NCBI RefSeq assembly: GCF_013315695.1
Contig: NZ_CP054353.1
Length of the DNA stretch: 64,000 bases
Strand: one strand, 5' to 3'
Source: Escherichia coli
Lineage (GTDB): Bacteria; Pseudomonadota; Gammaproteobacteria; Enterobacterales; Enterobacteriaceae
Of this stretch, positions 1 to 64,000 are shown one piece after another (within the stretch, counting starts at the first letter, position 1; each line of letters opens with the position of its first letter). The position numbers were made by a program, and so were the translations under genes. The notes beneath the pieces were generated by a model, which searched no databases, was not told where the DNA came from, and worked only from the letters and a program-made list of their open reading frames with translations.

Positions 1-309
1 TATCCGCAGGGGATTTTTCCGGTACTGGCAGCGTCCGGCGTTTGGGTAGCCTGTTTGCTGACATGGGCGGTAATTCCGGTAGCACTGGCTGCGTTAATTA
101 AGAATGGCCCGCTCTGGCAGGAGTTAAGGGCATCTTTGCTGAAGACAATTACCCGAAAAGAAAACGTATTTACCAGTTGGGTGATGCGATTGCTGATTGT
201 TGTAAGTCTCGCCTGGACGGGGTGGGCTATTACCCTGGTCTTTTATCTACTGACCGTTATTGCCTTCTGGATCACCCGTAATCAGATGGCGCAACAGGTA
301 GCAGCATGA
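1..309 (+). CDS. lysA: LysA-like lysis accessory membrane protein, 5' end outside window
   Basis: Open frame runs from position 1 without stop; hydrophobic segments; sits immediately upstream of lysB as in P2. Confidence 0.45.
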   Translation, partial: YPQGIFPVLAASGVWVACLLTWAVIPVALAALIKNGPLWQELRASLLKTITRKENVFTSWVMRLLIVVSLAWTGWAITLVFYLLTVIAFWITRNQMAQQVAA

Positions 310-734
310 ACCGGTTGCTGCTGGTTGTGCTGACGTTATTACTGGCGGCGCTGGGCTGGCAGACGTGGCGGCTGGCTGATGCCAGCCAGACCATCAGCAC
401 GCAGGCAGACGAGCTGCAGAGCAAAAGCCAGGCACTGGCAAAGAGCAATAGCCAGCTTATCAGCCTGTCCATTCTGACTGAAACCAATAACCGGGAGCAG
501 GCGCGGCTCTATGCCGAAGCAGAACAGACCAGCACGCTGCTGAGACAACGACAACACCGGATCGAGGAACTGAAACGTGAGAACGAGGATTTACGCCGCT
601 GGGCTGATACTCCTTTGCCTGCTGACATTATCCGGCTGCGGAAACGTCCGGCACTCACCGGAGGTATGGCTTACCGTCAGTGGTTGTCCGCGAGTGACGC
701 CGTGTCGGCTGGATCAGGCAACGCCGCGCACTAA
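306..734 (+). CDS. lysB: LysB, Rz-like inner-membrane spanin
   Basis: 142 aa, N-terminal TM helix then coiled-coil-like charged region; position between lysA and R. Confidence 0.55.
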   Translation: MNRLLLVVLTLLLAALGWQTWRLADASQTISTQADELQSKSQALAKSNSQLISLSILTETNNREQARLYAEAEQTSTLLRQRQHRIEELKRENEDLRRWADTPLPADIIRLRKRPALTGGMAYRQWLSASDAVSAGSGNAAH

Positions 735-867
735 CGGTGATCTGAACGCGTTGCTGGATGAAACGGAGGCCGCCTGGGCGGTCTGTGCAGACAAAGTGGA
801 CATGATTATTGCGTGTCAGGAGCGAAACAGTGAACAAACCACAATCCCTGCGCCACGCCCTCAATAA
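577..867 (+). CDS. lysC: LysC, Rz1-like outer-membrane lipoprotein spanin overlapping lysB out of frame
   Basis: 96 aa with lipobox LTLSGC; overlaps lysB 3' region in another frame as in Rz/Rz1 pairs. Confidence 0.5.
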   Translation: MRTRIYAAGLILLCLLTLSGCGNVRHSPEVWLTVSGCPRVTPCRLDQATPRTNGDLNALLDETEAAWAVCADKVDMIIACQERNSEQTTIPAPRPQ

Positions 868-1261
868 AGCGGTGCCTTATGTCCGCAATAACCCGGACAA
901 ACTGCATCTGTTTGTGGATAACGGTTCGCTGGTTGCCACGGGGGCCAGCTCCATGTCGTGGGAGTACCGTTACACACTGAACGCGGTGATTGAGGATTTC
1001 AGCGGCGACCAGAATCTGCTGATGGCCCCGGTTTTGCTGTGGCTGAGGGATAACCAGCCCGATGCCATCAATAACCCGGCGTTACGGGAAAAGCTATTCA
1101 CCTTTGAGGTGGATATTCTGCGCAACGATGTCTGTGATATCAGCCTGAACCTGCAACTGACGGAACGTGTGCTGGTCAGCACTGACGGCAGTGTGTCGAG
1201 CGTTGAAGCTATAGCGGAACCTGATGCACCTGAAGAAATGTGGACGGTGAAACGTGGCTGA
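830..1261 (+). CDS. R: Tail completion protein R
   Basis: Resemblance to P2 gpR as recalled; GTG start at 830 preceded by AGGAG (ORF track extends to 809). Confidence 0.65.
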   Translation: MNKPQSLRHALNKAVPYVRNNPDKLHLFVDNGSLVATGASSMSWEYRYTLNAVIEDFSGDQNLLMAPVLLWLRDNQPDAINNPALREKLFTFEVDILRNDVCDISLNLQLTERVLVSTDGSVSSVEAIAEPDAPEEMWTVKRG

Positions 1262-1700
1262 ACTGCAGAAGGTGGACGACTGGCTGAGTGCCTTGCTGGC
1301 GAATCTGGAACCAGCCTCGAGAAGCCGCATGATGCGCCAGCTGGCGCAGGAACTTCGCCGGACACAGCAGCAGAATATCAGGATGCAGCGCAACCCTGAC
1401 GGCAGCAGCTATGAACCGCGACGGGTAACAGCACGCAGTAAAAAAGGCCGTATCAAACGTCAGATGTTTGCAAAGCTGCGCACCACAAAATACCTGAAAA
1501 CTGCCGCCAGCACCGACTCTGCCAGCGTGCAGTTTGAAGGCAAGGTGCAGCGCATTGCCCGCGTTCACCATTACGGCCTGCGAGATCGCGTCAGTCGTAA
1601 GGGACCGGAGGTGCGTTACGCAGAGCGTCGCCTTCTGGGTGTAAATGATGATGTTGAGGCAATGACCCGCGACATGATTCTGCAATGGCTGGCGGGGTGA
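1254..1700 (+). CDS. S: Tail completion protein S
   Basis: 148 aa, position and size match P2 gpS; GTG start overlapping R stop. Confidence 0.65.
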   Translation: MAELQKVDDWLSALLANLEPASRSRMMRQLAQELRRTQQQNIRMQRNPDGSSYEPRRVTARSKKGRIKRQMFAKLRTTKYLKTAASTDSASVQFEGKVQRIARVHHYGLRDRVSRKGPEVRYAERRLLGVNDDVEAMTRDMILQWLAG

Positions 1701-1704
1701 TCTT

Positions 1705-1722
1705 TGTATCAGCACTGATACA
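1705..1722 (+). promoter_or_regulatory. Ogr-dependent late promoter element TGT-N12-ACA upstream of V
   Basis: tgtatcagcactgataca read directly; matches P2/P4 late-promoter activator site consensus. Confidence 0.45.
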
Positions 1723-1768
1723 AGTTGCAGCACTGCCGCCTTTCTTCCCCTGATGGCAACCTTTCCCT

Positions 1769-2347
1769 ATGAACGCACAATTAACCGAAATCATGCGCCT
1801 TATCACCAACCTAATCCGCACAGGGGTAGTCACCGAAGTGGACAGGGAAAACTGGCTTTGCCGGGTGAAAACGGGCGAGCTTGAAACCAACTGGATCAGC
1901 TGGCTGACGCTGCGTGCCGGGAATGCCCGTACATGGTGGCGACCATCGGAAGGTGAGCAGGTGGTGCTGCTGAGTCTGGGCGGCAATCTGGACACCGCCT
2001 TTGCGCTGCCCGCTGTCTATTCGAATCAGTTCGCACCACCGTCGACGTCGGCGGACGCCTGCGTGACAGAACATCCTGACGGTGGCTGGTTTGAATACGA
2101 ACCCGCCACCGGGCGCTGGTATGTCAGGGGCATCAAATCAATGGTCATTGAGGCTGCTGACAACATCACCATGAAAACCAGTGAGTTTGTACTGGAGGCT
2201 GACCGCACACGCATTAACAGCGAAGTGGTGATCAATGGTGGCGTTACCCAGGGCGGCGGAGCGATGAGTTCTAACGGGATCGTGGTTGATGCGCATCAGC
2301 ATACTGGCGTCCTGAAAGGCGGCGATACAACCGGAGGCCCGGTATGA
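1769..2347 (+). CDS. V: Baseplate assembly/spike protein V
   Basis: 192 aa; size and position match P2 gpV. Confidence 0.75.
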   Translation: MNAQLTEIMRLITNLIRTGVVTEVDRENWLCRVKTGELETNWISWLTLRAGNARTWWRPSEGEQVVLLSLGGNLDTAFALPAVYSNQFAPPSTSADACVTEHPDGGWFEYEPATGRWYVRGIKSMVIEAADNITMKTSEFVLEADRTRINSEVVINGGVTQGGGAMSSNGIVVDAHQHTGVLKGGDTTGGPV

Positions 2348-2703
2348 CGCTTTATAGCGGGATGAACAATACCAGCGGCAAAGTCATTACTGATATTGAT
2401 CATCTGCGCCAGTCGGTGCGGGACATTCTGCTGACACCGCAGGGTAGCCGTATTGCCCGCCGGGAATATGGTTCCCTGCTGTCGGCACTGATAGATCAGC
2501 CACAAAATCCGGCATTACGCCTGCAGGTCATGTCGGCAGTGTATGTGGCGCTGAGTCGCTGGGAGCCACGGTTGACGCTGGATTCCATCACCATCAACAG
2601 CAATTTTGACGGTTCAATGGTGGTGGAGCTGACCGGGCGGCGGAATAACGGTGTGCCTGTGTCCCTTTCCGTATCAACAGGAGCAGAGAATGGCAGTGAT
2701 TGA
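2344..2703 (+). CDS. W: Baseplate protein W (gp25-like)
   Basis: 119 aa; size and position match P2 gpW; start overlaps V stop. Confidence 0.75.
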   Translation: MTLYSGMNNTSGKVITDIDHLRQSVRDILLTPQGSRIARREYGSLLSALIDQPQNPALRLQVMSAVYVALSRWEPRLTLDSITINSNFDGSMVVELTGRRNNGVPVSLSVSTGAENGSD

Positions 2704-3598
2704 CCTTTCGCAGTTGCCTGCACCGCAGATTGTGGATGTGCCGGACTTTGAGACGCTGCTTGCCGAACGCAAGGCAGAATTTGTGGCGCTTCATCCGAAA
2801 GATGAACAGGAAGCAGTGATCCGCACGCTGGAACTGGAATCTGAACCCGCCACTAAATTGTTGCAGGAGAACGCTTACCGTGAGTTGCTTCTGCGCCAGC
2901 GCATTAACGAAGCCGCGCAGGCGGTGATGGTGGCTTACGCGATGGGCGGCGATCTTGACCAGCTCGCTGCCAACTACAACGTGACACGCCTGACGGTGAC
3001 GCCTGCTGATAATGATGCTGTGCCGCCCGTTGCAGCTGTGATGGAAAGCGATGAAGCGTTGCGCCTGCGTGTGCCTGCAGCCTTTGAAGGGCTTTCTGTT
3101 GCGGGGCCAACTGCAGCTTATGAATTTCATGCCCGAAGCGCCGACGGTCGGGTGGCGGATGCCAGTGCAACCAGCACGGCACCTGCAGAGGTGGTGCTGA
3201 CTGTCCTTAGCCGCGAAGGCGATGGAACTGCAGAAAAAGACCTGCTGGACGTGGTGGAAAAAGCTCTGAACAGTGAGAACGTCCGCCCGGTGGCTGACCG
3301 TCTTACGGTTCGCAGCGCAGAAATCATCCCGTATCGCGTGGAAGCCACCATTTTTCTCTATCCGGGACCGGAAGCAGAGCCGGTAATGGCAGCGGCAAAA
3401 GCCAGTCTGCAGAAGTACATTGCCAGCCAGACGCGTCTTGGTCGGGATATTCGCCGTAGCGCCATCTTTGCTGCTCTGCATGTTGAGGGTGTTCAACGTG
3501 TGGAACTGGCTTCTCCGCTGGCGGATGTGGTCCTGAACAAAACACAGGCGGCATCATGTACGCAGTGGAGCGTAACCAACGGAGGAACGGATGAATAG
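2690..3598 (+). CDS. J: Baseplate wedge protein J
   Basis: 302 aa from ATG at 2690 with AGGAG upstream (track ORF starts 2651); P2 gpJ-like. Confidence 0.75.
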   Translation: MAVIDLSQLPAPQIVDVPDFETLLAERKAEFVALHPKDEQEAVIRTLELESEPATKLLQENAYRELLLRQRINEAAQAVMVAYAMGGDLDQLAANYNVTRLTVTPADNDAVPPVAAVMESDEALRLRVPAAFEGLSVAGPTAAYEFHARSADGRVADASATSTAPAEVVLTVLSREGDGTAEKDLLDVVEKALNSENVRPVADRLTVRSAEIIPYRVEATIFLYPGPEAEPVMAAAKASLQKYIASQTRLGRDIRRSAIFAALHVEGVQRVELASPLADVVLNKTQAASCTQWSVTNGGTDE

Positions 3599-4196
3599 TC
3601 TGCTGCCACCGGGTTCAACTTCACTGGAGCGCCGACTGGCGCAAACCTGTAGCGGGATTTCTGATTTGCAGGTGCCGCTGCGTGACTTGTGGAATCCGGC
3701 TACCTGTCCGGTCAGCTTCCTGCCTTATCTCGCCTGGGCGTTCTCTGTGGATCGCTGGGACGAGGGCTGGACAGAAAGCGTCAAACGCCAGGTAGTGAAG
3801 GATGCTTTTTATATTCATCAGCATAAAGGAACCACCAGTGCCGTACGGCGAGTGGTGGAACCGTTCGGATTCCTGATCCGCATTATTGAGTGGTGGCAGA
3901 CCGGAGAAACACCGGGCACGTTTCGCCTGGATATCGGCGTGCAGGACCAGGGCATCACTGAAGATACCTATCTGGAACTTGAGCGACTGATAAGCGATGC
4001 CAAACCATGTAGCCGCCACATGATCGGCATGTCCATCAATCTGCAGACCAGCGGCCCGCATTGGGTGGGAGCCGCCAGCTATCTTGGCGAAGAAATCACG
4101 ATCTATCCGTATATCAACGAAACGATTATTTCCGGTGGCACCGCGCATGAAGGCGGGGCGGTCCATGTTATTGACACAATGAGAGTGAATCCATGA
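3591..4196 (+). CDS. I: Baseplate protein I
   Basis: 201 aa; position between J and H. Confidence 0.7.
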   Translation: MNSLLPPGSTSLERRLAQTCSGISDLQVPLRDLWNPATCPVSFLPYLAWAFSVDRWDEGWTESVKRQVVKDAFYIHQHKGTTSAVRRVVEPFGFLIRIIEWWQTGETPGTFRLDIGVQDQGITEDTYLELERLISDAKPCSRHMIGMSINLQTSGPHWVGAASYLGEEITIYPYINETIISGGTAHEGGAVHVIDTMRVNP

Positions 4197-5314
4197 GCAC
4201 AAAATTTTATACCCTGCTGACGGATATTGGCGCGGCGAAACTTGCCAGCGCCGCCGCGCTCGGTGTGCCGCTAAAAATTACCCATATGGCGGTGGGCGAT
4301 GGCGGTGGAGTATTGCCAACGCCGGACGCAAAGCAGACGGCACTGGTAAATGAGAAACGCCGGGCTGCGCTGAATATGCTTTATATCGACCCGCAGAACA
4401 GCAGCCAGATTATTGCCGAACAGGTGATCCCTGAAAACGAGGGCGGTTGGTGGATACGTGAAGTGGGCTTGTTTGATGAGTCCGGGGCATTGATTGCCGT
4501 GGGCAACTGCCCGGAAAGCTATAAGCCGCAACTGGCTGAAGGTAGCGGGCGCACTCAGACCGTGCGCATGGTGCTGATTACCAGCAGCACGGACAATATC
4601 ACCCTGAAAATCGACCCTGCTGTAGTGCTGGCAACCCGCAAGTATGTGGATGACAAGGCACTGGAGCTGAAGGTGTACGCAGATGATCAGATGGCAAAAC
4701 ATCTTGCCGCACCGGACCCGCATTCACAGTACGCGCCAAAAGCCAGCCCGACATTTACCGGAACCCCCAAAGCGCCAACGCCAGCGGCGGGGAATAATAC
4801 CACGCAGGTTGCGACCACTGCGTTTGTACAGGCGGCACTGACGGCCCTTATTAATGGTGCGCCAGCCACGCTGGACACGCTGAAAGAAATAGCCGCAGCC
4901 ATTAACAATGATCCGAATTTCAGTACCACCATTAACAATGCGCTGGCACTAAAAGCGCCACTGTCGAGTCCGGCACTCACCGGAACGCCAACAGCACCTA
5001 CTGCGGCACAGTCGGTCAACAATACACAGATTGCCACTACAGCTTTTGTGAAATCAGCGATTGCAGCAATGGTGGGTTCTGCACCCGCGGCACTGGATAC
5101 ACTGAACGAACTGGCGGCGGCACTGGGGAATGATCCGAACTTTGCCACGACAATGCTTAATGCGCTGGCAGGTAAACAACCGCTGGACAATACGCTGACT
5201 AATTTGAGTGGAAAGGATGTAGCTGGTCTTCTCGCATACCTTGGTTTGGGAGAAGGCGGCAAAACTGGGTGTGCCTGTTCCAGGGGCCTTCAGATACCGG
5301 ACAACAGGCTTTGA
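4193..5314 (+). CDS. H: Tail fibre protein H, conserved N-terminal/shaft part; ends 19 codons after the inversion crossover site
   Basis: N-terminus MSTKFYTLLTDIGAAKLA...MAVGDGGG and repeats TGTPxAPT / ALDTLNELAAALGNDPNF resemble P2 gpH; 373 aa versus about 669 aa for P2 H. Confidence 0.7.
   Translation: MSTKFYTLLTDIGAAKLASAAALGVPLKITHMAVGDGGGVLPTPDAKQTALVNEKRRAALNMLYIDPQNSSQIIAEQVIPENEGGWWIREVGLFDESGALIAVGNCPESYKPQLAEGSGRTQTVRMVLITSSTDNITLKIDPAVVLATRKYVDDKALELKVYADDQMAKHLAAPDPHSQYAPKASPTFTGTPKAPTPAAGNNTTQVATTAFVQAALTALINGAPATLDTLKEIAAAINNDPNFSTTINNALALKAPLSSPALTGTPTAPTAAQSVNNTQIATTAFVKSAIAAMVGSAPAALDTLNELAAALGNDPNFATTMLNALAGKQPLDNTLTNLSGKDVAGLLAYLGLGEGGKTGCACSRGLQIPDNRL
5229..5254. repeat. 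Left crossover site of invertible segment (hix/gix-like 26 bp)
   Basis: ttctcgcatacc-tt-ggtttgggagaa; half-sites inverted; lies inside H coding frame (LAYLGLGE). Confidence 0.6.
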
Positions 5315-5668
5315 AATGCAAGTGGTGATGGATGGATGAAATTACCCGGAACTGGAAAATCCTGCAAAATGGTCGTGGTGATTTACGCCGAGTTTATCGA
5401 CGCTGGGATGAGAATTACATTGATTAGGCATCGTGTTTTATTGAGTAAGGCCGGACTGCGGAAAAGCACCGTCATCCTGGTGATGGCGGTGCGACTTCAA
5501 AAGCGCTGGGGGAACTGGCGATGATCTTCAGAAGGCCCAACGTTAACAGGGGGCTTTATGCCGCTGCTTACAGAACGTCATCCAACCAGCGACACGGTAT
5601 CGATGAACGACAGTTGGTGGGCTGTTGGCGGGAGTAATTTTATCCAGGGTGATTTATATTGAACGAAT

Positions 5669-5914
5669 ATGTTTATAGCTGCAATGGATAACGCCGTATT
5701 TTCCCGAGGATACCACGATTGCGGGGAATATATAAATCATAGGGATGGGATTGGTGAGACGCGGGAATATATTTCTGCATCAACTCAAAATATTTGCAGT
5801 GGGAGTTTCGGTATTGAACCGCCACAAGGACGCTCCGGTACATCTAAGGCTGGAGATGATTTGCTGTTCTGCGTGGAGAAAATCATGGGAATATGTGTCA
5901 GAAGAACTTATTGA
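5669..5914 (+). pseudogene. Tail fibre assembly (tfa)-like gene fragment, apparently frameshifted
   Basis: Translation MDNAVF...DGIGETREYISAS... shares protein-level similarity with a minus-strand copy near 6480-6680; ORF breaks after 81 aa and continues in another frame. Confidence 0.3.
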
Positions 5915-6436
5915 AATTACTGAATCAGAAAACACCGGAAACCAAGATGCCAACGAAATACAGAACAGGCGACTATCCCGAAAATACAGCCGCTATCGGT
6001 CGCCATGAACGATAAATGAACTGGCGCAATATAATTGACAGATACTGGATTATCTGGACGGTGGAACTGGTTGATTCCTCCAGCACAGCGCCAGTCATTG
6101 ATTGATGGCAATGGCCTCCGGCAGTCTGGCCAGATGAAACATCCGGCGCGGGACTGTAAACTGTTGCCGTCACCGAAACAATGTAATCCAGCGCAGCGTT
6201 AAGTTGGTTGACGCTGGTGACGGCAACAGATACCGTCCGGCCGGATGTCATCAGTTGAACTGCCTGAGGCGCAGGCCATTTGCATCAATCTGGTGACTGG
6301 GAGGAATCAACCAGTTCAGTGCGTCCAGATAATCCAGCCACAAATTACCCATTTTCGCCAGTTCCCATTTATCAGACGACGTTAGCGGCTTTACCGGGTG
6401 GTTGTATTTTCATGATATTCGCCTGGCTTGATTTAA

Positions 6437-6625
6437 TTAGTAGCTCTGTCTTTCTGATTCAGTTATAGACGATTTCACTTCGATGGTGGGTGGATGATTT
6501 TTAAATCCACAGAACGGCAAATTCATAACCAGCCTTACGGATTTTGAGCGTTGTGGCAGGTTCTGGAATAAACTCACTGCAAGATATTTTTGATGCAGAA
6601 ATATATTCCCGCGTCTCACCATCAT
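6437..6625 (-). pseudogene. Second tfa-like copy in opposite orientation, frameshifted
   Basis: 30-bp perfect inverted repeat with 5753-5782; conserved peptide ...YDGETREYISAS... lies in a different frame from the track ORF here. Confidence 0.3.
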
Positions 6626-6676
6626 AGTTATAGACGGTCAATATATCCACGCCTTCGTGGTAATGCCTTGCGCTAT

Positions 6677-7129
6677 TTAAACACGGCGTCGTTCATTAAT
6701 GCAGCCCTGACGATAAGTTAAACCAACAGCCCACGGGTTGTAATTCGCCGATACCGATGTCGCTGGTGAATGACGTTCGGTGATGGGATCAGAATTAAAG
6801 CCGGTTAACCCCCTGGGCCTTCGTGCAGTCATCACGAATTGTCGCCCAGCGCCCATTCCTCTTTGAGCCATCACCCAGAATGAGTACAGGATGACGGTGC
6901 TTTTCCAGCATTTTGGGGAAAGGGATGCTAAAAACACGTCCTCATTGTTACCGCGATAATGTCGGCGTAACCGCGAATAACGACCGCATAAATCAGGTAA
7001 TTTATTTGTTGGATAATTGCCAGTTCCATCCATCAAAATGCCGCACCGTTGCAAAAGCCAGCCTGTCCGGTATCTGAAGGCCATGGAACAGTCACACCAT
7101 CCCGTTTTGCAGAGCTTCTCCCAAACCAA
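6677..7129 (-). other. 150-codon open frame reading inward from right crossover site; status uncertain
   Basis: Long stop-free frame, +1 relative to the H continuation frame; W/R/C-rich translation. Confidence 0.2.
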
Positions 7130-7141
7130 CGTTTATGAAAA
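7116..7141. repeat. Right crossover site of invertible segment
   Basis: ttctcccaaacc-aa-cgtttatgaaaa; inverted relative to left site (core TT versus AA). Confidence 0.6.
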
Positions 7142-7196
7142 TGCAGAGATAATGGCTAACTGGCATCATCCCCGGTTTTTATTCAGGGGGATGATC

Positions 7197-7763
7197 ATGC
7201 TTATTGGCTATGTACGCGTGTCAACAAATGACCAGAACACCGATTTGCAACGTAATGCACTGAACTGCGCGGGATGTGAGCGGATTTTTGAGGATAAAAT
7301 CAGTGGCACTAAGTCCGACAGACCAGGGTTGAAAAAACTGCTCAGGACACTATCGGCAGGAGACACGCTGGTTGTCTGGAAGCTGGACAGGTTGGGGCGC
7401 AGTATGCGGCATCTTGTTACGCTGATAGAAGAGTTGCGTCAGCGAGGCGTGAATTTCCGAAGCCTGACTGACAGTATTGATACCAGCACCCCAATGGGCC
7501 GTTTCTTTTTTCATGTCATGGGTGCCCTGGCTGAAATGGAACGCGAACTGATAGTTGAACGTACCAGGGCAGGGCTGGCTGCAGCTCGTGCCAAAGGCAG
7601 AGTAGGTGGACGCCGTCCTAAGTTGACCACCGAACAGTGGGCACAGATTGGGCGTTTACTCGAGGCCGGAGAATCAAGACAGCGTATTGCACTGATTTTT
7701 GATGTAGGCGTTTCTACCATTTATAGAAAATTTCCGGCAAATAAGAGCAATGAATCTCCCTGA
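7197..7763 (+). CDS. pin: Serine DNA invertase, Pin/Gin/Cin/Hin family
   Basis: MLIGYVRVSTNDQNTDLQRNAL... with catalytic Ser in VRVST and C-terminal HTH; track ORF 7017-7763 over-extends upstream. Confidence 0.9.
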   Translation: MLIGYVRVSTNDQNTDLQRNALNCAGCERIFEDKISGTKSDRPGLKKLLRTLSAGDTLVVWKLDRLGRSMRHLVTLIEELRQRGVNFRSLTDSIDTSTPMGRFFFHVMGALAEMERELIVERTRAGLAAARAKGRVGGRRPKLTTEQWAQIGRLLEAGESRQRIALIFDVGVSTIYRKFPANKSNESP

Positions 7764-7810
7764 ATCAGCATTATTTTGATTATCCCTGCAGCAGACAAAT
7801 ACCGTCATTT

Positions 7811-7828
7811 TGTGTGAATAACGGTACA
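7811..7828 (+). promoter_or_regulatory. Ogr-dependent late promoter element TGT-N12-ACA upstream of FI
   Basis: tgtgtgaataacggtaca about 75 bp upstream of FI start. Confidence 0.45.
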
Positions 7829-7904
7829 ACTGCGCTTAGCTGTTTGTCAGGCACAATCACTTCAACATAGGGCGAAGCCTAATCCAATCAGGAGGTTCGC
7901 CACT

Positions 7905-9077
7905 ATGGCTCAGGATTACCACCATGGGGTGCGCGTTGTTGAAGTCAACGAAGGCACCCGATCCATTACCACGGTGAGCACCGCCATCGTGGGTATGGTC
8001 TGCACGGGCGACGATGCCGATGCAAAAATGTTTCCTCTTAATAAACCCGTGCTGATCACTGATGTGCTGACTGCCAGCGGTAAAGCGGGTGAGTCCGGCA
8101 CGCTGGCCCGTTCGCTGGACGCCATCGCTGACCAGGCAAAACCCGTGACCGTTGTTGTGCGTGTGCCGCAGGGTGAAACGGAAGAAGAAACCACAACCAA
8201 TATCATCGGCGCAGTGACCGCCGAGGGTAAAAAAACAGGCATGAAAGCCCTGCTATCTGCCCAGTCACAGCTCGGCGTTAAACCGCGCATTCTCGGCGTG
8301 CCAGGTCACGATAACAAAGCCGTTGCTACTGAGTTGCTGAGTGTGGCGCAAAGCCTGCGTGGGTTTGCCTACCTGTCAGCATATGGCTGCAAGACGGTAC
8401 AGGAGGCGATCACTTACCGTGAAAACTTCAGCCAGCGCGAAGGGATGCTGATCTGGCCTGACTTTACTGGCTGGGACACGGTGCTGAACGCCGAAGCAAT
8501 GGCATATGCCACCGCCCGTGCGCTTGGTCTGCGTGCCAAAATTGATGAGCAGACCGGGTGGCACAAAAGCCTGTCCAACGTGGGCGTGAACGGTGTCACC
8601 GGAATTTCTGCAGATGTGTTCTGGGATCTGCAGGACCCGGCAACCGATGCAGGTCTGCTGAACCAGAACGACGTCACCACGCTTGTGCGTAAAGACGGTT
8701 TCCGCTTCTGGGGTTCCCGCTGCCTGAGTGATAACCCGCTCTTTGCCTTCGAAAACTACACCCGCACGGCGCAGGTGCTGATGGACACGATGGCAGAAGC
8801 ACACATGTGGGCGGTGGATAAACCGCTTAACCCGTCGCTGGCCCGCGACATTATCGAAGGTATCCGCGCCAAAATGCGCAACCTGGTCAGTCAGGGCTAT
8901 CTCATTGGTGGTGATTGCTGGCTGGACGAGTCGGTGAACGACAAAGACACGCTTAAAGCCGGAAAACTCACCATCGACTACGACTACACGCCAGTGCCGC
9001 CACTTGAAAATCTGATGCTGCGCCAGCGCATCACCGATCAGTACCTGGTGAATTTCGCCAGCCAGGTCAGCGCGTAA
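7905..9077 (+). CDS. FI: Contractile tail sheath protein FI
   Basis: 390 aa; AGGAGG RBS; size and position match P2 FI. Confidence 0.85.
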
Positions 9078-9086
9078 GGGGACAAC

Positions 9087-9602
9087 ATGGCTTTACCACG
9101 TAAATTAAAACATCTGAACTTGTTTAACGACGGGAACAACTGGCAGGGGATCGTTGAGTCGCTGACGCTGCCGAAATTCACCCGCAAATATGAGAAGTAT
9201 CGCGGCGGCGGTATGCCGGGGGCGGTGGATGTGGATCTGGGACTGGATGACAGTGCACTGGATACAGAATTTTCCATTGGTGGTACTGAACTGCTGCTGT
9301 TTAAGCAGATGGGCAAATCCACGGTGGATGGCATCCAGCTGCGCTTTACCGGCTCTATCCAGCGTGACGATACCGGGGAAGTGCAGGCCGTGGAGCTTGT
9401 CGTGCGTGGACGTCACAAAGAAGTGGATTCCGGCGAGTGGAAGACGGGCGAAAGCAACACCACCAAAGTGACCAGTACCAACAGCTACGCGAAGCTGACC
9501 ATCAATGGTGAGGTGCTCTATGAAGTGGACCTTATCAACATGGTGGAAATTGTGGACGGTGTGGACCTGATGGAAGCGCACCGCAACGCCCTCGGCCTCT
9601 GA
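9087..9602 (+). CDS. FII: Tail tube protein FII
   Basis: 171 aa immediately after sheath gene. Confidence 0.85.
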   Translation: MALPRKLKHLNLFNDGNNWQGIVESLTLPKFTRKYEKYRGGGMPGAVDVDLGLDDSALDTEFSIGGTELLLFKQMGKSTVDGIQLRFTGSIQRDDTGEVQAVELVVRGRHKEVDSGEWKTGESNTTKVTSTNSYAKLTINGEVLYEVDLINMVEIVDGVDLMEAHRNALGL

Positions 9603-9656
9603 TGTATCTGAACGGCGCGGAATGCCGCGCCAGAACCTAATTTACAGGACAACAAA

Positions 9657-9959
9657 ATGAGCGATAAACAGACTGAAAAGACCATTCAACTGGATACCCC
9701 CATCATGCGCGGTAAAACAGAAATTACCGAAATTGTGTTGCGTAAACCGCAGTCTGGTGCGCTGCGCGGCACACGCCTGCAGGCCATTATGGATATGGAT
9801 GTGAACGCGATGATGACCGTGATCCCCCGCATCTCCAGTCCGGCACTGACTGCACAGGAAATCGCAGAGATGGACCCGGCAGATCTCACAGCCATGTCGG
9901 TTGAGGTTGTCACTTTTTTGTTGAAGAAGTCGGTGCTTGCCGGTTTACCGACAGCCTGA
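9657..9959 (+). CDS. E: Tail assembly chaperone E
   Basis: 100 aa upstream of tape measure; contains slippery TTTTTTG at 9914-9920. Confidence 0.7.
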   Translation: MSDKQTEKTIQLDTPIMRGKTEITEIVLRKPQSGALRGTRLQAIMDMDVNAMMTVIPRISSPALTAQEIAEMDPADLTAMSVEVVTFLLKKSVLAGLPTA

Positions 9960-10093
9960 CGGTTGACGATCTGGTGGCAGATATCGCCACCATTTTTCAC
10001 TGGCCGCCATCCGTTACTGACGTTATGCCGCTGACCGAAGTGCTGGAATGGCGGTATAAAGCGATTCAGAGAAGCAGGGCCAACGATGAGTGA
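9657..10093 (+). CDS. E+E' fusion chaperone made by programmed -1 frameshift
   Basis: -1 frame after TTTTTTG stays open to TGA at 10091-10093, overlapping T start; conserved feature of tail chaperone genes. Confidence 0.5.
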
Positions 10094-13000
10094 TAACAAC
10101 CTGCGCCTGCAGGTCATTCTTAATGCGGTTGACAAACTCACCCGCCCATTCCGTGCTGCACAGGCCAGTTCGAAAGAGCTGGCTGGCGCAATCAGAAACT
10201 CCCGTGACGCATTAAAGCAACTCAATCAGGCGGGTAACAGCCTGGAAAAATTTCGCAAGCTGCAGGCTGATAACAAGAAGTTAGGTGACAGGCTGAACTA
10301 TGCCAGACAGAAGGCTAATTTGCTTAGCTCTGAGCTGGAGGCGATGGAACAACCATCACAACGGCACCTTGTGGCTTTAGGTCGGCAAACGCTGGCAGTC
10401 CAACGCCTGGAAGAACAACAAAAATATTTGCAGAAGCAAACGGCGCTTGTGCGTGCAGAACTGTACCGGGCGGGAATTTCTGCGAAAGATGATGCGGGAG
10501 CAACTGCCCGTTTAGCCCGTGAAACATCACGTTATAACCAGGAATTGTCGAAACAGGAGGCGCGGCTGAAGCGACTGGGTGAAGCTCAGCGCAGGATGAA
10601 TGCGGCGCGTGCCAGTTATGCCCGTTCGCTGGAGGTGCGTGATCGTATTGCAGGAGCCGGAGCCACCACCACGGCTGCAGGGCTGGCAATGGGAACACCA
10701 GTGATGGCGGCAGTAAAAAGCTATACCAGCATGGAAGATGCCATGAAAGGTGTGGCAAAGCAGGTCAATGGTCTGCGTGACGATAATGGCAACCGCACTG
10801 CACGTTTTTATGAAATGCAGGATGCCATCAAGGCTGCCAGCGAACAGTTGCCGATGGAAAACGGTGCGGTGGACTTCGCTGCACTGGTTGAAGGTGGTGC
10901 GCGCATGAACGTCGCAAACCCTGACGACAGCTGGGAAGACCAGAAACGTGACCTGCTGGCCTTCGCCAGTACGGCAGCAAAGGCGGCAACAGCCTTTGAG
11001 CTGCCAGCGGATGAACTGTCAGAAAGTCTGGGGAAAATCGCCCAGCTCTACAAAATACCTACCCGCAATATTGAACAGCTCGGCGATGCGCTGAACTATC
11101 TGGATGATAACGCCATGTCGAAAGGGGCGGACATCATTGATGTCATGCAACGTCTGGGCGGTGTGGCTGATCGTCTGGATTATCGTAAAGCGGCGGCGCT
11201 GGGTTCCACCTTTCTGACACTGGGCGCTGCGCCAGAGGTTGCAGCCAGTGCAGCAAACGCGATGGTGCGTGAATTGTCCATTGCCACCATGCAAAGCAAG
11301 AGTTTCTTTGAAGGGATGAATCTGCTGAAACTCAATCCTGAAGTGATTGAAAAGCAGATGACGAAGGATGCGATGGGAACTATCCAGCGTGTGCTGGAGA
11401 AGGTGAACGCACTGCCGCAGGACAAGCGTCTGTCTGCCATGACCATGTTGTTTGGTAAAGAGTTTGGTGATGACGCGGCGAAACTGGCAAACAACCTTCC
11501 GGAACTGCAGCGCCAGCTAAAACTGACTGCGGGCAATGATGCGCTCGGTTCCATGCAGAAAGAATCCGACATCAACAAAGACTCACTTTCTGCGCAGTGG
11601 TTGCTGGTCAAAACCGGAGCGCAGAACACCTTCAGCAGCCTGGGCGAAACGCTGCGCCAGCCGCTGATGGATATTCTGTACACGGTAAAAAGCATCACGG
11701 GGGCGTTGCGCCGCTGGGTGGAAGCTAACCCGGAACTGACAGGCACACTGATGAAAGTAGCGGCTGTTGTGGCTGCGGTTACCGTAGGCCTCGGCACCTT
11801 AGCGGTGGCGCTGGCTGCAGTGCTGGGGCCGCTGGCAGTCATCCGTTTGGGATTCTCTGTGCTGGGTATCAAAACGTTACCTTCCGTTACGGCAGCAGTA
11901 ACACGAACCAGCAGCGCGTTGTCCTGGCTGGCTGGCGCTCCACTGGCACTGCTGCGACGCGGGCTTGCTTCATCGGGCAACGCAGCGGGTTTACTTACTG
12001 CGCCGTTGTCGTCTTTGCGCCGCATGGCATCACTGACGGGGAATGTCCTGAAAACTGTAGCAGGTGTGCCGGTTGCACTGTTGCGGTCTGGATTATCCGG
12101 TTTACGTGCTGTTGCTGTGATGTTTATGAATCCACTGGCAGCACTACGCGGTGGACTGGCTGCCGCAGGCGCGGTGCTGCGAGTACTGGCATCCGGTCCG
12201 CTGGCGATGCTGCGCGTTGCCCTGTATGCCGTATCTGGTCTGTTAGGTGCTCTGCTCAGTCCGATAGGTCTTGTGGTTACTGCACTGGCGGGCGTGGCGC
12301 TGGTTGTCTGGAAATACTGGCAACCCATCACCGCATTTCTCGCTGGTGTGGTGGAAGGATTCAACGCGGCGGCAGGTCCCATCAGTGCAGCATTCGAACC
12401 GCTTAAGCCTGTGTTTCAGTGGATTGGCGATAAAGTGCAGGCGTTGTGGGGCTGGTTTACTGATCTGCTGACGCCCGTTAAGTCGACCTCTGCCGAACTG
12501 CAGAGTGCAGCGGCAATGGGGCGGCGATTCGGAGAGGCACTGGCGGAAGGGCTGAATATGGTCATGCATCCGCTGGACTCCCTGAAATCCGGCGTTTCCT
12601 GGTTGCTGGAGAAACTTGGCATTGTCAGTAAAGAGGCCGCAAAGGCAAAACTGCCGGAAAGCATGACGCGTCAGCAACCTGCGACGGTGAATGCAGACGG
12701 TAAAGTGATGATGCCATCGGGTGGTTTTCCGTCATGGGGATATGGCTTTGCGGGGATGTATGACAGCGGCGGGTATATCCCGCGCGGGCAGTTTGGCATC
12801 GTCGGTGAAAACGGGCCGGAAATTGTTAACGGCCCGGCAAATGTGACCAGCCGGAGAAATACAGCTGCACTGGCTGCCGTTGTTGCCGGAATGATGGGCG
12901 TTGCTGCCGCGCCAGCAGAGCTTCCACCGTTGCACCCTTTGGCACTTCCCGCGAAAGGTGGAGAAGCAATTGTGAGTCGCGCAGCCACTGTGCCGCTCGT

Positions 13001-13163
13001 TCAACGGATTGAGGCACCGACGCAGATCATCATTCAGACGCAGCCAGGACAAAGTGCGCAGGATATTGCGCGGGAGGTGGCACGCCAGCTTGATGAACGT
13101 GAACGCAGGCTGAAGGCAAAAGCCAGGAGTAACTACAGCGATCAGGGGGGATACGACGCATGA
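10086..13163 (+). CDS. T: Tail tape measure protein T
   Basis: 1025 aa; coiled-coil N-terminus, repeated hydrophobic PLAxLRxGL motifs; position after E/E'. Confidence 0.85.
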   Translation: MSDNNLRLQVILNAVDKLTRPFRAAQASSKELAGAIRNSRDALKQLNQAGNSLEKFRKLQADNKKLGDRLNYARQKANLLSSELEAMEQPSQRHLVALGRQTLAVQRLEEQQKYLQKQTALVRAELYRAGISAKDDAGATARLARETSRYNQELSKQEARLKRLGEAQRRMNAARASYARSLEVRDRIAGAGATTTAAGLAMGTPVMAAVKSYTSMEDAMKGVAKQVNGLRDDNGNRTARFYEMQDAIKAASEQLPMENGAVDFAALVEGGARMNVANPDDSWEDQKRDLLAFASTAAKAATAFELPADELSESLGKIAQLYKIPTRNIEQLGDALNYLDDNAMSKGADIIDVMQRLGGVADRLDYRKAAALGSTFLTLGAAPEVAASAANAMVRELSIATMQSKSFFEGMNLLKLNPEVIEKQMTKDAMGTIQRVLEKVNALPQDKRLSAMTMLFGKEFGDDAAKLANNLPELQRQLKLTAGNDALGSMQKESDINKDSLSAQWLLVKTGAQNTFSSLGETLRQPLMDILYTVKSITGALRRWVEANPELTGTLMKVAAVVAAVTVGLGTLAVALAAVLGPLAVIRLGFSVLGIKTLPSVTAAVTRTSSALSWLAGAPLALLRRGLASSGNAAGLLTAPLSSLRRMASLTGNVLKTVAGVPVALLRSGLSGLRAVAVMFMNPLAALRGGLAAAGAVLRVLASGPLAMLRVALYAVSGLLGALLSPIGLVVTALAGVALVVWKYWQPITAFLAGVVEGFNAAAGPISAAFEPLKPVFQWIGDKVQALWGWFTDLLTPVKSTSAELQSAAAMGRRFGEALAEGLNMVMHPLDSLKSGVSWLLEKLGIVSKEAAKAKLPESMTRQQPATVNADGKVMMPSGGFPSWGYGFAGMYDSGGYIPRGQFGIVGENGPEIVNGPANVTSRRNTAALAAVVAGMMGVAAAPAELPPLHPLALPAKGGEAIVSRAATVPLVQRIEAPTQIIIQTQPGQSAQDIAREVARQLDERERRLKAKARSNYSDQGGYDA

Positions 13164-13645
13164 TGATGGTGCTGGGATTGTACGTGTTTATGCTGCGCAC
13201 CGTTCCGTATCAGGAACTGCAGTATCAACGCAGCTGGCGACATGCGGCAAACAGTCGGGTAAACCGACGTCCGTCCACGCAGTTTCTGGGACCGGAAAAC
13301 GACATGCTGACGCTTTCCGGTGTTCTTATGCCGGAGATAACAGGCGGCAGGCTGTCGTTGCTGGCACTGGAGCAGATGGCAGAACAGGGGAAAGCATGGC
13401 CCCTGATTGAAGGCAGCGGCACGATTTACGGCATGTATGTGATTGAGGGACTGAATCAGACTAAAACGGAGTTTTTCCGCGACGGTATGCCGCGCCGGAT
13501 TGAGTTCACCCTGTCGCTCAAACGAGTGGATGAATCCCTGTCCGATATGTTCGGTGATCTCAGTGCGCAACTGAATAATCTGCAGGACACGGCAACGTCT
13601 GCCTTAAGCGATATCAGTAAAACGGTGGGAGGGCTGCTGTCGTGA
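13160..13645 (+). CDS. U: Tail protein U
   Basis: 161 aa; position and size match P2 gpU. Confidence 0.75.
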   Translation: MMMVLGLYVFMLRTVPYQELQYQRSWRHAANSRVNRRPSTQFLGPENDMLTLSGVLMPEITGGRLSLLALEQMAEQGKAWPLIEGSGTIYGMYVIEGLNQTKTEFFRDGMPRRIEFTLSLKRVDESLSDMFGDLSAQLNNLQDTATSALSDISKTVGGLLS

Positions 13646-14742
13646 ATTTCAGCGCTGAACTGCTTAACACAGGCAACAAAACTCCCGCATTCAGCATCAG
13701 TATTGAGGGCAGGGATATCACCACTGTGCTGGATAACCGCCTGATGAGTTTGACGCTGACGGATAACCGGGGCTTTGAAGCGGACCAGCTTGATCTGGAG
13801 CTGGATGACGCTGACGGAAAAATCGTGCTGCCGCGCCGTGGTGCGGTCATTACGCTGGCGCTGGGCTGGAAGGGGCAGCCGCTTTTCCCTAAAGGGGCAT
13901 TCACAGTGGACGAGATTGAACACACTGGCGCACCGGACCGCCTGACTATCCGGGCGCGAAGTGCTGATTTTCGGGAAACGCTGAATACCCGCCGTGAAAA
14001 ATCGTGGCATAAGACCACCGTCGGGGAAGTGGTGAAGGAAATAGCCGCGCGGCACAAGCTGAAGATGGCACTGGGTAAAGACCTGTCGGATAAGCCCGTG
14101 GAGCATATAGACCAGACTAATGAGAGTGACGGCAGTTTTCTGATGCGGCTGGCGCGACAGTACGGTGCCATCGCGTCGGTGAAAAATGGCAATCTGTTAT
14201 TCATCCGGCAGGGGCAGTGCAAAAGCGCCACTGGTAAACCTCTGCCAGTGATCACTATCACACGCAAGGACGGTGACAGTCACCGATTTATCCTGGCAGA
14301 TCGCGGAGCCTACACGGGCGTAATTGCCAGCTGGTTGCATACCCGCGAACCTGCGAAGAAAGAAAGCACCACGGTGAAGCGTAAGCGCAGAACTAAGAAG
14401 CAGAAGAAAGAGCCAGAAGCGAAGCAGGGCGATTACCTGGTGGGTACGGATGAAAACGTGCTGGTACTTAATCGCACTTATGCCAACCGGAGCAACGCCG
14501 AACGAGCGGCGAAAATGCAGTGGGAACGCCTGCAACGCGGCGTTGCGTCATTTTCTCTACAACTGGCAGAAGGGCGGGCAGATCTCTACACGGAAATGCC
14601 TGTGAAGGTCAGTGGTTTTAAACAGCCGATAGATGATGCGGAATGGACCATTACGACTCTGACACATACCGTCAGCCCGGATAACGGTTTTACAACCAGT
14701 ATTGAACTTGAAGTGAAAATTAATGATCTTGAAATGGAATAA
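13642..14742 (+). CDS. D: Tail/baseplate hub protein D
   Basis: 366 aa; GTG start overlapping U stop; position matches P2 gpD. Confidence 0.75.
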   Translation: MNFSAELLNTGNKTPAFSISIEGRDITTVLDNRLMSLTLTDNRGFEADQLDLELDDADGKIVLPRRGAVITLALGWKGQPLFPKGAFTVDEIEHTGAPDRLTIRARSADFRETLNTRREKSWHKTTVGEVVKEIAARHKLKMALGKDLSDKPVEHIDQTNESDGSFLMRLARQYGAIASVKNGNLLFIRQGQCKSATGKPLPVITITRKDGDSHRFILADRGAYTGVIASWLHTREPAKKESTTVKRKRRTKKQKKEPEAKQGDYLVGTDENVLVLNRTYANRSNAERAAKMQWERLQRGVASFSLQLAEGRADLYTEMPVKVSGFKQPIDDAEWTITTLTHTVSPDNGFTTSIELEVKINDLEME

Positions 14743-14810
14743 ATGGTTCTCAATATTGATATTTTGTGTATCATTGCATTGATTATGATAGCAAAGGTAG
14801 GGATCTGGAT

Positions 14811-15029
14811 ATGATGAATTGTCCAAAGTGTGGTCATGCGGCGCACACAAGGAGCAGTTTTCAAGTAACGGAAAGCACCAAAGAACGTTACTGCCAGTGC
14901 CAAAATATTAACTGCGGGAGCACTTTTGTTACCCATGAAACAGTGGTCCGGTTTATTGTGACACCTGCAGTGATTGCCACAGCCCCTCCACATCCATTGC
15001 CAGATGGTCAGGGCCATATGAATTTTTAA
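14811..15029 (+). CDS. ogr: Ogr zinc-finger late-gene transcriptional activator
   Basis: MMNCPKCGHAAH...CQCQNINCGSTF with four-Cys zinc finger; about 72 aa from ATG at 14811. Confidence 0.85.
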   Translation: MMNCPKCGHAAHTRSSFQVTESTKERYCQCQNINCGSTFVTHETVVRFIVTPAVIATAPPHPLPDGQGHMNF

Positions 15030-15036
15030 GAAAGAG

Positions 15037-15064
15037 AACCTGCTACGGCAGGTTTTATTTTTCT
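15037..15064 (+). terminator. Rho-independent terminator after ogr
   Basis: aacctgctacggcaggtt hairpin followed by T-rich run. Confidence 0.6.
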
Positions 15065-15269
15065 GTAAGCCTATCCATTTAAAGTATAAATGAATATTTA
15101 CATTGATGATTATCATTAGAGTTGCGTTAAAGACTACACCTGCCATTTGTACAATGTTTTAAAGTAATGGCTGCAATTAAATGCAGCCATTATTTATAAT
15201 GATTAATATATATAAAATATCAGACACTGAATAATAACGTACTTTATGTTCAAGGGTCGATATAATCAC

Positions 15270-16346
15270 TTAATAGAATGTTTCTACTAAAGCGTTTACA
15301 TGTTCTCTAGCCTCGCGATAACGCTCTCTTACAACGTTGATAATTTCACCGTTTGGCATTTCATAATGAGTTTGAGCAGGAAGTTTGAAAAGAGGAATTC
15401 CCAAACTTGCAGAAACTTTCCCTGAAGTATGAAAATCTTTAACTTCAGAAAGATAGGCCGCCTCCCATTCATTTAAGTTATTGATTTCACGATATCGCTC
15501 CGTGAATAGTTCTGGGAAGTTCTGATATTGTGTAAAAGCAAAAGCACAAAGGGATTCTTTGATTGAATCATAAGCTCTGGCAACACCAAGATTAGACGTA
15601 AAGTTATTGAAAACAAAGCGATCTAACTTAGGTAATGTAAGATTATTATTCACAACTTGGCTATGAAAAGTGACAAACTTTTCTGCATAGGTTTGTGCAG
15701 CAGAAGAGGGATAATGGCCATAAAGAAGCATCATTATTCCTTTCATCCCTTCTAATGAACTGTAATCAGCCATCATAGGGACGACCAGTCTATCTGAAGA
15801 TAGTAGAGCCATTTGGGTGTAGATAGAAAAACTTGGATTACAGTCAATAAAGACAACCATATCATCGTAATCATCAATATCATGTTCTAGAGTACATAGT
15901 CGACGAAATGCTGTCATATACTCTTTCCATGCGAACCTGTTAGCTGGACTGATAACTGCATAGTTCAGTGCAAGAGTAAGGGACTCGAGGAATGAATCAC
16001 CGGCGATGAGAAACAAATTATCGCTGATTTCATCATTATATTGGTTTACTGCTACTTTGAAAGAACGTCGAATACTGGTGAAATTTGAATGGCCATCTAA
16101 AAGCCAGTCCAGAAACCCTACGACATTTTTGCGTGTTCGTGAAGATTGTAGCTCTTGATTAGTATTGTACCCACGATCACCTCCTCCAAGCAGGTATTGA
16201 GAAATGTTTGCTTGCGGACACAAATCTATTACTAGTACCTGTGTGCTGGGATTTTCTTCTGCATACTGTGCAGCAATGTTGAAACCAAGTGTTGTTTTTC
16301 CAACACCGCCTTTGTTGTTATACATTGCATAAATCTTAACTGCCAT
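15270..16346 (-). CDS. Orphan ParA/MinD-like P-loop ATPase with uncharacterised C-terminal extension; prophage cargo gene of unknown function
   Basis: 358 aa; deviant Walker A KGGVGKTT at residues 12-19, A' motif VLVIDLCPQAN, Walker B-like MVVFIDCNPS; AT-rich; opposite strand to phage late genes; no ParB-like neighbour. Confidence 0.75.
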   Translation of the reverse strand: MAVKIYAMYNNKGGVGKTTLGFNIAAQYAEENPSTQVLVIDLCPQANISQYLLGGGDRGYNTNQELQSSRTRKNVVGFLDWLLDGHSNFTSIRRSFKVAVNQYNDEISDNLFLIAGDSFLESLTLALNYAVISPANRFAWKEYMTAFRRLCTLEHDIDDYDDMVVFIDCNPSFSIYTQMALLSSDRLVVPMMADYSSLEGMKGIMMLLYGHYPSSAAQTYAEKFVTFHSQVVNNNLTLPKLDRFVFNNFTSNLGVARAYDSIKESLCAFAFTQYQNFPELFTERYREINNLNEWEAAYLSEVKDFHTSGKVSASLGIPLFKLPAQTHYEMPNGEIINVVRERYREAREHVNALVETFY

Positions 16347-16641
16347 GTGTATTTCACCCGAGGTTGAATAAAAGCCTACTACATCGCTATTTTACCATTC
16401 AATTTTATCATTAGCAGATTCCAATGAAGAAGATACTTCTGGTTTATCTAATGAAAATTGTGAAGTAAAAGTAGGATACTTCATTCTTCTGCAGTGAGGG
16501 GGGCGTGGATAACATTATAATTTCTTGTTGTATAGCCTTTTCGGGAAAGAGCAGACAAGATTTACATAAAACTCTGTCGCCATTTTGCCGCCACTTCCAA
16601 AGAAAAAGGGGCTACGCTTTCACGTAACCCCTTGATTTATT

Positions 16642-17004
16642 TGGTGGAGCTGGCGGGAGTTGAACCCGCGTCCGAAATTCCTACATCCTCGGTACTACAT
16701 GCTTAGTCAGTCTTTACATTCGCTTGCCAGCTGCGGACGGACACGCCACTAACAAACTAGCCTGATTAAGTTTTAACGCTTCAACCCCAGGCAGGGCTTC
16801 CACGCGATCTCTTTTGGGTTTGACCTCTCTTGATCCCCGTCCTAAGAGCGGAGGCTAGGGAGAGAGGGCTCTAAGCAGGTTATTAAGCTGCTAAAGCGTA
16901 GTTTTCGTCGTTTGCGACTATTTTTTGCGGCTTTTTACGAGGCCAACCGCCCCTCGGCATGCACCTTGGGTTTCGCAAATCCCGTCGAATCCAGAATCAG
17001 CCCC
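16642..17004 (-). ncRNA. ssrA: tmRNA (SsrA)
   Basis: Reverse complement reads GGGGCTGATTCTGGATTCGACGGG...GGACGCGGGTTCAACTCCCGCCAGCTCCACCA; tag-coding region present. Confidence 0.95.
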
Positions 17005-17218
17005 AATGTGTAACGGTAAGTATACCAGATTCATGAGTGCCATGACCAGCCTCAATGGCGTTATCGTTAAAGATTTAGCACCCATGTAGCCTGATTTTTA
17101 TTCGATTAAGCAATGGGATGGCAACATTTGTGTCGGATGTGATAGCCAATAAGATGTGCATTCGCGCCGCCGGAGAGGGAGGCGCGGTGAGGAACTGGTC
17201 AATAATTGCAGTGCAGGT

Positions 17219-17701
17219 TTAACGGTGGGCGTTTTTCATGATACGCGCTTTATCCACCTGCCATTCGCGTTCTTTGATATCTGAACGTTTATCATGCTGT
17301 TTCTTACCTTTGGCGACGCCGATTTTCACTTTGCACCAGGCATTTTTCCAGTACAGGGAGAGCGCCACTACGGTATAGCCTTCTCGATTGACGCGACCGT
17401 ACAATGAGTCCAGTTCGCGCTGGTTGAGAAGTAACTTGCGGGTACGGGTAGGATCGCACACCACATGCGTGGAGGCCACGGCCATTGGCGTGATGTTAGC
17501 GCCAAACAGAAATGCCTCTCCGTCACGCAGAAGGACGTAGCTGTCGCTGATATTGGCTTTTCCTGCGCGCAGGGATTTAACTTCCCAGCCTTGCAGGGCA
17601 AGTCCCGCTTCGAACTCTTCTTCGATAAAGTATTCGTGACGGGCGCGCTTGTTAAGCGCGATGGTCGCTGAACCAGGTTTATGTGCTTTTTTCTTCGTCA
17701 T
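17219..17701 (-). CDS. smpB: SsrA-binding protein SmpB
   Basis: 160 aa, recognised as E. coli SmpB; adjacent to ssrA. Confidence 0.95.
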
Positions 17702-17832
17702 AAGCGTCGTGAATCATCGGTAATCTGAAATCGAAAACACCCCATATCAATCCTGCGGGGGACAAGGCTCTATCTTAGCATGAACCCGATGTTACCCAGC
17801 GCCGGGATAGCGTTTTTTTTACAGCAGGATAA

Positions 17833-18309
17833 ATGATATTATTTGTTGGATTTTTGTTGATGGAAATTGTTATGCCTCAGATTAGCCGGACCGCACTGGT
17901 ACCCTACAGCGCGGAGCAAATGTATCAGTTAGTGAATGACGTTCAGTCTTATCCTCAGTTTTTGCCGGGTTGTACCGGAAGTCGGATTCTGGAGTCCACT
18001 CCTGGGCAGATGACTGCGGCGGTAGATGTCTCTAAGGCTGGGATCAGCAAAACGTTTACTACCCGCAACCAGTTGACCAGTAACCAAAGTATTCTTATGA
18101 ATCTGGTGGATGGGCCGTTCAAGAAATTGATCGGTGGATGGAAGTTTACGCCGCTGAGCCAGGAGGCGTGTCGTATCGAGTTTCATCTCGACTTTGAGTT
18201 TACCAATAAGTTGATTGAACTCGCCTTTGGTCGCGTGTTTAAAGAGCTGGCGGCTAATATGGTCCAGGCTTTTACGGTTCGTGCGAAAGAGGTTTACAGT
18301 GCCAGGTAA
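17833..18309 (+). CDS. ratA: Ribosome association toxin RatA (YfjG)
   Basis: 158 aa; conserved position divergent from smpB. Confidence 0.85.
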
Positions 18310-18589
18310 AATTGCCGTTGAGGTGGCTTATGCGCTACCTGAGAAGCAGTACCTGCAGCGCGTGACGCTGCAGGAGGGTGCGACGGTTGAAGAAGCTATT
18401 CGTGCCAGTGGCTTGCTGGAATTGCGTACCGATATCGATTTAACTAAAAACAAAGTCGGCATTTACAGCCGTCCGGCCAAACTGAGCGATACCGTGCATG
18501 ATGGCGATCGGGTGGAGATTTATCGTCCTCTCATTGCCGATCCGAAAGAGCTGCGCAGGCAACGAGCAGAAAAATCAGCGAATAAATAA
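18299..18589 (+). CDS. ratB: RatB (YfjF)
   Basis: 96 aa from GTG at 18299 overlapping ratA stop (track ORF 18215 over-extends). Confidence 0.75.
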
Positions 18590-18595
18590 CAGACA

Positions 18596-18627
18596 GAAAA
18601 AAGGTGCTCATTGAGCACCTTTTTTAA
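18596..18627. terminator. Bidirectional rho-independent terminator between ratB and bamE
   Basis: aaaaaaggtgctcattgagcacctttttt: hairpin flanked by A and T runs. Confidence 0.65.
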
Positions 18628-18650
18628 CCTCTTTGAGAGCAACTTTATTA

Positions 18651-18992
18651 TTAGTTACCACTCAGCGCAGGTTTGTTATCAATGTTGGTCAACACACCGC
18701 TACTGTTAAAGGTCAGCGTCAGCGTTTGCTGCGTTACACCTTCATGACCAGGTTGCTGGCGGAAGACATAGAACCAGGTATTTGTACCAAATGGATCGGA
18801 CATCAGCGGTGTACCCAATGCGTACGCAACTTGTTGTTGCGTCATGCCAACACGTATTTTGGATACGTCGTTAGCGGTCAGATAATTCCCCTGGTTGATG
18901 TCAGGACGGTAAACCACTCGCTCCAGAGTGGAACAGCCTGCGGTCAACATCAATAGTACTGCTGCTGCAGCAGTCAGCGTTTTACAGCGCAT
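18651..18992 (-). CDS. bamE: Outer-membrane assembly lipoprotein BamE (SmpA)
   Basis: 113 aa with lipobox LTAGC. Confidence 0.9.
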
Positions 18993-19140
18993 AGTGATTT
19001 GATTCCTTTTCGGGCCCGAGCAGTACGTGGCTCATCTGTAATATGCCGATGATAATAGACCTTTCATCACTTTAAAACCTTTTGCTTTCCGGTCCTACGG
19101 CGTTTTGCTGTTTACTCTGACCGTGAAGCAGGAAAAAAGT

Positions 19141-20802
19141 TTACGCCGCAAGCAGTTCTTTCGCATTCGCCAGTGTGTTACGTGTGACTTCACTGCCACC
19201 AAGCAGGCGTGCCAGCTCTTGTAACCGCGCTTTTTTATCCAGGGATTGCATGTGCGTTTCTGTCATCGCACCATCGGTTTCTTTGCTGACAAAATAGTGT
19301 TGATGACCACATCCCGCGACTTGTGGCAGGTGGGTAACACACATCACCTGAGTTGATTCGCCAAGTTGACGCAGCAGTTTGCCGACAACTGCCGCTGTTG
19401 GGCCGCTAATCCCTACATCCACTTCATCAAAAATCAGTGCCGGGGTTTCCATTTTACGCGCCGTGATGACCTGAATTGCCAATGCGATGCGGGACAACTC
19501 ACCACCGGATGCGACTTTGGCAATAGGCTGCATTGGCTGACCTGGGTTGGTGGTTACCCGAAACTCAATACGATCAGCGCCGTCAGCGCCCAGGTGATGC
19601 TCGTCAAATTTAACATCGATCGTAAACTGCCCATGCGGCATAGAGAGTGCATGCATACTGTCGGTGATCAGCTGTGCAAGTTCTTCTGCATAGTGCTGGC
19701 GTTGCTGGTGTAACGCGCGCGCCGTTTCCAGTGCCTGCTGATGATGTTTCGTTACCGCCAGCGCGAGCGTTTCTTGTGAGTCGGCCTGATCGTCCAGTTG
19801 CTGCTGTTCTTCCAGTAGCGACTGGTAATACTGTGGCAATGCCTCAGGGCTGACGTGATGTTTACGTGCCAGCGAAATCTGTCTTGAGATGCGCTGTTCA
19901 AGTTCAAACAGTCGGTTGGGATCGAGATCCAGACGATCGCAGTAGTGGCGCAGTTCATCGCTGGCTTCAGCAATCTGGATGGTAGCTTCTTCCAGCATAT
20001 CAAGTACGCCGGACAGTTTGCTGTCCATGCCAATCAATTCGCTCACCAGTTGTTTAGCCGTGTAAAGCTGACTTTGCAGGTTTGCGTCTTCACCGTCGGC
20101 CATTACTGCCAATGCATTCTGGCTGGTAGTCAGCAATTGACCGCTGTTCGCCAGACGTTTGTACTCTTCGTCGATTTGCTCAAACTCTCCGGGCTGCGGA
20201 TTAAATTCGTTAAGTTCTTTTAATTGGTATTGCAGCAGTTCTGCACGGGCGGCGCGTTCCTGACTTAACTGTTGATGATGCGCGAGGTCACGGCAGCTTT
20301 GATGCCACAACTGATAACGTGCGGTCATTTCCTGGAGTAGAGAGGTTTCATTGGCATAGCCATCAAGCAGGAATTTTTGGTGCTCGGGTTTGGTGAGTAA
20401 CTGATGAGCGTGCTGACCATGGATCTGAATCAGCAACTGACCCAGTTCGCGCAGTTGTGAAAGAGGAACCGCTGTACCGTTGATAAAACCACGGGAGCGA
20501 CCATCGCTGCTGATTACGCGACGAAGCAAACATTCATGCCCGTCTTCAAGCTGGTTTTCTTCCAGCCAGCGCAGGGCCGCTGGCGTATCTTTCAGAGAAA
20601 AACGGGCGCACAGGTCAGCGCGAGCAGCGCCGGTACGCACCATGTCGGCTTCAGCGCGACCACCGAGACAAAGACCGAGGGCATCTATTGCAATAGATTT
20701 ACCCGCGCCGGTCTCGCCAGTTATTACGGTCATGCCGCTATGAAAATCAATCTCAAGCTCACGAACGATAGCAAAGTTGCTGATGGTCAGTTGTGCCAAC
20801 AT
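19141..20802 (-). CDS. recN: DNA repair protein RecN
   Basis: 553 aa SMC-like; Walker A GETGAGKS. Confidence 0.95.
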
Positions 20803-20830
20803 AGTTGTTTTCCTGTATGAAAAACCATTA

Positions 20831-20868
20831 CTGTTATTGTGTACAGTATAAACTGGTTTTATATACAG
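20831..20868 (-). promoter_or_regulatory. Overlapping LexA (SOS) boxes in recN promoter
   Basis: CTGT-N8-ACAG motifs: ctgttattgtgtacag, and ctgtatataaaaccag on minus strand. Confidence 0.7.
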
Positions 20869-20887
20869 TAAAGAGGCTGGCGTAAAA

Positions 20888-22480
<1,593 letters not shown>

Positions 22481-22488
22481 ATATCTGA

Positions 22489-22516
22489 TGGCCGACGCGA
22501 AGTCGGCCATTTTTTT
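22489..22516 (+). terminator. Rho-independent terminator after grpE
   Basis: tggccgacgcgaagtcggcca hairpin plus TTTTTTT; the T run overlaps the stop codon of the convergent acidic ORF. Confidence 0.7.
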
Positions 22517-23156
22517 AGCTTAAAAAATCCTGTACTTCCAGCCACGGCGTGTTGAAATCATCTATTTTTTTATATTCGTTCATTGGCAGAACGGCCACGT
22601 TATAACTATCTGTTCCTTCATTCAGATTGAAAATTTGGTAGCCCCGTTCATTAAGCTGGTCCTGAATGCGTCCAAAGATCTCGTCAAGGTAACGATCACC
22701 ATCTTCGCAGGCATCTGCAATTTCATCTTCCTGAGTTATGTCGATAAGCAGACTTCGTAGTGTCTCTGAGGCTGTCAGGTCTTTACACAGATCGTAGAAG
22801 CGGTCAGCAGCAAAATTTGCCAGCTCACCATCTTCTTCTTCGCCTTTCCAGTCAACAATATGGATTAATCCTTCGTTGCGTAGGATTTGTAAAAATGCCT
22901 GCCCCAATGCGTCATTTCCTAAATCGCCACCGCTGCAATTGAGAACGTCTTGCAATCCATATTCGTCTTCATCTTCGTCTTCAAAGATTTCAGGAGTGGT
23001 GGCAAGTTGAGAGACGATACCAGACCATAGCGTTGGCTCGTGGGGGAAAAACACGCTGGCGACAACGTTGAGATCGTCTTCAAAATCCTTATCCCACTCA
23101 ATTACATAATCTTCTGACATAACATCGATATCCTTTCCGAATAATTGAAATGTCAT
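22515..23156 (-). CDS. Hypothetical highly acidic protein (about 201-213 aa), function unknown
   Basis: Uninterrupted ORF, D/E-rich including EDEDEDEY; likely start at internal Met with AAGGA RBS (about 23120); region GC visibly below flanking core genes. Confidence 0.55.
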
Positions 23157-23240
23157 TATTGCATTGTGAAGTAAAAGGAAGGAATTGATGGAATCCTAAA
23201 AGGCGGCGATAAGAAAGGCGAACCGGAGCTCGCCACTGTA

Positions 23241-24503
23241 TTACTCCGCCACGCTCTCGCGTAGCGGTTTCACAGGAAAAACTTTTACCTGCTTAATCAT
23301 ATTGTCCTGAACGTCGAGAATATCAATATCGTACTCGCCAATACGCACGCGGGTGCCTGCTACCGGGATCTCCTCCAGCGCTTCCAGAATGACGCCGTTA
23401 ACAGTACGAGCATCATCTTCCGGTAGATGCCAGTTAAAGGCTTTGTTAATTTCTCGCACGTTGGCAGTGCCATCAATAATCACCGAACCGTCGTTTTGTG
23501 GCGTAACTTCTTCGGCAAGTGTTGGCGACATCGACGTGGTGAAATCGCCGACAATCTCTTCCAGAATATCTTCAACCGTCACCAGCCCCTGAATGTCTCC
23601 ATACTCGTTGACGACCAGGCCGACTTTCTTTTTGTTGCGCTGAAACTTCACCAACTGCGTGCTGAGCGGCGTACCTTCCGGGACAAAATAGATCTCGTCC
23701 GCGGCGCGTAGCATGGTTTCTTTGGTGAACTCTTTTTTCTCCGACATGAGTCGCCAGGCTTCACGCACACGCAGCATACTGATGGCGTCGTCCAACGAGT
23801 CACGGTAGAGCACGATACGTCCGTGAGGTGAGTGGGAGAGTTGGCGCAGAATCGATTTCCAGTCATCGTTGATATCAATACCGATAATTTCACTGCGCGG
23901 CACCATGATGTCATCGACGGTCATCTTTTCCAGATCGAGAACCGAAAGCAGCATATCCTGATTGCGACGGGAAATTTGTGAGCGCGATTCGTGCACGATG
24001 GTGCGCAACTCTTCTTTGCTCAAAGAGCCGCTAACCACGATATCGGTTTTGATGCCCATCATGCGCATTAACATGCGGGTAATAGCATTCAGCAACCAGA
24101 CCAGCGGCATCATCAAAATTTGCAGCGGAGCCAGCAGAAAACTACTCGGATAAGCGACTTTTTCCGGGTACAGCGCGGCAATGGTTTTCGGCAATACCTC
24201 AGCAAAAACCAGTACGACAAAAGTCAGCACACCAGTCGCAATTGCCACGCCCGCATCGCCGTACAAACGCATCCCAACAATAGTGCCGAGCGCGGAGGCA
24301 AGAATATTGACCAGGTTATTGCCGATTAACACCAGGCTAATCAGGCGGTCTGGCTTACGCAGCAATTTTTCGACGCGTTTGGCCGAGCGATTACCCTGTT
24401 TCGCCATATGTCGCAGACGATAGCGGTTGAGGGTCATCATTCCGGTTTCGGACCCGGAAAAATAGGCTGAAATGACCACCATGATGATCAGAATAATGAT
24501 CAA
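23241..24503 (-). CDS. yfjD: CorC/CNNM-family inner-membrane protein YfjD (DUF21-CBS-CorC_HlyC)
   Basis: 420 aa; N-terminal TM helices, CBS pair, C-terminal transporter-associated domain. Confidence 0.85.
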   Translation of the reverse strand: MIIILIIMVVISAYFSGSETGMMTLNRYRLRHMAKQGNRSAKRVEKLLRKPDRLISLVLIGNNLVNILASALGTIVGMRLYGDAGVAIATGVLTFVVLVFAEVLPKTIAALYPEKVAYPSSFLLAPLQILMMPLVWLLNAITRMLMRMMGIKTDIVVSGSLSKEELRTIVHESRSQISRRNQDMLLSVLDLEKMTVDDIMVPRSEIIGIDINDDWKSILRQLSHSPHGRIVLYRDSLDDAISMLRVREAWRLMSEKKEFTKETMLRAADEIYFVPEGTPLSTQLVKFQRNKKKVGLVVNEYGDIQGLVTVEDILEEIVGDFTTSMSPTLAEEVTPQNDGSVIIDGTANVREINKAFNWHLPEDDARTVNGVILEALEEIPVAGTRVRIGEYDIDILDVQDNMIKQVKVFPVKPLRESVAE

Positions 24504-24547
24504 CGTAGTAGTAGAAATGTGTTCCAGGGGAAACTCCTTTTCTGGGT

Positions 24548-25339
24548 TTAGCTGATTAACTGCTGGACAATTCGGCTGCCGAAGTAGGCCAGTGTCAGAA
24601 TGACTGCACCCGCAACGTTAAACCAGACGACGCGGCGTCCACGCCATCCTTCATGATAATGTCCCCACAGCAGCACAATATAGACAAACCACGCCACGAT
24701 AGAGAGCACTGCCTTGTCGATATTTTCCATGCTAAATAAGTTGTGCATGTAGAACAGGCCAGTGCAAAGAGTGAGCGTTAGCAGCACCACGCCAATCTGC
24801 GTGATGTGGAACATTTTACGCTCGATACTCATCAATGGCGGCATTTCCTGGTTAAACGCCAGTTTCTTGTTCTTCAGTTGGTAATCAATCCACGCCAGTT
24901 GCAGCGCGTACAGGGCGGCGATAATTAGCGTGGCATAGGAAAAGAGCGATAAGCCAATGTGCACCAGCATCCCAGGCGTTGCTTCCAGATGGGTGATGTA
25001 TTCATTGGGCATGAAGGTCGCCAGCGCCAGGTTGATAAGCGCAAAGGCATAGACAATGGGTAGCAGCAACCAGCCACGATTGCGAGAAGCCACAATGGTC
25101 ATTACCGTACAGATCATCAAACTGACCAATGAACCAACGTTCAGCAGGCTGAGGTTTTGTCCGCTATCACCGTCGGGCAGGATGCGGGCTTCCAGAGCGA
25201 TTGCGTGGCAGACCAGCGCAATGACCGCAGAAATAATAGCCATGCGCCGCCAGCCGCCGTTTTTTTGCAGCAGACCGGGAACAATCAGCGCAAGACTGAC
25301 GGAGTAGGCGACAAGCGCGAGCAGAGCAAAAACGGGCAT
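24548..25339 (-). CDS. ypjD: Inner-membrane protein YpjD (cytochrome c assembly-like)
   Basis: Multi-TM protein, about 263 aa from internal Met (track ORF extends to 25414). Confidence 0.8.
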   Translation of the reverse strand: MPVFALLALVAYSVSLALIVPGLLQKNGGWRRMAIISAVIALVCHAIALEARILPDGDSGQNLSLLNVGSLVSLMICTVMTIVASRNRGWLLLPIVYAFALINLALATFMPNEYITHLEATPGMLVHIGLSLFSYATLIIAALYALQLAWIDYQLKNKKLAFNQEMPPLMSIERKMFHITQIGVVLLTLTLCTGLFYMHNLFSMENIDKAVLSIVAWFVYIVLLWGHYHEGWRGRRVVWFNVAGAVILTLAYFGSRIVQQLIS

Positions 25340-25505
25340 AGTAATGTCGACAGTTTGAGCAATAAGAAAGAGAAGCAGTATAGCGTCAGGTGAACGCTGC
25401 TCCAACCGTTGCATAACAACAAAGACGCCTTCATGTTATACTGCGGCAAAATACTGATGATGTGTCGCGATTGCGGCCAACCGTTTCCACCCCAGGCGAG
25501 AGACA

Positions 25506-26867
25506 ATGTTTGATAATTTAACCGATCGTTTGTCGCGCACGCTGCGCAATATCAGTGGCCGTGGACGCCTCACTGAAGACAACGTAAAAGATACGCTGCG
25601 CGAAGTGCGCATGGCGCTGCTGGAGGCGGACGTCGCCCTGCCGGTAGTGCGTGAGTTTATCAATCGCGTAAAAGAGAAAGCGGTTGGTCATGAAGTTAAT
25701 AAGAGCCTGACGCCGGGGCAGGAGTTCGTCAAAATCGTCCGTAACGAACTGGTTGCGGCGATGGGCGAAGAGAACCAGACCCTGAATCTGGCTGCGCAAC
25801 CGCCAGCGGTGGTACTGATGGCGGGCCTGCAAGGTGCCGGTAAAACAACCAGCGTGGGCAAGCTCGGTAAGTTCCTGCGTGAGAAGCACAAGAAAAAAGT
25901 GTTGGTGGTTTCTGCCGACGTTTATCGTCCGGCGGCAATCAAACAGCTGGAGACGCTGGCAGAGCAGGTGGGCGTTGATTTCTTCCCTTCTGATGTTGGT
26001 CAGAAGCCGGTAGATATCGTTAACGCGGCGCTGAAAGAAGCCAAACTGAAATTCTACGACGTGCTGCTGGTGGATACCGCCGGTCGTCTGCACGTTGACG
26101 AAGCGATGATGGACGAGATCAAACAAGTCCATGCGTCGATTAATCCGGTTGAAACCCTGTTTGTGGTTGATGCCATGACTGGTCAGGATGCGGCCAATAC
26201 GGCAAAAGCATTCAATGAAGCGTTACCGCTTACTGGTGTAGTGTTGACCAAAGTGGACGGCGATGCCCGCGGTGGTGCGGCGCTCTCTATTCGTCACATC
26301 ACTGGCAAACCGATCAAGTTCCTCGGTGTTGGCGAGAAAACTGAGGCGCTGGAGCCGTTCCATCCGGACCGCATCGCGTCGCGTATTCTCGGCATGGGCG
26401 ACGTACTGTCACTGATCGAAGATATTGAAAGCAAAGTTGACCGCGCGCAGGCAGAGAAATTAGCCAGCAAGCTGAAAAAAGGCGACGGCTTCGATCTCAA
26501 CGACTTTCTTGAGCAGCTGCGCCAGATGAAAAATATGGGCGGCATGGCTAGCCTGATGGGCAAGCTGCCGGGCATGGGGCAGATCCCGGATAACGTCAAG
26601 TCGCAGATGGACGATAAAGTGCTGGTGCGTATGGAAGCCATCATCAACTCGATGACGATGAAAGAGCGCGCTAAGCCAGAAATCATCAAAGGTTCGCGTA
26701 AGCGTCGTATCGCCGCCGGTTGCGGGATGCAGGTACAGGACGTTAACCGCCTTCTGAAACAGTTCGACGACATGCAGCGCATGATGAAGAAAATGAAGAA
26801 GGGCGGGATGGCGAAGATGATGAGAAGCATGAAAGGGATGATGCCGCCGGGATTTCCTGGTCGCTAA
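25506..26867 (+). CDS. ffh: Signal recognition particle protein Ffh
   Basis: 453 aa; GTPase motifs GLQGAGKTT, DTAGR, TKVDG; Met-rich C-terminus. Confidence 0.95.
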   Translation: MFDNLTDRLSRTLRNISGRGRLTEDNVKDTLREVRMALLEADVALPVVREFINRVKEKAVGHEVNKSLTPGQEFVKIVRNELVAAMGEENQTLNLAAQPPAVVLMAGLQGAGKTTSVGKLGKFLREKHKKKVLVVSADVYRPAAIKQLETLAEQVGVDFFPSDVGQKPVDIVNAALKEAKLKFYDVLLVDTAGRLHVDEAMMDEIKQVHASINPVETLFVVDAMTGQDAANTAKAFNEALPLTGVVLTKVDGDARGGAALSIRHITGKPIKFLGVGEKTEALEPFHPDRIASRILGMGDVLSLIEDIESKVDRAQAEKLASKLKKGDGFDLNDFLEQLRQMKNMGGMASLMGKLPGMGQIPDNVKSQMDDKVLVRMEAIINSMTMKERAKPEIIKGSRKRRIAAGCGMQVQDVNRLLKQFDDMQRMMKKMKKGGMAKMMRSMKGMMPPGFPGR

Positions 26868-26925
26868 ATGACCTTATGCGACAGAGTTATTAACTGCTGA
26901 TTGCATTTTCTCCAGAAATCAGTAA

Positions 26926-27252
<327 letters not shown>

Positions 27253-27270
27253 TCTGTCACGGTGGTCATG

Positions 27271-27819
27271 ATGAGCAAACAACTCACCGCGCAAGCACCT
27301 GTTGATCCCATCGTTTTGGGAAAAATGGGTTCGTCTTACGGTATTCGTGGGTGGCTCAGAGTGTTTTCTTCCACCGAAGACGCCGAAAGCATTTTTGACT
27401 ATCAGCCCTGGTTTATCCAGAAGGCGGGTCAGTGGCAGCAAGTCCAGCTGGAAAGCTGGAAGCACCACAATCAGGACATGATCATCAAGCTGAAAGGCGT
27501 TGACGATCGTGATGCGGCGAACCTGCTGACGAATTGTGAAATTGTCGTGGATTCATCGCAGTTGCCTCAGCTTGAAGAGGGTGACTACTACTGGAAAGAC
27601 TTGATGGGCTGCCAGGTAGTAACCACTGAAGGCTACGATCTCGGTAAAGTCGTCGATATGATGGAAACCGGATCTAATGACGTTCTCGTCATTAAGGCAA
27701 ACCTGAAAGATGCGTTTGGTATCAAGGAACGTCTCGTACCGTTCCTCGATGGGCAGGTTATCAAGAAAGTCGATCTCACTACTCGTTCAATCGAAGTAGA
27801 TTGGGATCCTGGTTTTTAA
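27271..27819 (+). CDS. rimM: Ribosome maturation factor RimM
   Basis: 182 aa from MSKQLTAQ. Confidence 0.9.
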
Positions 27820-27849
27820 ACCACCGGATAAACGGTAAAAGACGGCGCT

Positions 27850-28617
27850 ATGTGGATTGGCATAATTAGCCTGTTTCCTGAAATGTTCCGCGCAATTACC
27901 GATTACGGGGTAACTGGCCGGGCAGTTAAAAATGGCCTGCTGAGCATCCAGAGCTGGAGTCCTCGCGACTTCACGCATGACCGGCACCGTACCGTGGACG
28001 ATCGTCCTTACGGCGGCGGACCGGGGATGTTAATGATGGTGCAACCCTTGCGGGACGCCATTCATGCAGCAAAAGCCGCGGCGGGTGAAGGCGCAAAGGT
28101 GATTTATCTGTCACCACAGGGACGCAAGCTTGATCAAGCGGGCGTCAGCGAACTGGCAACGAATCAAAAATTGATTCTGGTGTGCGGTCGCTACGAAGGT
28201 ATAGATGAGCGCGTGATCCAAACCGAAATTGACGAAGAATGGTCAATCGGCGATTACGTTCTCAGTGGTGGTGAGTTACCAGCAATGACGCTGATTGACT
28301 CCGTTTCCCGGTTTATTCCGGGAGTACTGGGACATGAAGCCTCGGCAACGGAAGATTCCTTTGCTGAAGGATTGCTGGATTGCCCGCACTATACGCGGCC
28401 TGAGGTGTTAGAAGGGATGGAAGTTCCGCCAGTGTTACTGTCGGGCAACCATGCCGAGATACGTCGCTGGCGTTTGAAACACTCGCTGGGCCGTACCTGG
28501 CTTAGAAGACCTGAACTTCTGGAAAACCTGGCTCTGACTGAAGAGCAAGCAAGGTTGCTGGCGGAGTTCAAAACGGAACACGCACAACAGCAACATAAAC
28601 ATGATGGGATGGCGTAA
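27850..28617 (+). CDS. trmD: tRNA (guanine37-N1)-methyltransferase TrmD
   Basis: 255 aa [13 protein letters not shown]. Confidence 0.95.
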
Positions 28618-28655
28618 GCCCCCGAGATATCAGTTTACCCAGGATAAGAGATTAA

Positions 28656-29006
<351 letters not shown>

Positions 29007-29036
29007 GATTTCGCTAAAGCGACATCCTGTTAAGAA

Positions 29037-29068
29037 GGGCTGGCCAATTGGCTGGCCCTTTTTTTATC
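29037..29068 (+). terminator. Rho-independent terminator of rpsP-rimM-trmD-rplS operon
   Basis: GC-rich imperfect hairpin gggctggccaattggctggccc followed by TTTTTTT. Confidence 0.55.
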
Positions 29069-29082
29069 TGTTTGCTCGTGTT

Positions 29083-29565
29083 TTAAGGGGTTGTAATCAC
29101 CACTGCGACGCGGCGGTTCTCGGCGCGGCCCTGGGCGGTCTTGTTACTGGCTATGGGATATTTTTTTCCTAAACCCTGTGTGGTGAGATTGCTGCGCGGA
29201 ATTTGTCCACCCATAGCCCATGCATCGGCCACGACATTCGCCCGTTTTAATGATAAGACTTCGTTGTAACTGTCTTCACCATAGTTGTCGGTGTGTCCAT
29301 CCATACGGGCATGTGTTAGCCCTGTCGAGGCCAATTTGGCTGCCATGGTTTGGATTTGTTGCTGGCTTTCCGGGAGCAATTTGTAGTCATTTTTTGCGAA
29401 CAGAATGGCATCTGATAAGCCCAGCGACCAGTCGCCGGCGGATTCAGTAAATCCATAAGATTGCATAGCGGCGACTTGCTCAGGAGTAAACTTTCCCTGA
29501 GGGGACTGGCAGCCAGTAAGTATTAGCGAGGTGAAAATCAGGGGTGCTACCAGGTGCTTTATCAT
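29083..29565 (-). CDS. yfiB: OmpA-family lipoprotein YfiB
   Basis: 160 aa, lipobox LTGC, OmpA-like C-terminus. Confidence 0.9.
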   Translation of the reverse strand: MIKHLVAPLIFTSLILTGCQSPQGKFTPEQVAAMQSYGFTESAGDWSLGLSDAILFAKNDYKLLPESQQQIQTMAAKLASTGLTHARMDGHTDNYGEDSYNEVLSLKRANVVADAWAMGGQIPRSNLTTQGLGKKYPIASNKTAQGRAENRRVAVVITTP

Positions 29566-29580
29566 ATCGATATATCCTTG

Positions 29581-30807
29581 TTATCTCACCAGCTTTTCGG
29601 CACGCTGGTGTTTGGCCTGATACATATTGTGATCGGCAAGCTCTTGTAAATTTTCCGCAGAGGCGTGCTCAATGGTCATCGCGTAACCAATGCTTAATGT
29701 CATGGTAGTCTGATGGCCATTATGAAGATCAAACGGGAGATTAAAAATTTGTGTCAGTGCTGAGCATATCTGCTGCACTTCAGATTCCGATTGTACATCA
29801 TAGAGCACCATAGCGAATTCATCGCCGCCCAGGCGGTATGCTTTATGTCGCAGCCCGCCAAATTCAGTTAACCGTTTTGCTATTTCAATCAAGACTCTAT
29901 CGCCCGTCGCATGACCCCAGGTATCATTGATATATTTGAAATTATCGCCATCAAGAAATAGTAACGCCGACGTTTTTCGGGCATCGGAATTGTTCATCAA
30001 CGTGTTGATGCCGCTACGAAACGCTGCGCGGTTAGCCAGCCCGGTTAATGGGTCATGTAGCGCGGTACGTAGAAGCTGCGCATTTTTGGCCTGTAAACGA
30101 AGCTGCCACTCTTCCATTTCATCCAGCAGACTGTTGAAGTCGAGAGCGAAGCGGTGAAACTCAGCGATACGTTCTTCCGAAACTCGTCGGGAAAAATTGC
30201 GGTTAGAACGCACATCATGTACGACATCGGTGATATTTTTCAGCGCTTCCACCAGGCCATTGTGCAAATGGCGGGTGAGGGTAATTGCGATGCCTGATGC
30301 CAGCAGAATACAACCGGTCAGGACAGCGAGCGAAAACCAGATAAAATGGCTGATTGAACTGTCGCGAGCAGTTAAGCGTACTTCGCCAATGGTTTCACCA
30401 TTGTGACGAATCGGCTGAGTGATGGGGGCAGGGAAGAGCCAGTGGCTTATGAAATTGCTGAAAGTATCGCCTGGATCCTTACGGGTGTAATGCCAGGATG
30501 CCAGAATATTTTGCTGCTTATCACGCACTTCTGCAGTTGAAAATTGCCCTTGCTTCCCCAGCGCTGCCAGTGTTTGAGTTGCTGCAGGGCCATCGGCAAA
30601 AACGACCGCTGCTTCCAGACTGTAAGTCATTGTTGCTGCTGTCAGTGCCAGGTTTTTTTGCGCGTACTGTTTCAGGGTCAGCACCGAGGTCACGGAAAGC
30701 AGCAACCAGATCAGCATCATAGTGATAAATATGCTGGTCATACTGATGTTGCGTAATGCTCTTTTAAACGTGGGGCGCTTATTAAGAGAATTATCGTTAT
30801 CCATCAT
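29581..30807 (-). CDS. dgcN: Diguanylate cyclase DgcN (YfiN)
   Basis: 408 aa; TM-HAMP-GGDEF with GGDEF motif. Confidence 0.9.
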
Positions 30808-31315
30808 TTTTCTTCCGTGCGAGCATTAAGACATCCGGGTTGACCTTTACACCGCTACGCGATAAGGCATCCAGGTTTACGGCAAATCTGACGTCATTAT
30901 TGTGGATGATTAGACAAAAGGCGCTACCAATAATGCATTCGGTATTTTGTTCGGCAATTAATAATAACGCCTTTGACGGATATTGTTCGGTTAATTCCAT
31001 CTGGAATATCGGTGACTCGTTGCCAAAATAAAAACCATTGCAGCCTGAAATCATCGCCTCTTGTTGAGTGTGAATGATGACAGGTAGATAAGGCAAAGAT
31101 GTCGTGCCATTCTCTTGTAGGGCGTTACTAAAATGTGAAGATGAAAAGATACATAACTTTGGTGGCCCTGATAGCGCAGGCCAGCGGGTGTAACTGACAA
31201 TACCGGAAACCATCATACGCACGTTTTTCGCAACGTCAGAAGGTTCCTGAGCGAGTATTGGTGCTCCCGTCAGCAGGAGAATCAGCAGTAAGAACAGTCG
31301 GTGAGAAAAACGCAT
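30797..31315 (-). CDS. yfiR: Periplasmic repressor of DgcN, YfiR
   Basis: 172 aa with signal peptide; overlaps dgcN start. Confidence 0.85.
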
Positions 31316-31464
31316 TCAGGGATCCTCACCATCTTCGCTCGAAATGCATCGATATTTTTTAAGAATGCTCATTAAAATATCATTCTTTCATGCGGTCGTC
31401 ATCAATGTGAGAAATAAAACACAATGAGTAGAATCTCATGTTTAATTTATTTGTGGGGGTTTAA

Positions 31465-31830
31465 TTAATTTAATCGTATTGTGCTGGCATTTTCATCAGC
31501 CCCTTTTTGCCATACTTCATGCAGTTGGCTGGCATTTTCAACATTGTTGCAGCTGGCAGGAAAGCTTTTACCGGAAAGTCCTCGGGCATAAGTAAAATCG
31601 GTCTGGCAAGTTTTCTTTTGTCCTTCGGCATATCCTTTAAGGTATAGACCGCGATCCGCCTGTGAATCGCTAAATGCATCGTCATCTTTTATGGCGTTGC
31701 CCGATATCGCATCTTCCATACCAACATCATACCAGTCGGTGCTGGTCAAGGTTGGCGCGTGAGTATAAGGATCAATCTGACATCCGCTAACCAGTAAAGC
31801 CAACAAGGGGGCGATAAACTTTTTCATCAT
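31465..31830 (-). CDS. yfiL: Lipoprotein YfiL
   Basis: About 121 aa from MMKKF; lipobox LVSGC. Confidence 0.75.
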   Translation of the reverse strand: MMKKFIAPLLALLVSGCQIDPYTHAPTLTSTDWYDVGMEDAISGNAIKDDDAFSDSQADRGLYLKGYAEGQKKTCQTDFTYARGLSGKSFPASCNNVENASQLHEVWQKGADENASTIRLN

Positions 31831-31876
31831 TTCTTTCTCCTTTTTCAAAGCATAGCGGATTGTTTTCAAAAGGTGG

Positions 31877-31946
31877 TGTAAATTTATTTATACATAAACA
31901 AGGGTTAAAAGCGCGAATAAATTGTTTGTGTAAAGAAAAATGTACG
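31877..31946 (+). promoter_or_regulatory. TyrR boxes in aroF promoter
   Basis: tgtaaatttatttataca at 31877-31894 (TGTAAA-N6-TTTACA-like) and tgtaaagaaaaatgtacg at 31929-31946. Confidence 0.65.
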
Positions 31947-32040
31947 AAATATGGATTGAAAACTTTACTTTATGTGTTATCGTTACGTCATCCTCGCTGA
32001 GGATCAACTATCGCAAACGAGCATAAACAGGATCGCCATC

Positions 32041-33111
32041 ATGCAAAAAGACGCGCTGAATAACGTACATATTACCGACGAACAAGTTTTAATGACTCCG
32101 GAACAACTGAAGGCCGCTTTTCCATTAAGCCTGCAACAGGAAGCCCAGATTGCTGACTCGCGTAAAACCATTTCAGATATTATCGCCGGGCGCGATCCTC
32201 GTCTGTTGGTAGTATGTGGTCCTTGTTCCATTCATGATCCGGAAACTGCTCTGGAATATGCTCGTCGATTTAAAGCCCTTGCCGCAGAGGTCAGCGATAG
32301 CCTCTATCTGGTAATGCGCGTCTATTTTGAAAAACCCCGTACCACTGTCGGTTGGAAAGGGTTGATTAACGATCCCCATATGGATGGCTCTTTTGATGTA
32401 GAAGCCGGGCTGCAGATCGCGCGTAAATTGCTGCTTGAGCTGGTGAATATGGGACTGCCACTGGCGACGGAAGCGTTAGATCCGAATAGCCCGCAATACC
32501 TGGGCGATCTGTTTAGCTGGTCAGCAATTGGTGCTCGTACAACGGAATCGCAAACACACCGTGAAATGGCCTCCGGGCTTTCCATGCCGGTTGGTTTTAA
32601 AAACGGCACCGACGGCAGCCTTGCAACGGCTATTAACGCTATGCGTGCCGCCGCCCAGCCGCACCGTTTTGTTGGCATTAACCAGGCAGGGCAGGTTGCG
32701 TTGCTACAAACTCAGGGGAATCCGGACGGGCATGTGATCCTGCGCGGTGGTAAAGCGCCGAACTATAGCCCTGCGGATGTTGCGCAATGTGAAAAAGAGA
32801 TGGAACAGGCGGGACTGCGCCCGTCTCTGATGGTAGATTGCAGCCACGGTAATTCCAATAAAGATTATCGCCGTCAGCCTGCGGTGGCAGAATCCGTGGT
32901 TGCTCAAATCAAAGATGGCAATCGCTCAATTATTGGTCTGATGATCGAAAGTAATATCCACGAGGGCAATCAGTCTTCCGAGCAACCGCGCAGTGAAATG
33001 AAATACGGTGTATCCGTAACCGATGCCTGCATTAGTTGGGAAATGACCGATGCCTTGCTGCGTGAAATTCATCAGGATCTGAACGGGCAGCTGACGGCTC
33101 GCGTGGCTTAA
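32041..33111 (+). CDS. aroF: Tyr-sensitive DAHP synthase AroF
   Basis: 356 aa from [15 protein letters not shown]. Confidence 0.95.
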
Positions 33112-33121
33112 GAGGTTTATT

Positions 33122-34243
33122 ATGGTTGCTGAATTGACCGCATTACGCGATCAAATTGATGAAGTCGATAAAGCGCTGCTGAATTTATTAGCGAAGCGTC
33201 TGGAACTGGTTGCTGAAGTTGGCGAGGTGAAAAGCCGCTTTGGACTGCCTATTTATGTTCCGGAGCGCGAGGCATCTATGCTGGCCTCGCGGCGTGCAGA
33301 GGCGGAAGCTCTGGGTGTACCGCCAGATCTGATTGAGGATGTTTTGCGTCGGGTGATGCGTGAATCTTACTCCAGTGAAAACGACAAAGGATTTAAAACG
33401 CTTTGTCCGTCACTGCGTCCGGTGGTTATCGTCGGTGGTGGCGGTCAGATGGGACGTCTGTTCGAGAAGATGCTGGCACTCTCGGGTTATCAGGTGCGGA
33501 TTCTGGAGCAACATGACTGGGATCGCGCAGCTGATATTGTTGCCGATGCCGGAATGGTGATTGTTAGTGTGCCCATCCACGTTACTGAACAAGTTATTGG
33601 CAAATTACCGCCTTTACCGAAAGATTGTATTCTGGTCGATCTGGCATCAGTGAAAAATGGGCCATTACAGGCCATGCTGGCGGCGCATGATGGTCCGGTG
33701 CTGGGGCTACACCCGATGTTCGGTCCGGACAGCGGTAGCCTGGCAAAGCAAGTTGTGGTCTGGTGTGATGGACGTAAGCCGGAAGCATACCAATGGTTTC
33801 TGGAGCAAATTCAGGTCTGGGGCGCTCGGCTGCATCGTATTAGCGCTGTCGAGCACGATCAGAATATGGCGTTTATTCAGGCTCTGCGCCACTTTGCTAC
33901 TTTTGCTTATGGGCTGCACCTGGCAGAAGAAAATGTTCAGCTTGAGCAACTTCTGGCGCTCTCTTCGCCGATTTACCGCCTTGAACTGGCGATGGTTGGG
34001 CGACTGTTTGCTCAGGATCCGCAGCTTTATGCCGACATTATTATGTCGTCAGAGCGTAATCTGGCGTTAATCAAACGTTACTATAAGCGTTTCGGCGAGG
34101 CGATTGAGTTGCTGGAGCAGGGCGATAAGCAGGCGTTTATTGACAGTTTCCGCAAGGTGGAGCACTGGTTCGGCGATTACGCACAGCGTTTTCAGAGTGA
34201 AAGCCGCGTGTTATTGCGTCAGGCGAATGACAACCGTCACTAA
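33122..34243 (+). CDS. tyrA: Chorismate mutase / prephenate dehydrogenase TyrA
   Basis: 373 aa [20 protein letters not shown]. Confidence 0.95.
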
Positions 34244-34285
34244 TAATCCAGTGCCGGGTGATTCACATCATCCGGCACCTTTTCA

Positions 34286-35446
34286 TCAGGTTGGATCAAC
34301 AGGCACTACGTTCTCACTTGGGTAACAGCCCAATACCTTCATCGAACGGGTGATGTCCCCTAACTCTTTCAATGCTTTTTGCATTTCCGCTGATTCAAGA
34401 TTGGCCTGAATATCCAGATAAAACATCTCTTCCCATGGATTACCGTGAATCGGGCGTGACTCCAGACGGGTCATAATCAGATTGTGGTTGCGCAGTACCA
34501 GCAACGCTTCAACCAGCGCACCAGCTTGTTGCCCGGTCGCCATTAACAACGTCGTTTTCGCTGGAACCTGGTCAGACACGTTAATGGCTTTACGTGCCAA
34601 CACCACAAATCGGGTGAAGTTTTGTCGCTGATTCGCTTCAATACGCTCCAGTACCTGCAAACCGTACAAAGTGCCGCCAGCTTCGCTTCCCAACGCAGCA
34701 ACATGCGGTGATTTTGCCTGTGCAACCTTTTCCATTGCCGCAGACGTACTTTCGGTATATTCAATCTTCCAGTGCGGATAACGATTAAGGAATTTGCTGC
34801 ATTGCTGGAATGGCTGCGGATGGCTGTAGACCGTATTGATGGTGGATAAATCAGTAGTGCCGGAGACCAACAAACAATGGTCGATAGTTAACGTCATCTC
34901 GCCAACAATCGACAAACTGGTATGTTGCAGCAGATCGTAAACGTCGTTTATGGCACCGGAGCTGGTATTTTCAATCGGTACGACGGCATAGTCGGCCTGG
35001 CCGGTTTCCACCTGATTAAAAATATCGGCAAATTTGGCGCAGCCACTTTCAATGAATTGCTCAAAGTGACGCGCAGCGTACTGACGAGCGGCAAGATGTG
35101 AATAGGAGCCTTTGGGGCCGAGAAAAGCGATGCGTGCTGAGTGCGGATTAATTTTATTGAGATGTTGCTGGAGCAGTGCCTGCTGAGTTAATACGGAATC
35201 TTCAATGATGAGCTGGAACAGGCGAGTAATGTAATGGGCGTCCAGATGGTGCGCTTTACCGAGCGTAATTAATCTTTCCAGCAAATCGCGTTCGCGATCA
35301 ATATTACGTACCGGGCGATGCGAGAGCAGTTTGGCTTTTCCCACCTCGACGGCCAGTTCGCGTCGCTCTGCCAGTAATGCTAATAATTTTTCATCCAGCG
35401 CGCTGATTTTCTCTCGCAGCGCCAGTAACGGGTTTTCCGATGTCAT
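34286..35446 (-). CDS. pheA: Chorismate mutase / prephenate dehydratase PheA
   Basis: 386 aa [22 protein letters not shown]. Confidence 0.95.
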
Positions 35447-35465
35447 AGTGTTGCCTTTTTGTTAT

Positions 35466-35498
35466 CAATAAAAAAGGCCCCCCGATTTGGGAGGCCTT
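35466..35498 (-). terminator. pheA attenuator terminator
   Basis: Minus strand ggcctcccaaatcggggggcc hairpin plus TTTTTTATT between pheL and pheA. Confidence 0.75.
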
Positions 35499-35544
35499 AT
35501 TGTTCGTCTTCGCATTCTGTTTCACACGACGAAACGCCTCCCAT

Positions 35545-35592
35545 TCAGGGGAAGGTAAAAAAGAATGCGAAGAAAAACGGTGTGTGTTTCAT
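35545..35592 (-). CDS. pheL: pheA leader peptide PheL
   Basis: MKHTPFFFAFFFTFP*; seven Phe codons; K-12 as recalled has Ile at position 4. Confidence 0.85.
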   Translation of the reverse strand: MKHTPFFFAFFFTFP

Positions 35593-35695
35593 GTTTGTTT
35601 CCTTAAGTGACTTTAGTACAGTACCCGTACTGTTTTCACGCTGTCAACAAAAAACGCGCCCGAAGGCGCGTTGGCGATACACTCAATATAAAGGA

Positions 35696-36091
<396 letters not shown>

Positions 36092-36283
36092 TCAAAATGT
36101 GTGATGGAAATCTCATAATTTTGTCACTTTTTGTCAACGAATCTTTTTTGTGAGAAATCGCAGGAAGAGGTGTTTTTTACTTGAGGAATATCTCAAAGCG
36201 AGCCATATTTGATGAGATCGATAGTGACTAAATCGCTTCAGTTTCACAACTAACAGAATAAAAAAACGGCAGCTCAAGGGCTG

Positions 36284-37709
36284 TAATGCCAGTCAGTTAA
36301 GCAACTGACTGGCTCTTTTTCGGGGCTGTGGGGTATTTCCAGGGCCTCTCCTTTACCACTCTCGGGAAGGCCCTTTCCCTTCTTGTCGGTAATTTCACAA
36401 GTTGTCCCATACTTGCAAGATCGCGCATCAGCTCCGGTATACGTCCCGGTGAAGCGCCCTGCAATGTCATCAGCATTCTCATCACCATTCCGCATGATTC
36501 TGAGAAACTCAGTTGATTCGGCCAGTAACCTTTCAGATGTTCCGCCATTTTAATCATCTGATATCTCACCAGATTATAAGCCAGTAAGACACCCCACAGC
36601 TCTTGCTCCACAAGCTCCGGTTTTTTACTTCTCAGCGTCAGCCTGCTCAGTTGCATCGTCTGTTTTATCTCCCTGTATCCCAGTTCGATTTCCCAGCGAT
36701 GACTGTACAGATCCGCCATTTCTCCTCCGGGGAAGCGCATGGCGTCCGTCATCGACGTCAGCAGATGGCAGACTTTTCCTTTGCGCGTCACGGTCAGCAG
36801 GCGGGCTGTCACTTCATTTCCCAGTCCCGGCCACTTTTTTCGTGCCTGCGGGCTGGTTTTCAGCTTCACCAGATGATCGCCTTTACCCAGTTTTCTGATC
36901 TCTTCATATTGCGCTCCCTTTCTGAGAGGTATCATCCAGTGGCGGTGTTCTCCCGCCAGGCTCCAGGCATTTAACAGTCCCAGTGAGTAATAACCTTTAT
37001 CCATTAACGTCAGAGTGTTATCGCCGGTTTGTTCTATAAGTTGCTCAGCAAGCTCATTTTCGCTGTTCTTCATCGTGCCGAAGGCTGCAGCCGTCAGCAG
37101 ATGGCTGGTCAGTTCCATCTGGCAGACCATTTTGACCTGCGGGTAGAGCGCCGGGTTCCCGGCATGTGTCTGGCGGGGGAAGGCTGCATCGTTCTCTGGT
37201 GTATCCGGTGTGCGCCAGAACACACCATCGATGGCCAGCAGGGTCAGGCCGCACCAGTGCGGATGCGGCGTGGCGTTATGCCAGAGCTGCGCTGTTTTCG
37301 TGAACACGCGGCGGACAGCCTCACTTCCCAGGCGCTGGCGGGCCTGAATAACGGCACTGGGGGCAACGAAGGGGCGATTGCCCGGCAGCATGATGTCCAG
37401 GCGATTCACAATCTGGTGAAGAGGTTCTTTACGCTCAAGCGCCATGCCAACAATACACCAGACCATCATTTCGAGGGGAAGACGGCGCTTGCGTAGCGTT
37501 ACAGTACCTGATTCGGCAAGGCAACGAGAGATGAGTTCGGGGTCGAGGTAATCCCCCAGAGAAGTCAGTGGGTTACGCAGAGAATCGTAACGGGATACCA
37601 GATCAAGAGCCTGTCCAATGTGCATAAAAAAATCCGGAAACAAGTGAGCGTTTCCGGATTCTTACACAGCCACTGGATCGGTCAACTGATCCTTAACTGA
37701 TCGGCATTA
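36284..37709 (-). mobile_element. IS4 insertion sequence, 1426 bp, complete
   Basis: Terminal inverted repeats taatgccagtcagttaag / taatgccgatcagttaag at both ends; encodes IS4 transposase; no flanking direct repeat. Confidence 0.9.
36297..37625 (-). CDS. insG: IS4 transposase
   Basis: About 442 aa from [19 protein letters not shown] (track ORF 448 aa). Confidence 0.9.
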
Positions 37710-37750
37710 CAGCCCGAAGGCTGGCATTTTTAAATCAGATAAAGTCAGAC

Positions 37751-39064
<1,314 letters not shown>

Positions 39065-39135
39065 TCACTAGTTAAACTGAAACTCCAGACAAACAACGCG
39101 TACCCAGGGTACGCGTTGCCGTTCTAACTTTTTTC

Positions 39136-40788
<1,653 letters not shown>

Positions 40789-41000
40789 TTAGGTTGAAAA
40801 GACGATGGAATAACCAGGACGGGAAAGCAGTATACCCGAACATGACCTGTGCCACAAACTTTCATTATCCCTCCTCTTCGCCAGCGCACTATTGAAATCA
40901 GGAGTGAGAAAATAGCCCCTTTGGGGTAAATGTTTTTGACGCAAATCAAGCGCTTGTCATTTAAAAAATGACACAAATGGCGCTTGACCACGTAATTCCC

Positions 41001-41792
41001 TTAGAGATCAATTTCCTGCCGTTTTACCTGTTGCCAGACTTCTTCCATTGTTTCGAGGTCAACACCTGTCATTTCCAGTCCACGCGCGGCAACAATACGC
41101 TCCACTTCGCGAAAACGGCGCTCGAATTTTTCATTGGCTTTTTGTAGTGCAATCTCTGCTTTTGTCCCTAAATGGCGGGCCATGTTGACCGTGGCAAACA
41201 GCAGGTCACCCATTTCCTCCTCCAGTTTAGCCTGGTCGACAACAGCCTGCCGCGCCTCGTACATCACCTCGTCGATCTCTTCGTAGACTTTATCGACTAC
41301 CGGACCAAGCGTCGTCCAGTCGAAACCAACGTTGGCGCAACGTTTCTGGATTTTTTGCGCACGCATTAAAGCCGGTAAACTACGAGGAATATCGTCCAGC
41401 GCCGAATGCTGCGCTTTCTGCGCGCGCTCTTCGGTTTTGATTTGCTCCCAACGGGCAAGCACTTCACTACTGTTTTCGGCAGAACTGTCAGCAAAAACAT
41501 GCGGATGGCGACGTTCTAATTTATCGCTGATCGCGGCGCAAATATCATTAAAGTCAAAGCGCCCTTCTTCCTGGGCCATTTGTGCGTAAAACACCACCTG
41601 GAACAGCAGATCGCCCAGTTCACCGCGCAGATCGTCAAAATCTTCACGGGCGATGGCGTCCAGCACCTCGTAGGTTTCTTCAAGGGTGTAAGGCGCAATG
41701 GTGGCAAATGTCTGCTCTTTATCCCACGGGCAGCCGTTTTCCGGATCGCGCAGGCGCTGCATAATAGTGAGCAAACGGTCGATTTGATTCAT
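41001..41792 (-). CDS. mazG: Nucleoside triphosphate pyrophosphohydrolase MazG
   Basis: 263 aa; tandem MazG domains with repeated EExxE motifs. Confidence 0.9.
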   Translation of the reverse strand: MNQIDRLLTIMQRLRDPENGCPWDKEQTFATIAPYTLEETYEVLDAIAREDFDDLRGELGDLLFQVVFYAQMAQEEGRFDFNDICAAISDKLERRHPHVFADSSAENSSEVLARWEQIKTEERAQKAQHSALDDIPRSLPALMRAQKIQKRCANVGFDWTTLGPVVDKVYEEIDEVMYEARQAVVDQAKLEEEMGDLLFATVNMARHLGTKAEIALQKANEKFERRFREVERIVAARGLEMTGVDLETMEEVWQQVKRQEIDL

Positions 41793-41863
41793 TAGAATGT
41801 CCTGAAAATTGCGGGTCTGTCAGGTGGAAACCTGTGACCAGAATAGAAGTGAGTTAGTAACAC

Positions 41864-42199
41864 CTAGCCAATCAGCACGTTAATTTTGGCTTTAATGAGT
41901 TGTAATTCCTCTGGGGCAACCGTTCCTTTCTTCGTTACTCCTCTTGCCCGCCAGGCGATTCTTTTTACCTGATCAGCTAACGCTACGCCATCACGTTCCT
42001 GACCGGATAGAACAACTTCAAACGGATATCCTTTTGATTGCGTTGTACAAGGAACACACAGACACATACCTGTTTTGTTGTTGTACATGAACGGACTGAG
42101 GACAACAGCCGGACGATGTCCGGCTTGCTCGCTACCTTTTGTCGGGTCAAAATCAACCCAAATCAGATCGCCCATATCGGGTACGTATCGGCTTACCAT
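41864..42199 (-). CDS. mazF: mRNA interferase toxin MazF
   Basis: 111 aa [35 protein letters not shown]. Confidence 0.95.
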   Translation of the reverse strand: MVSRYVPDMGDLIWVDFDPTKGSEQAGHRPAVVLSPFMYNNKTGMCLCVPCTTQSKGYPFEVVLSGQERDGVALADQVKRIAWRARGVTKKGTVAPEELQLIKAKINVLIG

Positions 42200-42447
42200 T
42201 ACCAGACTTCCTTATCTTTCGGCTCCCCCCAGTCGATATTCTCGTGGAGGTTTTCCGGCGTGATGTCGCTGACCAGTTCAGCAAGCGTAAATACGGGCTC
42301 TTTACGTACTGGCTCAATAATTAATTTGCCATCCACCAGGTCAATCTTCACTTCATCATCAATATTCAGATTGAGCGCCTGCATTAACGTAGCTGGGATC
42401 CGCACTGCAGGAGAATTTCCCCAACGCTTTACGCTACTGTGGATCAT
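42199..42447 (-). CDS. mazE: Antitoxin MazE
   Basis: 82 aa [25 protein letters not shown]; overlaps mazF start. Confidence 0.95.
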
Positions 42448-42524
42448 AACCCTTTCCTCAAACCGCTATCATATGTAGATACAGTATATATCAATCTACA
42501 TTGTAGATACGAGCAAATTTCGGC

Positions 42525-44759
42525 CTAACTCCCGTGCAACCGACGTGCGTCGATAACATCCGGCACCTGGTTGAGTTTACCCAGCACGCGGCCCAGCACT
42601 TGCAGGTTGTAAATCTCAATGGTCATGTCGATGGTCGCCAGTTGCTGTTTGGTGTCGCTACGGCTGGCAACGCCAAGCACGTTCACTTTCTCATTGGCGA
42701 GAATGGTTGTGATATCACGTAACAACCCACTACGATCATTAGCCACCACGCGGACCACCAGCGAATATCCGGCGGAGTAGCTCTCGCCCCATACCGCATC
42801 AACAATACGTTCTGGCGCATGGGAGCGCAGTTCCGCTAGTTGTTCGCAATCGGCGCGGTGTACTGAAATACCGCGTCCCTGAGTAATGAAACCAACTATT
42901 TCATCACCAGGAATCGGCTGGCAGCAGCGCGCGATGTGGTGCATCAGGTTACCGACACCTTCAACCACCACACGACCGTTATCTTTACTGCGGTTTTGCG
43001 GCGTATAGCTTTTTTGCTGAAGTTGCTTCAGCGCGGCGGCATCCTGCTCTTCGGCACTCGGCTTATTAAATTGCGATTGCAGGAAGTTCACCATCTGATT
43101 GAGACGGATATCCCCGCCACCAATCGCCGCCAGCAACTCGTCGACATCATTGAAGTTGTAACGCGGCAGCAGATGTTTTTCTGCTTCTTTCAGGCTGATC
43201 CCCAGATGTTCCAGCTCGTCGTCAAGGATTTGCCGCCCAGCCAGAATGTTTTTGTCACGGTCCTGTTTACGGAACCAGGCGTGAATTTTCGAACGCCCAC
43301 GGCTGGTTGTGACGTAACCGAGGTTTGGGTTTAACCAGTCACGGCTGGGGTTCGGCTGTTTCTGGGTGATAATTTCAATCTGGTCGCCCATCTGCAGCTG
43401 GTAGGTGAACGGCACAATGCGCCCGCCAATTTTTGCCCCGATGCAGCGGTGTCCGACATCACTGTGGATGTGGTAAGCGAAGTCCAGCGGTGTTGATCCC
43501 GCAGGCAAATCAACGACATCACCTTTCGGCGTAAAGACGTACACCCGGTCGTCAAAGACCTGGCTACGTACTTCGTCGAGCATTTCGCCGGAATCAGCCA
43601 TCTCTTCCTGCCACGCAATCAGTTTACGCAGCCAGGCAATCCGGTCTTCATGTCCCGAACGTGCGCCGCCAGCTGCCGCGCCCTCTTTATATTTCCAGTG
43701 CGCAGCAACACCCAACTCTGCATCTTCATGCATCTGTTTAGTGCGGATTTGGATCTCTACGGTTTTGCCACCCGGCCCCAGAACCACGGTATGAATAGAC
43801 TGATAACCGTTTGGTTTCGGGTTAGCGACGTAATCGTCAAACTCATCCGGCAGGTGGCGATAGTGAGTGTGCACTATCCCCAGTGCGGCATAACAATCCT
43901 GTAAACGCTCGGCGACAATACGTACCGCACGCACATCAAACAGCTCATCGAAGGCGAGGTTCTTTTTCTGCATTTTGCGCCAGATGCTGTAGATATGTTT
44001 CGGTCGACCATACACTTCAGCTTTAACGCCTTCAGCTTTCATCTCAGCGCGCAGATGACCGACAAACTCTTCGATATAGTGTTCGCGGTCGAGACGGCGT
44101 TCATGCAGCAGTTTTGCGATGCGTTTGTATTCGGTCGGGTGGAGATAACGGAAGCAGTAATCTTCCAGCTCCCATTTCAGTTGTCCAATCCCAAGACGGT
44201 TCGCCAACGGCGCGTAGATATTGGTGCACTCTTTTGCCGCCAGTACGCGTTCATCTTCCGGCGCGTCTTTTACTTCGCGCAGATGAGCAATACGCTCTGC
44301 CAGTTTGATGACCACGCAGCGAAAATCATCGACCATCGCCAATAACATCCGGCGAACGTTATCGACCTGTTCGGAGGAAACAGAATCGGTATGCGTCGCT
44401 TTCAGCTGGCGGATCGCCGCCATATCACGCACGCCGTGAATAAGGTTAACGACCGACTTACCGACGCTCTCACGCAGCACATCTTCGCTGACTACGTTGG
44501 CATCGGCCAGAGGGAACAGCAGCGCCGCCCGCAGCGTGTCAATGTCCATACTTAATGTCGAGAGGATCTCCACCATCTCAACACCACGCCACAATAACAG
44601 ACTGGCATCCGGATGCCCCTGCGTCTGTTGCAGACAATACGCCCAGGTTTCGGCTAAGCACTCACACGACTTCTGGCTGGTAATACCCAGACTTGCGATC
44701 CATTTTTCCGGATCAAATTCACCAGCCTTATTGATATGTGCACTTCTTACCGCAACCAT
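42525..44759 (-). CDS. relA: (p)ppGpp synthetase RelA
   Basis: 744 aa; synthetase, TGS and ACT regions. Confidence 0.95.
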   Translation of the reverse strand: MVAVRSAHINKAGEFDPEKWIASLGITSQKSCECLAETWAYCLQQTQGHPDASLLLWRGVEMVEILSTLSMDIDTLRAALLFPLADANVVSEDVLRESVGKSVVNLIHGVRDMAAIRQLKATHTDSVSSEQVDNVRRMLLAMVDDFRCVVIKLAERIAHLREVKDAPEDERVLAAKECTNIYAPLANRLGIGQLKWELEDYCFRYLHPTEYKRIAKLLHERRLDREHYIEEFVGHLRAEMKAEGVKAEVYGRPKHIYSIWRKMQKKNLAFDELFDVRAVRIVAERLQDCYAALGIVHTHYRHLPDEFDDYVANPKPNGYQSIHTVVLGPGGKTVEIQIRTKQMHEDAELGVAAHWKYKEGAAAGGARSGHEDRIAWLRKLIAWQEEMADSGEMLDEVRSQVFDDRVYVFTPKGDVVDLPAGSTPLDFAYHIHSDVGHRCIGAKIGGRIVPFTYQLQMGDQIEIITQKQPNPSRDWLNPNLGYVTTSRGRSKIHAWFRKQDRDKNILAGRQILDDELEHLGISLKEAEKHLLPRYNFNDVDELLAAIGGGDIRLNQMVNFLQSQFNKPSAEEQDAAALKQLQQKSYTPQNRSKDNGRVVVEGVGNLMHHIARCCQPIPGDEIVGFITQGRGISVHRADCEQLAELRSHAPERIVDAVWGESYSAGYSLVVRVVANDRSGLLRDITTILANEKVNVLGVASRSDTKQQLATIDMTIEIYNLQVLGRVLGKLNQVPDVIDARRLHGS

Positions 44760-44806
44760 CGTCCTCTCCTTTAGGGACCAGACCTGCCGAAATCGGCAAA
44801 TCGTAA

Positions 44807-46108
44807 CTATTTAACGCGCGAGAAAAGTACCATCGATTCCAGATGTCCCGTGTGTGGGAACATATCCAGCATCGCCAGTCGCGCAATGGTATATCCTGCT
44901 TTTAATAACGCTTCGCTATCCCGAGCCAGCGTTGCAGGATTACAGGATACATAAACTATACGAATAGGTTCCAGTTTTATAATTTGCTGCATAACACCTG
45001 CGGCACCTGCTCGCGCCGGGTCCAGCAACACTTTATCGAAGCCGTTTTTCGCCCACGGCTGCTTTGTGACATCTTCTTCAAGATTTTCGTGATAAAACGT
45101 CACATTGTGTAAGCCATTAAGACGCGCATTCTGCTGGCCTTTTTCCACCAGCGCCGGAACACCTTCTACACCCACCACACTGGCAGCTTGTGTCGCCAAT
45201 GGCAGTGTAAAGTTGCCCATACCGCAGAACAGATCCAGTACGCGATCTTCAGGTTGTACATCCAGCCATTCCAACGCACGCGCTACCATTTTTTGGTTCA
45301 CACCCGCATTGACCTGAATAAAATCGCGCGGGCTAAAAGTTAAGCGCAACCCGTTTGAGTCATACCAGGGCATCTCACCAGAGACGGTTTCGAGTATCTC
45401 ACTATCGGGGGCGAGATACAGATCCAGTCCTTCAGAATGCGAAAAGCGTTCCAGTTTTTCGCGATCTGCCGAACTTAGCGGTGCGGTATGGCGCAAAATC
45501 ATCAGCGTGCCGCTGGTTGCCTGTACCAGTTCAACATGACCAAGATGGCGCATAGCTTGTAAGCTGCCCAGGCATGCCCTGACTTTGGGCAGCAATGCTT
45601 CAAGTTGGGGCACTAAAATGGGGCATTGTTTAACGTCGACAATGTCACTGGAGCCCGCTTTGCGAAACCCCATCTGAAGTTGCTGTGTTTTCGGTAAGTA
45701 GTTCAGACTTAAACGCGCGCGACGGCGATAGCCCCAGGGAACATCGGCGATCACTTCAGAGACTTCGTGTTTCATTAATCGGGCGAGTGCCGCACTTTTG
45801 CTTCGCTGCTGTAAATCCACACTGGCGTGTTGTTGCTGACAGCCGCCGCATACGCCAAAATGAGGGCAGCGTGGCGTTTCGCGTTCCGGGCTATCGCTTA
45901 ACCGGCGCACGACTTTAGCGCGGGCGTATTGTTTTTTATCTTCAGTAACAGTAACTTCCGCGTTTTCCTGTGGCAATAATCCAGGAATAAATAACGTTTT
46001 GCCGTTATGTCGCGCCACGCCCTGACCAAAAGAGTCGAGGTCATTGACTGAAACGGTTATGATCTGACGCGTCGTCGTGTGTCGTTTTGCAGAGTAGAAT
46101 TGCGCCAT
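44807..46108 (-). CDS. rlmD: 23S rRNA m5U1939 methyltransferase RlmD (RumA)
   Basis: 433 aa; TRAM domain, Cys cluster, SAM-binding motif. Confidence 0.9.
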
Positions 46109-46164
46109 TGGCGAGACTTTCTCAATTTAACAGTGTGACCTTAATTGTCCCATAACGGAACTCC

Positions 46165-48921
46165 ATGACCAACTACAGCCTGCGCGCACGCATGATGATT
46201 CTGATCCTGGCACCGACCGTCCTGATTGGTTTATTGCTGAGTATCTTTTTCGTCGTGCATCGCTATAACGACTTGCAGCGTCAACTGGAAGATGCCGGTG
46301 CCAGCATTATTGAGCCGCTTGCAGTTTCTACTGAATATGGCATGAGCCTGCAAAATCGCGAATCTATCGGTCAGTTAATAAGCGTACTGCATCGCCGCCA
46401 TTCCGATATTGTTCGCGCAATTTCGGTTTATGATGAAAATAACCGACTCTTTGTCACCTCCAATTTTCATCTTGATCCTTCATCAATGCAGCTCGGTAGC
46501 AACGTGCCGTTTCCTCGCCAGCTCACTGTCACACGTGACGGCGATATTATGATCCTCCGCACGCCGATTATTTCTGAGAGTTACTCCCCCGACGAATCGC
46601 CCAGTAGCGATGCCAAAAATAGTCAAAATATGTTGGGATATATTGCGCTTGAGCTGGATCTTAAATCGGTTCGCTTGCAGCAATATAAAGAGATCTTTAT
46701 TTCCAGCGTGATGATGCTGTTTTGTATCGGTATTGCGCTTATTTTTGGCTGGCGCTTAATGCGCGATGTAACCGGTCCGATTCGCAATATGGTGAATACC
46801 GTCGACCGCATCCGTCGCGGGCAACTCGACAGCCGGGTGGAAGGATTTATGCTCGGCGAGCTGGATATGCTGAAAAACGGTATCAACTCGATGGCAATGT
46901 CGCTGGCTGCTTATCACGAAGAGATGCAACACAATATCGACCAGGCGACGTCCGATCTGCGTGAAACGCTGGAGCAAATGGAGATTCAGAACGTTGAGTT
47001 GGATCTGGCGAAAAAGCGCGCCCAGGAAGCGGCGCGTATTAAATCCGAGTTTCTGGCAAATATGTCACACGAGCTGCGTACACCACTGAATGGTGTTATT
47101 GGCTTTACCCGCCTGACGCTGAAAACAGAATTAACACCAACGCAGCGCGATCACCTGAATACGATTGAACGTTCGGCAAATAATTTGCTGGCAATTATTA
47201 ATGATGTTCTCGACTTCTCGAAACTGGAAGCCGGTAAGCTGATTCTGGAAAGTATTCCATTCCCACTACGCAGCACGCTGGATGAAGTCGTTACCCTGCT
47301 GGCACATTCTTCTCACGATAAAGGGCTGGAACTGACGCTCAATATTAAAAGCGACGTGCCTGATAACGTGATCGGCGACCCACTACGATTACAGCAAATC
47401 ATCACTAACCTGGTGGGGAATGCAATTAAATTCACCGAGAATGGCAACATTGATATTCTGGTAGAAAAACGTGCGCTGAGTAATACCAAAGTGCAAATTG
47501 AAGTGCAGATTCGGGATACCGGCATTGGTATTCCTGAACGCGATCAATCGCGCTTATTCCAGGCCTTCAGACAGGCTGATGCCAGTATTTCCCGCCGTCA
47601 TGGTGGCACCGGGCTGGGGCTGGTGATTACACAAAAACTGGTTAATGAAATGGGCGGTGATATTTCGTTCCATAGCCAGCCGAATCGTGGTTCAACTTTC
47701 TGGTTCCACATTAATCTCGATCTGAACCCGAACATTATTATCGAAGGGCCATCCACCCAGTGCCTCGCCGGTAAGCGCCTGGCCTATGTCGAACCAAATT
47801 CCGCAGCAGCGCAATGCACGCTGGATATTTTAAGTGAAACGCCGCTGGAAGTGGTTTATAGCCCAACGTTCTCCGCGCTGCCTCCCGCGCATTACGACAT
47901 GATGTTATTAGGCATAGCGGTGACCTTCCGCGAGCCGCTAACAATGCAACATGAGCGATTAGCGAAAGCAGTATCGATGACCGATTTCCTGATGCTGGCA
48001 CTTCCTTGCCATGCACAAGTCAATGCTGAAAAACTTAAGCAAGATGGTATCGGCGCGTGTCTGCTGAAACCATTAACACCTACGCGCCTGTTGCCTGCCC
48101 TGACGGAATTTTGTCATCACAAACAAAACACGCTTTTGCCTGTAACCGATGAAAGTAAGCTGGCAATGACAGTCATGGCGGTTGATGACAACCCCGCTAA
48201 CCTGAAACTTATCGGCGCATTGCTGGAAGATATGGTGCAACATGTGGAACTTTGCGATAGCGGGCATCAGGCGGTTGAACGGGCGAAACAGATGCCGTTC
48301 GATTTGATCTTAATGGATATTCAAATGCCGGACATGGATGGCATTCGGGCCTGCGAACTCATCCACCAACTCCCGCATCAGCAACAAACGCCGGTTATCG
48401 CGGTAACGGCGCATGCAATGGCCGGGCAAAAAGAGAAGCTGCTTGGCGCAGGGATGAGCGATTATCTGGCGAAACCGATTGAAGAAGAGCGATTGCATAA
48501 TTTGTTGTTGCGCTACAAGCCTGGCAGCGGTATTTCCTCTCGCGTCGTGACGCCCGAAGTCAACGAAATTGTGGTGAACCCGAATGCGACCCTCGACTGG
48601 CAACTGGCACTACGCCAGGCAGCAGGAAAAACCGATTTAGCGCGCGATATGCTGCAAATGTTACTCGATTTCCTGCCTGAAGTTCGCAACAAAGTTGAGG
48701 AACAGCTGGTTGGAGAAAACCCGGAAGGCCTGGTTGATTTGATTCATAAACTGCATGGCAGTTGCGGCTATAGCGGTGTGCCGCGTATGAAGAATCTCTG
48801 CCAACTGATCGAACAACAGCTACGTAGCGGTACTAAAGAAGAAGATTTGGAGCCGGAGCTGCTGGAACTGTTAGACGAGATGGATAATGTAGCGCGCGAA
48901 GCCAGCAAAATTCTCGGGTAA
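46165..48921 (+). CDS. barA: Tripartite sensor histidine kinase BarA
   Basis: 918 aa; two TM helices, HAMP, HisKA (HELRTP), ATPase, receiver and HPt domains. Confidence 0.95.
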
Positions 48922-48983
48922 CGGACGTCTTGTCGAGTAGCAATCGGCTTTTTATGAAGCTGGTTTCAGACTGGTGACAAAGT

Positions 48984-49030
48984 GCCTGTGTTTATGCCGG
49001 ATGCGGCGTTAACGCCTTATCCTGCCTACA
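48984..49030. repeat. REP (repetitive extragenic palindromic) element
   Basis: gcctgtgtttatgccggatgcggcgttaacgccttatcc matches REP consensus GCCGGATGCGGCG. Confidence 0.6.
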
Positions 49031-49114
49031 AAACCAATTAAATTCAATGAATTAAAAAGTATGTTGGCCTGATACGTAGCGCAACAGGCAATTTTGCGTT
49101 TGGCATCAGTCTCA

Positions 49115-49148
49115 AACCGGCTCCTGACAGAGCCGGTTTTTGTTTTCA
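49115..49148. terminator. Bidirectional terminator between barA and gudD
   Basis: aaaccggctcctgacagagccggttttt hairpin with flanking T run. Confidence 0.6.
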
Positions 49149-49151
49149 GTC

Positions 49152-50492
49152 TTAACGCACCATGCACGGGCGCTTGTTATCAAACGTCCAGCCAGGAATC
49201 AGGTACTGCATTCCCATCGCATCGTCACGCGCGCCAAGCCCGTGTTTCTGATACAGCTCGTGGGCTTTCATCACCTGATCCATATCGATTTCTACGCCCA
49301 ATCCTGGTTTTTGCGGCACCTGTACCAGCCCGCCTTTGATCTCAAACGGTTCTTTGGTCAGACGCTGATTGCCTTCCTGCCAGATCCAGTGCGTATCAAT
49401 AGCAGTAATTTTACCCGGTGCAGCAGCGGCTACATGGGTAAACATCGCCAGGGAAATATCGAAGTGGTTGTTAGAGTGTGAACCCCAGGTCAGGCCAAAT
49501 TCATGGCACATTTGCGCCACACGTACCGAACCTTGCATCGTCCAGAAATGCGGATCCGCCAGCGGGATATCAACGGATTGCAGGGAGAGCGTATGGCCCA
49601 TCTGCCGCCAGTCGGTGGCGATCATATTGGTTGCGGTCGGCAGGCCTGTCGCGCGACGGAACTCTGCCATCACTTCACGCCCGGAGAAACCTTGCTCCGC
49701 ACCACACGGATCTTCTGCATAAGCCAGCGAACCTTTCAGGTATGTACCAATTTTAATCGCTTCGTTCAGCGACCAGGCACCGTTAGGATCGAGGGTAATA
49801 CGCGCCTGTGGGAAGCGTTGCGCCAGTGCCACAATAGATTCTGCTTCTTCTTCCCCGGCCAGTACACCGCCCTTCAGTTTGAAATCGTTGAAGCCATATT
49901 TTTCATATGCCGCTTCCGCCAGGCGCACCACCGCATCCGGCGTCATCGCTTCTTCGTGACGCAGGCGATACCAGTCACATTGATCATCCGGCTGGCTTTG
50001 ATACGGCAGCGGTGTGGCTTTGCGATTACCGACGAAGAACAGATAACCGAGCATTTCGACTTCGCTACGCTGTTGACCATCGCCCAGCAGCGATGCCACG
50101 TTAACCCCCAGATGCTGCCCCAGCAGATCCAGCATTGCCGCTTCTATCCCGGTAACCACATGAATAGTGGTCCGCAGGTCAAATGTCTGCAAACCGCGCC
50201 CGCCGGCATCACGATCGGCAAATGTATTACGCACCAGCGTCAGAACGTTTTTGTATTCACCCAGCGTTTTACCCACCACCAGCGGAATCGCATCTTCCAG
50301 CGTTTTACGGATTTTCTCGCCGCCGGGAATTTCCCCTACCCCAGTGTGACCAGAATTATCTTTGATAATCACAATATTACGCGTGAAGAACGGTGCGTGT
50401 GCACCACTCAGATTCATCAGCATACTGTCATGGCCCGCCACCGGGATGACCTGCATTTCAGTAACAACAGGCGTCGAAAATTGAGAACTCAT
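49152..50492 (-). CDS. gudD: Glucarate dehydratase GudD
   Basis: 446 aa from [23 protein letters not shown]; enolase superfamily. Confidence 0.9.
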
Positions 50493-50512
50493 CTTTATGT
50501 CCTTTTTCAAAA

Positions 50513-51853
50513 TCAATGACGGCCGAAAACGGGACGTTTACGGTCAAAGGTCCAGCCGGGGATCAGGTACTGCATCGGGCCCGCGTCGTTACGCGCACCG
50601 CCAGGCAGACGTTTATAGGCCTCATGCGCCTTTTGTACCTGCTCCCAGTCCAGTTCCACGCCCAGACCGGGCGCATCAGGAACGGCAATTTTTCCATTTT
50701 TAATCTCCAGCGGATTTTTGGTCAGGCGACAATCGCCCTCCTGCCAAATCCAGTGGGTATCGATAGCGGTAGGATTACCCGGTGCCGCCGCGCCCACATG
50801 GGTAAACATCGCCAGAGAGATATCAAAGTGGTTATTGGAATGGCAGCCCCAGGTCAGCCCCCAGTCGTCGCAAAGCTGCGCTACGCGGACTGCACCGGAA
50901 AGCGTCCAGAAGTGCGGGTCGGCAAGTGGAATATCTACCGCATTGAGCATCACCGCATGGCCCATTTCGCGCCAGTTGGTGGCGATCATATTAGTCGCGA
51001 CGGGCAAGCCGGTCGCCCGCCGAAATTCCGCCATCACTTCACCTCCGGAGAAACCCTGTTCTGCGCCACACGGATCTTCGGCATAGGTGAGAACATCATT
51101 CAGCCCTTTGCACAGAGAAATAGCTTCATCAAGCAGCCATGCTCCGTTGGGATCAACGGTAATCCGCGCATCCGGGAAGCGTTTCTTCAATGCACGAACA
51201 GTGTCGATTTCTTGCTCGCCAGGTAACACTCCGCCCTTAAGTTTGAAATCTTTAAAGCCATAGCGATCCTGTGAAGCTTCCGCCAGACGCACAACGGCTT
51301 CGCTGTTCATCGCTTTCTGATGCCGCAATTGATACCACTCATGGTTGCCCGGCGTATTTTCCAGATAAGGAAGATCGGTTTTGGTCCGATCACCGATATA
51401 AAACAGATAACCGAGAACGGTAATAGCATCACGTTGCTTGCCTGGCCCTAACAGTTCGCAGACCGGAACATTCAGCGCCTTACCTAGCAGGTCAAGCAAG
51501 GCGGCTTCCAGCGCCGCCACGGCATTAACGCGCAATTCAAAAGTCCAGGCACCTTTGCCGAAGGTATCAAAATCGGCTGCCTGATTACCTTTATGCACCT
51601 GCTGAACCACTTTATTCAGGCGCGCAACTTCCTGGCCCAGCACCATCGGAATAGCCTCGACCAGTGTCTGATAAATCACCTCTCCGCCCGGCGCTTCACC
51701 AATGCCGGTATGCCCGGCGTTATCGGTGAGTACCACAATATTGCGGGTGAAATATGCGTTATGTGCACCACCAATATTAAGCAACATGCTATCGTGCCCG
51801 GCGACCGGAATGACTTTCATATCAGTAATAACAGGACTGGATTGTGTCGTCAT
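50513..51853 (-). CDS. gudX: Glucarate dehydratase-related protein GudX
   Basis: 446 aa paralog of GudD. Confidence 0.9.
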
Positions 51854-51854
51854 C

Positions 51855-53207
51855 TTATTGCCCCGCGACAGGTTTCAGCTCGATACGCTTGATATCGCCC
51901 ACCAGCACCAGGTAGCTCAGTACCGCGATTAAGGCATGAACACCAACATAAATCAGCGCCCCATTAAAGGAGCCAGTCGTGCCAACGATATAACCAATTG
52001 CGATTGGCGTGACGATGCCAGAAATGTTACCAAACATGTTGAACAGGCCACCGGAAAGACCGCTGATCTCTTTTGGCGCAGTATCAGCCATTACAGCCCA
52101 ACCCAGCGCCCCGATCCCCTTACCGAAGAAGGCCAGCGCCATAAAGCCGATGATCATCCACTCAACGTTGACGTAGTTGCAGAACACCATCACCATCGAC
52201 AGCAACATGCCCATTACGATCGGTGTTTTACGCGCAATGTTCAGCGATCCCGTGCGGCGCATCAGCCAGTCGGAAATAATCCCACCCAGCACACCGCCGA
52301 TAAAACCGCAAACCGCCGGAACGGAAGCCACAAAGCCCGCTTTCAGAATCGACATCCCACGCGCCTGCACCAGATAAACCGGAAACCAGGTAATGAAAAA
52401 GTAAGTCAGGGCGTTGATACAGTACTGACCGATATAAACGCCGATCATCATCCGTGACCCGAGCAGCTGTTTGATCTGCCCCCACTTCACGCTGAACGGC
52501 ACTTTAACTTTGGTGTTTTGCTGATCCATATTGATCAGCGCGCCACCCGCGGCGATGTACTCCAGCTCTTTCTGATTTACACCCGGATGTTGATTTGGCT
52601 CGTGGATGACTTTCAACCAGATAAAGCTGATGACAATGCCCAGACCGCCCATAAAGAAAAAGACGTGTGACCAGCCCACTTCATGCGTCAGCCAGCCCAT
52701 AATCGGCGCGAAGATCACCGTTGCGAAGTATTGAGCGGAGTTAAAAATCGACACCGCCGTTCCCCTTTCCTGCGCCGGAAACCAGGCCGCAACAATGCGA
52801 CTGTTGCCGGGGAAAGAGGGCGCTTCAGCAAGCCCGACCAGGAAGCGCAGCGTAAACAGGGCAACGATAATGCCGAATCCACTAAAGATATCGACGAAGC
52901 CTTGCAGCAAGGTAAACATCGACCAGATAAAGATCGACCAGAAGTAGACGCGTTTTGAACCAAAACGATCCAGCAACCAACCACCAGGGATCTGCCCGAT
53001 AACATAAGCCCATGAGAAAGCAGAGAACACATAGCCCATTCCCACAGGATCAAGGCCGATATCTTTGGCCATTTCCGAACCGGCGATAGAGAGCGTAGCG
53101 CGGTCGCCGTAGTTGAAGGATGTGACGATAAACAACATCACCACTATCCAGTAACGAGCATTCGTGCGTTTTTCCACACTGCTCGCAGCCTGACTTAAAG
53201 AACTCAT
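51855..53207 (-). CDS. gudP: Glucarate/galactarate MFS transporter GudP
   Basis: 450 aa, 12-TM MFS. Confidence 0.9.
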
Positions 53208-53641
53208 TGTTGCACTCCTGAAAATTCGCGTTAGCCACGCTCACTCTGGACTGCGACATCGCCAGGAAATCAGAGGTGACGTAGGGTGTTTTTTGCCGTT
53301 TTTATAGGTCGTTCGCCGAATGCGGCGCGTGTTTATATCTGGCAATAGCAGTATAAAAAGCGCGCCATAGCGGCTCACCGTGCAACAACACAACATTAAT
53401 GCGTTCAATGAGGCCCGATTTTGGCATTAGCCCTGGACGGTGGAATCCACTTCACGGAAATGAAAACAAGAACAAGAAAGGAAGGGTTAAAACGAAGAAA
53501 TAAAGAAGAGTATGAAATGGATCGCTTGACTCCAGGCAAACGCCAGTAAAAATCCGCACTATGAAGCAGTTTTTACTGGCATTTGCCTGAAAAGATTCGA
53601 TTCAGCACTGCTAAAACGGCATTTACCGCTTGCTGAACATA

Positions 53642-54091
53642 TCAGGACAACAGCGTGCCCCAATGTTCGACCCACGGATTTGATTCCGTTTCCGGTTCCG
53701 GGTTCTCACTGGCGTCAATCAACAGCATTTCTCCCACTCGCTGAGCGCTCTGTTCCTGCAACAAGGCATCGAACTGTTTGCCGCCATTGCAGAAATTCAC
53801 ATAACTACTGTCGCCGAGCGCAATCACGCCATAACGCAGATTCGGCTGGAAGCCCAGGGTATCTTTAATTCCCTGAAAGAGCGGCACAATGCAATCAGGA
53901 AGGTCACCCTGCCCGGTCGTGGACGTAACCACCAGAACATACTTATCCTGATAGGGCAGCCAGTCGCTTAATTCAGGATCTTCAAATACCGTTGCTTTGT
54001 GGCCCTGCGCGGTCAGAATTGCTTCCGCTTCTTCCGCCACTAACAGCGAATTTCCGTACATAGTGCCGACAAAAATACCAATTTCCGCCAT
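53642..54091 (-). CDS. yqcA: Flavodoxin YqcA
   Basis: 149 aa [15 protein letters not shown]. Confidence 0.85.
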
Positions 54092-54108
54092 ACCGTTTTC
54101 TCCCTGGA

Positions 54109-54891
54109 TTAGGAACTTATCTCTCCATCCTGACCCGATGGCGCACTGAACTCAACCCTTTCATTTTCAGGAAGCAGACCCCGCCAGCCAAATTGTGATA
54201 ACGCCTGCATCCAGGTGTCGTCCAGGCCCGCGTGAATAGTCAGCGGCTCGCCAGTAAAAGGATGCGTCAATGACAACTGACTGGCATGCAGCATTAACCG
54301 CTGAAGGCCAAAATGTTCAGCACCGCTGCGATTCTGGCGTAAATCACCATGTTTGCTGTCGCCAATAATCGGGTGGCGCAAATGGGCAAGATGGCGACGG
54401 AGCTGGTGCTTACGTCCGGTTTTCGGCTCCAGTTCCACCAGGCCGTAGCGCGTGGTCGGGTAACGTCCGGTCGCTACCGGCATTTCTACGGTCGCCAGAC
54501 CGCGATAATGCGTCACTGCTGGCTGCGGGCCTTTATCTTCGCGGGCAAATTTATCAGCGATTTTGTCCAGTTCTTCCACCAGTGGATAATCCAGCACCGC
54601 TTCTTCCATCAACCAGCCGCGCACAATCGCATGATAACGTTTCTGGATTTGGTGCTGTTCAAACTGTTGTGCCAGCAGCCGTCCGGCCTCGCTGGATAAT
54701 CCCATCAACAACACACCAGAAGTGGGTCGGTCCAGACGATGAGCAGTAAACACATGCTGGCCTATCTGGTCACGCACGGTTTGCATGACCACTACTTTCT
54801 CGTCGCGATCCAGCCAGCTGCGGTGAACCAGCCAGCCGGAGGGTTTATTTACCGCAACCAGCCATTCATCCTGATAGAGTATTTCCAGCAT
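54109..54891 (-). CDS. truC: tRNA pseudouridine65 synthase TruC
   Basis: 260 aa; RluA-family motif HRLDRPTSG. Confidence 0.9.
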
Positions 54892-55220
54892 TAGCTCGCA
54901 TCATCCGCAAAAAGAGCATCCAGTTTTTCCAGCTCAGCCAGAATAAGCGCGCGTTGCGGGTGGTCCGTCGCCAGCGCCATTTCATAATAGGGAGCAACGG
55001 CAAAAGCGCCCGGTAACGGCTGGTTGTTTTCTAACAAATCGTGCATTCGCGGGATCAGCACCCACTGCAACCACTCCAGTGGTTCCATGGTGTCCATAAA
55101 GAACGGTTGGGTACTATTAAATTGATGCGGCTGGGGTTCATCGTTTCGCCAGTGCTGATGTTCACGCAGTAACGCTTCAAGCGCCTGCAACTGGAAACGA
55201 ACGCGGTCATGAGTGGTCAT
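54891..55220 (-). CDS. yqcC: DUF446 protein YqcC
   Basis: 109 aa; overlaps truC start. Confidence 0.8.
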   Translation of the reverse strand: MTTHDRVRFQLQALEALLREHQHWRNDEPQPHQFNSTQPFFMDTMEPLEWLQWVLIPRMHDLLENNQPLPGAFAVAPYYEMALATDHPQRALILAELEKLDALFADDAS

Positions 55221-55263
55221 AAAGCAACCTCAATAAGAAAAACTGCCGCGAAGGATAGCAGGA

Positions 55264-55631
55264 ATAAAAAAAGGGAGCACTGTATTCACAGTGCTCCCGG
55301 TTCGTTTCGCAGCATTCCAGCTACTTTTGTTGCTCCCTGCTCATCCTTGACAACTTTTCCTCTGGCCTTGCGGCCAATCGTTCATCCTGAACTATTGCTT
55401 CCTGCTCACACCACCCCGATGTGATACTTCATCCTGAAGTGTCCCTGGCCTTCCTGACCCACCGAATCATCCTGACCGGTTCTCATTCTCCATCCTGGAG
55501 GTGTCCTTTAACGCGTCCTGCGTCATCCTCTTCGCTTCATCCAGAAGCCTTTCCCTGAAACACCATCCTGGTGTGTCCTTCAGAAGTGTCATCATCCTGA
55601 TGTTCACTTCGTTGTCTGACTCCCTGTCGAC
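55264..55631 (-). ncRNA. csrB: CsrB small RNA (CsrA-sequestering)
   Basis: About 368 nt; minus strand starts GTCGACAGGGAGTCAGACAACGAAGTGAACATCAGGATGATGACAC and carries many CAGGA(U/A)G repeats; terminator hairpin gggagcactgtgaatacagtgctccc plus T run. Confidence 0.9.
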
Positions 55632-55804
55632 GAAGATAGAATCGTCTTTTTCGCGAAGTCTTACAAGGCGCTTACAGACAATGCCTTAAGGAAAATTTCA
55701 TATGAAAGTTAAGAATTGACAAGCAATATATTGATTTTAAATGAAAATAACGATTCTTATCTTTTTAAGTATTCGCTTATTTCCTGGCGATCTCCTACAG
55801 AGTC

Positions 55805-55822
55805 TGTAAGAGATCTCTCACA
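55805..55822. promoter_or_regulatory. UvrY response-regulator binding inverted repeat upstream of csrB
   Basis: Palindrome tgtaagagatctctcaca about 175 bp upstream of csrB 5' end. Confidence 0.5.
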
Positions 55823-55841
55823 ACAAGATGGGGTATTTGGA

Positions 55842-56387
55842 TTACAGAAGAGGCTTAAGTTGATTAAGGAATTCCGCAAGATTTGAGGCTAAATGCGTCC
55901 GTTTGCGTGTTCCCAGCGTCTCTTTGCACACTTCACCGGAGAGATTACACACCGAGATGACCTCTAACTCTTCTTCCAGCGTCGCGATAAATAGCGTGGG
56001 CGGCAGTTTTAGCCTTTTCTGAGTCACCAGATGACCAATCAGATTTTCCTGCACCCGACGGAAGTCGTCTTCACTCCAGGTTTGCAGCAATGTCAGTTTG
56101 ATATCGCCAAACTGCGCGTGCATATCCCCGGCAAACTGAGTCGTATAAAAGGTATGAATTGTGGGTTGTATCACAATATCAAAAGCGCGTTCAACCGCGT
56201 TTACATTTTGTTCCCCGGTAAACGGCTGGGGTTGCCAGTATACGGCGTCTTCGGTGGTTGAAATAATGCACGGTGAAGGAACGCCGTACAGTTCCTCACT
56301 CAACGGCCAGCTTTTATGCTCTTCATGCCACGCATCGCAGTAGCGTGCAGTAAAATCTTTCAGGGCTTGTGCGGTCAAATCGTCCAC
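55842..56387 (-). CDS. syd: SecY-interacting protein Syd
   Basis: 181 aa [22 protein letters not shown]. Confidence 0.9.
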
Positions 56388-56454
56388 TAATTTCTCTCTT
56401 CACTTAAACCAGATACACTTGTCGTTTAGTTTATCTGGTTTATGACGGTGAAAC

Positions 56455-57303
56455 ATGTCTTCTTATGCAAACCATCAGGCACTTGCGGGCCTGACTCTTG
56501 GAAAATCAACCGATTACCGGGATACCTATGACGCCAGCCTACTGCAAGGCGTTCCGCGTAGTCTGAATCGCGATCCGCTGGGTCTGAAAGCGGATAACCT
56601 GCCTTTTCACGGTACGGATATCTGGACGCTATATGAACTTTCCTGGCTGAATGCGAAAGGTTTGCCGCAGGTCGCCGTCGGTCATGTTGAACTTGATTAC
56701 ACCAGCGCAAATCTGATTGAGTCGAAGAGTTTTAAGCTCTATCTCAACAGTTTTAACCAGACGCGTTTTAATAACTGGGATGAGGTGCGCCAGACGCTGG
56801 AGCGCGACTTAAGCACTTGCGCTCAGGGTAAGGTTAGCGTGGCGTTATATCGTCTTGATGAACTGGAAGGCCAACCGATAGGTCATTTCAATGGCACTTG
56901 CATTGATGACCAGGATATCACTATCGATAACTATGAATTCACTACTGACTATCTGGAGAATGCCACCAGTGGCGAAAAAGTAGTAGAAGAGACGCTCGTC
57001 AGCCACCTGCTGAAATCAAACTGCCTGATCACCCATCAACCAGATTGGGGATCGATCCAAATTCAGTATCGTGGACGCCAAATTGACAGAGAAAAACTGC
57101 TGCGTTACCTGGTTTCTTTCCGTCATCACAACGAGTTCCACGAACAGTGCGTGGAACGCATCTTTAATGACCTGTTACGCTTCTGCCAGCCAGAGAAATT
57201 GAGCGTTTACGCACGTTATACCCGTCGTGGCGGTCTGGACATTAACCCGTGGCGCAGTAATAGCGATTTTGTCCCATCGACCACAAGACTGGTTCGGCAA
57301 TAA
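56455..57303 (+). CDS. queF: NADPH-dependent 7-cyano-7-deazaguanine reductase QueF
   Basis: 282 aa, two-domain QueF. Confidence 0.9.
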
Positions 57304-57414
57304 ATTTTTTCTCAATTTTGCGTGCTGGATTCACGCAGAAGGTTGTGAAAGGTCATCAGGCAGGGCTATTGTAATCAAAGGGAATGACGATATTCGTCCC
57401 ATAAGGAGTTTTTC

Positions 57415-58779
57415 TTGATTACACATATTAGCCCGCTTGGCTCCATGGATATGTTGTCGCAGCTGGAAGTGGATATGCTTAAACGCACCGCCAGCAGCGA
57501 CCTCTATCAACTGTTTCGCAACTGTTCACTTGCCGTACTGAACTCCGGTAGTTTGACCGATAACAGCAAAGAATTGCTGTCTCGTTTTGAAAATTTCGAT
57601 ATTAACGTCCTGCGCCGTGAACGCGGCGTAAAGCTGGAACTGATTAATCCCCCGGAAGAGGCTTTTGTCGATGGGCGAATTATTCGCGCTTTGCAGGCCA
57701 ACTTGTTCGCGGTTCTGCGCGACATTCTCTTCGTTTACGGGCAAATCCATAACACCGTTCGTTTTCCCAACCTGAATCTCGACAACTCCGTCCACATCAC
57801 TAACCTGGTCTTTTCCATCTTGCGTAACGCTCGCGCGCTGCATGTTGGTGAAGCGCCAAATATGGTGGTCTGCTGGGGCGGGCACTCAATTAACGAAAAC
57901 GAGTATTTGTATGCCCGTCGCGTCGGGAATCAGCTGGGCCTGCGTGAGCTGAATATCTGCACCGGCTGTGGTCCGGGAGCGATGGAAGCGCCGATGAAAG
58001 GTGCTGCGGTCGGACACGCACAGCAGCGTTACAAAGACAGTCGTTTTATTGGTATGACAGAGCCGTCGATTATCGCCGCTGAACCGCCTAACCCGCTGGT
58101 CAACGAATTGATCATCATGCCGGATATCGAAAAACGTCTGGAAGCGTTTGTCCGTATCGCTCACGGTATCATTATCTTCCCTGGCGGTGTGGGTACGGCA
58201 GAAGAGTTGCTGTATTTGCTGGGAATTTTAATGAACCCGGCCAACAAAGATCAGGTTTTACCATTGATCCTCACCGGCCCGAAAGAGAGCGCCGACTACT
58301 TCCGCGTACTGGACGAGTTTGTCGTGCATACGCTGGGTGAAAACGCGCGCCGCCATTACCGCATCATCATTGATGACGCCGCAGAAGTCGCTCGTCAGAT
58401 GAAAAAATCGATGCCGCTGGTGAAAGAAAATCGCCGCGACACAGGCGATGCCTACAGCTTTAACTGGTCAATGCGCATTGCGCCAGATTTGCAAATGCCG
58501 TTTGAGCCGTCTCACGAGAATATGGCTAATCTGAAGCTTTACCCGGATCAACCCGTTGAAGTGCTGGCTGCCGACCTGCGCCGTGCGTTCTCCGGTATTG
58601 TGGCGGGTAACGTAAAAGAAGTCGGTATTCGCGCCATTGAAGAGTTTGGTCCTTATAAAATCAACGGCGATAAAGAGATTATGCGTCGTATGGATGACCT
58701 GCTACAGGGTTTTGTTGCCCAGCATCGTATGAAGTTGCCAGGCTCAGCCTACATCCCTTGCTACGAAATCTGCACGTAA
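57415..58779 (+). CDS. ppnN: Nucleotide 5'-monophosphate nucleosidase PpnN (YgdH), LOG family
   Basis: 454 aa; LOG-type motifs. Confidence 0.85.
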
Positions 58780-59334
58780 TCTCCCTCCCCCGGTGACGTT
58801 TGTTGCCGGGTTTTCTCGTTTTTGGTCACATACCCATCAATTTATTTCATTTGTTATATGAATGTTTCTTACCACCCTCACGCGATAAATATCATTATAG
58901 TTAATATGTCATACAATTTATGTTGTAACGCAAACGTTTCCCTATTTTCATAAACCACATTTTATCGCTATGAAAAAGAAATTATCGCCATGATTAACTA
59001 AAAGTATTGATTTTTTCAGTTCAACCTACATATATTGCGCGCCCCGGAAGAAGTCAGATGTCGTTTAATGGGCAAATATTGCCCTTAAATTCTCTTTTAC
59101 TTTTGATTTACAGAGTAAAGCGTTGGGATAATCTATCTTCCAAGTAGATTATTGTATTTGGGATCAAGATCACTGATAGATACATAACTTGTGTGTATCT
59201 TTCCGCCCTCAAATTATTACGGCGGTAAATGATTAAGCCATCGCCGATAGACAGATTTCATTTTTACGGTCAGGCACCTTCCCGGGCTGAACTGGCTAAA
59301 AGCTGAATTATTTGCATTCCTCCAGGAGAAATAG

Positions 59335-60624
59335 ATGGAAACGACTCAAACCAGCACGATTGCGTCGAAAGACTCTCGTAGTGCCTGGCGCAAGACAGAC
59401 ACCATGTGGATGCTGGGCCTTTACGGCACGGCAATCGGCGCGGGCGTGCTGTTCCTGCCAATCAACGCCGGTGTTGGCGGTATGATCCCGCTGATCATCA
59501 TGGCTATCCTTGCGTTCCCGATGACATTTTTTGCTCACCGCGGCCTGACTCGCTTCGTACTGTCTGGTAAAAACCCAGGCGAAGACATCACCGAGGTTGT
59601 AGAAGAACACTTTGGTATTGGCGCAGGTAAACTGATTACCCTGCTCTACTTCTTCGCTATCTACCCGATCCTGCTGGTTTATAGCGTGGCAATCACCAAT
59701 ACAGTTGAAAGCTTCATGTCTCACCAGCTGGGTATGACACCACCGCCGCGTGCGATTCTGTCGCTGATCCTGATCGTGGGTATGATGACCATCGTTCGCT
59801 TCGGTGAGCAGATGATCGTTAAAGCGATGAGCATTCTGGTATTCCCGTTTGTTGGCGTACTGATGCTGCTGGCTCTGTACCTGATCCCGCAGTGGAACGG
59901 CGCAGCACTGGAAACACTGTCTCTGGACACTGCATCTGCAACCGGAAACGGTCTGTGGATGACCCTGTGGCTGGCAATTCCGGTAATGGTGTTCTCGTTC
60001 AACCACTCTCCGATCATCTCTTCTTTCGCCGTTGCGAAGCGTGAAGAGTACGGCGATATGGCAGAACAGAAATGCTCTAAGATCCTGGCATTCGCACACA
60101 TCATGATGGTGCTGACCGTAATGTTCTTCGTCTTCAGCTGCGTACTGAGCCTGACTCCGGCAGACCTGGCTGCGGCTAAAGAGCAGAACATCTCGATTCT
60201 GTCTTACCTGGCTAACCACTTTAACGCGCCGATCATCGCGTGGATGGCTCCGATTATCGCGATTATCGCTATCACCAAATCCTTCCTCGGCCACTACCTG
60301 GGCGCACGTGAAGGCTTCAACGGTATGGTGATTAAATCTCTGCGTGGTAAAGGTAAGTCTATCGAAATCAACAAGCTGAACCGTATCACTGCGCTGTTCA
60401 TGCTGGTAACGACCTGGATTGTTGCCACCCTGAACCCGAGCATCCTGGGTATGATTGAAACCCTGGGCGGCCCAATCATCGCGATGATCCTGTTCCTGAT
60501 GCCGATGTACGCAATTCAGAAAGTACCGGCAATGCGTAAGTACAGCGGTCACATCAGCAACGTATTCGTTGTCGTGATGGGTCTGATTGCAATCTCCGCA
60601 ATCTTCTACTCTCTGTTCAGCTAA
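59335..60624 (+). CDS. sdaC: Serine:H+ symporter SdaC
   Basis: 429 aa multi-[28 protein letters not shown]. Confidence 0.95.
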
Positions 60625-60681
60625 GTCCTTTCGCGCCGCTTTCGGGCGGCGCTTCCTCCGTTTTAACGCGATGTATTTCCT

Positions 60682-62049
60682 ATGATTAGCGTATTCGATA
60701 TTTTCAAAATCGGCATTGGCCCTTCCAGTTCTCATACCGTTGGACCGATGAAAGCGGGTAAACAATTTACCGACGATCTGATTGCCCGTAACCTGCTTAA
60801 AGACGTGACCCGCGTGGTGGTTGACGTGTACGGCTCGCTCTCTCTGACCGGTAAAGGCCACCACACAGATATCGCCATAATTATGGGTCTGGCGGGTAAC
60901 CTGCCGGATACCGTGGATATCGATTCCATCCCTGGTTTTATTCAGGATGTGAATACTCATGGTCGCCTGATGCTGGCAAACGGTCAGCATGAAGTGGAGT
61001 TCCCGGTTGATCAGTGCATGAACTTCCATGCCGACAACCTTTCTCTGCATGAAAACGGTATGCGCATTACCGCACTGGCGGGCGATAAAGTCGTTTACAG
61101 CCAGACTTATTACTCTATCGGCGGTGGCTTTATTGTTGATGAAGAACATTTTGGTCAGCAGGATAGCGCACCGGTTGAAGTTCCTTATCCGTACAGTTCA
61201 GCAGCCGATCTGCAAAAACATTGTCAGGAAACCGGGCTGTCACTCTCTGGCCTGATGATGAAAAACGAGCTGGCGCTGCACAGCAAAGAAGAGCTGGAAC
61301 AGCACCTGGCGAACGTCTGGGAAGTCATGCGTGGCGGTATTGAGCGCGGTATTTCTACCGAAGGCGTGTTACCTGGCAAACTGCGCGTTCCACGCCGTGC
61401 TGCGGCACTACGCCGGATGCTGGTCAGCCAGGATAAAACCACCACTGACCCGATGGCGGTTGTTGACTGGATCAACATGTTTGCACTGGCAGTGAACGAA
61501 GAGAATGCTGCTGGCGGTCGTGTGGTGACTGCGCCGACTAACGGTGCGTGCGGGATTATTCCGGCCGTGCTGGCGTACTACGACAAGTTTATCCGCGAAG
61601 TGAACGCTAACTCACTGGCTCGTTACCTGCTGGTAGCCAGCGCCATTGGTTCTCTTTATAAGATGAACGCGTCGATTTCTGGTGCCGAAGTGGGTTGCCA
61701 GGGTGAAGTTGGCGTGGCGTGCTCAATGGCGGCGGCTGGTCTGGCAGAGCTGTTAGGCGCAAGCCCGGCGCAGGTGTGCATCGCGGCGGAAATCGCCATG
61801 GAGCACAACCTCGGTCTGACGTGTGATCCGGTTGCTGGACAGGTCCAGGTGCCATGCATCGAGCGTAACGCCATTGCGGCAGTAAAAGCGGTGAACGCCG
61901 CACGTATGGCACTGCGCCGTACCAGCGAGCCGCGCGTCTGCCTCGATAAAGTTATCGAAACTATGTACGAAACAGGTAAAGATATGAACGCCAAGTACCG
62001 CGAAACCTCTCGCGGCGGCCTGGCAATGAAGATCGTTGCCTGCGATTAA
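60682..62049 (+). CDS. sdaB: L-serine deaminase II SdaB
   Basis: 455 aa MISVFDIFKIGIGPSSSHTVGPM. Confidence 0.95.
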   Translation: MISVFDIFKIGIGPSSSHTVGPMKAGKQFTDDLIARNLLKDVTRVVVDVYGSLSLTGKGHHTDIAIIMGLAGNLPDTVDIDSIPGFIQDVNTHGRLMLANGQHEVEFPVDQCMNFHADNLSLHENGMRITALAGDKVVYSQTYYSIGGGFIVDEEHFGQQDSAPVEVPYPYSSAADLQKHCQETGLSLSGLMMKNELALHSKEELEQHLANVWEVMRGGIERGISTEGVLPGKLRVPRRAAALRRMLVSQDKTTTDPMAVVDWINMFALAVNEENAAGGRVVTAPTNGACGIIPAVLAYYDKFIREVNANSLARYLLVASAIGSLYKMNASISGAEVGCQGEVGVACSMAAAGLAELLGASPAQVCIAAEIAMEHNLGLTCDPVAGQVQVPCIERNAIAAVKAVNAARMALRRTSEPRVCLDKVIETMYETGKDMNAKYRETSRGGLAMKIVACD

Positions 62050-62916
<867 letters not shown>

Positions 62917-62968
62917 CGACGTGCCGGATGCAAACGATTACCAGCACATTGAATTTAATGCACTTATA

Positions 62969-63004
62969 TGCCGGATAAGACGCGGCTAGCGTCGCATCCG
63001 GCAT
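62969..63004. repeat. REP-like palindromic element
   Basis: tgccggataagacgcggctagcgtcgcatccggca. Confidence 0.5.
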
Positions 63005-63020
63005 TATCACATCAGCGCAT

Positions 63021-64000
63021 TTACCAGGCGGTATGGTAAAGCTCTACAATATCCTCAAGCGTTGCTTCACGCGGGTTGCCACCGGTACAAACATCATCCA
63101 GTGCCGCCTGCGCCAGTGCCGGAATGTCTTCCTTGCGTACACCAACATCACGCAAATGTGGCGGAATACCGACATCACGGTTGAGAGCAAACACCGCTTC
63201 AACAGCGGCATTACGCGCCTCTTCCAGGCTCATACCTTCCGCTTTCACGCCCATAACGCGCGCGATATCGCGGTACTTCTCACCGGTACAGTCAGCGTTA
63301 TAGCGCATGACATGCGGTAACAGGATGGCGTTCGCAACACCGTGTGGCGTGTTGTAAAACGCGCCCAGTGGATGCGCCATACCATGCACCAACCCTAACC
63401 CAACATTCGAGAAGCCCATACCCGCAACATACTGCCCGAGCGCCATTTCTTCTCCGGCATCCTTATCACCAGCAACCGATCCTCGCAGCGCCCCAGCAAT
63501 GATTTCAATCGCTTTAATGTGCAGTGCATCAGTTAGTGCCCACGCGCCACGGGTAATATACCCCTCAATAGCATGAGTGAGCGCATCGACACCCGTCGCG
63601 GCTTTCAGCGCTGGAGGCATACCATCCATCATGTCAGCGTCAATAAACGCCACCTGCGGGATATCATGCGGATCAACGCAAACAAACTTGCGCCGTTTTT
63701 CTTCGTCAGTGATCACGTAGTTAATGGTCACTTCTGCCGCAGTACCTGCTGTGGTGGGGATTGCCAGAATCGGTACACTGGGTTTATTGGTCGGGGAAAG
63801 CCCTTCCAGGCTACGCACATCGGCAAACTCCGGGTTGTTGCTGATAATGCCAATCGCTTTACACGTATCCTGTGGAGAACCACCACCAATAGCGATCAGG
63901 TAATCCGCGCCGCTATTCTGGAATACATCGAGCCCTTCTTTGACGACAGTAATTGTTGGGTTGGGCACGACGCCGTCGTAAATCGCCCATGCCAGTCCTG
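63021..64000 (-). CDS. fucO: Lactaldehyde reductase FucO, 3' portion; 5' end beyond window
   Basis: Iron-containing alcohol dehydrogenase sequence; minus-strand frame still open at window end. Confidence 0.9.
   Translation of the reverse strand, partial: GLAWAIYDGVVPNPTITVVKEGLDVFQNSGADYLIAIGGGSPQDTCKAIGIISNNPEFADVRSLEGLSPTNKPSVPILAIPTTAGTAAEVTINYVITDEEKRRKFVCVDPHDIPQVAFIDADMMDGMPPALKAATGVDALTHAIEGYITRGAWALTDALHIKAIEIIAGALRGSVAGDKDAGEEMALGQYVAGMGFSNVGLGLVHGMAHPLGAFYNTPHGVANAILLPHVMRYNADCTGEKYRDIARVMGVKAEGMSLEEARNAAVEAVFALNRDVGIPPHLRDVGVRKEDIPALAQAALDDVCTGGNPREATLEDIVELYHTAW

Follow-up and report, generated by a model that had tools for sequence, protein, structure and literature searches.

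A P2-type prophage late arm at Escherichia coli ssrA, with an invertible fibre tip that probably appears as a two-orientation consensus

Late genes and cargo of a P2-type prophage

The DNA analysed here (the window; 64,000 nucleotides of E. coli contig NZ_CP054353.1) begins within the lysis genes of a prophage. Phage DNA extends up to position 16641 and is followed by a common attachment core (16642-16686) and the host ssrA gene (16687-17004). The late cluster lies entirely on the + strand in P2 order (lysA-B-C, R, S, V, W, J, I, H, invertase, FI, FII, E/E', T, U, D and ogr), as assigned by Pfam and PHROGs matches with E-values of 1e-13 to 1e-65. The features between the left edge and the attachment site are:

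1..309, +, lysA-like lysis gene, 3' part, cut by the window start (phrog_162 lysis, E=5e-33)
306..734, +, lysB, Rz-like spanin (phrog_89, E=3e-45)
619..867, +, lysC, Rz1-like, overlapping lysB (position taken from relatives with identical LysB)
830..1261, +, gpR tail completion protein (PF06891, E=6e-47)
1254..1700, +, gpS virion morphogenesis protein (PF05069, E=6e-42)
1769..2347, +, gpV baseplate spike (PF04717 and Apex motif)
2344..2703, +, gpW baseplate wedge (PF04965)
2690..3598, +, gpJ baseplate protein (PF04865)
3591..4196, +, gpI (PF09684, E=1.5e-54)
4193..5255, +, H tail fibre, constant part, running into the left crossover site (PF12571, E=7e-65)
7197..7763, +, serine DNA invertase of the Gin/Cin/Pin/Hin type, 188 aa (PF00239, E=2e-53, and PF02796 HTH_7)
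7905..9077, +, gpFI tail sheath (PF04984, PF17482 and PF22671)
9087..9602, +, gpFII tail tube (PF04985, E=1e-59)
9657..10093, +, gpE tail chaperone (9657-9959) and E' frame (9974-10093) (PF10109)
10086..13163, +, gpT tape measure, 1025 aa, intact (PF10145)
13160..13645, +, gpU (PF06995, E=3e-44)
13642..14742, +, gpD baseplate hub (PF05954)
14811..15029, +, ogr late-gene activator (Ogr/Delta zinc finger), at the end of the tail operon (PF04606, E=9e-21)
15035..15056, no strand, bidirectional terminator-like hairpin between ogr and the cargo gene
15270..16346, -, cargo gene for a solitary ParA/MinD-superfamily ATPase, 358 aa (PF13614, PF01656 and phrog_164)

From lysB to ogr, 17 of 17 late genes are full length (for H, the constant part only), with the same lengths as in relatives. 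On this gene content, positions 1-16641 are confirmed as the late arm (lysis, tail and ogr) of a P2/186-type prophage of the Peduoviridae.

Several assignments draw on relatives. The full lysA counterpart in near-identical relatives matches LysA (Pfam accession PF28015). The lysC call follows from LysC (Pfam accession PF23793) in relatives with identical LysB and from the annotation of strain MS1665, and the corresponding frame is open over 577..867. A putative slippery heptamer, TTTTTTG (T6G), was read directly from the sequence at 9914-9920, inside E, and a GpE domain (Pfam accession PF06528) is called at the place equivalent to E' in the near-isogenic contig L016. Ogr scores 111 bits against NCBIfam PRK09678, slightly below the cut-off of 116. 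Among public assemblies, 4799 blocks list the exact LysB protein, and 19 contigs have the exact gpT protein.

The interval between ogr and the attachment site is a cargo slot of 1.6 kb and 36% GC. It would serve as a moron slot, here with the solitary ParA-like ATPase. The predicted structure of this protein resembles the Soj/ParA fold (TM about 0.5), and comparison with the PADLOC-DB defence models returned no match at E<=0.01. Its family has a patchy distribution and is unusually well conserved, with about 60% identity from enterobacteria to cyanobacteria. It recurs as a one-gene moron on the opposite strand in unrelated temperate phages: besides the ogr-att slot here, a Morganella lambdoid prophage has it between its lysis genes and its terminase gene. 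It is also found as a single gene beside a resolvase in an uncharacterised Pseudomonas syringae locus. We offer only tentatively, as a rather doubtful proposal, that this one gene provides a prophage accessory function not described before, such as superinfection exclusion/defence or manipulation of host DNA segregation.

The ssrA attachment site and the extent of the prophage

Three features mark the junction with the host:

16606..16633, -, phage-supplied intrinsic terminator directly past the ssrA 3' end (12-bp stem, then a T run)
16642..16686, no strand, 45-bp attachment core, equal to the ssrA 3' end and identical to the Cartapus attP
16642..17004, -, ssrA (tmRNA), intact (ARAGORN; single tmRNA, tag ANDENYALAA)

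The tmRNA matches the Rfam model over its full length (295.8 bits, E=1e-120), and homology with 5425 E. coli genomes ends at 16637-16642, the ssrA 3' end. The terminator is predicted to fold at -24.1 kcal/mol (z=-5.05), and its sequence is common to the Cartapus attP. The core is present once in the window. It lies between the cargo and int genes in the free-phage genome of Cartapus, and in the MS1665 prophage a second direct copy stands at the integrase end, about 36 kb distant. Attachment at ssrA is known for P2-like temperate phages whose integrase is of the 186 type (PMC3448106). Here, recombination of the phage with the last 45 bp of ssrA would have been carried out by a tyrosine integrase encoded outside the window. 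The gene is intact after integration because attP brings its own 45-bp copy and a terminator.

The initial annotation had placed the ogr-proximal end of a P2-type prophage at the ssrA 3' end. The P2-order genes, the intact tmRNA and the identity of the core to a free-phage attP bear this out, with the qualification that ogr does not adjoin ssrA, as the cargo slot lies between them. It had also named this position as the CP4-57 site of K-12, and here too the position holds: in K-12 EMG2, intA follows ssrA at a distance of 204 bp, where the window has phage DNA. Occupation instead of CP4-57 is not implied, because the site can be shared. In relatives, a P2-like prophage lies between ssrA and an island with a CP4-57-type (P4-family) integrase; in MS1665, the integrase past the prophage shares 48% identity with IntA.

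Such P4-family integrases just past the prophage would also be compatible with a CP4-57-type island, as in K-12, that merely gained P2 tail genes. We consider this origin scarcely credible, as 1-17004 contains no open reading frame for a P4-family integrase (IntA) downstream of ssrA and no CP4-57 gene, and the DNA at ssrA is colinear with the Cartapus attP from core to terminator to the cargo/ogr side.

The window does not reach the integrase, immunity, replication and capsid genes, and we agree with the initial annotation that it does not decide completeness. The late arm could belong to a defective remnant, that is, a tail-gene island or tailocin-like domesticated cluster that lacks the integrase, replication and capsid modules. 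The window shows nothing to the left of lysA, and P2-like arms recombine freely: one contig with a late arm 99.87% identical carries a different int/immunity module with different host genes adjoining, and late-arm identity is therefore no proof of what lies on the left side. In another relative (L037), an internal deletion has brought U and the terminase gene into direct contact. We nonetheless regard a remnant as unlikely. All of the late genes, ogr, the attachment core and the ssrA terminator are intact. Contigs 99.9% identical to positions 1-5228 carry the terminase gene (P, cut by the locus edge in L021), scaffold and capsid genes (O, N, M and L) and lysis genes; three whose loci extend further left (L022, L024 and L025) also carry the portal gene Q. 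Complete relatives at ssrA measure about 36 kb. The MS1665 prophage is one of this size, flanked by the 45-bp repeat, with int, CI, replication and capsid genes, including all six of Q, P, O, N, M and L; a tyrosine integrase beside attP and a CI/Apl (or C/Cox) switch are present in both Cartapus and MS1665. Finally, an identical short-read contig stops inside the attachment core, an end point that a repeated core would predict.

The invertible fibre-tip segment

Between the constant part of H and the invertase gene we identified a segment bounded by two crossover sites:

5229..5255, no strand, left invertase crossover site, TTCTCGCATACCTTGGTTTGGGAGAAG (inverted repeat of 7115-7141; aligned with the L016 sites)
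7115..7141, no strand, right invertase crossover site (inverted repeat; aligned with the L016 sites)
5229..7141, no strand, invertible fibre-tip segment (in the window, a probable chimeric consensus of both orientations)

The sites measure 26/27 bp, lie in inverted orientation with the invertase gene alongside, and fit the 26-bp crossover sites described previously (PMC4134206). The segment would comprise two mirrored halves, each with an alternative H C-terminus and a tail-fibre assembly gene. The serine invertase would flip this terminal segment of H between the sites, and in each orientation a distinct receptor-binding C-terminus, with its matching assembly chaperone, would be fused to the constant part. 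When the constant H is joined to the intact segment of L016, the frame is open both ways, with products of 473 aa and 509 aa for the two orientations.

As given in the window, the segment has no open reading frame longer than 145 aa; the mechanical H frame runs on to 5314, within the garbled segment. Outside the crossover sites, public contigs match the window at 99.98-100% (0-2 mismatches in 8-16 kb on the right side); the drop in identity to relatives, to about 73%, is restricted to the interval between these sites. We compared the segment with L016, the near-isogenic contig in which it is intact and which has 1 mismatch in 5139 bp of left flank. Both orientations of the L016 segment match at 762 bases, the forward orientation alone at 572 and the inverted orientation alone at 505. 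Thus 96% of the segment bases equal one or other orientation, and the 74 (4%) that match neither lie mostly at indels. At base level, the forward:inverted mosaic is 53:47, and the source orientation changes about 190 times in 1.9 kb, that is, every ~10 bases. These changes occur also where the two halves are non-homologous (gp53-like versus Collar tips).

Additional comparisons point to the same two sources. Where a base differs from the forward orientation, it agrees with the true reverse complement in 88% of cases, versus 20-39% in shuffled, reversed or complemented controls. Identity of the segment to its own reverse complement is 0.63 in the window, an outlier against 0.47-0.55 in 11 intact relatives. 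Many inverted repeats are symmetric about ~6185 in the window; the intact relative has none. The mosaic sets in immediately inside each crossover site, and these sites are also the exact break points in short-read assemblies of identical prophages (contigs start at 7115 in L017 and L019, and at 7131 in L018 and L020).

The lack of long reading frames and the roughly 27% divergence from relatives could also be taken as true decay in the cell, with mutation, hypermutation or gene conversion between the mirrored halves as the origin of pseudogenes. This is very improbable. The divergence is confined exactly between the crossover sites of otherwise near-identical DNA, the substitution spectrum is flat, with no excess of transitions, and indels are very dense (10-20 per 100 bp). 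Decay also does not account for the match of nearly all bases to two orientations of an intact segment, and gene conversion is unable to switch source at the observed density, least of all across non-homologous halves.

From the sequence pattern alone, we infer, with near certainty, that the 'damage' to the fibre tip arose during assembly from an orientation-flipping segment and is not gene decay. Roughly 50:50 orientation mixes of prophage fibre segments have been documented in E. coli cultures (PMC4134206). The sequenced culture would have held both orientations in about equal amounts, and an assembler or polisher would have merged them into a single chimeric consensus devoid of reading frames. 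The artefact would thus report an active switch. The initial description of the late arm as largely intact apart from the fibre tip stands for the arm; the exception would be one of consensus, with no biological damage. Taken as a whole, the locus is very probably a Peduoviridae late arm at ssrA with an invertible fibre tip garbled as a two-orientation consensus.

Comparison with known elements

Fels-2, SopEΦ, 500465-1 and Cartapus are established examples of P2-like phages at ssrA, and the arrangement is ordinary, occurring in about 130 of the 5426 complete genomes of E. coli. The nearest named relatives, 500465-1 (Wadgaonvirus) and Cartapus (Elveevirus), share 96.5-96.7% DNA identity with the window over 73-82% of 1-17004. 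They resemble it in late gene order, in the invertase-linked fibre switch and in the ssrA attachment core, and the 500465-1 record includes the same host flank (ssrA-smpB-ratA...). Both have other fibre-tip alleles, and their cargo between ogr and the attachment site is a 160-aa gene in place of the 358-aa ParA-like ATPase. In Cartapus, lysA is also missing, and S and V are separated by an additional gene. The MS1665 prophage (NZ_CP097721) is 97% identical, with the same site, ParA-like cargo and gene order. Three contigs (GCA_012381015.2, ERZ24115487 and SRR28299565) are 99.8-100% identical and again share site, cargo and gene order. In such near-identical contigs the invertible segment is intact (L016) or coincides with an assembly break, whereas the window has what appears to be a chimeric consensus.

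More distant elements share the attachment site. Salmonella phage SEN8 has an identical 45-bp core, and the P2-like ssrA phages described earlier (PMC3448106) differ in host genus and in cargo (sopE in SopEΦ). CP4-57 of E. coli K-12 likewise uses the ssrA 3' end and keeps ssrA intact, but it is an unrelated element whose P4-family integrase IntA directly adjoins ssrA.

The fibre switch resembles those of Gin (Mu), Cin (P1), Pin (e14) and Hin. Like these, the window encodes a serine invertase (188 aa; resolvase and HTH_7 domains) and has 26-bp inverted sites, and a constant fibre N-terminus would be fused to alternative C-termini with matching chaperones. To our knowledge, classical P2 has no invertase. 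In contrast to the Gin, Cin, Pin and Hin systems, the switch in the window is placed in a P2-type genome, at the Z/fun position.

The late gene arm and its attachment site in ssrA

We identified a single, intact tmRNA gene (ssrA) in the window with both ARAGORN and Rfam. It is followed by smpB and, further on, by the usual E. coli neighbours. To its left, the genes of a P2 late arm are all present, full length, in P2 order and on the plus strand.

Features of the late arm and the ssrA region
window start, plus: 3' part of lysA (truncated at the window start), then lysB and lysC
plus: R, S, V, W, J, I, then the constant part of H
7197-7763, plus: serine invertase (resolvase/HTH_7, 188 aa), then FI and FII
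9914-9920, plus: slippery site TTTTTTG of E/E'
plus: T (1025 aa), U, D and ogr
15270-16346, minus: ParA/MinD-type ATPase (358 aa), the cargo gene
16642-17004, minus: ssrA
17219-17701: smpB

The prophage DNA shares 96-97% identity with two Peduoviridae phages, 500465-1 (Wadgaonvirus) and Cartapus (Elveevirus), and likewise with many predicted prophages of Klebsiella and E. coli. Among complete E. coli RefSeq genomes the best identity is 97-98%, and an exact 80-mer search of the GTDB representative genomes gave no match. Of 5426 complete E. coli genomes, about 130 contain at least 80% of window 7200-17004, which includes the phage-ssrA junction. Exact-protein look-ups returned LysB in 4799 blocks and terminase in 35569 blocks, so both are widespread. 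The prophage at ssrA is real, far beyond chance. It is also a known, common and biologically routine arrangement; Fels-2 and SopEΦ use ssrA in Salmonella (PMC3448106).

Two comparisons delimit the attachment site. In 5425 matching E. coli genomes, homology to the window begins only at about 16637-16642, the 3' end of ssrA, and runs rightwards. The genome of the free phage Cartapus follows the window colinearly from ogr as far as 16686, beyond which it departs into its own RES/integrase side. The att core thus comprises the final 45 bp of ssrA (16642-16686; TGGTGGAGCTGGCGGGAGTTGAACCCGCGTCCGAAATTCCTACAT). It is shared with 500465-1, Cartapus and SEN8, and together with the intact tmRNA and the P2-order late genes it bears out the initial annotation of a P2-type prophage at ssrA.

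The core occurs once within the window. In the relative MS1665 (NZ_CP097721; 97% identical, with the same cargo gene) it recurs at the integrase end, about 36 kb off. The MS1665 prophage is complete and encodes int, CI, a cox/apl-like gene, cII, fil, dam, A, the hotspot, Q, P, O, N, M, L and the lysis genes. A short-read contig of an identical prophage (L019) ends at window 16671, within the core, as would be expected of a repeated core, and so gives an independent sign of such a repeat. Directly past the ssrA 3' end, on the phage side, lies a strong terminator hairpin (16606-16633; -24.1 kcal/mol, z=-5) at which ssrA transcription now ends; it is phage DNA that the attP of Cartapus also contains. 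With the prophage in place, the ssrA terminator of the host lies at the far prophage end, and the phage itself restores the gene end as well as a terminator for it.

Two features of the surrounding chromosome were also recorded. An IS4-family transposase (36297-37643, minus strand, within window 34286-40773) links pheA and its Phe leader (35468-35593) to eno-pyrG-mazG-relA-rlmD-barA, beyond which CsrB lies at 55263-55622. This differs from the K-12 order, in which raiA/bamD/clpB come after pheA and eno is some 150 kb away on the other side of ssrA. The arrangement suggests either a large IS4-bounded inversion that takes in ssrA and the prophage, or a false join made at an IS copy during assembly. 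In addition, grpE and yfjD are separated by a 770-bp insertion (22471-23240) that is absent from MS1665 and from the near-isogenic contig L016 and contains a 213-aa ORF (22515-23156, minus strand). An NCBIfam search with this ORF gave no match; on a 99.99% identical contig (L017) it is annotated as DUF6630.

The invertible fibre-tip segment

The tail fibre ORF H ends at 5314, and 5314-7197 contains only short ORFs on both strands. This region is enclosed by two crossover sites in inverted orientation, which agree with the 26-bp invertase sites of prophage fibre switches (PMC4134206).

Crossover sites
5229-5255: left site, TTCTCGCATACCTTGGTTTGGGAGAAG
7115-7141: right site, reverse complement TTTTCATAAACGTTGGTTTGGGAGAAG

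The initial annotation described the late arm as largely intact apart from the fibre tip. The genes are indeed full length, and the apparent damage to the tip is almost certainly an assembly artefact rather than decay, judging from the mosaic of both orientations that the sequence presents. Over its whole length the segment can be aligned with its intact counterpart in strain 23CRST024 (1913 vs 1917 bp), but at just 73% identity and with 10-20 indel positions per 100 bp. Substitutions are spread evenly over all 12 classes, and transversions are as frequent as transitions. Such dense indels and so flat a spectrum are not a pattern of evolutionary divergence, and they likewise rule out deaminase- or DGR-like hypermutation as the source of a divergent fibre segment.

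When the intact segment is reverse-complemented, the window segment is still 70% identical to it, about as similar as to the forward strand (73%), whereas the intact segment matches its own reverse complement at only 49.5%. In three-way alignments, we scored each of the 1913 window bases against the forward and inverted intact segment. As a second reference we used L016 (GCA_012381015.2), which has an intact segment and differs from the window by 1 base over 5139 bp of left flank.

Window bases explained by each orientation of an intact segment
23CRST024 reference: both 765; forward only 573; inverted only 504; neither 71
L016 reference (near-isogenic): both 762; forward only 572; inverted only 505; neither 74

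Among non-forward bases, 88% match the true reverse complement, compared with 20-39% for control third sequences (shuffled, merely reversed or merely complemented). The source of the mosaic changes about 190 times over 1.9 kb, even where the two halves are unrelated (gp53-like vs Collar tip), and the mosaic sets in immediately inside each crossover site, from the first base on. The window segment contains many inverted repeats symmetric about approximately 6185 that are absent from the intact segment. At 0.63, its self-reverse-complement identity exceeds the values of all 11 intact relatives (0.47-0.55). Public contigs match the flanks at 99.98-100% identity.

In short-read assemblies of prophages that are identical or nearly so, contigs are interrupted precisely at both crossover sites: four (L017-L020) start at window 7115/7131 and four others (L023-L026) end about 1040 nt into H. 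These breaks are an independent sign of two orientations. In the EC958 genome paper, about 50% of reads supported each orientation of such prophage segments (PMC4134206). A consensus of reads in both orientations produces a pattern of this kind, which mutation or recombination does not. We infer that the garbled 1.9 kb is the signature of an actively flipping, mis-polished segment.

Joined to a substituted intact segment, the window's constant part of H yields an in-frame fibre of 473 aa in one orientation and 509 aa in the other. The late arm is therefore to be regarded as intact, with a working switch, and the host-range switch is probably active. When such a region is annotated, its fibre genes are not to be listed as pseudogenes, nor should the prophage be scored as defective on that ground. 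Similar artefacts elsewhere may be recognised by asking whether every base is explained by either orientation of an intact reference.

The left arm and tandem elements at ssrA

Contigs that are 99.9% identical to window 1-5228 encode O, N, M, L, X, holin, lysozyme and a terminase gene (partial, at the locus edge). The portal gene is also present where such loci extend further left. Following exact protein matches from contig to contig, we reached near-identical late arms and capsid genes, but in no case the int end of the same contig. GCA_029942985.1 (L022/L028) has a late arm that matches window 1-5228 at 99.87% identity and is attached to a different int/CI module, with a 350-aa integrase, a 188-aa CI and extra cargo, that adjoins TetR/MFS host genes. 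This prophage appears to occupy another chromosomal site, and it is a case of modular recombination between P2-like phages with different integration modules. We therefore dropped it as a proxy for the left arm, which cannot be inferred with certainty when the same late arm occurs with another int/CI module. Of the prophage, the window covers the late arm, and the integrase, immunity, replication and capsid modules would lie outside it; the prophage as a whole is likely to be complete.

As the initial annotation had stated, CP4-57 occupies the same site in K-12: in EMG2, intA, yfjH and alpA lie at exactly the position of the prophage. MS1665 and one other genome also carry a P4-family integrase immediately beyond the far att copy of the P2-like prophage at ssrA (L005, 5398-6837; L040, 12417-13658). 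Both kinds of element can therefore stand in tandem at ssrA. The MS1665 enzyme is 48% identical to K-12 IntA.

A ParA-like cargo gene

The stretch from the post-ogr terminator (15035-15056) to the att core has a GC content of 36% and contains one gene, that of the 358-aa ATPase, which carries the Walker A motif KGGVGKT. Its sequence likeness to classical ParA is confined to the N-terminal P-loop, and its confidently predicted structure (pLDDT 87) has a Soj/ParA fold (TM ~0.5). NCBIfam, PDB sequence and Foldseek searches returned only generic ParA/Soj/MinD similarity, and a PADLOC search gave no match to a known defence model.

The family extends across Proteobacteria and Cyanobacteria at about 60% identity (for example L045-L048, 6001-7077, and L049-L051, 6001-7080). 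Unrelated prophages carry it as a solitary moron on the opposite strand: besides the P2-like ogr-att slot, one member stands alone between the lysis and terminase genes of a lambdoid prophage in Morganella. Another is a single gene beside a resolvase in an uncharacterised Pseudomonas syringae locus. Any accessory or exclusion function would be a guess, and the gene is a reasonable candidate for a phage accessory gene screen.

Cargo also occurs at other positions in relatives. The S-V gap is just 68 bp and cargo-free in the window; the cargo at this slot in three relatives (L006, L008, L011) includes an AIPR protein. The A-Q interval of L006-L038 holds reverse transcriptases, TIR, KAP NTPase, AAA_15/21, HIRAN/HipA and SIR2 plus a ParA-like ATPase. 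For P2-like phages, a hotspot that lies between CI and the tail genes has been described (bioRxiv 10.1101/2024.10.15.618418). One further relative encodes a DUF5677 protein, a candidate occupant of the slot beside ogr. In 500465-1 and Cartapus, this slot holds a 160-aa protein in contrast to the 358-aa ATPase of the window.

Follow-up and report, generated by a model that had tools for sequence, protein, structure and literature searches.

The question raised by this locus is whether the DNA between positions 306 and 867 of the window (the whole stretch of DNA analysed, 64,000 nucleotides in length) holds one lysis gene, lysB, or two, with a lipoprotein gene read in another frame from within lysB and running past its stop codon. 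An earlier note had taken the latter view, reading the pair as overlapped i-spanin and o-spanin genes, and this reading is borne out by curated protein families, by the layout of the corresponding genes in phage P2 and by the literature (PMC6139136, PMC3091744). Our analysis covered the open reading frames with their frames and overlaps, the signal peptide and lipobox, family membership, conservation, and selection in both frames. The results indicate that 306..867 very probably represents a two-component spanin gene pair, of the overlapped type, belonging to a P2-like (Peduoviridae) prophage, a reading to which we assign a probability of about 0.93. The pair is already known and is named in RefSeq for identical DNA, with both lysB and lysC named among the records listed. 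Overlapped spanins are textbook examples of dual-frame coding, and the present locus is a standard, widespread copy with little significance beyond annotation. The coordinates of its features are collected in Table 1.

Table 1. Positions in the window of the lysB/lysC pair, of its predicted sequence elements and of the neighbouring genes.
Feature	Position	Strand	Description	Basis
lysA-position gene, 3' part	1..309	+	membrane protein; 5' end cut by the window edge	NF038378, phrog_162
lysB, assigned as i-spanin gene (Rz equivalent)	306..734	+	ATG start, 142 aa	TIGR03495, phrog_89, RefSeq name
LysB N-terminal hydrophobic segment, aa 3-21, RLLLVVLTLLLAALGWQTW	312..368	+	predicted inner-membrane anchor	hydropathy
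Shine-Dalgarno-like GAGGA	564..568	+	GAGG core at 564..567, 9 nt 5' of the lysC GTG	read from sequence
lysC, assigned as o-spanin gene (Rz1 equivalent)	577..867	+	GTG start, +1 frame relative to lysB	NF038368, PF23793, P2 alignment, tblastn, substitutions
Predicted LysC signal peptide MRTRIYAAGLILLCLLTLSG and Cys21	577..639	+		PS51257-type rule; Cys21 conservation
Dual-frame lysB/lysC segment	577..734	+	158 nt	dN/dS in both frames; both protein alignments conserved
Tail completion gene R	830..1261	+	GTG start	PF06891 P2_Phage_GpR, 6.4e-46

The layout of the two genes was considered first at the level of their reading frames. The start of lysC corresponds to nucleotide 272 of the 429-nucleotide lysB, and the frame continues for 133 nucleotides beyond the lysB stop codon, in agreement with the proposal that it extends past lysB. 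The accompanying proposal that lysC begins in the 3' third of lysB in another frame holds as far as the frame is concerned and is approximate as to the third, given that the start lies 63% along the gene, in its last 37%. A spanin pair is defined as overlapped when the o-spanin gene starts within the i-spanin gene in another frame, as in the +1 register, and ends past its stop codon (PMC6139136), and lysB and lysC are arranged in precisely this manner. At its 3' end, lysC shares 830..867 with the first 38 nucleotides of R, which is itself read in the +1 frame relative to lysC; across lysB, lysC and R (306..1261), each of the three frames is used in turn. At the 5' end of the pair, the TGA stop codon of the lysA-position gene (307..309) and the ATG of lysB (306..308) share the sequence ATGA. 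Within the dual-frame segment, the lysB frame encodes the conserved C-terminal motif ENEDLRRW..LPADIIRLRKRPA, and the lysC frame provides the signal peptide and lipobox of a predicted 96-residue precursor, together with its first conserved cysteines; the predicted mature form has 76 residues.

Both products fall into curated families of phage lysis proteins. LysB matches the NCBIfam model TIGR03495 (phage_LysB, Rz-like lysis system protein LysB) with 173.9 bits against a cut-off of 92.75 (1.9e-51), the match spanning profile positions 1-134 of 135, and is assigned to phrog_89 (3.4e-45), which like phrog_456/952 is labelled 'Rz-like spanin'; in Pfam, no match above threshold was found for LysB. 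LysC matches the NCBIfam model NF038368 (P2_Rz1, Rz1-like lysis system protein LysC) with 121.9 bits against a cut-off of 27 (8.9e-36) and Pfam PF23793 LysC with 58.4 bits against a cut-off of 27 (6.6e-16). A tblastn search with the 96-residue LysC returned matches in 269 phage records, the hosts of which span Klebsiella, Escherichia, Salmonella and Yersinia to Pseudomonas, Burkholderia, Shewanella and Aeromonas. In all 11 relatives compared, down to 31-47% identity, the +1 frame begins with a signal peptide and is open across the lysB stop codon. Alignment of 12 LysC homologues, ranging from Escherichia to Burkholderia and Shewanella, showed M1, G9, L15, C21, C37, C43, C70 and Q81 to be invariant, with G20 and C80 nearly so. 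Conservation of the frame in related phages had been named as a test of the lipoprotein gene, and the phage records together with the invariant lipobox cysteine in the 12 homologues answer it positively. The partner protein is conserved as well: a hydrophobic N-terminus is present in 12 of 12 LysB homologues, and the family motif W..LP....RL..RPA is retained in the C-terminal half of LysB, the same half that overlaps the lysC signal peptide. Taken together, lysB and lysC are true members of the P2 LysB/LysC family, beyond mere resemblance.

P2 LysB/LysC is listed as a paradigm two-component spanin (PMC6139136), and P2 lysC has been described as a +1-frame gene that opens inside lysB and stops inside R (PMC3091744). 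In the P2 genome (NC_001895), lysB occupies 7922..8347 (141 aa) and lysC 8202..8492 (96 aa), with lysC starting at nucleotide 281 of lysB. The window shares with P2 the order lysA-position gene, lysB, lysC, R and S, and the 96-residue reading frame of its lysC is likewise in the +1 register, opens within the last third of lysB and overlaps R by 38 nucleotides; the lipobox cysteine is again residue 21 after a signal peptide, and four further cysteines are conserved. Alignment with the P2 proteins, proposed as a check in the earlier note, gave a gap-free match of 42% identity for LysC, covering 92 of 96 residues, with the starts in register (MRTRIYAAG as compared with MRTKIFAAG in P2), and 35% identity over 75 residues for LysB, which is alignable with its P2 counterpart in the C-terminal half only. 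The two loci differ in that lysC starts with GTG instead of the ATG of P2, the lipobox reads LSGC instead of CAGC, LysB contains no cysteine whereas P2 LysB contains two, and the lysB/lysC overlap is 158 nucleotides in length as compared with 146. Furthermore, unlike P2 Y and K, the upstream holin is of the HP1 type and the endolysin of the P1 Lyz/T4-lysozyme type. Lambda differs in layout, with its Rz1 gene lying wholly inside Rz and lysC continuing beyond the lysB stop codon, and profile searches of Pfam, PHROG and NCBIfam returned no lambda-named family for LysB or LysC. Mature LysC, with 76 residues, 9% proline and four periplasmic cysteines, also differs from lambda Rz1, which is described in the literature as short and proline-rich with a single cysteine (PMC3091744, PMC6139136).

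The lipoprotein signal of LysC was then analysed. The N-terminus MRTRIYAAGLILLCLLTLSG has R2 and R4 in its n-region, an uncharged hydrophobic core that forms the hydropathy peak of LysC, Ser at −2 and Gly at −1. The lipobox LTLSGC, claimed earlier for this frame, was located at residues 16-21 (622..639), with LSGC at 628..639 and the Cys21 codon at 637..639. MRTRIYAAGLILLCLLTLSG followed by this cysteine passes a PS51257-type rule that we coded ourselves (K or R in the first 7 residues, an uncharged h-region, A, G or S at −1, and Cys at 15-35), which points to the lipoprotein signal that had been proposed and is consistent with the SPII signal of an o-spanin. The residue at +2 is Gly and not Asp. 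Under the established +2 rule, absence of Asp means no retention in the inner membrane and sorting to the outer membrane, and the outer membrane is therefore the expected destination of LysC.

However, the lipobox by itself cannot carry the claim for lysC because the base rate of the rule is too high: ORFs of 60 residues or more number 255 in the window, and 7 of them pass it. Of these 7, 3 resemble genuine host lipoproteins, one of which we take to be BamE, and 3 are apparently fortuitous matches. The decisive evidence for the predicted lysC gene is instead homology and conservation, with the substitution pattern in support. Two further lipobox-like sequences were considered and set aside. 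An antisense ORF (272..487, minus strand, 71 aa) carries the lipobox-like LLLCSSSAC and was taken as a chance match of the same rule, this being the leucine-rich transmembrane region of lysB read backwards. The sequence LTVSGC at residues 32-37 of LysC was rejected as a second lipidation site or a duplication, because no ATG, GTG or TTG that could provide it with its own signal peptide occurs between codons 1 and 40; its Cys37 is the invariant periplasmic cysteine of the family, and P2 has PNAC at this place.

Features of the two proteins were compared with those of spanins that act across the periplasm. LysB contains a single stretch with a mean Kyte-Doolittle value above 1.6 over 17 residues, located at the N-terminus (residues 3-21), and AlphaFold2 predicts a continuous helix from residue 2 to residue 92 at about 90 pLDDT (mean pLDDT of 82.7). 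As modelled, LysB is shaped like an i-spanin, a single N-terminal transmembrane segment being followed by an extended helical stalk in the periplasm. Cysteine is absent from LysB and occurs four times in mature LysC (C37, C43, C70 and C80) besides the lipidated residue; any disulfide-linked dimer must therefore come from LysC alone, and the cysteine content predicted for the periplasmic part of LysC would allow homotypic disulfide links. This distribution falls inside the range of a published survey, in which 169 of 526 i-spanins had no cysteine, 35 of 526 o-spanins had four, and 507 of 528 spanin pairs had at least one (PMC6139136).

By analogy with lambda Rz/Rz1 and T4 PseT.3/PseT.2 (PMC6139136, PMC3091744), we infer membrane localisation, complex formation and membrane fusion for LysB and LysC. 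LysC would be translated as the 96-residue precursor from the GTG inside lysB, exported, lipidated on Cys21, cut by signal peptidase II and Lol-sorted to the outer membrane, and the C-terminal parts of LysB and LysC might then bind each other across the periplasm. The holin and endolysin encoded upstream would first remove the peptidoglycan mesh, upon which the LysB-LysC complex could collapse, and fuse or disrupt both membranes, to finish lysis.

An older annotation regards LysB and LysC as regulators of lysis timing and not as disruptors of the outer membrane. This view has its origin in the P2 record, in which lysB and lysC are nonessential and described by 'affects timing of lysis' or 'regulation of lysis', and names of the 'LysB family lysis regulatory protein' type persist in many phage records. 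However, delayed or Mg2+-dependent lysis is the laboratory phenotype of spanin mutants (lambda Rz/Rz1; Summer et al. 2007, cited in PMC3091744), which counts against a timing role, and an inner-membrane anchor combined with an outer-membrane lipoprotein signal, both predicted here, would point to a complex that spans the periplasm. With the current curated names being Rz-like and Rz1-like lysis system proteins, we consider it improbable that the pair serves timing in place of membrane disruption, and we keep to its assignment as a two-component spanin.

The length of the o-spanin and of its overlap with lysB depends on the start codon, and GTG 577 is the predicted start of lysC. It is the sole in-frame ATG, GTG or TTG before codon 40, with none between 577 and 694, and in alignments it falls on the lysC ATG of P2 and Wphi, and on an ATG or GTG in all relatives. 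By contrast, in the RefSeq annotation of E. coli S88, lysC begins at a CTG that corresponds to position 619 of the window, 42 nucleotides 3' of GTG 577, giving a protein of 82 residues. A start 3' of 577, at CTG 619 or at an internal codon, with a shorter overlap with lysB, is in our view very improbable. In its favour, RefSeq uses the CTG in identical DNA, lysC is annotated in short form elsewhere too, and the phrog_952 profile is confined to the final ~60 residues. However, a protein starting at 619 would retain just 6 residues ahead of Cys21, lacking both a basic n-region and a hydrophobic core, and would be incompatible with a lipoprotein signal, and still shorter forms with internal starts would miss the lipobox entirely. 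The aligned starts, the invariant M1, the GAGGA sequence upstream and the lack of other start codons up to 694 all argue for GTG 577 as the start of the o-spanin gene.

The RefSeq entry for S88 is one of several records in which lysC is mishandled. The gene is annotated as a stub of 48-52 residues without the lipobox in Midge, ST437-OXA245phi4.2 and ST147-VIM1phi7.1, and the record of 4LV2017 has no lysC annotated. Gene callers are known to mishandle or miss overlapped o-spanins (PMC6139136). Because lysC is omitted, stubbed or started at CTG in these records, studies based on annotation only will miscount lipoproteins and spanins, and such counts will be wrong at this gene.

We reasoned from the substitution pattern about which frames are constrained. 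In the lysC-only stretch (733..828), comparison with SopEPhi gave a dN/dS of 0.27 for the lysC frame, as compared with 1.1 and 0.48 (R frame) for the other two, and comparison with ST437-OXA245phi4.2 gave 0.24 for the lysC frame as compared with 1.3 and 1.5. Within the overlap, the values were 0.50 for the lysC frame, 0.53 for the lysB frame and 1.6 for the third frame against SopEPhi, and 0.37, 0.49 and 1.8, respectively, against ST437-OXA245phi4.2. In addition, dS of the lysB frame against SopEPhi dropped from 0.62 in the lysB-only part to 0.26 in the overlap. Given that the substitution counts are small (few tens), these ratios are supporting and not decisive, and they support coding constraint on both frames of the overlap.

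It is barely credible that the frame at 577..867 is open and bears a lipobox by chance, is untranslated and leaves lysB as the sole gene. Although chance lipobox-like N-termini occur (in ~3 of ~250 non-gene ORFs of at least 60 residues, including the ORF antisense to lysB) and the 4LV2017 record has no gene at the lysC position, the NF038368 score of LysC stands at 121.9 bits against a cut-off of 27, the frame is open in every one of the 11 relatives with an invariant lipobox cysteine and has matches in the 269 phage records, dN/dS favours the lysC frame in the lysC-only stretch, and a missing o-spanin annotation is a documented gene-caller bias (PMC6139136).

With lysC thus read as an o-spanin gene, its 3' part could have a further role. 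It is conceivable that this part also acts in cis on the tail genes R and S, linking the lysis and tail-completion modules, either by translational coupling via the conserved 38-nucleotide lysC/R overlap or by an RNA hairpin at 767..785, but we regard such a role as unlikely. In the P2 record, a hairpin of 8 base pairs inside lysC is labelled 'putative transcription attenuator', and the homologous site of the window can form a GC-rich stem of 7 base pairs (AGGCCGC-CTGG-GCGGTCT). The stability of this hairpin does not clearly exceed that of shuffled sequence (z = −1.2, as compared with −2.8 in P2), no T run follows it, and relatives do not carry it consistently. A P2-type attenuator in lysC is unproven and was excluded from the finding.

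The closest phage relative of the locus is Klebsiella phage 4LV2017 (Peduoviridae, Elveevirus), with 98.2% DNA identity over positions 1..1300 of the window and a LysC that differs at 1 of 96 residues. The 562 nucleotides of 306..867 are 100% identical in E. coli S88, ST131, MS7163, ECONIH4, an O25b:H4 strain and others, and similar DNA is present in about one in five complete E. coli genomes (1022 of 5426). Nothing of substance distinguishes the spanin genes of the window from those of 4LV2017 or of the S88 and ST131 prophages.

These relatives also supply the part of the lysis cassette that lies beyond the window edge. The window opens inside the lysA-position gene, whose product has two hydrophobic stretches and matches NCBIfam NF038378 (DNZ54_00345 family, 6.6e-21) and phrog_162. 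In the identical DNA of E. coli S88, genes for an HP1-family holin (PF16080), a lysozyme (PF00959) and the DNZ54_00345 protein precede lysB and lysC in this order, and the upstream order in 4LV2017 is the same. The holin and endolysin that accompany a spanin pair in a lysis cassette are thus seen in identical and near-identical DNA. lysB and lysC close this cassette and are followed by the tail genes R, S, V, W and J, with R having an equivalent annotated start in 4LV2017 and E. coli S88.

On a larger scale, a P2-like right arm (lysis, tail, D and ogr) fills positions 1 to ~16639 of the window and ends 2-3 nucleotides from the 3' end of ssrA, the tmRNA gene (16642..17004, minus strand; tag ANDENYALAA). 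The genes beyond ssrA we take to be smpB, ratA/ratB, bamE and recN. The prophage is integrated at ssrA of an E. coli chromosome.

A minus-strand gene (15270..16346), located after ogr (14766..15029, PF04606) and before the prophage end, encodes a 358-residue ParA/AAA_31-type ATPase (PF13614, 3.3e-22); a PADLOC search gave no match for it, and the stretch is AT-rich-looking. This gene has the appearance of cargo carried at a site that varies among P2-like phages. The position after S, which corresponds to that of P2 orf30, is another variable cargo spot in these prophages: in E. coli S88, S is immediately followed by an AIPR-family gene of opposite orientation, and this gene is absent from the window, where S (1254..1700) is directly followed by V (1769..2347).

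Follow-up and report, generated by a model that had tools for sequence, protein, structure and literature searches.

Invertase-driven switches of tail-fibre host range include the G segment of phage Mu with Gin, the C segment of P1 with Cin and the P segment of e14 with Pin (Sandmeier 1994, as cited in PMC4134206). For the tail-fibre segments of prophages in E. coli EC958, Forde et al. (2014) found about 50% of the PacBio reads in each orientation, and clusters of substitutions and indels between assemblies at such a segment were traced to inversion (PMC4134206); coexisting orientations in P2-like prophages of EPEC were described by Goldberg et al. (2014) (PMC4272514). For such prophages, an active switch near 50:50 has been described before (PMC4134206, PMC4272514), and the biology underlying the locus described here, an invertase-driven tail-fibre switch, is likewise already known. 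The tail-fibre gene H of this locus is recorded as cut short; as judged from its sequence, the recorded segment is very probably a consensus artefact laid over an ordinary switch of the Gin/Pin type, and not a real truncation.

The DNA analysed (the window) comprises 64,000 nucleotides of an E. coli chromosome, in which a P2-like prophage (Peduoviridae) has its late region at positions 1-15000, with genes V, W, J and then I upstream of H. The best E. coli relative of this prophage, carried by strain 23CRST024 (NZ_AP045783.1, locus L004), was used as the reference; it is a related prophage, not the identical one. The features are listed below, the genes of the recorded segment being mapped from the positions given for the reference.

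3591..4196, + strand: gene I, baseplate/tail protein I (P2 gpI homologue), intact, directly 5' of H; PF09684 Tail_P2_I, E=1.5e-54
4193..5242, + strand: constant part of H, codons 1-350, intact; PF12571 Phage_tail_fib N-terminal domain, E=7e-65
5229..5254, + strand: left 26-bp crossover site, TTCTCGCATACC-TT-GGTTTGGGAGAA, an inverted repeat that encodes ...AYLGLGE
5243..7127, no strand: the invertible segment as recorded, a mosaic of both orientations (very probably artefactual) with no intact reading frame
5243..5637, + strand: place of the forward 3' variable part of H, with a gp53-like C-terminal tip, in scrambled form; reference 2543-2914
5312..5314, + strand: TGA that closes the recorded H frame, very probably a product of the mosaic
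5658..6139, + strand: place of the 147-aa type assembly gene that belongs to the forward tip, in scrambled form; reference 2935-3378
6113..6696, - strand: place of the second tail-fibre assembly gene, of the 200-aa type, in scrambled form; reference 3353-3952
6696..7127, - strand: place of the alternative 3' variable part of H, with a tail-collar tip, in scrambled form; reference 3952-4431
7116..7141, + strand: right 26-bp crossover site, TTCTCCCAAACC-AA-CGTTTATGAAAA, the inverted partner of the left site
7197..7763, + strand: serine DNA invertase of the Gin/Pin/Cin/Hin family, 188 aa, intact; PF00239 Resolvase, E=2e-53, and HTH_7 PF02796, E=1e-15
7905-9077: sheath gene, downstream of the invertase, with the tube gene next
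10086-13163: tape measure gene
13642-14742: gpD gene

The order of H, segment and invertase, annotated as "tail fiber / tail fiber assembly ×2 / DNA invertase", is common to phages 500465-1, Cartapus, KP12 and pro483, and it is also found in many E. coli prophages. Gp53-like_C (PF21882) was found in H of pro483, Caudo_TAP (PF02413) in the pro483 homologue of the 147-aa type assembly gene, and Collar (PF07484) in the pro483 and 500465-1 homologues of the alternative tip. In the reference prophage H is intact both ways, with 473 aa when it carries the gp53-like end and 509 aa when it carries the tail-collar domain, and downstream of each form lies a separate Caudo_TAP assembly gene, encoding 147 or 200 aa. 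RefSeq splits H of this prophage into a partial pseudogene (1493-1882) and a separate 'gp53-like domain-containing protein' (2504-2914), against a frame that is open over 1493-2914 (473 aa), and the split appears to be an artefact of annotation, as is typical for invertible fibre genes. In Klebsiella phage KP12 (L003, OM835953.1, 1501-3053), H is annotated with 422 aa and is followed by an 80-aa 'hypothetical protein' ending in ...NVAFNYIVRAA, a conserved fibre C-terminus, such that H appears to be split by a frameshift in this record, which is filed under Vequintavirinae although the contig is P2-like.

The two crossover sites of the window are inverted, their central TT/AA dinucleotides match, and their inner half-sites GGTTTGGGAGAA are identical; a pattern search over the 64 kb returned these two sites only, at 0.06 expected by chance. 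A Min- or shufflon-type multiple-inversion system with internal crossover sites was considered and rejected, two sites being present in the window and two in each reference. Residues 1-184 of the invertase align with the structures of phage Mu Gin (PDB 3UJ3 and 4M6F, E=8e-93) and include the catalytic-serine motif YVRVSTNDQ. Given the close similarity to gin, a Fis-dependent recombinational enhancer would be expected in the 5' part of the invertase gene.

At its right end the prophage adjoins the tmRNA gene ssrA (16642-17004, - strand; Rfam, 295.8 bits; tag peptide ANDENYALAA), whose neighbour smpB lies at 17222-17701 (- strand), and either the P2-like prophage or an adjoining element has probably used the 3' end of ssrA for its integration. 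Between gpD and ssrA there is a two-gene cassette (14589-16346, - strand), which may be phage cargo in a variable spot beside the attachment site. One of its genes encodes a 358-aa ParA/MinD-like ATPase (PF13614 AAA_31 and PF01656 CbiA), whose match to ParA models is limited to the N-terminal P-loop, and the other a 186-aa protein with no match in Pfam, NCBIfam or PADLOC. In E. coli AF3 and MSB1_4I, whose host DNA is 100% identical, the corresponding chromosomal site is without the prophage. The RNA features of the host part are ordinary, with the CsrB sRNA at 55263-55622 (- strand, 382.9 bits) and the Phe leader at 35468-35593 (- strand, 132.2 bits).

Everything that a sequence-only reading of this DNA had literally described for H was borne out. 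The recorded open reading frame (4193-5314) encodes 373 aa, ends in ...AYLGLGEGGKTGCACSRGLQIPDNRL* and is closed by the TGA at 5312-5314, 19 codons past the motif AYLGLGE; direct reading of the sequence placed this motif in the left crossover site. Past the TGA the same frame stays open for 69 codons, until the stop at 5522-5524, and when 5243-7127 is inverted in silico, H ends in ...AYLGLGEALQNGMV*, with 7 codons before the stop. The similarity that had been claimed between the two arms was also recovered, as 5285-5303 and 5460-5479 are 100% complementary to 7064-7082 and 6887-6906, respectively. H of phage P2 has 669 aa. This length, which that reading had taken as its yardstick, is not an apt one, and the H proteins of close relatives have 399-509 aa, so that about 100-135 residues are missing, not about 300. 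The comparison with intact H genes of related prophages, which had been proposed as a check, returned none as short, and a look-up of the exact 373-aa product in a collection of 153 billion gene positions gave no record.

The recorded segment (1885 bases between the crossover sites) was compared with the reference segment in both orientations, and its identity amounts to 74.0% with the forward sequence and 71.5% with the reverse complement. In a three-way MAFFT alignment, 747 of the 1885 bases agree with both orientations, 564 with the forward one only and 504 with the reverse complement only, such that 96.3% of the bases are accounted for and 70 (3.7%) follow neither. The same holds for the gap columns of the recorded segment, 166 of 169 of which follow one orientation and 3 do not. 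The orientation changes 191 times, giving 192 alternating tracts with a median of 6 nt, a mean of 8 nt and a maximum of 51 nt; they are evenly spread, both classes occurring in every 200-nt bin. Real segments behave differently in the controls: the pro483 segment set against the reference gave 1022 forward-only to 73 reverse-only sites, and the reference segment set against pro483 1020:54, whereas 52% of the bases of a shuffled version of the recorded segment matched neither orientation. Against pro483 as a second, independent reference, the recorded segment was again split, 545:464. This mosaic composition, which is observed directly, can be followed down to the codons that close H. The 19 codons before the TGA (GGKTGCACSRGLQIPDNRL) blend the forward continuation of the reference (GEAAKRDVGTGENQIPDM...) with the flipped one (GEGSALPVGVPVPWPSATPPTGW...), and the DNA at the junction reads GGCGGCAAAAC/TGGGTGTGCCTGTTCCAGGGGCCTTCAGATACCGGACAACAGGCT, interleaving GCGGCAAAACGGGATGTAGGGACAGGGGAAAATCAGATACCGGACATG (GEAAKRDVGTGENQIPDM, forward) and GGCTCTGCATTACCTGTTGGTGTGCCTGTTCCATGGCCTTCAGCCACACCGCCAACAGGCTGG (GEGSALPVGVPVPWPSATPPTGW, flipped).

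The confinement of the mosaic between the crossover sites and the clean state of its flanks are equally plain. The first deviating base is at 5255 and the last at 7114, just inside the sites, and exactly between them the identity to the reference falls from 0.99 to 0.51-0.85. Inside the sites 172 gap columns were counted against the reference and outside 0-1; the flanks (H constant part, gene I, invertase and sheath gene) are 96.6-99.3% identical with 0-1 gap columns. Gene I alone is 99.3% identical without a gap, and the constant part of H is 97.8-98.3% identical, again with 0 gaps, to the reference and to phage 500465-1. Farther away, the 24 kb of host DNA at 40000-64000 is 100.0% identical to several other E. 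coli chromosomes, from which it follows that the window has no general indel problem. A first hint that the segment is not a normal sequence came from a megablast search of 5,426 complete E. coli genomes and 50,697 phage records, in which nothing exceeded about 75-77% identity over most of its length, and an exact 54-nt stretch of the mosaic had 0 matches in 100,044 representative genomes. Proteins of related phages match the segment in fragments only and in several frames: by tblastn, the 147-aa type assembly protein gives fragmentary matches spread over several frames of the window, and the 200-aa protein aligns with 30-33% identity over 6641-6138 and matches the + strand at 5712-6000 as well.

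It can be rationalized how such a sequence might arise. The prophage has an ordinary switch, made up of the constant part of H, a 1.9-kb invertible segment, two 26-bp crossover sites and the adjacent serine invertase, with the segment very probably carrying two alternative 3' ends of H, each with its own assembly chaperone. If about half of the sequenced culture carried the segment in each orientation, reads with an anchor in the unique flanks would have piled up across it regardless of orientation. Wherever the two orientations differ, the consensus step, for which a graph or partial-order method applied to long reads is most likely, would then have picked the bases of one or the other. What is recorded between the crossover sites would thus be a chimera that exists in no cell, with the early stop in H and the broken frames of all four segment genes as its consequences. 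The type of consensus algorithm, and a true prophage that has the content of the reference and a functional H of about 473 or 509 aa, are what we infer from this scheme. Judged from the consensus alone, the read mixture would have been about 50:50.

The proposed mixture was modelled with noisy reads from the reference locus that carried the segment in each orientation and were aligned, the majority base being taken. In a 15:15 mix there were 318 switches and a ratio of 474 forward-only to 424 reverse-only sites, a 16:14 mix already gave 807:157, and a 20:10 mix returned a clean forward sequence (1197:4). Given these simulations, the observed ratio of 564:504 points to reads mixed at nearly 1:1. 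A point against this account is that the recorded tracts are clumped more strongly than in the naive per-column simulation (191 versus 318 switches). With per-site coin flips, 533 runs would be expected where 192 were observed (z = -21), a clumping that fits a branch-wise choice. The chance of a switch between consecutive informative sites is 7% without an intervening shared base and 30-64% with 1-6 shared bases, which is the behaviour of a consensus that re-chooses its branch at every shared node and not that of homologous recombination between arms of 53% identity. The 70 positions that follow neither orientation may reflect divergence from a reference that is only related, or something else. 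Their share of 3.7%, set against the divergence of 0.7-3.4% between the flanks and the reference, is no higher than flank divergence, and there is no sign of the extra decay expected of an old pseudogene.

Other explanations of the mosaic have to be weighed against the mixed consensus. The segment could be real sequence, a pseudogene region in decay, the tips of H having been destroyed by mutations and by repeated gene conversion between homologous arms. The arms are indeed homologous, the recorded segment is 66% identical to its own reverse complement as compared with 53-58% in five real segments, and palindromic site pairs are somewhat over-represented (360 of 638). On the other hand, the 638 informative mirror pairs, of which 193 are forward/forward, 360 palindromic and 85 swapped on both sides, come close to independent picks, and gene conversion could render a pair palindromic but never swap both of its members. 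It would furthermore require some 190 tracts of about 8 nt, with no more than 1-3 bp of anchor at each switch and with arms that share only about 53% identity; the doubly swapped pairs and the tract sizes together make gene conversion between the arms very improbable. All neighbouring genes are intact, like the invertase and both crossover sites, and novel mutations are not in excess (3.7% versus 0.7-3.4%); decay of a real sequence is very unlikely. A pseudogene made by a lesion should be collinear with its intact homologue and carry few lesions; at 74% and 71.5% identity, with 172 gap columns, the segment has a different character, and its 564 forward-only sites, 504 reverse-only sites and 191 switches mark it as a mosaic on a fine scale, so that the recent nonsense or frameshift lesion suggested by the sequence-only reading is not upheld. 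It is hardly to be believed that the mosaic is a physical DNA molecule, its arms interleaved at a scale below 10 bp by some unknown process, although a route by repeated mismatch-repair processing of intramolecular heteroduplexes between the quasi-palindromic arms is conceivable; the locus would in that case hold a dead switch beside a still intact invertase.

Ordinary sequencing or polishing errors of the homopolymer type, falling on this region by chance, would produce many frame changes within 1.9 kb, as are seen here. Against this, the flanks show 0-1 gap columns over about 3.6 kb and the 24 kb of host DNA matches other genomes at 100%. Furthermore, about 25% of the bases differ from either single orientation, mostly by substitution, and the differences are not random but equal the base of the opposite orientation; a location at homopolymers was tested and is not the case. 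Chance indels are accordingly a most improbable cause. The same sequence-only reading had left the choice between a prophage unable to make a functional fibre and an assembly with indel errors, and of this choice an error in the assembly very probably stands, while a lesion is not supported and random indels would be the wrong source. The least probable explanation, and one close to being excluded, is that H is genuinely short (373 aa) and lacks a receptor-binding tip, the phage relying on another adhesin. Only the call of the open reading frame speaks for it, but in all the nearest relatives H has 399-509 aa and a tip, gp53-like or tail-collar, that joins at the same GLGE, the 19 additional codons are a blend of two real continuations, and the public collection that was searched has no record of the exact protein.

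A consensus of reads in both orientations therefore remains the preferred account, and it bears mainly on quality control. The record should not be taken as that of a prophage with a defective tail fibre, and reading frames called between 5243 and 7127 should not spread into databases. The blend of orientations implies that the Gin-like invertase was active and the culture near 50:50 for both fibre tips. When a segment resembles a homologue equally well in both orientations, and does so only between crossover sites, a finished assembly shows this without the reads; the signature could serve to flag invertible segments that have been collapsed.

The locus has in common with the switches of Mu, P1 and e14 a serine invertase similar to Gin (E=8e-93), two 26-bp crossover sites in inverted orientation and a constant 5' fibre part to which one of two 3' parts, each with its own chaperone gene, is joined at the site, an architecture that in the window is readable only through the mosaic and in the reference prophage is intact. 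It differs from them in belonging to a P2-like myovirus, in its 1.9-kb segment with gp53-like C-terminal and tail-collar tips, and in a recorded segment that is unusable. Where the recorded sequence stops 19 and 7 codons after the constant part, the reference continues in frame to 473 and 509 aa. Phages 500465-1, Cartapus and pro483 and the 23CRST024 prophage (NZ_AP045783.1) have the same order I-H-[Sv, tfa, tfa', Sv']-invertase-sheath, an H constant part that is 95-98% identical and the same crossover core GGTTTGGGAGAAG; their segments are clean and of a single orientation, with an intact H of 502 aa (500465-1), 473 aa (Cartapus), 399 aa (pro483) and 473 aa (23CRST024). The prophages Phi1, Phi2 and Phi4 of EC958 are likewise E. 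coli prophages with invertible tail-fibre segments (PMC4134206), and the crossover sites of Phi2 (TCCTCAATTACCTT GGTTTAGGAGAA; Table 3, PMC4134206) and its 2067-bp segment closely resemble those of the window. While in EC958 the alternative orientation gave rise to separate spurious contigs, in the window both orientations would have been merged into one chimeric consensus.

Follow-up and report, generated by a model that had tools for sequence, protein, structure and literature searches.

The stretch between a tail-fibre gene and a serine invertase gene in this Escherichia coli DNA raises the question whether it forms a DNA inversion switch and, if so, in which orientation it stood in the sequenced culture. 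An earlier note had read it as an invertible tail-fibre segment and had proposed that both of its orientations may coexist in the population. Analysis of the 64-kb window, i.e., the whole stretch of DNA under study, supports the assignment to the Gin/Cin/Pin family of invertible tail-fibre segments. The element resides in a P2-like (Peduoviridae) prophage adjoining ssrA, and its layout is built like the G segment of Mu, with the constant part of the fibre gene, an in-frame left crossover site, two mirror-image cassettes of tip and chaperone, a right crossover site, and the invertase gene following each other in this order.

Architecture of the tail-fibre segment

The tail-fibre gene H, as recorded, is located at 4193–5314 on the plus strand and codes for 373 amino acids, with an N-terminal domain matching the Pfam family Phage_tail_fib (E 7e-65). 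Its constant part extends to about position 5254; the final 20 codons past the left crossover site are hybrid and end in a premature stop. The H proteins of relatives comprise 473 amino acids, and in locus L001 an open reading frame of this length runs continuously through the same site. Translation of H across the left site (...LLAYLGLGE...) bears out the proposal that the site lies inside the reading frame, as the crossover site of Mu lies in gene S; on the opposite strand of L001, the other tip begins with ...GLGEGSALPVG.

The interior of the segment, as recorded (5255–7115), is a hybrid of both orientations without an intact gene. Judged by position against L001 and L004, it would be expected to contain on the plus strand H tip A with a gp53-like C domain (to about 5630) and chaperone A (about 5635–6080), and on the minus strand chaperone B (about 6055–6650) and H tip B with a Collar domain (about 6650–7115). 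The types of tips and chaperones were read from Pfam domains in the intact cassettes of L004, where the gp53-like and Collar domains of the two tips are unrelated. With an in-frame left site, and with an inversion that swaps the C-terminal tip together with its chaperone, the arrangement is that of a tip-switching cassette of the Mu S/U type.

Both crossover sites show the 12-2-12 organization of hix/gix-like sites. The left site (5229–5254, plus strand) reads TTCTCGCATACC-TT-GGTTTGGGAGAA with its core at 5241–5242, and is identical in the loci L001, L003, L004, L007, L008, and L013. The right site (7116–7141, plus strand) reads TTCTCCCAAACC-AA-CGTTTATGAAAA with its core at 7128–7129; it is inverted with respect to the left site and in register with gixR of Mu upstream of gin, about 55–60 bp ahead of the invertase start. 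The core dinucleotides, TT on the left and AA on the right, thus face opposite ways. Both sites share the same 14 nt of inner half-site and core, and agree at 21 of 26 positions overall. The inverted-repeat call I3 pairs the arms 5229–5255 and 7115–7141, and a scan with the pattern TTCTCNNAAACCNNGGTTTNNGAGAA, allowing up to three mismatches, returned exactly these two sites from the 64 kb, where none was expected from 100 shuffles, and no further crossover site in the window. Pairing and scan confirm what the earlier note had described, namely two inverted 26-bp sites with opposed cores, and an inverted pair of 12-2-12 sites with matching core dinucleotides is what characterizes Gin/Cin/Pin/Hin-type systems. 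The inverted homology of about 75 bp which the same note placed next to each site is indeed present in the window (59 of 75 matches), but is no part of the recombination sites. In nine natural relatives, the same flanking 75 bp show 35–41 matches, corresponding to background; because it is absent from these relatives, the homology is to be regarded as a by-product of the hybrid interior.

The invertase gene (7197–7763, plus strand) begins 55 bp past the right site and codes for an intact serine DNA invertase of 188 amino acids, assigned to the Gin/Cin/Pin/Hin subfamily by translation, Pfam, and structure matches. Since the intact open reading frame spans 7197–7763, position 7763, given previously as the end of the element, is that of the invertase stop codon. 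The protein combines a Resolvase domain (E 2e-53) with HTH_7 (E 1e-15), that is, the catalytic N-terminus and the C-terminal helix-turn-helix of a small serine recombinase, and its best matches among solved structures are those of Mu Gin (3uj3/4m6f, full-length match, E 8e-93), in agreement with the prediction of a Pin/Gin/Hin-family invertase directly outside the right site. Sequence identities amount to 75% with Mu Gin, 79% with P1 Cin, and 99.5% with the invertase of Klebsiella phage KP12. The motifs MLIGYVRVSTNDQ and WKLDRLGRS are the same as in Gin, the catalytic serine is found near residue 9–10, the conserved Arg/Asp motifs carry no inactivating lesion, and the frame is uninterrupted over all 188 codons. 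Among public assemblies, 9692 blocks list an identical protein. Phage records carry genes of this kind under the name of DNA invertase. A Fis-dependent recombinational enhancer, acting in cis, is classically situated within the 5' portion of such a gene. A scan with a degenerate Fis consensus gave one match at +77, the same position as in Mu gin; by chance alone, the pattern is expected at 1.6 matches per kb, and coding constraints likewise conserve the region.

A forward/reverse mosaic between the crossover sites

The earlier note overlooked that the 1.9-kb interior lacks an intact gene and appears to be a consensus artefact. Compared with E. coli 23CRST024, the flanks show 91–100% identity per 100 bases and are free of gaps up to the crossover sites, whereas the interior shows about 62–91% identity (approximately 75%), with 5–20 gaps per 100 columns and many indels. 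When compared with the segment of this relative, the interior gave 1525 matches to the forward copy and 1474 matches to the reverse complement. In a three-way alignment of 1913 positions, 765 agreed with both, 573 with the forward copy only, 504 with the reverse complement only, and 71 with neither, so that 96% of the interior bases correspond to one orientation or both of a single relative's segment. The fraction matching neither (3.7%) is close to the divergence of the flanks from the same reference (roughly 2%). Natural segments with the same cassettes, analyzed for comparison, had 1148–1202 forward-only, 7–28 reverse-only, and 14–46 unmatched positions.

The mosaic consists of 193 alternating runs with a median length of 6 nt, separated by 192 switches. 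Its first and last reverse-only bases are located at 5255 and 7107, just inside both sites. Forward and reverse bases are evenly mixed in most 200-nt bins, and the overall blend ratio is roughly 53:47. The interior thus is made up of bases explained by two states and is confined to the variable interval, with clean flanks on either side. Reference-free measures point in the same direction: the fraction of bases matching the segment's own reverse complement is 0.74, as compared to 0.60–0.63 in 14 other segments, and the longest stop-free stretch comprises 151 amino acids versus 174–425 in the same set. All four cassette proteins match the interior weakly, each in several frames and on both strands. 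The mosaic was not found in RefSeq complete E. coli genomes, where the best full-length match was 85% identical, an exact 46-mer taken from it was absent from GTDB representative genomes, and an exact look-up of the truncated 373-amino-acid H product gave no match.

Origin of the mosaic

We consider it very likely that the locus is a Gin/Cin-type switch of a P2-like prophage, the interior of which was recorded as a consensus chimera from a near 1:1 mixture of orientations. According to this proposal, the invertase would bind both inverted 26-bp sites and cut at 5241–5242 and 7128–7129, and rotation of the intervening DNA would place one of two receptor-binding tips in frame behind the constant part of H, the one tip having a gp53-like C domain and the other a Collar domain, and either being followed by an assembly chaperone of its own. 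Since inversion swaps tip and chaperone, the phage would alternate its host range. In a culture with both orientations at near 1:1, reads from either form would be placed on one draft by way of their shared flanks, and a consensus or polishing step could pick bases from either orientation every few nucleotides. With bases drawn from both orientations, the recorded stretch 5255–7115 would be a chimera which exists in no cell. The mosaic presumably formed when reads, probably long ones, were merged into a consensus, and the interior would be an instance of a known consensus artefact of balanced heterogeneity.

To obtain the predicted alternative junction, L001 was inverted in silico at the core dinucleotides, and complete E. 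coli genomes were searched with the product. The inverted junction was found intact, annotated as tail-collar fibre protein, in 430 complete genomes (up to 99.7% identity, at least 80% coverage), and the forward junction in 70. The consensus step was simulated as a column-majority call on noisy forward and reverse reads. Ten forward plus ten reverse reads yielded the same kind of mosaic with broken reading frames, and a 12:8 mixture yielded an almost pure forward sequence. The simulated consensus, with 319–369 switches versus 192 observed, matches the mosaic in kind but not in the distribution of its run lengths; because of this excess, and because the real algorithm was not reproduced, the naive simulation serves as a plausibility check only. 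The proposed heterogeneity of orientation gains support from the sequence, as the interior blends both orientations at fine grain, and from the consensus alone we infer, on indirect but strong evidence, that the segment was present both ways round in the sequenced culture, roughly at 1:1.

A 1:1 pile-up would likewise result from the collapse of two nearly identical P2-like prophage copies with opposed segments, without any flipping at one locus, and many E. coli genomes do contain several matching places (median 1, up to 8 per genome). Such copies, however, would have to be identical everywhere save in orientation. The sequence on either side is clean and without gaps as far as the crossover sites, the neighbouring phage genes are full length, and both components of the mosaic derive from the same cassette pair; moreover, the 64-kb window contains neither a second copy nor an extra site. 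We therefore regard a collapse as improbable. Still less credible is the notion that the interior is real DNA, a decayed and partly palindromised relic in which the switch has become a dead block of pseudogenes. The loss of every reading frame of more than 151 codons and the many nested inverted repeats centred near 6185 would fit such a relic, but decay would yield bases matching neither orientation, whereas 96% of the bases, in 193 runs of median 6 nt, are accounted for by either orientation of a single intact relative. Besides, exchange between the non-homologous tips would lack a substrate, and neither the flanks nor the invertase show damage, both being nearly identical to their counterparts in relatives. 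Garbling unrelated to inversion, e.g., by a poor long-read consensus or an edited sequence, is just as improbable as a relic, since the damage is limited to the interval between the crossover sites, consists of a forward/reverse blend rather than random noise, and leaves the adjacent genes intact. A different cassette allele, considered because phage records covered only 48–57% of the query, was rejected since both directions of one relative match equally and nearly every base is explained. Natural gene conversion between the mirror cassettes was rejected in view of the alternation at about 6 nt, the non-homologous tips, and the frameshifts everywhere; because the mixing crosses tips with unrelated Pfam domains, homology-driven exchange cannot account for the mosaic.

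Being a blend of two orientations, the 1.9-kb interior is unfit for annotation, translation, or phylogeny; on paper, four genes are destroyed, including the end of the tail-fibre gene. On the other hand, the chimera may serve as read-free evidence of active flipping at about 1:1 in the sequenced culture, and would answer the question of heterogeneity without PCR. Errors of this kind, with a hybrid consensus at an invertible phage segment, may recur in public "complete" genomes and be recognizable without reads, a proposition whose chances we judge to be evenly balanced. A candidate signature would be raised self-reverse-complement identity together with loss of all open reading frames, bounded by crossover sites; if valid, it would offer a marker by which to search for switches that flip at about 1:1 in culture. 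The same signature is seen in L010 (CP099752.1), one of the ten public loci with the identical invertase that were sampled. Measured against two imperfect references, its composition is unbalanced (654 A-type, 167 B-type, and 227 positions of neither type); it is a probable, albeit not proven, second case of hybrid consensus.

Comparison with known inversion systems

The underlying biology is already known, Gin/Cin-type tail-fibre switches being common in P2-like prophages of E. coli. The closest parallel in layout is the G segment of Mu with its invertase Gin, which shares the order of elements from the fibre part through the invertase, 26-bp sites of the 12-2-12 type, an invertase gene about 55–65 bp past the right site, and an invertase 75% identical in sequence with identical catalytic motifs. 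However, the segment described here comprises 1.9 kb versus 3 kb in Mu, its carrier is a P2-like prophage, its tips contain gp53-like C and Collar domains, and the site sequences differ from those of Mu at several positions. Cin of the P1 C segment belongs to the same invertase subfamily and, at 79% identity, is the closest of the classical members compared; switching of tail-fibre tips is a function shared with both the P1 C segment and the P segment of e14 with its invertase Pin. The C segment of P1 is larger and is flanked by long inverted repeats.

The fim switch, a promoter element of 314 bp, is inverted by tyrosine recombinases. In Klebsiella pneumoniae INF277, near-50:50 orientations of this switch reportedly led to errors in polishing (Wick et al. 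2023, PMC9980784). The likeness to the present locus lies in the corruption of long-read and short-read consensus by a near-50:50 mixture of orientations (PMC9980784). Unlike that element, the stretch affected here is a 1.9-kb coding segment, and four genes are therefore destroyed in the record.

Switching of tail-fibre alleles at 26-bp sites, with a Collar-domain tip, has been described for the prophages Phi1, Phi2, and Phi4 of E. coli EC958 (Forde et al. 2014, PMC4134206), and about 50% of the PacBio reads were in the other orientation at the three prophage tail-fibre segments (PMC4134206). The sites of Phi2 (..ACCTT GGTTTAGGAGAA, bounding a segment of 2067 bp) resemble those reported here (PMC4134206). 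In EC958, however, the assembler gave separate alternative contigs which were curated by the authors (PMC4134206), whereas here the two orientations appear to have been merged into one chimeric consensus.

Prophage setting, crossover sites and invertase

The region 4193-7900 belongs to a P2-like (Peduoviridae) prophage and makes up its tail-fibre end; the gene lengths match those of many E. coli relatives. The gene for phage tail protein I (3591-4196) is followed by the fibre gene H, which starts at 4193, a 1.9-kb interval, a recombinase gene (7197-7763, 188 aa), and the genes for tail sheath (7905-9077), tube and tape measure. Downstream of the switch, at a distance of about 9 kb, lies the tmRNA gene ssrA (16642-17004, minus strand; tag ANDENYALAA). 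Since it immediately precedes chromosomal recN, ffh and yfjD, with 97-99% identity to E. coli, the prophage has probably inserted itself at ssrA or beside it. Two ORF-poor stretches were observed beyond the tmRNA, at 16392-17221 and 17714-19143.

A search of the 64 kb for the hix/gix-type pattern returned only two matches (none in 100 shuffles), located exactly where the earlier note had placed two 26-bp crossover sites: TTCTCGCATACC-TT-GGTTTGGGAGAA at 5229-5254 and TTCTCCCAAACC-AA-CGTTTATGAAAA at 7116-7141. The sites share the inner half-site and core and differ in the outer half-sites (21/26 identical overall). As had been claimed, the left site lies in frame within H, which reads ...LLAYLGLGE... 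there. The recombinase, proposed to be a Pin/Gin/Hin-family serine invertase outside the right site, indeed contains Resolvase and HTH_7 domains and the serine motif MLIGYVRVSTNDQ, and shares 75% sequence identity over its full length with Gin of Mu and 79% with Cin of P1. An inactivating lesion, named beforehand as one part of a refuting observation, was looked for, and the gene is intact. Aligned with Mu, the right site falls in register with gixR, a short way upstream of the invertase gene. The two sites, the intact Gin/Cin-like invertase and the gixR register thus confirm the original observation. A scan with a degenerate Fis pattern did not demonstrate a cis enhancer.

Composition of the recorded interior

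In comparison with the closest full-length relative and best reference, locus L001 of E. coli 23CRST024, the flanks show 91-100% identity per 100 bases without gaps, whereas from 5255 to about 7115 identity falls to 62-91% and every 100 columns include 5-20 gaps. This interior, the longest ORF-poor run of the window, contains no ORF of more than 151 aa where relatives have four genes, and H ends after 373 aa as compared to 473 aa. The four cassette proteins each match it weakly (34-56% identity), in several frames and on both strands. An inverted-repeat search detected more than 12 nested repeats, almost all of them centred on position ~6185, which prompted a test of the interior against its own reverse complement.

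The interior matches the L001 segment at 1525 positions in forward orientation and at 1474 as reverse complement. In a three-way MAFFT alignment of 1913 bases, 765 matched both orientations, 573 the forward copy only, 504 the reverse complement only, and 71 (3.7%) neither. Forward-only stretches alternate with reverse-only ones, giving 193 runs (median 6 nt, longest 51 nt), and the two classes are mixed in every 200-nt bin, near evenly for the most part. Reverse-only bases begin at 5255, directly after the left site, and end at 7107, shortly before the right site. Pairwise controls among natural same-cassette segments (L001 and the relatives L003 and L004) gave 1148-1202 forward-only, 7-28 reverse-only and 14-46 unmatched bases. 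The reference-free self-reverse-complement match fraction is 0.74 in the window, compared with 0.60-0.63 in 14 other segments. The suggestion that the population is heterogeneous for orientation is supported by this forward/reverse blend. From its composition, the recorded interior is very probably a consensus chimera, unfit for use as sequence; the chimera itself testifies to active inversion, at a ratio of about 1:1. The earlier note had also described about 75 bp of imperfect inverted homology adjoining each site. Such homology is present in the window (59/75 matches) but amounts to only 35-41/75 in nine natural relatives, so that it is a product of the blending and no part of the recombination sites.

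Origin of the mosaic

Most likely, the mosaic originates from stacked reads of two orientations: reads of both, anchored in the shared flanks, would pile up on one draft, and the consensus step or polisher would then pick bases from either population. A crude simulation, in which 10 forward and 10 reverse noisy reads of the L001 segment were reduced to a column-majority consensus, produced a mosaic of this kind (430-461 forward-only and 382-482 reverse-only bases, hundreds of switches, broken ORFs), albeit with shorter runs than observed, and real polishers act differently. Ratios of 12:8 or 14:6, in contrast, yielded almost pure forward sequence, which points to a mixture near 1:1. Two papers describe the phenomenon. 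At three tail-fibre segments of E. coli EC958 prophages, which have 26-bp sites, about 50% of PacBio reads showed the alternative orientation (Forde et al., PMC4134206), and switches with orientations near 50:50 are reported to lead to errors in polishing (Wick et al. 2023, PMC9980784).

Collapse of two identical prophage copies in opposite orientations would yield the same pile-up, but is improbable, as the two would have to agree everywhere else, and the window shows no sign of a second one. A real, decayed and palindromised relic is more improbable still, because after decay a single intact relative would not account, in alternating runs of 6 nt, for 96% of the bases. Garbling unrelated to inversion deserves equally little credence, the damage being limited to the interval between the sites and having forward/reverse composition. 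Homologous exchange in vivo was rejected: the blending passes right through both alternative tips, whose domains, Gp53-like_C and Collar, are unrelated, so that exchange would lack a substrate.

Read stacking may also have affected another 'complete' E. coli genome (L010, 2282-3945; GenBank CP099752.1, GCA_025232455.1). Its invertase protein is identical, H is cut to 375 aa, no genes are called between the sites, where the longest stretch free of stops spans 81 aa, and the self-reverse-complement fraction reaches 0.72. The forward/reverse split (654/167, with 227 unmatched) is unbalanced and, the references being imperfect, less clear-cut. L010 is probably the same mixed-orientation consensus artefact, and this second assembly with the same signature suggests that the artefact recurs in databases.

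The intact switch in relatives

Where relatives are intact, the ORF of H runs without a break through the left site, codes for 473 aa with a C-terminal Gp53-like_C domain, and is followed by a 147-aa Caudo_TAP chaperone. The opposite strand codes for a 200-aa Caudo_TAP chaperone and a Collar-domain tip, the reading frame of which starts at ...GLGE, the shared motif for which the inner half-site codes. Inverting L001 in silico at the core dinucleotides gave a predicted junction which was found, with up to 99.7% identity over 300 nt, at coverage of at least 80% in 430 complete E. coli genomes, and which is annotated there as tail-collar fibre protein; the forward junction reaches at least 80% coverage in 70. 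With both junctions present in other genomes, the switch thus acts in nature at exactly these sites.

RefSeq (PGAP) splits H in L001 (1501-2922) and in the relatives L003, L004 and L005 (501-1922) into a partial pseudogene 'phage tail protein' (390 nt) and a separate 'gp53-like domain-containing protein', leaving about 620 nt unannotated although the 473-aa ORF is continuous; annotation seems to go wrong systematically where fibre genes are invertible. The opposite-strand chaperone of L001 (3250-3960, minus strand) extends to 236 aa, against 200 aa in L003 and L004, and carries a PGAP pseudogene flag, hence the best reference is not fully intact there. Locus L006 (538-3945; PCJD01000001.1), possibly a multi-site variant of the switch, has an identical invertase but carries a pair of left-type crossover sites separated by 80 bp; its segment measures 3.4 kb, and the tips are much larger, at 359 and 366 aa. 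In L014 (1846-2645; CP002970.1) the invertible segment is interrupted by an insertion sequence (HTH_Tnp_1, HTH_21 and rve products) that separates the H tip from the opposite chaperone.

Overall, the interpretation in the earlier note is supported, and the biology of the switch is already known: inversion exchanges the receptor-binding tip together with its chaperone, as is likewise the case in Mu, P1 and e14.

Follow-up and report, generated by a model that had tools for sequence, protein, structure and literature searches.

The interior of an invertible tail-fibre segment, as printed in the 64,000-nucleotide stretch of Escherichia coli DNA analysed here (the window), is very probably a chimeric consensus of the two orientations of the segment and not a real biological feature. 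The ~1.86 kb concerned (5255-7114) probably form a sequence that exists in no cell. The underlying locus is ordinary biology, namely a standard Gin/Pin-type invertible tail-fibre switch by which a P2-like prophage changes host range. A preliminary description, made from the sequence alone, had read the central part of the segment as two convergent alternative tail-fibre-assembly (tfa) genes that had both picked up indels.

The window is E. coli chromosome and carries a P2-like prophage beside ssrA, the late region of which occupies bases 1 to ~16.5 kb (Table 1). Its genes run from baseplate V/W/J/I through the tail-fibre gene H, the invertible segment and the serine invertase to the sheath, tube and tape-measure genes. 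The constant part of H contains the Pfam Phage_tail_fib N-terminal domain (E 7e-65), and ORF 4193-5314 (+), to which it belongs, passes through the left crossover site, which codes the '...AYLGLGE' end of the constant tail-fibre part; past 5254 the frame reads only garbled sequence. On the other side of the segment, the invertase (protein start MLIGYVRVSTNDQ) matches Resolvase (E 2e-53) and HTH_7 (E 1e-15), and its counterpart in E. coli Z142-6 is annotated as a recombinase family protein.

The two crossover sites belong to an inverted repeat (I3; 27 nt, 5229-5255 / 7115-7141, 81% complementary), and we take them to be similar to the gix, cix, pix and hix sites. The P2-like prophage of E. coli 23CRST024 (L001), which served as our main intact reference, has an equivalent pair of sites at the same relative place (3080-3106 / 4970-4996). 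The region does lie inside an invertible segment, as the preliminary description had stated. The invertase would recombine the two inverted sites, and inversion would thereby exchange the C-terminal part of H along with the cognate Tfa chaperone, the alternatives being cassette 1, with a gp53-like C-terminus (Sv) and a 147-aa Tfa, and cassette 2, with a Collar-type C-terminus (Sv') and a Tfa of roughly 200 aa.

Table 1 Features of the prophage locus (positions in the window; forward and native refer to the orientation of the intact reference L001)
Feature	Position	Strand	Basis or remark
Tail-fibre gene H, constant N-terminal part, P2-type	4193-5254	+	enters left crossover site
Left 26-bp crossover site, TTCTCGCATACC TT GGTTTGGGAGAA	5229-5254		inverted repeat I3
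Invertible-segment interior as printed, very probably a chimeric consensus	5255-7114		matches both orientations of L001
Sv (forward) and Sv' (attributed to inverted reads), superposed	5255-5668		tblastn, base-level display
Left tfa-like arm: 147-aa Tfa (forward) and 200-aa-type Tfa (attributed to inverted reads)	5669-6185		tblastn
Left arm of 32-bp repeat	5752-5783		matches reverse orientation of the reference, not forward
Right tfa-like arm: 200-aa-type Tfa (native, - strand) and 147-aa Tfa (attributed to inverted reads)	6186-6700		tblastn
Right arm of 32-bp repeat, native 'DGETREYISAS' codons of 200-aa-type Tfa	6590-6621	-	matches forward reference with no mismatch
Sv' (native, - strand) and Sv (attributed to inverted reads), superposed	6701-7114		tblastn; includes ORF 6677-7129 (-)
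Right 26-bp crossover site, TTCTCCCAAACC AA CGTTTATGAAAA	7116-7141		inverted repeat I3
Serine DNA invertase, Pin/Gin/Cin/Hin type, intact, 188 aa	7197-7763	+	Pfam Resolvase + HTH_7
tmRNA gene (ssrA)	16642-17004		

Intact relatives show what the segment looks like when it can be read. They have genes for two proteins with a Caudo_TAP domain (PF02413; E 7e-31 and 9e-33), flanked by Gp53-like_C and Collar tail-fibre C-termini (L001, L006 and L007), with Sv and Sv' on opposite strands; the earlier proposal of two convergent tail-fibre-assembly genes is thus correct for the underlying locus. All that can be seen of the cassettes in the window is a superposition in which each arm bears traces of the four genes. 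The intact L001 allele is present at 95% identity or more in 257 records. It occurs in NWU_1 and NWU_4, 99.9% identical to L001 and flipped in one relative to the other, with orderly ORFs and between identical flanks (baseplate J, ymfQ, pinE); the two look like siblings, sharing the locus position and an origin in North West province, South Africa. Therefore, the allele inverts in nature, and it assembles cleanly if one orientation dominates. Other cassette alleles exist as well (L002, L003).

The disturbance is confined to the stretch between the two sites. Across positions 2150-10000, the window is 93–100% identical to L001 per 100-bp bin with zero indels outside 5200-7199, and the constant part of H remains at 93–100% without indels up to 5254. 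Inside the segment, identity falls to 43–86% per bin (~67% between the crossover sites) with 113 gap openings, and all indels of 2150-10000 lie within 5200-7199. The garbling starts at 5255, right after the shared inner half-site GGTTTGGGAGAA, and stops at ~7114, right before the other inner half-site. The prophage flanks are 95–100% identical, without indels, to P2-like prophages of other E. coli; the nearest relative differs by flank, being 23CRST024 on the left and Z142-6 on the right, where 7142-10000 is 99.8% identical to the latter. Further downstream, 16552-37730 (smpB, recN, ffh, aroF, tyrA, pheA) is 99.93% identical to strain MSB1_4I with one gap, showing that the assembly is not generally noisy. 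An IS4 junction lies at ~36.3–37.7 kb and marks a putative rearrangement. MSB1_4I was also considered as an isogenic reference for the segment (chromosome 99.93–100%); it was set aside, as it carries another cassette allele of which only the tfa parts align, at ~71%.

To characterize the composition of the interior, we compared the window segment (S, 5238-7132) with its L001 counterpart (R, 3089-4987) by global alignment in both orientations. S is 66.6% identical to R and 63.8% to the reverse complement of R, while R and its own reverse complement are 31.2% identical. Base by base, 757 positions of S match both orientations, 564 match only the forward one, 505 only the reverse one and 69 neither, which means that the forward orientation accounts for 69.7% of the bases, the reverse for 66.6%, and one or the other for 96.4%. 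The forward-only and reverse-only bases stand at about 53:47 over the whole segment. A mismatch to the forward allele is a match to the reverse allele, and vice versa, and the source orientation changes 194 times along the segment, the median run from one source being 8 nt. BLAST likewise aligns 5238-7132 to the reverse strand of the L001 segment, at 70%. The claim that both tfa copies have picked up indels is not sustained by these data: the departures match the opposite orientation, and more than 100 gap openings together with mismatches of this kind speak against discrete lesions on a collinear tfa copy. We predict that resequencing will find both tfa copies intact.

The superposition also accounts for the symmetry of the segment. 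Within 5150-7250 there are 16 pairs of inverted repeats, 13 of them concentric with centres at 6175.5-6195.5, as opposed to just 3 pairs in the intact relative; together, the concentric repeats take in all 1.9 kb of the segment. Aligned with its own reverse complement, the segment shows 57.5% identity, compared with 31% for the intact reference, where identity was calculated somewhat differently, as identical columns over alignment length. A sequence superposed on its inverted form is symmetric about the midpoint of the inversion, which lies at 6185.0 between the crossover sites, and not about the real tfa junction, which in L001 is ~120 bp off the segment midpoint. The repeat and symmetry features described earlier are far beyond chance. 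The imperfect palindrome of roughly 300 bp near 6195 is present, but it is merely the core of the segment-wide symmetry. The natural locus in L001 has a slight symmetry of its own, with a pair of homologous, convergent tfa genes and two short inverted repeats inside the segment; this observation counts against the chimeric reading.

The perfect inverted repeat, given earlier as 30 bp, exists with its first arm correctly placed; it is 32 bp long, and its second arm had been put some 6–8 nt too far to the right, at 6598-6627. In the intact relative the repeat sequence is found on one arm only (4401-4420). The right arm in the window is the native one, and the left arm would be a ghost copy contributed by inverted reads, to judge from its match to the reverse reference.

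The same applies to the protein-level resemblance between the arms. The motifs reported on both of them are present: GETREYISAS occurs in ORF 5669-5914 (+) and in ORF 6501-6650 (-), MDNAVF is read from 5684 (+), and MNDAVF from 6696-6679 (-). The arms are also broken by stops and frame changes as described, the longest stop-free stretch being 151 aa in the window segment versus 243 aa in the intact relative. Nothing indicates, however, that the symmetry and the similarity of the arms belong to the genes themselves: MDNAVF and MNDAVF are chimeric splices, and the left arm of the 32-bp repeat appears to be a ghost. At 5660-5700, the window first has TGAACGAATATGTTTATAGC, where the 147-aa Tfa (MNEYVYSA) starts, and then GCTGCAATGGATAACGCCGTAT, the end of Sv' with the start of the other Tfa (MDNAVL) in the inverted orientation. 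'MFIAAMDNAVF', the chimeric start at 5669-5700, joins the beginnings of the two tfa genes, MNEYVYSA and MDNAVLNS, and 'MNDAVF' is the reciprocal splice, a mix of MDNAVL and MNEYVY. ORF 6501-6650 (-), in turn, is 94% identical to residues 18-34 of the 200-aa-type Tfa.

By tblastn, each of the four cassette proteins leaves a trace on both arms and on both strands: Sv at 5240-5629 (+) and 7076-6722 (-), Sv' at 7105-6804 (-) and 5461-5568 (+), the 147-aa Tfa at 5865-6062 (+) and 6674-6255 (-), and the 200-aa-type Tfa at 6641-6138 (-) and 5684-6000 (+). The tfa traces are weak, with identities of 33–46%. ORF 6677-7129 (-), of 150 aa, joins on one strand the 'YPTNKLPDL' part of Sv' (73% over 15 aa) and the C-terminus of Sv (58% over 45 aa, E 6e-10). 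Such a fusion is impossible in the real locus, because Sv and Sv' lie on opposite strands there. A Caudo_TAP domain, as expected of frameshifted tfa genes, was not recovered from the translations of the window: four ORF fragments gave no Pfam hit at E <= 0.01, as opposed to ~1e-31 for the reference Tfa proteins.

We compared these values with those of sequences that had diverged from R without any inversion. Five randomly diverged copies of R, made with similar identity to it, give a reverse match of 0.33–0.38, an either-orientation match of 0.74–0.78 and a self-complementarity of 0.32–0.41, compared with 0.666, 0.964 and 0.575 for S. A different allele (Z142-6, L003), which has flanks still nearer to those of the window and served as negative control, explains just 78.8% of the bases. 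We also simulated a majority consensus of a MAFFT alignment of noisy forward and inverted reads of R with its flanks. A 12:12 mixture yields 0.67, 0.68, 0.92 and 0.46 for the forward match, reverse match, either match and self-complementarity, against 0.70, 0.67, 0.96 and 0.575 observed, while mixtures of 14:10 and 18:6 return essentially the forward sequence. The observed pattern therefore requires a near-balanced mixture. The simulated self-complementarity (0.46–0.49) stays below the observed 0.575 and the simulated consensus is shorter, indicating that the actual algorithm was not exactly reproduced.

The interior has no relative of its own kind: among 5,426 complete E. coli genomes, none matches 5256-7114 above 74% identity over most of its length, and the interior matches one allele equally well on either strand. 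In the phage collection, the best match to the segment reaches at most 72% coverage at 72% identity, and an exact-product look-up returned no record of the chimeric H product.

Taken together, these results are very probably explained by the following course of events. The sequenced culture would hold both orientations of the segment at roughly equal abundance, as the informative bases (564:505) suggest; flank-anchored reads of both orientations would pile up over the segment, and the base caller would flip between the two read populations every few bases. The sequence would thus be superposed on its own reverse complement, giving rise to the symmetry about 6185 and to ghost motifs on both arms, and the superposition would also average the lengths of the arms and create dense indels and stops. 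Judging from the printed sequence, mixed reads at assembly or polishing are the most likely cause, and we infer as a corollary of the mixture that the invertase was active in the sequenced culture. On the other hand, 69 bases (~3.6%) match neither orientation of the best reference; these could be an allele difference or consensus noise. A near-50:50 mixture at the fim switch of Klebsiella pneumoniae INF277, with consensus and polishing errors, has been documented by Wick et al. 2023 (PLoS Comput Biol, PMC9980784). A literature search turned up no paper specific to this artefact in invertible segments of phages; the general phenomenon is described in PMC9980784.

The same artefact could have taken its second orientation from elsewhere in the genome, if polishing reads, especially short ones, from another copy of the cassette had been mis-mapped onto the segment. 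Such a copy could sit in another element, for example an e14-like one, in the opposite orientation, and no inversion within the population would then be needed. The same segment allele (99.9%) is indeed known in other strains in two backgrounds, P2-like (23CRST024) and the e14-like pinE/ymfQ element (NWU_1, NWU_4), and many E. coli genomes hold several related segments (median 2, up to 11 places). We nevertheless regard this source of the reads as unlikely: the exact bounds at the crossover sites and the 53:47 ratio fit reads anchored in these very flanks, and long reads that reach across the flanks would have been placed correctly.

The remaining alternatives take the printed sequence as real, and they fail because of its convergence on the reverse complement, its 8-nt grain and its exact confinement between the sites. 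Prophage decay is common, and the broken frames of the fragments and the lack of a Pfam domain on them would suit convergent tfa genes and tail-fibre C-termini that have become pseudogenes of a decaying prophage. Decay, however, is not confined between recombination sites, whereas here 5 kb on each side are 95–100% identical, indel-free and fully coding. Nor does it lead to convergence on the reverse complement of the ancestor (0.67 versus 0.33–0.38 in the controls), and it is implausible that a stretch of 1.9 kb should gather more than 100 gap openings with the invertase next to it still intact; we hold this reading to be very improbable.

It is equally hard to believe that the printed sequence is physically real through a fine-grained palindromisation in vivo that destroyed all four cassette genes and left the invertase intact. 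The specific route, in which the two orientations would have exchanged sequence by repeated gene conversion or by template switching, on sister chromosomes or within the inverted arms, and so partly palindromised the segment, would explain a stretch with a self-complementarity of 57.5% and with its symmetry about the midpoint of the inversion. Yet there are 194 changes of source, one every ~8 nt, and to our knowledge this is far below any known conversion tract length. There is also little homology to drive conversion, with R and its reverse complement 31% identical and 3 short inverted repeats, and no similar product occurs in the 5,426 genomes, which leaves this route with only the slightest chance of being right. 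A natural mosaic of tail-fibre and tfa cassette alleles in one orientation, built by modular recombination, is just as exceedingly improbable: phage tail-fibre cassettes are highly mosaic, the flanks have different nearest relatives (23CRST024 left, Z142-6 right) and further alleles such as L002 and L003 are at hand, but a mosaic of functional alleles would keep its frames and match database alleles blockwise, the 5,426 complete E. coli genomes yielded no blockwise high-identity matches, and the second 'parent' is none other than the first in reverse complement.

With the chimeric consensus as the preferred reading, the case is of value for data hygiene and for showing how an active inverton can be recognised in a finished assembly. 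By annotation pipelines and readers alike, 5255-7114 will be taken for an unusual palindrome or for pseudogenes, namely frameshifted tfa or tail-fibre genes. The artefact would at the same time be indirect evidence that the prophage invertase was active and that both orientations were near equal in the sequenced culture. Its signature consists of short inverted repeats that bound an unusually self-complementary stretch next to a recombinase, with the bounded stretch diverged from all relatives and the flanks near-identical to them. With this signature, finished genomes could be screened for such errors, and for active invertons, from the assembled sequence alone.

The closest parallel is the fim switch of Wick et al., where site-specific inversion was likewise present in both states and the errors were confined to the invertible stretch, with clean sequence elsewhere. 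Here, the affected 1.9 kb are coding sequence from the tail-fibre cassette of a prophage and not the fim promoter switch, its ghost symmetry mimics a frameshifted pair of homologous genes, and the cause at the level of reads is deduced from the consensus.

In Mu G/Gin, P1 C/Cin and e14 P/Pin, each inversion replaces the C-terminus of the tail fibre together with its Tfa chaperone. With these systems and their P2-like versions, which include Escherichia phage pro483 and the prophages of E. coli 23CRST024 and Z142-6, the locus shares an adjacent 188-aa serine invertase (Resolvase + HTH_7). As in other segments of the Din family, 26-bp inverted crossover sites are present, one of them within the tail-fibre ORF, and the intact relatives have two convergent cassettes, each of a C-terminus and a Tfa chaperone. 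Compared with that family, nothing biologically distinctive is shown, the cassettes of the window being unreadable as printed.

The locus also resembles the tfa (Caudo_TAP, PF02413) pseudogenes in the e14 and Rac remnants of E. coli K-12, in that tfa sequence with broken frames stands beside an invertase. Real tfa remnants have discrete lesions, such as truncations and single frameshifts, on a collinear copy, whereas the apparent lesions here are a base-by-base interleaving with the opposite orientation.

The invertible tail-fibre cassette carried by the P2-like prophage of 23CRST024 (locus L001, 3089-4987) is 99.9% identical to that of NWU_1 and NWU_4 (loci L006 and L007, 1501-3363), two clean copies of the same allele lying in opposite orientations. 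In NWU_1 and NWU_4, however, the element that houses the cassette is e14-like and includes ymfQ as well as pinE. The presence of one allele in two different element backgrounds suggests, from sequence comparison, that unrelated tail modules trade entire segments by way of the conserved crossover sites.

We compared the two flanks of the segment in the window. The left flank (2150-5228) is nearly identical to 23CRST024, its closest relative, while the right flank (7142-10000) shares 99.8% identity with Z142-6 and LFB1-1-1R and only about 88-100%, by 100-bp bin, with 23CRST024. Because the closest relatives differ between the flanks, the alignments suggest that recombination may have occurred in the past at the invertible segment or near it.

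The tail-fibre gene H is annotated in 23CRST024 (L001 2044-3465) as a truncated pseudogene followed by a separate gp53-like ORF, whereas the H ORF of the window runs uninterrupted across the homologous region, with 93-100% identity to L001 and zero indels. In the clean assemblies of the cassette allele, the tail-fibre assembly gene (tfa) of the 200-aa type lacks a stop codon after '...WPELPEA', the frame remaining open for at least 34 further codons and into the convergent tfa, and RefSeq labels it an incomplete pseudogene. The real allele has two chaperone genes, and this one may therefore be atypical in its own right.

Coordinates of features in the window and in related loci
Feature	Location	Strand	Remarks
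200-aa-type tfa	L001 3802-4503; L006/L007 2298-2897	- (L001)
H, annotated truncated pseudogene (23CRST024)	L001 2044-2433
Separate gp53-like ORF (23CRST024)	L001 3055-3465
ParA/MinD-like ATPase	window 15270-16346	-	358 aa; Pfam AAA_31, E 3e-22; CbiA
IS4 copy	window ~36300-37730

Left of the IS4 copy, the window is collinear with E. coli MSB1_4I at ~1.333-1.335 Mb (raiA, pheA side). To its right, up to 46500, it is 100% identical to MSB1_4I 1136735-1146735 on the opposite strand, so that relA, eno, pyrG and rlmD replace bamD, rluD and clpB. Since the two sides match separate places in MSB1_4I, the window carries an IS4-bounded rearrangement relative to its closest relatives; an inversion spanning about 190 kb could account for this rearrangement, which may be either real or a misassembly.

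Finally, the ATPase gene occupies a variable spot between the prophage ogr and ssrA. The protein gave no hit in PADLOC and may be prophage cargo. Window 15059-16552 had no match in the MSB1_4I stretch examined, and between ogr and ssrA that strain encodes a hypothetical protein of 160 aa.

Follow-up and report, generated by a model that had tools for sequence, protein, structure and literature searches.

A predicted programmed -1 frameshift site of the E/E+E' chaperone type in the tail operon of a P2-like prophage of Escherichia coli

Near the end of gene E, in the tail operon of a prophage on an Escherichia coli chromosome, stands the heptamer TTTTTTG: is this the place at which a minority of ribosomes would step back by one base and read on into a second frame, or do the two frames represent two separate genes, the product of a slipping RNA polymerase, or a signal that is inherited and no longer used? 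The initial annotation of this DNA - a stretch of 64,000 nucleotides, hereafter the window - took the heptamer for a programmed -1 frameshift site of the conserved E/E' (G/GT-like) kind, followed by a -1 frame that stays open for about 58 codons, up to a TGA at 10091-10093 that overlaps the start of the tape-measure gene. Both a reading of the sequence and a script place TTTTTTG at 9914-9920, near the end of E; the open -1 frame consists of 57 sense codons and the stop, and this stop lies in an overlap of 8 nt with the tape-measure gene, which begins with the ATG at 10086. The conserved arrangement, for its part, is supported by each of the sequence-level features of P2 that we tested, namely gene position, Pfam families, alignment and heptamer. 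In our judgement, the heptamer is very probably the programmed -1 frameshift signal of the E/E+E' chaperone gene of a Fels-2/Wadgaonvirus-type P2-like prophage in the E. coli chromosome. To judge from its sequence, the locus appears to be an intact and ordinary frameshift site of a P2-like tail chaperone gene; the feature is already known, and biologically we describe one more intact copy of a textbook recoding signal, which raises no new question. The practical value lies elsewhere, in the correction of a common split annotation.

Coordinates of the E/E' locus and of the tail genes around it, counted from the first letter of the window
Feature	Coordinates	Strand	Basis
Gene FI, tail sheath, first of the FI-FII-E-T-U-D block	7905..9077	+	PF04984, PF17482, PF22671
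Gene FII, tail tube, directly upstream of E	9087..9602	+	PF04985 Phage_tube, 201 bits
Gene E, tail assembly chaperone, zero-frame product, 100 aa, 10.9 kDa	9657..9959	+	ORF, Pfam, PHROG
Composite E+E' coding region (predicted), 145 aa, 16.2 kDa	9657..10093	+	conceptual fusion, P2 alignment
Shift window, only stretch with frames 0 and -1 both open	9905..9959	+	-1 TGA 9902-9904 to E stop 9957-9959
Slippery heptamer T TTT TTG, X XXY YYZ register, predicted -1 shift site	9914..9920	+	sequence, conservation, P2 annotation
E' extension, 57 codons + TGA, -1 frame, encodes GpE domain	9920..10093	+	translation, Pfam, PHROG
Gene T, tail tape measure, 1025 aa	10086..13163	+	ORF, PF10145
GpU	13160-13645		Pfam
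GpD	13642-14742		Pfam

The setting of the heptamer within its reading frame is the first element to consider. Around it the codons of the E reading frame (9657-9959) are GTC ACT TTT TTG TTG AAG, and since E reads ACT TTT TTG the seven bases stand in X XXY YYZ register, with a T at codon position 3 followed by TTT and TTG; in a scan of the whole ORF, TTTTTTG was the only in-frame heptamer of this form. The E stop follows 13 codons (39 nt) downstream, and the -1 frame, entered at 9920, runs through its 57 sense codons (VEEVGACRFTDSL...QRSRANDE) before the TGA is reached. On the other side, the script located a TGA at 9902-9904 that closes the -1 frame upstream of the heptamer, so that only a -1 shift between 9905 and 9959 could lead to the complete fusion; in this shift window the heptamer stands at the start, 10 nt in. 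The composite region is laid out as 9657-9920 in frame 0, G9920 read a second time, and 9920-10090 in frame -1. How often would such a combination turn up by chance? We estimated this from 47 proxy genes of the 64-kb window, comprising about 16,900 codon positions: X XXY YYZ heptamers stand in frame at 0.26% of codons (44 in total), a -1 frame open for at least 57 codons follows only 4% of positions, and none of the 17 heptamers composed of A and T alone is followed by at least 57 open -1 codons.

By its ORFs and Pfam families, E is flanked by FII, the tube gene, and T, the tape measure, within an FI-FII-E-T-U-D block. Zero-frame E matches Pfam PF10109 (Phage_TAC_7) with 66.4 bits, for a cut-off of 25, and PHROG 103 ('tail protein'), and the 57-aa -1 extension matches PF06528 (Phage_P2_GpE) on its own, with 65.3 bits for a cut-off of 23, along with PHROG 1756 and 6416. 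NCBIfam holds no model matching the E+E' fusion, and a sequence search of the PDB returned no related solved structure at E <= 1.

Alignment with P2 E/E' was the check that the initial annotation had named, and P2 (RefSeq NC_001895, P2p25/P2p26) resembles our locus at every level we compared. Its E and E+E' belong to the FETUD tail operon, with the gene order likewise FI-FII-E/E'-T-U-D-ogr; it has the same two Pfam families, PF10109 and PF06528, and the same T TTT TTG in the same register, and its 57-codon -1 extension ends 8 nt into T, as here. The conceptual 145-aa fusion aligns with P2 gpE+E' end to end, at 47.5% identity over 139 aa (E 8e-49) and with no gap across the junction: E and P2 gpE, the N-terminal part, share 43% identity (BLASTP, E 4e-24), and the -1 extension aligns with that of P2 over its full length. 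At the DNA level, by contrast, our locus hardly matches the P2-type phages (69% over 166 nt with fiAA91-ss), and the two loci differ in detail. E has 100 aa here and 91 aa in P2, the E stop lies 39 nt from the heptamer rather than 21 nt, the zero-frame tail that follows the shared slip-site Phe-Leu counts 12 aa (LKKSVLAGLPTA) rather than 6 (SPNSVQ), and the overlap of E' and T is ATGAGTGA, with a TGA stop, where P2 has ATGAGTAA, with a TAA stop. In the RefSeq record of P2, E+E' is entered as a joined CDS with the remark '-1 frameshift; essential tail protein', a 'site of -1 translational frameshift' is marked next to the homologous TTTTTTG, and the words 'essential tail protein' are applied to E and E+E' alike; the Fels-2 and PsP3 records contain equivalent frameshift notes. 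As described in PMC5009743 (the review of Atkins et al. 2016), the P2 fusion is known to be made by -1 frameshifting in vivo, at roughly one-tenth of the level of E; the same article describes the frameshift efficiency of P2 and its relatives as 2- to 3-fold above that of lambda (citing Christie et al. 2002), and low-level frameshifting of the G-T type as widely conserved among long-tailed dsDNA phages. On every sequence-level count, our locus would thus be classed as a member of the P2 E/E+E' family, and that slippage occurs in this prophage we infer from its homology to P2.

How far does the arrangement extend beyond P2? The E-E' region shares 97-98% DNA identity with Escherichia phage 500465-1 (Wadgaonvirus) and with Klebsiella prophage-type phages, and 85-87% with Fels-2, SopEPhi, SEN8 and RE-2010. 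These four Felsduovirus phages, 500465-1 and the Klebsiella 4LV2017-type prophages have an identical layout and heptamer, with E' peptides that are identical to ours or differ at 1-7 residues, and the Fels-2 record itself states that gpE+E' is formed by translational slippage. All 12 of the 12 annotated phage relatives - among them P2, fiAA91-ss, ENT90 and ST147-VIM1phi7.1, and spanning at least 7 named Peduoviridae genera and a plasmid-borne prophage of Arsenophonus - have T TTT TTG in register, an extension of 56-58 codons, and a stop that overlaps the T start. Across 13 diverged aligned sequences, none of the seven columns of the heptamer varies (0/7), against 18/21 and 14/21 in the 21 nt on either side. 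A slippery heptamer and the 57-codon extension are likewise present in 80/80 IMG/VR loci, a sample of close relatives only (at least 90% identical, 64 distinct DNA sequences): 79 have TTTTTTG and one has TTTTTTA. In this last relative the extension is intact, the frame-0 leucine codon changes from UUG to UUA, still Leu, and the first -1 codon changes from Val to Ile. Identical E proteins occur in 8 IMG/VR loci and identical E' peptides in 3. Two residues set our copy apart, an Arg where most relatives have Gly (...QRS(G/R)ANDE, with Arg in 3 of the 80 IMG/VR loci), and Met17 where 500465-1 and E. coli O177:H21 have Lys; both differences are allelic only.

More distant phages keep the principle and sometimes change the letters. 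When the fusion was searched against a phage collection by tblastn, 421 records matched, 387 of them at no less than 80% coverage, and among those listed the full-coverage matches came in two pieces, as expected for two reading frames. We inspected ten distant records. The two-frame layout is kept with T TTT TTG in phages of Pseudomonas, Burkholderia, Ralstonia and Acidovorax, and with other heptamers at the same place in Vibrio VP58.5 (T TTT TTC), Mannheimia 587AP1 (G GGA AAG) and P88_4B11 (A AAT TTT); all three replacements obey the X XXY YYZ rule of tandem slippage. An apparent natural fusion of E and E' in the Ralstonia phage RSY1 (AB981169.1 ORF30, 156 aa) we reject as a mis-framed annotation. 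What was deposited as ORF30 is the -1 frame, which is spuriously long in this GC-rich region (locus 252-722); the real E frame (...LAVEVTGFLLTKAQQ...) is present, with an in-register T TTT TTG at locus 549, and by its sequence RSY1 appears to have the normal E/E' frameshift arrangement.

What would the slip look like, and what would its product do? Most ribosomes would translate E in frame 0 as far as the stop at 9957-9959 and release the 100-aa gpE. A minority would slip with tRNA-Phe on UUU (9915-9917) and tRNA-Leu on UUG (9918-9920), both moving back by one base onto UUU UUU; reading would then resume at GUU (9920-9922) and continue for 57 codons, giving a 145-aa E+E' with the junction ...VVTFL/VEEVG.... 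If P2 and lambda G/GT are a guide, the part common to both products, E, would coat the tape-measure protein T, and the E' part would recruit the tube protein, which would let tube and sheath reach the right length as they polymerise; the virion would contain neither E nor E+E'. This division of labour between E and E' we infer from the lambda model, as presented in PMC5009743, in which the short protein covers the tape measure and the long one provides the bridge to the tube subunit (Levin, Hendrix & Casjens 1993; Xu, Hendrix & Duda 2004, 2013, 2014, all via PMC5009743).

The likeness to lambda G/GT is one of layout. There too, the tube gene and the tape-measure gene are separated by a pair of overlapping ORFs, which are joined by a -1 frameshift of low efficiency close to the end of the first; the extension likewise ends 8 nt into the tape-measure gene (T 10115-10549, H from 10542). 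The slippery site of lambda is G GGA AAG, unlike the T TTT TTG found here, and lambda is a siphovirus without a sheath. Homology to lambda gpG or gpT did not emerge from a Pfam scan (E <= 0.01) of E, E' and the fusion, which gave only PF10109 and PF06528. From its sequence, then, our locus would belong to the functional class of lambda G/GT and stand outside the lambda protein families.

Whether the signal is used in this strain depends on the state of the prophage. The element adjoins the ssrA tmRNA gene (16642-17004, minus strand, tag ANDENYALAA), the 3' end of which faces the prophage, with smpB next (17219-17701, minus strand); this gene arrangement suggests integration next to ssrA, and E. 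coli O177:H21 has the same ssrA/smpB/prophage layout. Several E. coli chromosomes share the host DNA of the window (relA, rlmD, mazEF) at 100% identity. A gene for a ParA-like P-loop ATPase of 358 aa (15270-16346, minus strand) lies at the prophage's right end, flanked by ogr (about 14811-15029) and ssrA. It matches PHROG 164 (E 7.5e-40) and, weakly and in its N-terminal part, NCBIfam ParA models, with no match in PADLOC; as E. coli O177:H21 has a different hypothetical gene there, this looks like a variable cargo slot.

A further observation concerns the tail fibres. An invertible segment at about 5229-7141, bounded by inverted repeats at 5285-5303/7064-7082 (19 nt, 100%) and 5229-5255/7115-7141, adjoins an intact serine DNA invertase gene (7197-7763) and contains no intact ORF on either strand. 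Its two alternative cassettes, which lie on both strands and comprise gp53-like C-termini and Tfa chaperones, can be made out only across many stops and frame changes, and the tail-fibre gene at 4193-5314 follows a relative at 99% identity as far as nt 5251 before it meets a stop at 5314. Identity to an intact relative falls to 64-88% only within the segment, and 73% of its bases match its own reverse complement, compared with 60-61% in intact relatives. The segment is either decayed or gene-converted, or else a consensus artefact of a population of mixed orientation.

Since this segment lacks intact ORFs, the prophage may not be fully functional, and the frameshift site could then be intact yet currently unused - an inherited relic in a defective or silent element, with no E+E' made in this strain. 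We consider this quite improbable. The left part of the prophage lies outside the window, but FI, FII, E, E', T, U, D and ogr have each kept their full length, 1,119 E. coli records contain the tail block at 97-98% identity, the E' peptide recurs unchanged in the three IMG/VR relatives mentioned above, and the damage to the tail-fibre segment may itself be an artefact of assembly. In any case, a relic would concern the present activity of the element and not its identity.

A separate small gene is the reading implied by much of the existing annotation. In RefSeq, the homologous stretch is a stand-alone CDS in E. coli O177:H21 (WP_000763311.1), and it is annotated in the same way in phages 500465-1, SEN8 and RE-2010 and in the ST15/ST437 phages; here, this would correspond to a 39-aa 'GpE family phage tail protein' starting at GTG 9974 (9974-10093), for which the heptamer would be irrelevant. 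The PF06528 match starts at the very residue encoded by this GTG, a domain boundary that probably reflects the annotation of the seed sequences. However, GTG 9974 is the first start-like codon in the whole extension, it has no GGAG, GAGG or AGGA in the 18 nt before it, and a codon other than a start takes its place in 6 of 23 relatives (GAA in ArsFIN13, GCC in RSY1, TGG in VP58.5, ATT in Mannheimia 587AP1, and ATC in both Alfacinha1 and 3LV2017). The 18 codons between the heptamer and the GTG are conserved with P2 (VEEVGACRFTDSLTVDDL here, VAELGAVTFPKNLSVDDL there), and the P2 record describes E' only as part of E+E'.

The pattern of substitutions speaks to the same point, as the coding signature of the -1 frame begins at the heptamer and not at 9974. 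Upstream of the heptamer, the mean pairwise difference at frame-0 codon positions 1/2/3 is 0.28/0.21/0.51; downstream, it is 0.16/0.41/0.26, which is the usual third-position excess shifted into the -1 frame. Variable columns are spread differently over the codon phases on the two sides of the heptamer (chi-square p = 3.7e-4), and the -1 pattern holds already in the 39-nt overlap with the E tail. On the non-conservation of the start codon and on this coding signature, we reject a stand-alone E' from GTG 9974 as very improbable.

If E' is instead translated as part of E+E', the consequences for annotation are straightforward. RefSeq/PGAP and many phage records present E' as an independent CDS of 39 to 45 aa ('GpE family phage tail protein'), whereas a joined CDS, the correct form, is given for P2 and PsP3, and Fels-2 has at least a note on the slippage. 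The correct products of our locus would be a 100-aa gpE and a 145-aa gpE+E' formed by a -1 shift at 9920, and a RefSeq/PGAP-style listing as a 100-aa protein and an independent 39-aa 'GpE family' protein would be incorrect. As 1,330 of 5,426 complete E. coli genomes match the tail block (best identity 97.9%), and the two-frame layout recurs in hundreds of phage records, the split annotation is widespread.

Slippage of RNA polymerase on the homopolymeric run of six T, by which some mRNAs would gain one U and be read straight into E', would reach the same frame and give a near-identical protein (junction TFFV rather than TFLV), but it is highly unlikely: six T are short for this mechanism, as in bacteria it becomes efficient only on runs of about nine A or T, the G at the seventh position is kept in 79 of the 80 close relatives, and the heptamers of Mannheimia 587AP1 (G GGA AAG) and P88_4B11 (A AAT TTT) contain no long homopolymer and still conform to X XXY YYZ, which favours ribosomal over transcriptional slippage.

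Does ribosomal slippage at this heptamer receive help from its surroundings? In bacteria, -1 tandem slippage on an X XXY YYZ heptamer, with a G-ending codon read by a weakly pairing tRNA, is exemplified by the dnaX gene of E. coli (tau/gamma), whose A AAA AAG is accompanied by a Shine-Dalgarno-like element 10 nt upstream and by a hairpin downstream. The E/E' locus differs from dnaX both in its stimulators, none of which is supported here, and in the outcome of the shift, which would be a C-terminal extension and not early termination. The 80 nt after the heptamer (9921-10000) fold with an MFE of -28.4 kcal/mol (z = -2.88 against shuffles), the proximal 40-nt hairpin (9929-9960) is not better than shuffles (z = -1.70), and the RNAalifold consensus of 11 relatives, at -6.3 kcal/mol, contains essentially no covariation (-0.15 kcal/mol). 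Folding, shuffles and the 11-relative consensus thus revealed no conserved RNA structure downstream, and with a modest fold and no covariation we regard a stimulatory structure as unsupported; for a short UCGG...CCGA stem, coding constraint in both frames is a confounder. Upstream, a GAGG or AAGG is present at 9903-9906 in most relatives, about 7 nt before the heptamer and hence closer than the element of dnaX. It codes for a conserved E/K-V and is replaced by AAAG in ENT90 and GAGC in ArsFIN13, and as a Shine-Dalgarno-like stimulator it is unsupported.

The end of the extension offers another point of possible regulation. The ATG of T (10086-10088) overlaps the E' stop by 8 nt (ATGAGTGA, 10086-10093), and the stop of frame-0 ribosomes lies 127 nt upstream of the T start. 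Perhaps initiation on T is coupled, by re-initiation, to the termination of frameshifted ribosomes at this overlap: if so, the frameshift rate would help to set the ratio of T to E+E' in addition to that of E to E+E'. We hold this to be rather unlikely. The overlap, as ATGAGTGA or ATGAGTAA, is kept in 80/80 IMG/VR loci and in the enterobacterial relatives; it is missing in the distant PhiBP82.2, VP58.5, Mannheimia 587AP1 and Alfacinha1, and is therefore not essential to the class.

Two other heptamers in the window deserve a brief mention. An in-register G GGG GGA at 13145-13151 stands four codons before the stop of T, and gene U (13160-13645) lies in the -1 frame relative to T, with a 4-nt overlap at the T stop (13160-13163), such that a -1 slip there would give a T-U fusion; as T and U of P2 do not overlap, this is probably a coincidence. 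The second, an in-register A AAA AAG on the plus strand at 35470-35476, is followed by 44 open -1 codons and lies near the 5' end of a host proxy ORF with a TTG start (35459-36118), where it may be situated upstream of the real start codon.

Follow-up and report, generated by a model that had tools for sequence, protein, structure and literature searches.

A P2-like tape measure protein with a copy-number-variable repeat array in its hydrophobic section

A long tail gene in an Escherichia coli prophage encodes a protein whose central region repeats a short hydrophobic motif. This locus raises the questions of which protein it is, how the repeats arose and what they contribute to the phage particle. 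The gene was analyzed within a stretch of 64,000 nucleotides (the window), in which only the rightmost ~15 kb of the prophage are contained.

Gene T and the tail gene cluster

[quoted passage not shown] The original prediction had named T a tape measure protein of the P2 T type, and profile matches and synteny agreed with it. PF10145 (PhageMin_Tail) matched aa 246–457 (E = 2e-18; 67.5 bits versus a cut-off of 33.2), TIGR01760 (tape_meas_TP901) matched aa 200–567 (E = 3e-93; 312 bits versus a cut-off of 28.8), and PHROG 28 matched T with E = 1e-195. T shared 97.7% nucleotide identity with gp35 of phage 4LV2017, which is annotated as 'P2 gpT-like'. The local gene order FI-FII-E/E'-T-U-D-ogr agrees with that of P2, and the arrangement of E and E' is the same as in P2 and 4LV2017. 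As expected for a tape measure gene, T lies within the tail cluster directly downstream of the chaperone pair formed by −1 frameshifting. Gene T itself is known and ordinary, being annotated in about a fifth of the complete E. coli genomes.

With its 1025 aa, T is longer than P2 T, as had been claimed, since the latter comprises 815 aa (19850–22297 in NC_001895). P2 gpT has the orthologous position and role, its start also overlaps E' by 8 nt, and it shares 30% identity with T over the whole length, with coiled coil, core, hydrophobic section and WKYWxP region in the same order. The 210 additional residues of T are distributed over the repeat block (94), the C-terminal part (79), the core (19) and the hydrophobic stretches (18). 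No repeat unit was detected in P2 T by the repeat HMM, and P2 T lacks the C-terminal GQFGIVGENGPEIV motif. The confident parts of the AF2 model of T were mostly helical; thus, T combines length, helices and hydrophobic segments, as is characteristic of tape measure proteins. Its N-terminal region (aa 1–198) is mosaic between otherwise near-identical relatives.

Table 1. Features of the tail gene cluster and regions of the T protein (aa, residues of T unless a protein length is given).
Feature	Position in window	Strand	Residues or size	Description and basis
Tail sheath FI	7905–9077	+	390 aa	PHROG 23, 4LV2017 annotation
Tail tube FII	9087–9602	+	171 aa	PHROG 55, 4LV2017 annotation
Tail assembly chaperone E	9657–9959	+	100 aa	PHROG 103
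Slippery site for E/E' frameshift	9914–9920	+		TTTTTTG; sequence
E' (−1 frame partner of E)	ends 10093 (E/E' pair, 9657..10093)	+		8-nt overlap with T start
Tape measure gene T	10086..13163	+	1025 aa	ATG start; ORF and profile matches
N-terminal long-helix (coiled-coil-like) region	10086..10679	+	aa 1–198	AF2 helices 4–86, 92–128, 136–188, pLDDT 70–90
Conserved TMP core (TP901-family domain)	10683..11786	+	aa 200–567	TIGR01760, PF10145; AF2 helical bundle, pLDDT 80–90
Hydrophobic stretch 1	11736..11873	+	aa 551–596 (~46 residues)	Ends in U0; Kyte-Doolittle
U0			aa 582	PLAVIRLGF
86-aa (2 × 43) block	11910..12167	+	aa ~609–694	Alignment gap versus RE-2010 T
Five tandem repeat units U1–U5	11940..12260	+		Motif positions, shuffle and lag statistics, unit HMM, consensus
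U1			aa 619–639	PLALLRRGL
U2			aa 640–661	PLSSLRRMA
U3			aa 662–682	PVALLRSGL
U4			aa 683–704	PLAALRGGL
U5			aa 705–725	PLAMLRVAL
Hydrophobic stretch 2	12183..12320	+	aa 700–745	Spans U5 and degenerate U6; Kyte-Doolittle
U6			aa 726	Looser, degenerate copy PIGLVVTAL
Helical region WKYWQPI...WLLEKLG	12312..12662	+	aa 743–859	Widely conserved; library alignments
C-terminal motif GGYIPRGQFGIVGENGPEIV...	12738..12863	+	aa 885–926	tblastn; common to many siphophage TMPs
Tail gene U	13160–13645	+		PHROG 76, 4LV2017 annotation
Tail gene D	13642–14742	+		PHROG 52, 4LV2017 annotation

A tandem array of 21/22-residue units

At least five motif copies had been noted in the central region of T. All of the motifs quoted were found, and motif counts, autocorrelation and a unit profile HMM all revealed repeats. 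The HMM yielded five significant copies (aa 617–724) with 21–30 bits, and the best of 200 shuffles reached 5.8 bits. The strict motif PLAxLR was observed six times in T (aa 582, 619, 640, 662, 683 and 705) versus 0.011 expected, with a shuffle maximum of one; a loose motif was observed seven times versus 0.11 expected, with a shuffle maximum of three (5000 composition-preserving shuffles of aa 541–800). The units begin with proline and follow the consensus PLALLRxGLAxxGxVLxxLxx.

From U0 to U6, the motif starts are spaced by 37, 21, 22, 21, 22 and 21 aa. The highest BLOSUM autocorrelation was observed at a lag of 43 aa (z of 6.8), followed by lags of 64, 86, 21 and 22 aa. The 21/22-aa spacing represents three diverged 43-aa double units. 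These share 34–43% nucleotide identity, i.e., the copies are old at the DNA level. Tandem Repeats Finder reported no repeats in gene T because the copies are too diverged in DNA; therefore, the repeats are real at the protein level only. The only repeat in T at the DNA level was a 29-nt family with 129-nt spacing. The original prediction did not include the strict periodicity of 21/22 (43) aa, nor that the repeats lie in the hydrophobic section and differ in copy number between relatives.

Tandem repeats of 11 aa and of 11/18 aa (11-11-18 aa) with aromatic residues are known from TMPs (Belcaid et al. 2011, PMC3271669; Siponen/Mahony; TP901-1 TMP, PMC5099701). Like the units of the array described here, they vary in number by duplication and loss, and their deletion shortens the tail. 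In contrast, the period of the present array is 21/22 (43) aa, its marker is a proline followed by LxxLR rather than Trp/Phe, and it lies inside the hydrophobic section, whereas the aromatic units form a separate repeat domain. A period of 11 or 18 aa marked by Trp or Phe, as in the aromatic repeats, was not found by autocorrelation of T, lag 11 being outside the top 12 lags. Hints of an 11-aa sub-period were limited to an allele carrying an 11-aa duplication and to LLR/VLR pairs inside the units.

Origin and length variation of the array

The same gene, with 1025 aa and the same neighbours, is present as gp35 in 4LV2017 (a Klebsiella phage, Elveevirus) and in P2-like prophages of E. coli. These TMPs differ from T of the window by point changes only, and the array is unannotated there. 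The repeat region was found in 1043 of 5426 complete E. coli genomes. T of the RE-2010/Fels-2 type (Salmonella, Felsduovirus) has 935 aa and is collinear with T over the full length at 75% identity, with a different allele of the N-terminal coiled-coil segment. It lacks the four-unit block of 86 aa and has kept one unit; the alignment contained a single gap of 86 columns, located exactly in the array. In distant homologs, taken as representatives of clusters at 50% identity, only U0, U5 and U6 were found, spaced by 37 aa (U0–U5) and 21 aa (U5–U6). P582 and P726 were nearly invariant across 69 homologs.

The comparison of RE-2010, P2 and the distant homologs indicates that ancestral T had two hydrophobic stretches of ~46 residues almost adjacent to each other, between which four extra units lie in T of the window. 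The alignments further indicate that a 43-residue double unit within the hydrophobic middle section was duplicated in two rounds, which produced the repeats.

Unit number has continued to change. In 120 close homologs, the flanks were fixed at 578 and 277 aa, while the array varied between 69 and 192 aa and the TMPs between 924 and 1047 aa. Eleven length classes were observed (924, 935, 950, 961, 975, 988, 997, 1003, 1025, 1036 and 1047 aa), and most of these alleles were near-identical outside the array. The 1047-aa allele carries a 66-nt tandem duplication (65/66 identical), and the 1003-aa allele carries a 66-nt deletion matching it. Apart from this, the tail modules around the two alleles are identical, with the same gene sizes, including FI and FII. 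The length junctions lie inside repeat units, mostly within the PLAxLR motif, and several distinct crossover points were found. Thus, as in the aromatic TMP repeats, units are duplicated and lost among relatives. Since the PLAxLR-coding box is common to the units, units are added to the array or lost from it through unequal recombination or slippage, which gives rise to the in-frame allele series in related prophages. A Chi site, sought in T as the cause of a recombination hot spot, was not present. The repeat type and the length series are new, a modest detail.

Possible roles in tail length and at the membrane

We read the array as a copy-number-variable, cationic and amphipathic linker between two hydrophobic stretches. 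The Kyte-Doolittle 19-residue mean peaked at 2.4 in both aa 551–596 and aa 700–745 and was at least 1.6 over ~46 residues in each, which is long enough for membrane-spanning helices. The array region is rich in leucine (18%), alanine (18%), valine (12%) and glycine (10%). Between aa 579 and 756 no acidic residue is present, and 13 of the 14 K/R residues in aa 579–760 are located upstream of aa 711. The four extra units (86 aa) are moderately hydrophobic and arginine-rich, and with Kyte-Doolittle means of 0.5–1.2, U1–U4 are too polar for classical membrane-spanning helices. AF2, run with an alignment of 69 sequences, predicted no secondary structure for aa 558–740 (pLDDT of ~30), so that helices or hairpins in the array lack support from the model.

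In our assessment, it is probable that the duplicated, copy-number-variable array of this P2-like tape measure protein counts in the ruler, and it may also act at the membrane. During assembly, the array would sit inside the tail tube like the rest of the TMP and add to the ruler. A ring of the tail tube measures roughly 4 nm, and each unit would add about 2–3 nm to the tail. In the TMP of TP901-1, deletions in the repeats and in the hydrophobic region both shorten the tail proportionally (PMC5099701). For P2-like Burkholderia phages, T proteins of 842, 920 and 1075 aa correspond to tails of 140, 150 and 160 nm (PMC3091744). The resulting slope of about 0.9–1.3 Å per residue is below strict P2 proportionality (about 1.66 Å per residue), whereas the original prediction was a tail that is longer in proportion to T. 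The array probably adds to tail length, with a tail estimated at about 155–170 nm compared to 135 nm for P2. In the literature, neither a micrograph of a phage with this T allele nor tail measurements for RE-2010, Fels-2, 4LV2017, the Kp48xx phages or 500465-1 were found.

The array may also take part in the formation of a membrane channel. After sheath contraction, the TMP would exit the tube, and its hydrophobic stretches would insert into the cell membrane and form or prime a channel for DNA; the cationic amphipathic units could then sit at the membrane interface or lengthen the channel. The T5 TMP (pb2) contains a hydrophobic stretch of 46 residues for which a pair of membrane helices and a role in channel formation have been proposed, and the membrane segment of the T4 TMP (gp29) touches lipid and extends the conduit of the tube. 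Similarly, the stretches of T comprise ~46 hydrophobic residues, enough for a helical hairpin. Unlike pb2 and gp29, T possesses two such stretches, parted by a repeated cationic linker.

The T alleles of the prophages constitute a natural series of putative rulers that differ slightly in length. With them, it can be tested whether the hydrophobic section counts in the ruler when the TMP is that of a contractile tail. They also bear on how sub-ring steps (about 22 residues, 2–3 nm) become whole rings, and on whether the gap between the two hydrophobic stretches affects DNA entry.

Alternatively, albeit less probably, the array serves as a largely neutral spacer that is prone to recombination and whose role is limited to a few nanometres of ruler, with repeated DNA driving length changes and TMPs tolerating in-frame changes. 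Conservation within T is lowest in the array (62–75% identity versus 88–92% in the core), and in one allele group (1053 aa) it is swapped for an unrelated hydrophilic insert; therefore, a loosely constrained spacer fits as well as a specific function. The eleven length classes point in the same direction, as do in-frame duplications of 45 aa and 114 aa elsewhere in T variants. However, across genera with ~80% overall identity, the motif keeps its P, L, R and G residues and the block its exact length of 108 aa, and ~180 aa completely devoid of acidic residues would be unexpected for a neutral segment.

The repeats could also be putative periodic docking sites for the tail chaperones E and E+E', one per unit, which would coat the hydrophobic T before the tube polymerises. 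E and its frameshift partner are intact directly upstream of T, including the slip site, and for other TMPs, periodic repeats as well as hydrophobic stretches have been suggested to bind chaperones (PMC5099701). This reading is unlikely, given that E stays at 100 aa in prophages that differ in unit number, and that RE-2010 T works with one unit and P2 T with none.

Two further readings assign a function to array length itself. We consider it quite doubtful that the array works as a tunable module instead of a passive spacer, in which case 21/22-residue cationic amphipathic helices between membrane hairpins would set tail length in sub-ring steps and may alter the reach or geometry of the TMP channel; if so, host envelopes that differ or exclusion proteins that target the TMP could exert selection. 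Slightly less credible still is diversifying selection on array length, either for tuning to the host envelope or for evading superinfection exclusion by proteins that bind to the membrane segment of the TMP. Length variation is confined mostly to the array, and T4 Imm was reported to block infection via TMP binding, but repeat-mediated recombination fully accounts for the variation.

That the motif recurs by chance in an Ala/Leu/Gly/Val-rich region, or that the region truly encodes the long antisense ORF (11180..12382, 400 aa), has a negligible probability despite the compositional bias, since no shuffle equalled the observed motif counts or HMM scores and the plus-strand frame of T is kept in thousands of TMP homologs; the antisense ORF was rejected as a by-product of the GC-rich coding region.

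Downstream of the array, most of 911 library matches aligned to aa 743–859, where W745, G754, P797, G812 and G816 are invariant. A PDB sequence search yielded only marginal matches (E = 0.03–0.1), namely the TMP chains 9j1k_J and 8kea_G, over the WKYWxPI region. The C-terminal motif (aa 885–926) shared 55–72% identity over ~40 aa with TMPs of Pseudomonas, Xanthomonas, Vibrio and Acinetobacter phages in tblastn, and it is duplicated in T variants of 1139 aa.

The tape measure gene and its setting

The original prediction of a 1025-aa T protein was verified: the ORF is real and exceeds P2 T, whose length is 815 aa (19850–22297 of NC_001895), as given in that prediction. The product matched PF10145 (67.5 bits; cut-off 33.2), TIGR01760 tape_meas_TP901 (312 bits; cut-off 28.8) and PHROG 28, 'tail length tape measure protein' (E = 1e-195). 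At the DNA level, T shares 97.7% identity with gp35, annotated as P2 gpT-like, from Klebsiella phage 4LV2017 (Peduoviridae, Elveevirus). The surroundings of the gene are those of P2, in the order FI, FII, E/E', T, U, D. The window gene encodes a tail tape measure protein (TMP) and is a known, routinely annotated and ordinary gene of this kind.

Features of the tail module, T and the prophage right end
Feature	Window position	T residues	Remarks
Sheath FI	7905–9077		neighbour as in P2
Tube FII	9087–9602		neighbour as in P2
Chaperone E	9657–9959		intact; P2-type -1 slippery site T TTT TTG at 9914–9920
E' frame	end 10093		intact; stop 10091–10093; 8-nt overlap with T start ATG (10086)
T	10086–13163 (+)	1–1025	ATG start, 1025 aa
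WKYWQPI...WLLEKLG region		743–859	region conserved most widely across the family, downstream of the array
C-terminal motif GGYIPRGQFGIVGENGPEIV	12738–12863	885–926	after the WKYWQPI...WLLEKLG region
U, D	3' of T		neighbours as in P2
ogr-like ORF	14766–15029		prophage right end

The prophage host is E. coli, and the window begins within the prophage, covering only its right ~15 kb. The right end is adjoined by a ParA-family gene, followed by ssrA (tmRNA), smpB, ratA and yfjF (window ~14766–18700); among 5426 complete E. coli genomes, just 2 have this exact junction. Prophages with 1003- and 1047-aa T alleles lie at another site, beside ybjL/ybjM/grxA/nfsA. DNA of the repeat region was present in 1043 of the 5426 genomes, where the annotation was in every case 'phage tail tape measure protein'.

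A periodic array in the hydrophobic section

All of the proline-led motifs quoted in the original prediction are present in T. Six matches to the strict pattern P[LV][AS].[LI]R lie at aa 582, 619, 640, 662, 683 and 705, and a looser pattern adds a copy at aa 726. From aa 619 on, the motif starts are spaced by 21, 22, 21, 22 and 21 aa, i.e., the array has a strict periodicity, and three double units of 43 aa may be distinguished in it (aa 616–658, 659–701 and 702–744). In 5000 composition-preserving shuffles of aa 541–800, the strict motif was expected 0.011 times (maximum 1) as compared to the six copies observed; the expectation for the loose motif was 0.11 (maximum 3). BLOSUM autocorrelation peaked at lag 43 (z 6.8), followed by lags 64, 86, 21 and 22. 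A profile HMM derived from the units detected five significant copies in window T (aa 617–724; 21–30 bits), one in T of Salmonella phage RE-2010 (15.6 bits; left out of training) and none in P2 T, while the best of 200 shuffles scored 5.8 bits. The recurrence of the motif is far beyond chance, and the repeat observation was confirmed. The double units have 10–17 of 43 residues and 34–43% of nucleotides in common. Tandem Repeats Finder reported nothing in T, and the sole repeat visible in the DNA is a 29-nt family at 129-nt (43-codon) spacing. The repeat copies are, judged by sequence, old.

An AF2 model of T from a 69-sequence alignment (mean pLDDT 60) showed confident long helices at aa 4–188 and a helical bundle at aa 200–550, but no structure for aa 558–740 (pLDDT ~30), the span holding every repeat. 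Two strongly hydrophobic stretches of ~46 residues (aa 551–596 and 700–745; Kyte-Doolittle 19-residue mean up to 2.4) flank a moderately hydrophobic block (0.3–1.4). Thirteen of the 14 Lys/Arg of aa 579–760 lie upstream of aa 711, and there are no acidic residues between aa 579 and 756. This cationic block comprises units U1–U4, each with Pro first, with Arg at position 6 and often at 7 as well, and rich in Gly/Ala/Ser; U5, together with a degenerate U6, makes up the second hydrophobic stretch. The units have the consensus PLALLRxGLAxxGxVLxxLxx.

Length variation and origin of the array

Across the 120 closest clusters of homologs, the N-terminal 578 and C-terminal 277 residues were of constant length. 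Length varied in the segment flanked by VLGPLAVIR and KYWQPI as anchors.

Array segment and T lengths in the closest homolog clusters
Array segment (aa)	T (aa)
69	924/925
84	935 (RE-2010)
95	950
106	961
120	975
133	988
142	997
148	1003
170	1025
181	1036
192	1047

The junctions of the length variants lie inside repeat units: PLAxLR holds most of them, and others coincide with LLR/VLR or further short similarities. Since the 1003-aa alleles have at least three distinct crossover points (PLAVLRGALY, PLAVLRVALY and PLAMLRVALY), they arose more than once. In the 1047-aa allele, U4 is tandemly duplicated (66 nt; 65/66 identical), and one 1003-aa allele carries a matching 66-nt deletion. Assembly artefacts are unlikely, since both alleles are located on large chromosomal contigs with tail modules of equal gene sizes (sheath 390, tube 171, E 100, E' 39, U 161 and D 366 aa). 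Common length classes include a 1025-aa cluster with 9661 members and a 1003-aa cluster with 1764; the 1047-aa protein was found on 24 contigs. The array is a duplicated, recombination-prone part of the TMP hydrophobic section and alters TMP length in steps of ~11–22 residues. In Citrobacter, Lelliottia, Enterobacter and Scandinavium (T ~80% identical), the exact length and motif residues of the block were kept, and it was still the least conserved region (62–75% identity as compared to 88–92% for the core).

Relative to RE-2010 T (75% identity), window T carries a single 86-aa (2 × 43) insertion exactly in the array and 4 further aa elsewhere. An exhaustive profile search for T homologs yielded 911 hits, and full-length representatives below 50% identity had only three copies, U0, U5 and U6, with a U0–U5 distance of 37 aa, equal to the U0–U1 distance in window T. 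Since only these copies occur in distant homologs, and P582 and P726 are nearly invariant (69-sequence alignment), the ancestor had two adjacent hydrophobic stretches with a Pro motif before each. Four further units were inserted between them in the clade of window T. The surplus over P2 T totals 210 residues: 94 in the repeat block, 79 in the C-terminal region, 19 in the core and 18 in the hydrophobic stretches.

Variable tandem TMP units are already known as 11-aa and 11/18-aa aromatic repeats (PMC3271669; PMC5099701). The window array shares their duplication-and-loss behaviour but not their defining periodicity: its units recur every 21/22 (43) aa and are marked by Pro instead of Trp/Phe. 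It also differs in its placement within the hydrophobic section. The array adds a new example to a phenomenon already known; no description of the array in a P2-type T was found in the searchable literature, which is weak evidence of novelty.

As part of the tape measure, the array would count as ruler. The P2 tail is 135 nm long, and scaling from it (815 aa) would predict a 170 nm tail. A length of about 157 nm is predicted from P2-like Burkholderia phages, in which T of 842, 920 and 1075 aa accompanies tails of 140, 150 and 160 nm (PMC3091744). In TP901-1, deletions in the repeat domain and in a hydrophobic region led to proportionally shorter tails (PMC5099701). The 86-aa block would account for about 8–13 nm and one unit for about 2–3 nm, which is below the roughly 4 nm of a single tube ring (the 160 nm T5 tail has 40 rings). 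Once the TMP is expelled, the hydrophobic stretches would insert into the membrane, as likewise proposed for T4 gp29 and for T5 pb2, whose 46 hydrophobic residues are proposed to form two helices and a channel; the cationic amphipathic units would sit at the lipid interface or lengthen the conduit. In rival readings, the array may serve in chaperone docking, may be a nearly neutral spacer, or its length may be under diversifying selection. As a natural series, the alleles could be used to test how the hydrophobic portion of the ruler is measured in a myophage.

Further variation in T and its homologs

In the frequent group of 1053-aa alleles (P0059, P0069, P0095, P0096 etc.), an unrelated 130-aa insert, hydrophilic and acid-rich (…GDALKKLFGLFSGNEAGETVNW…GGGDDDGGG…), replaces U1–U4 (window aa ~600–700) between unchanged flanks. 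The 1139-aa homologs (P0001, P0020–P0031), common in E. coli, carry a diverged 114-aa in-frame duplication of a C-terminal module, which aligns to window aa ~860–940 (window 12663–12905), and two copies of the motif GGYIPxGQFGIVGENxPExVNGPANVTSRRNTA. In P0037 (1070 aa), STSAELQ...WLLEKL is tandemly duplicated (45 aa). In P0039 (1020 aa), part of the array (…LLRVWIIRFTCGCCDVYESTGG…) is frameshifted, with the frame regained before the end of U5 and U6 and downstream sequence normal, and in the 1107-aa homologs (P0042/P0045–P0054) the T stop is read through into out-of-frame sequence; sequencing errors or prophage decay probably account for both.

The motif GGYIPRGQFGIVGENGPEIV is 55–72% identical to C-terminal parts of TMPs from unrelated siphophages (Pseudomonas, Xanthomonas, Vibrio, Acinetobacter and Stenotrophomonas) and absent from P2 T; it may be in contact with the hub or tip of the tail. 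Mosaicism is seen in the N-terminal coiled-coil region (window 10086–10679; T aa ~35–170): P0040 and P0106, elsewhere 96–100% and 75–96% identical to window T, respectively, are only 47–49% identical there, and RE-2010 T has a different allele. An antisense ORF of 400 aa (window 11180–12382, minus strand) overlaps the repeat region and is regarded as a by-product of the coding strand, which is rich in GC and in Ala/Leu/Gly.
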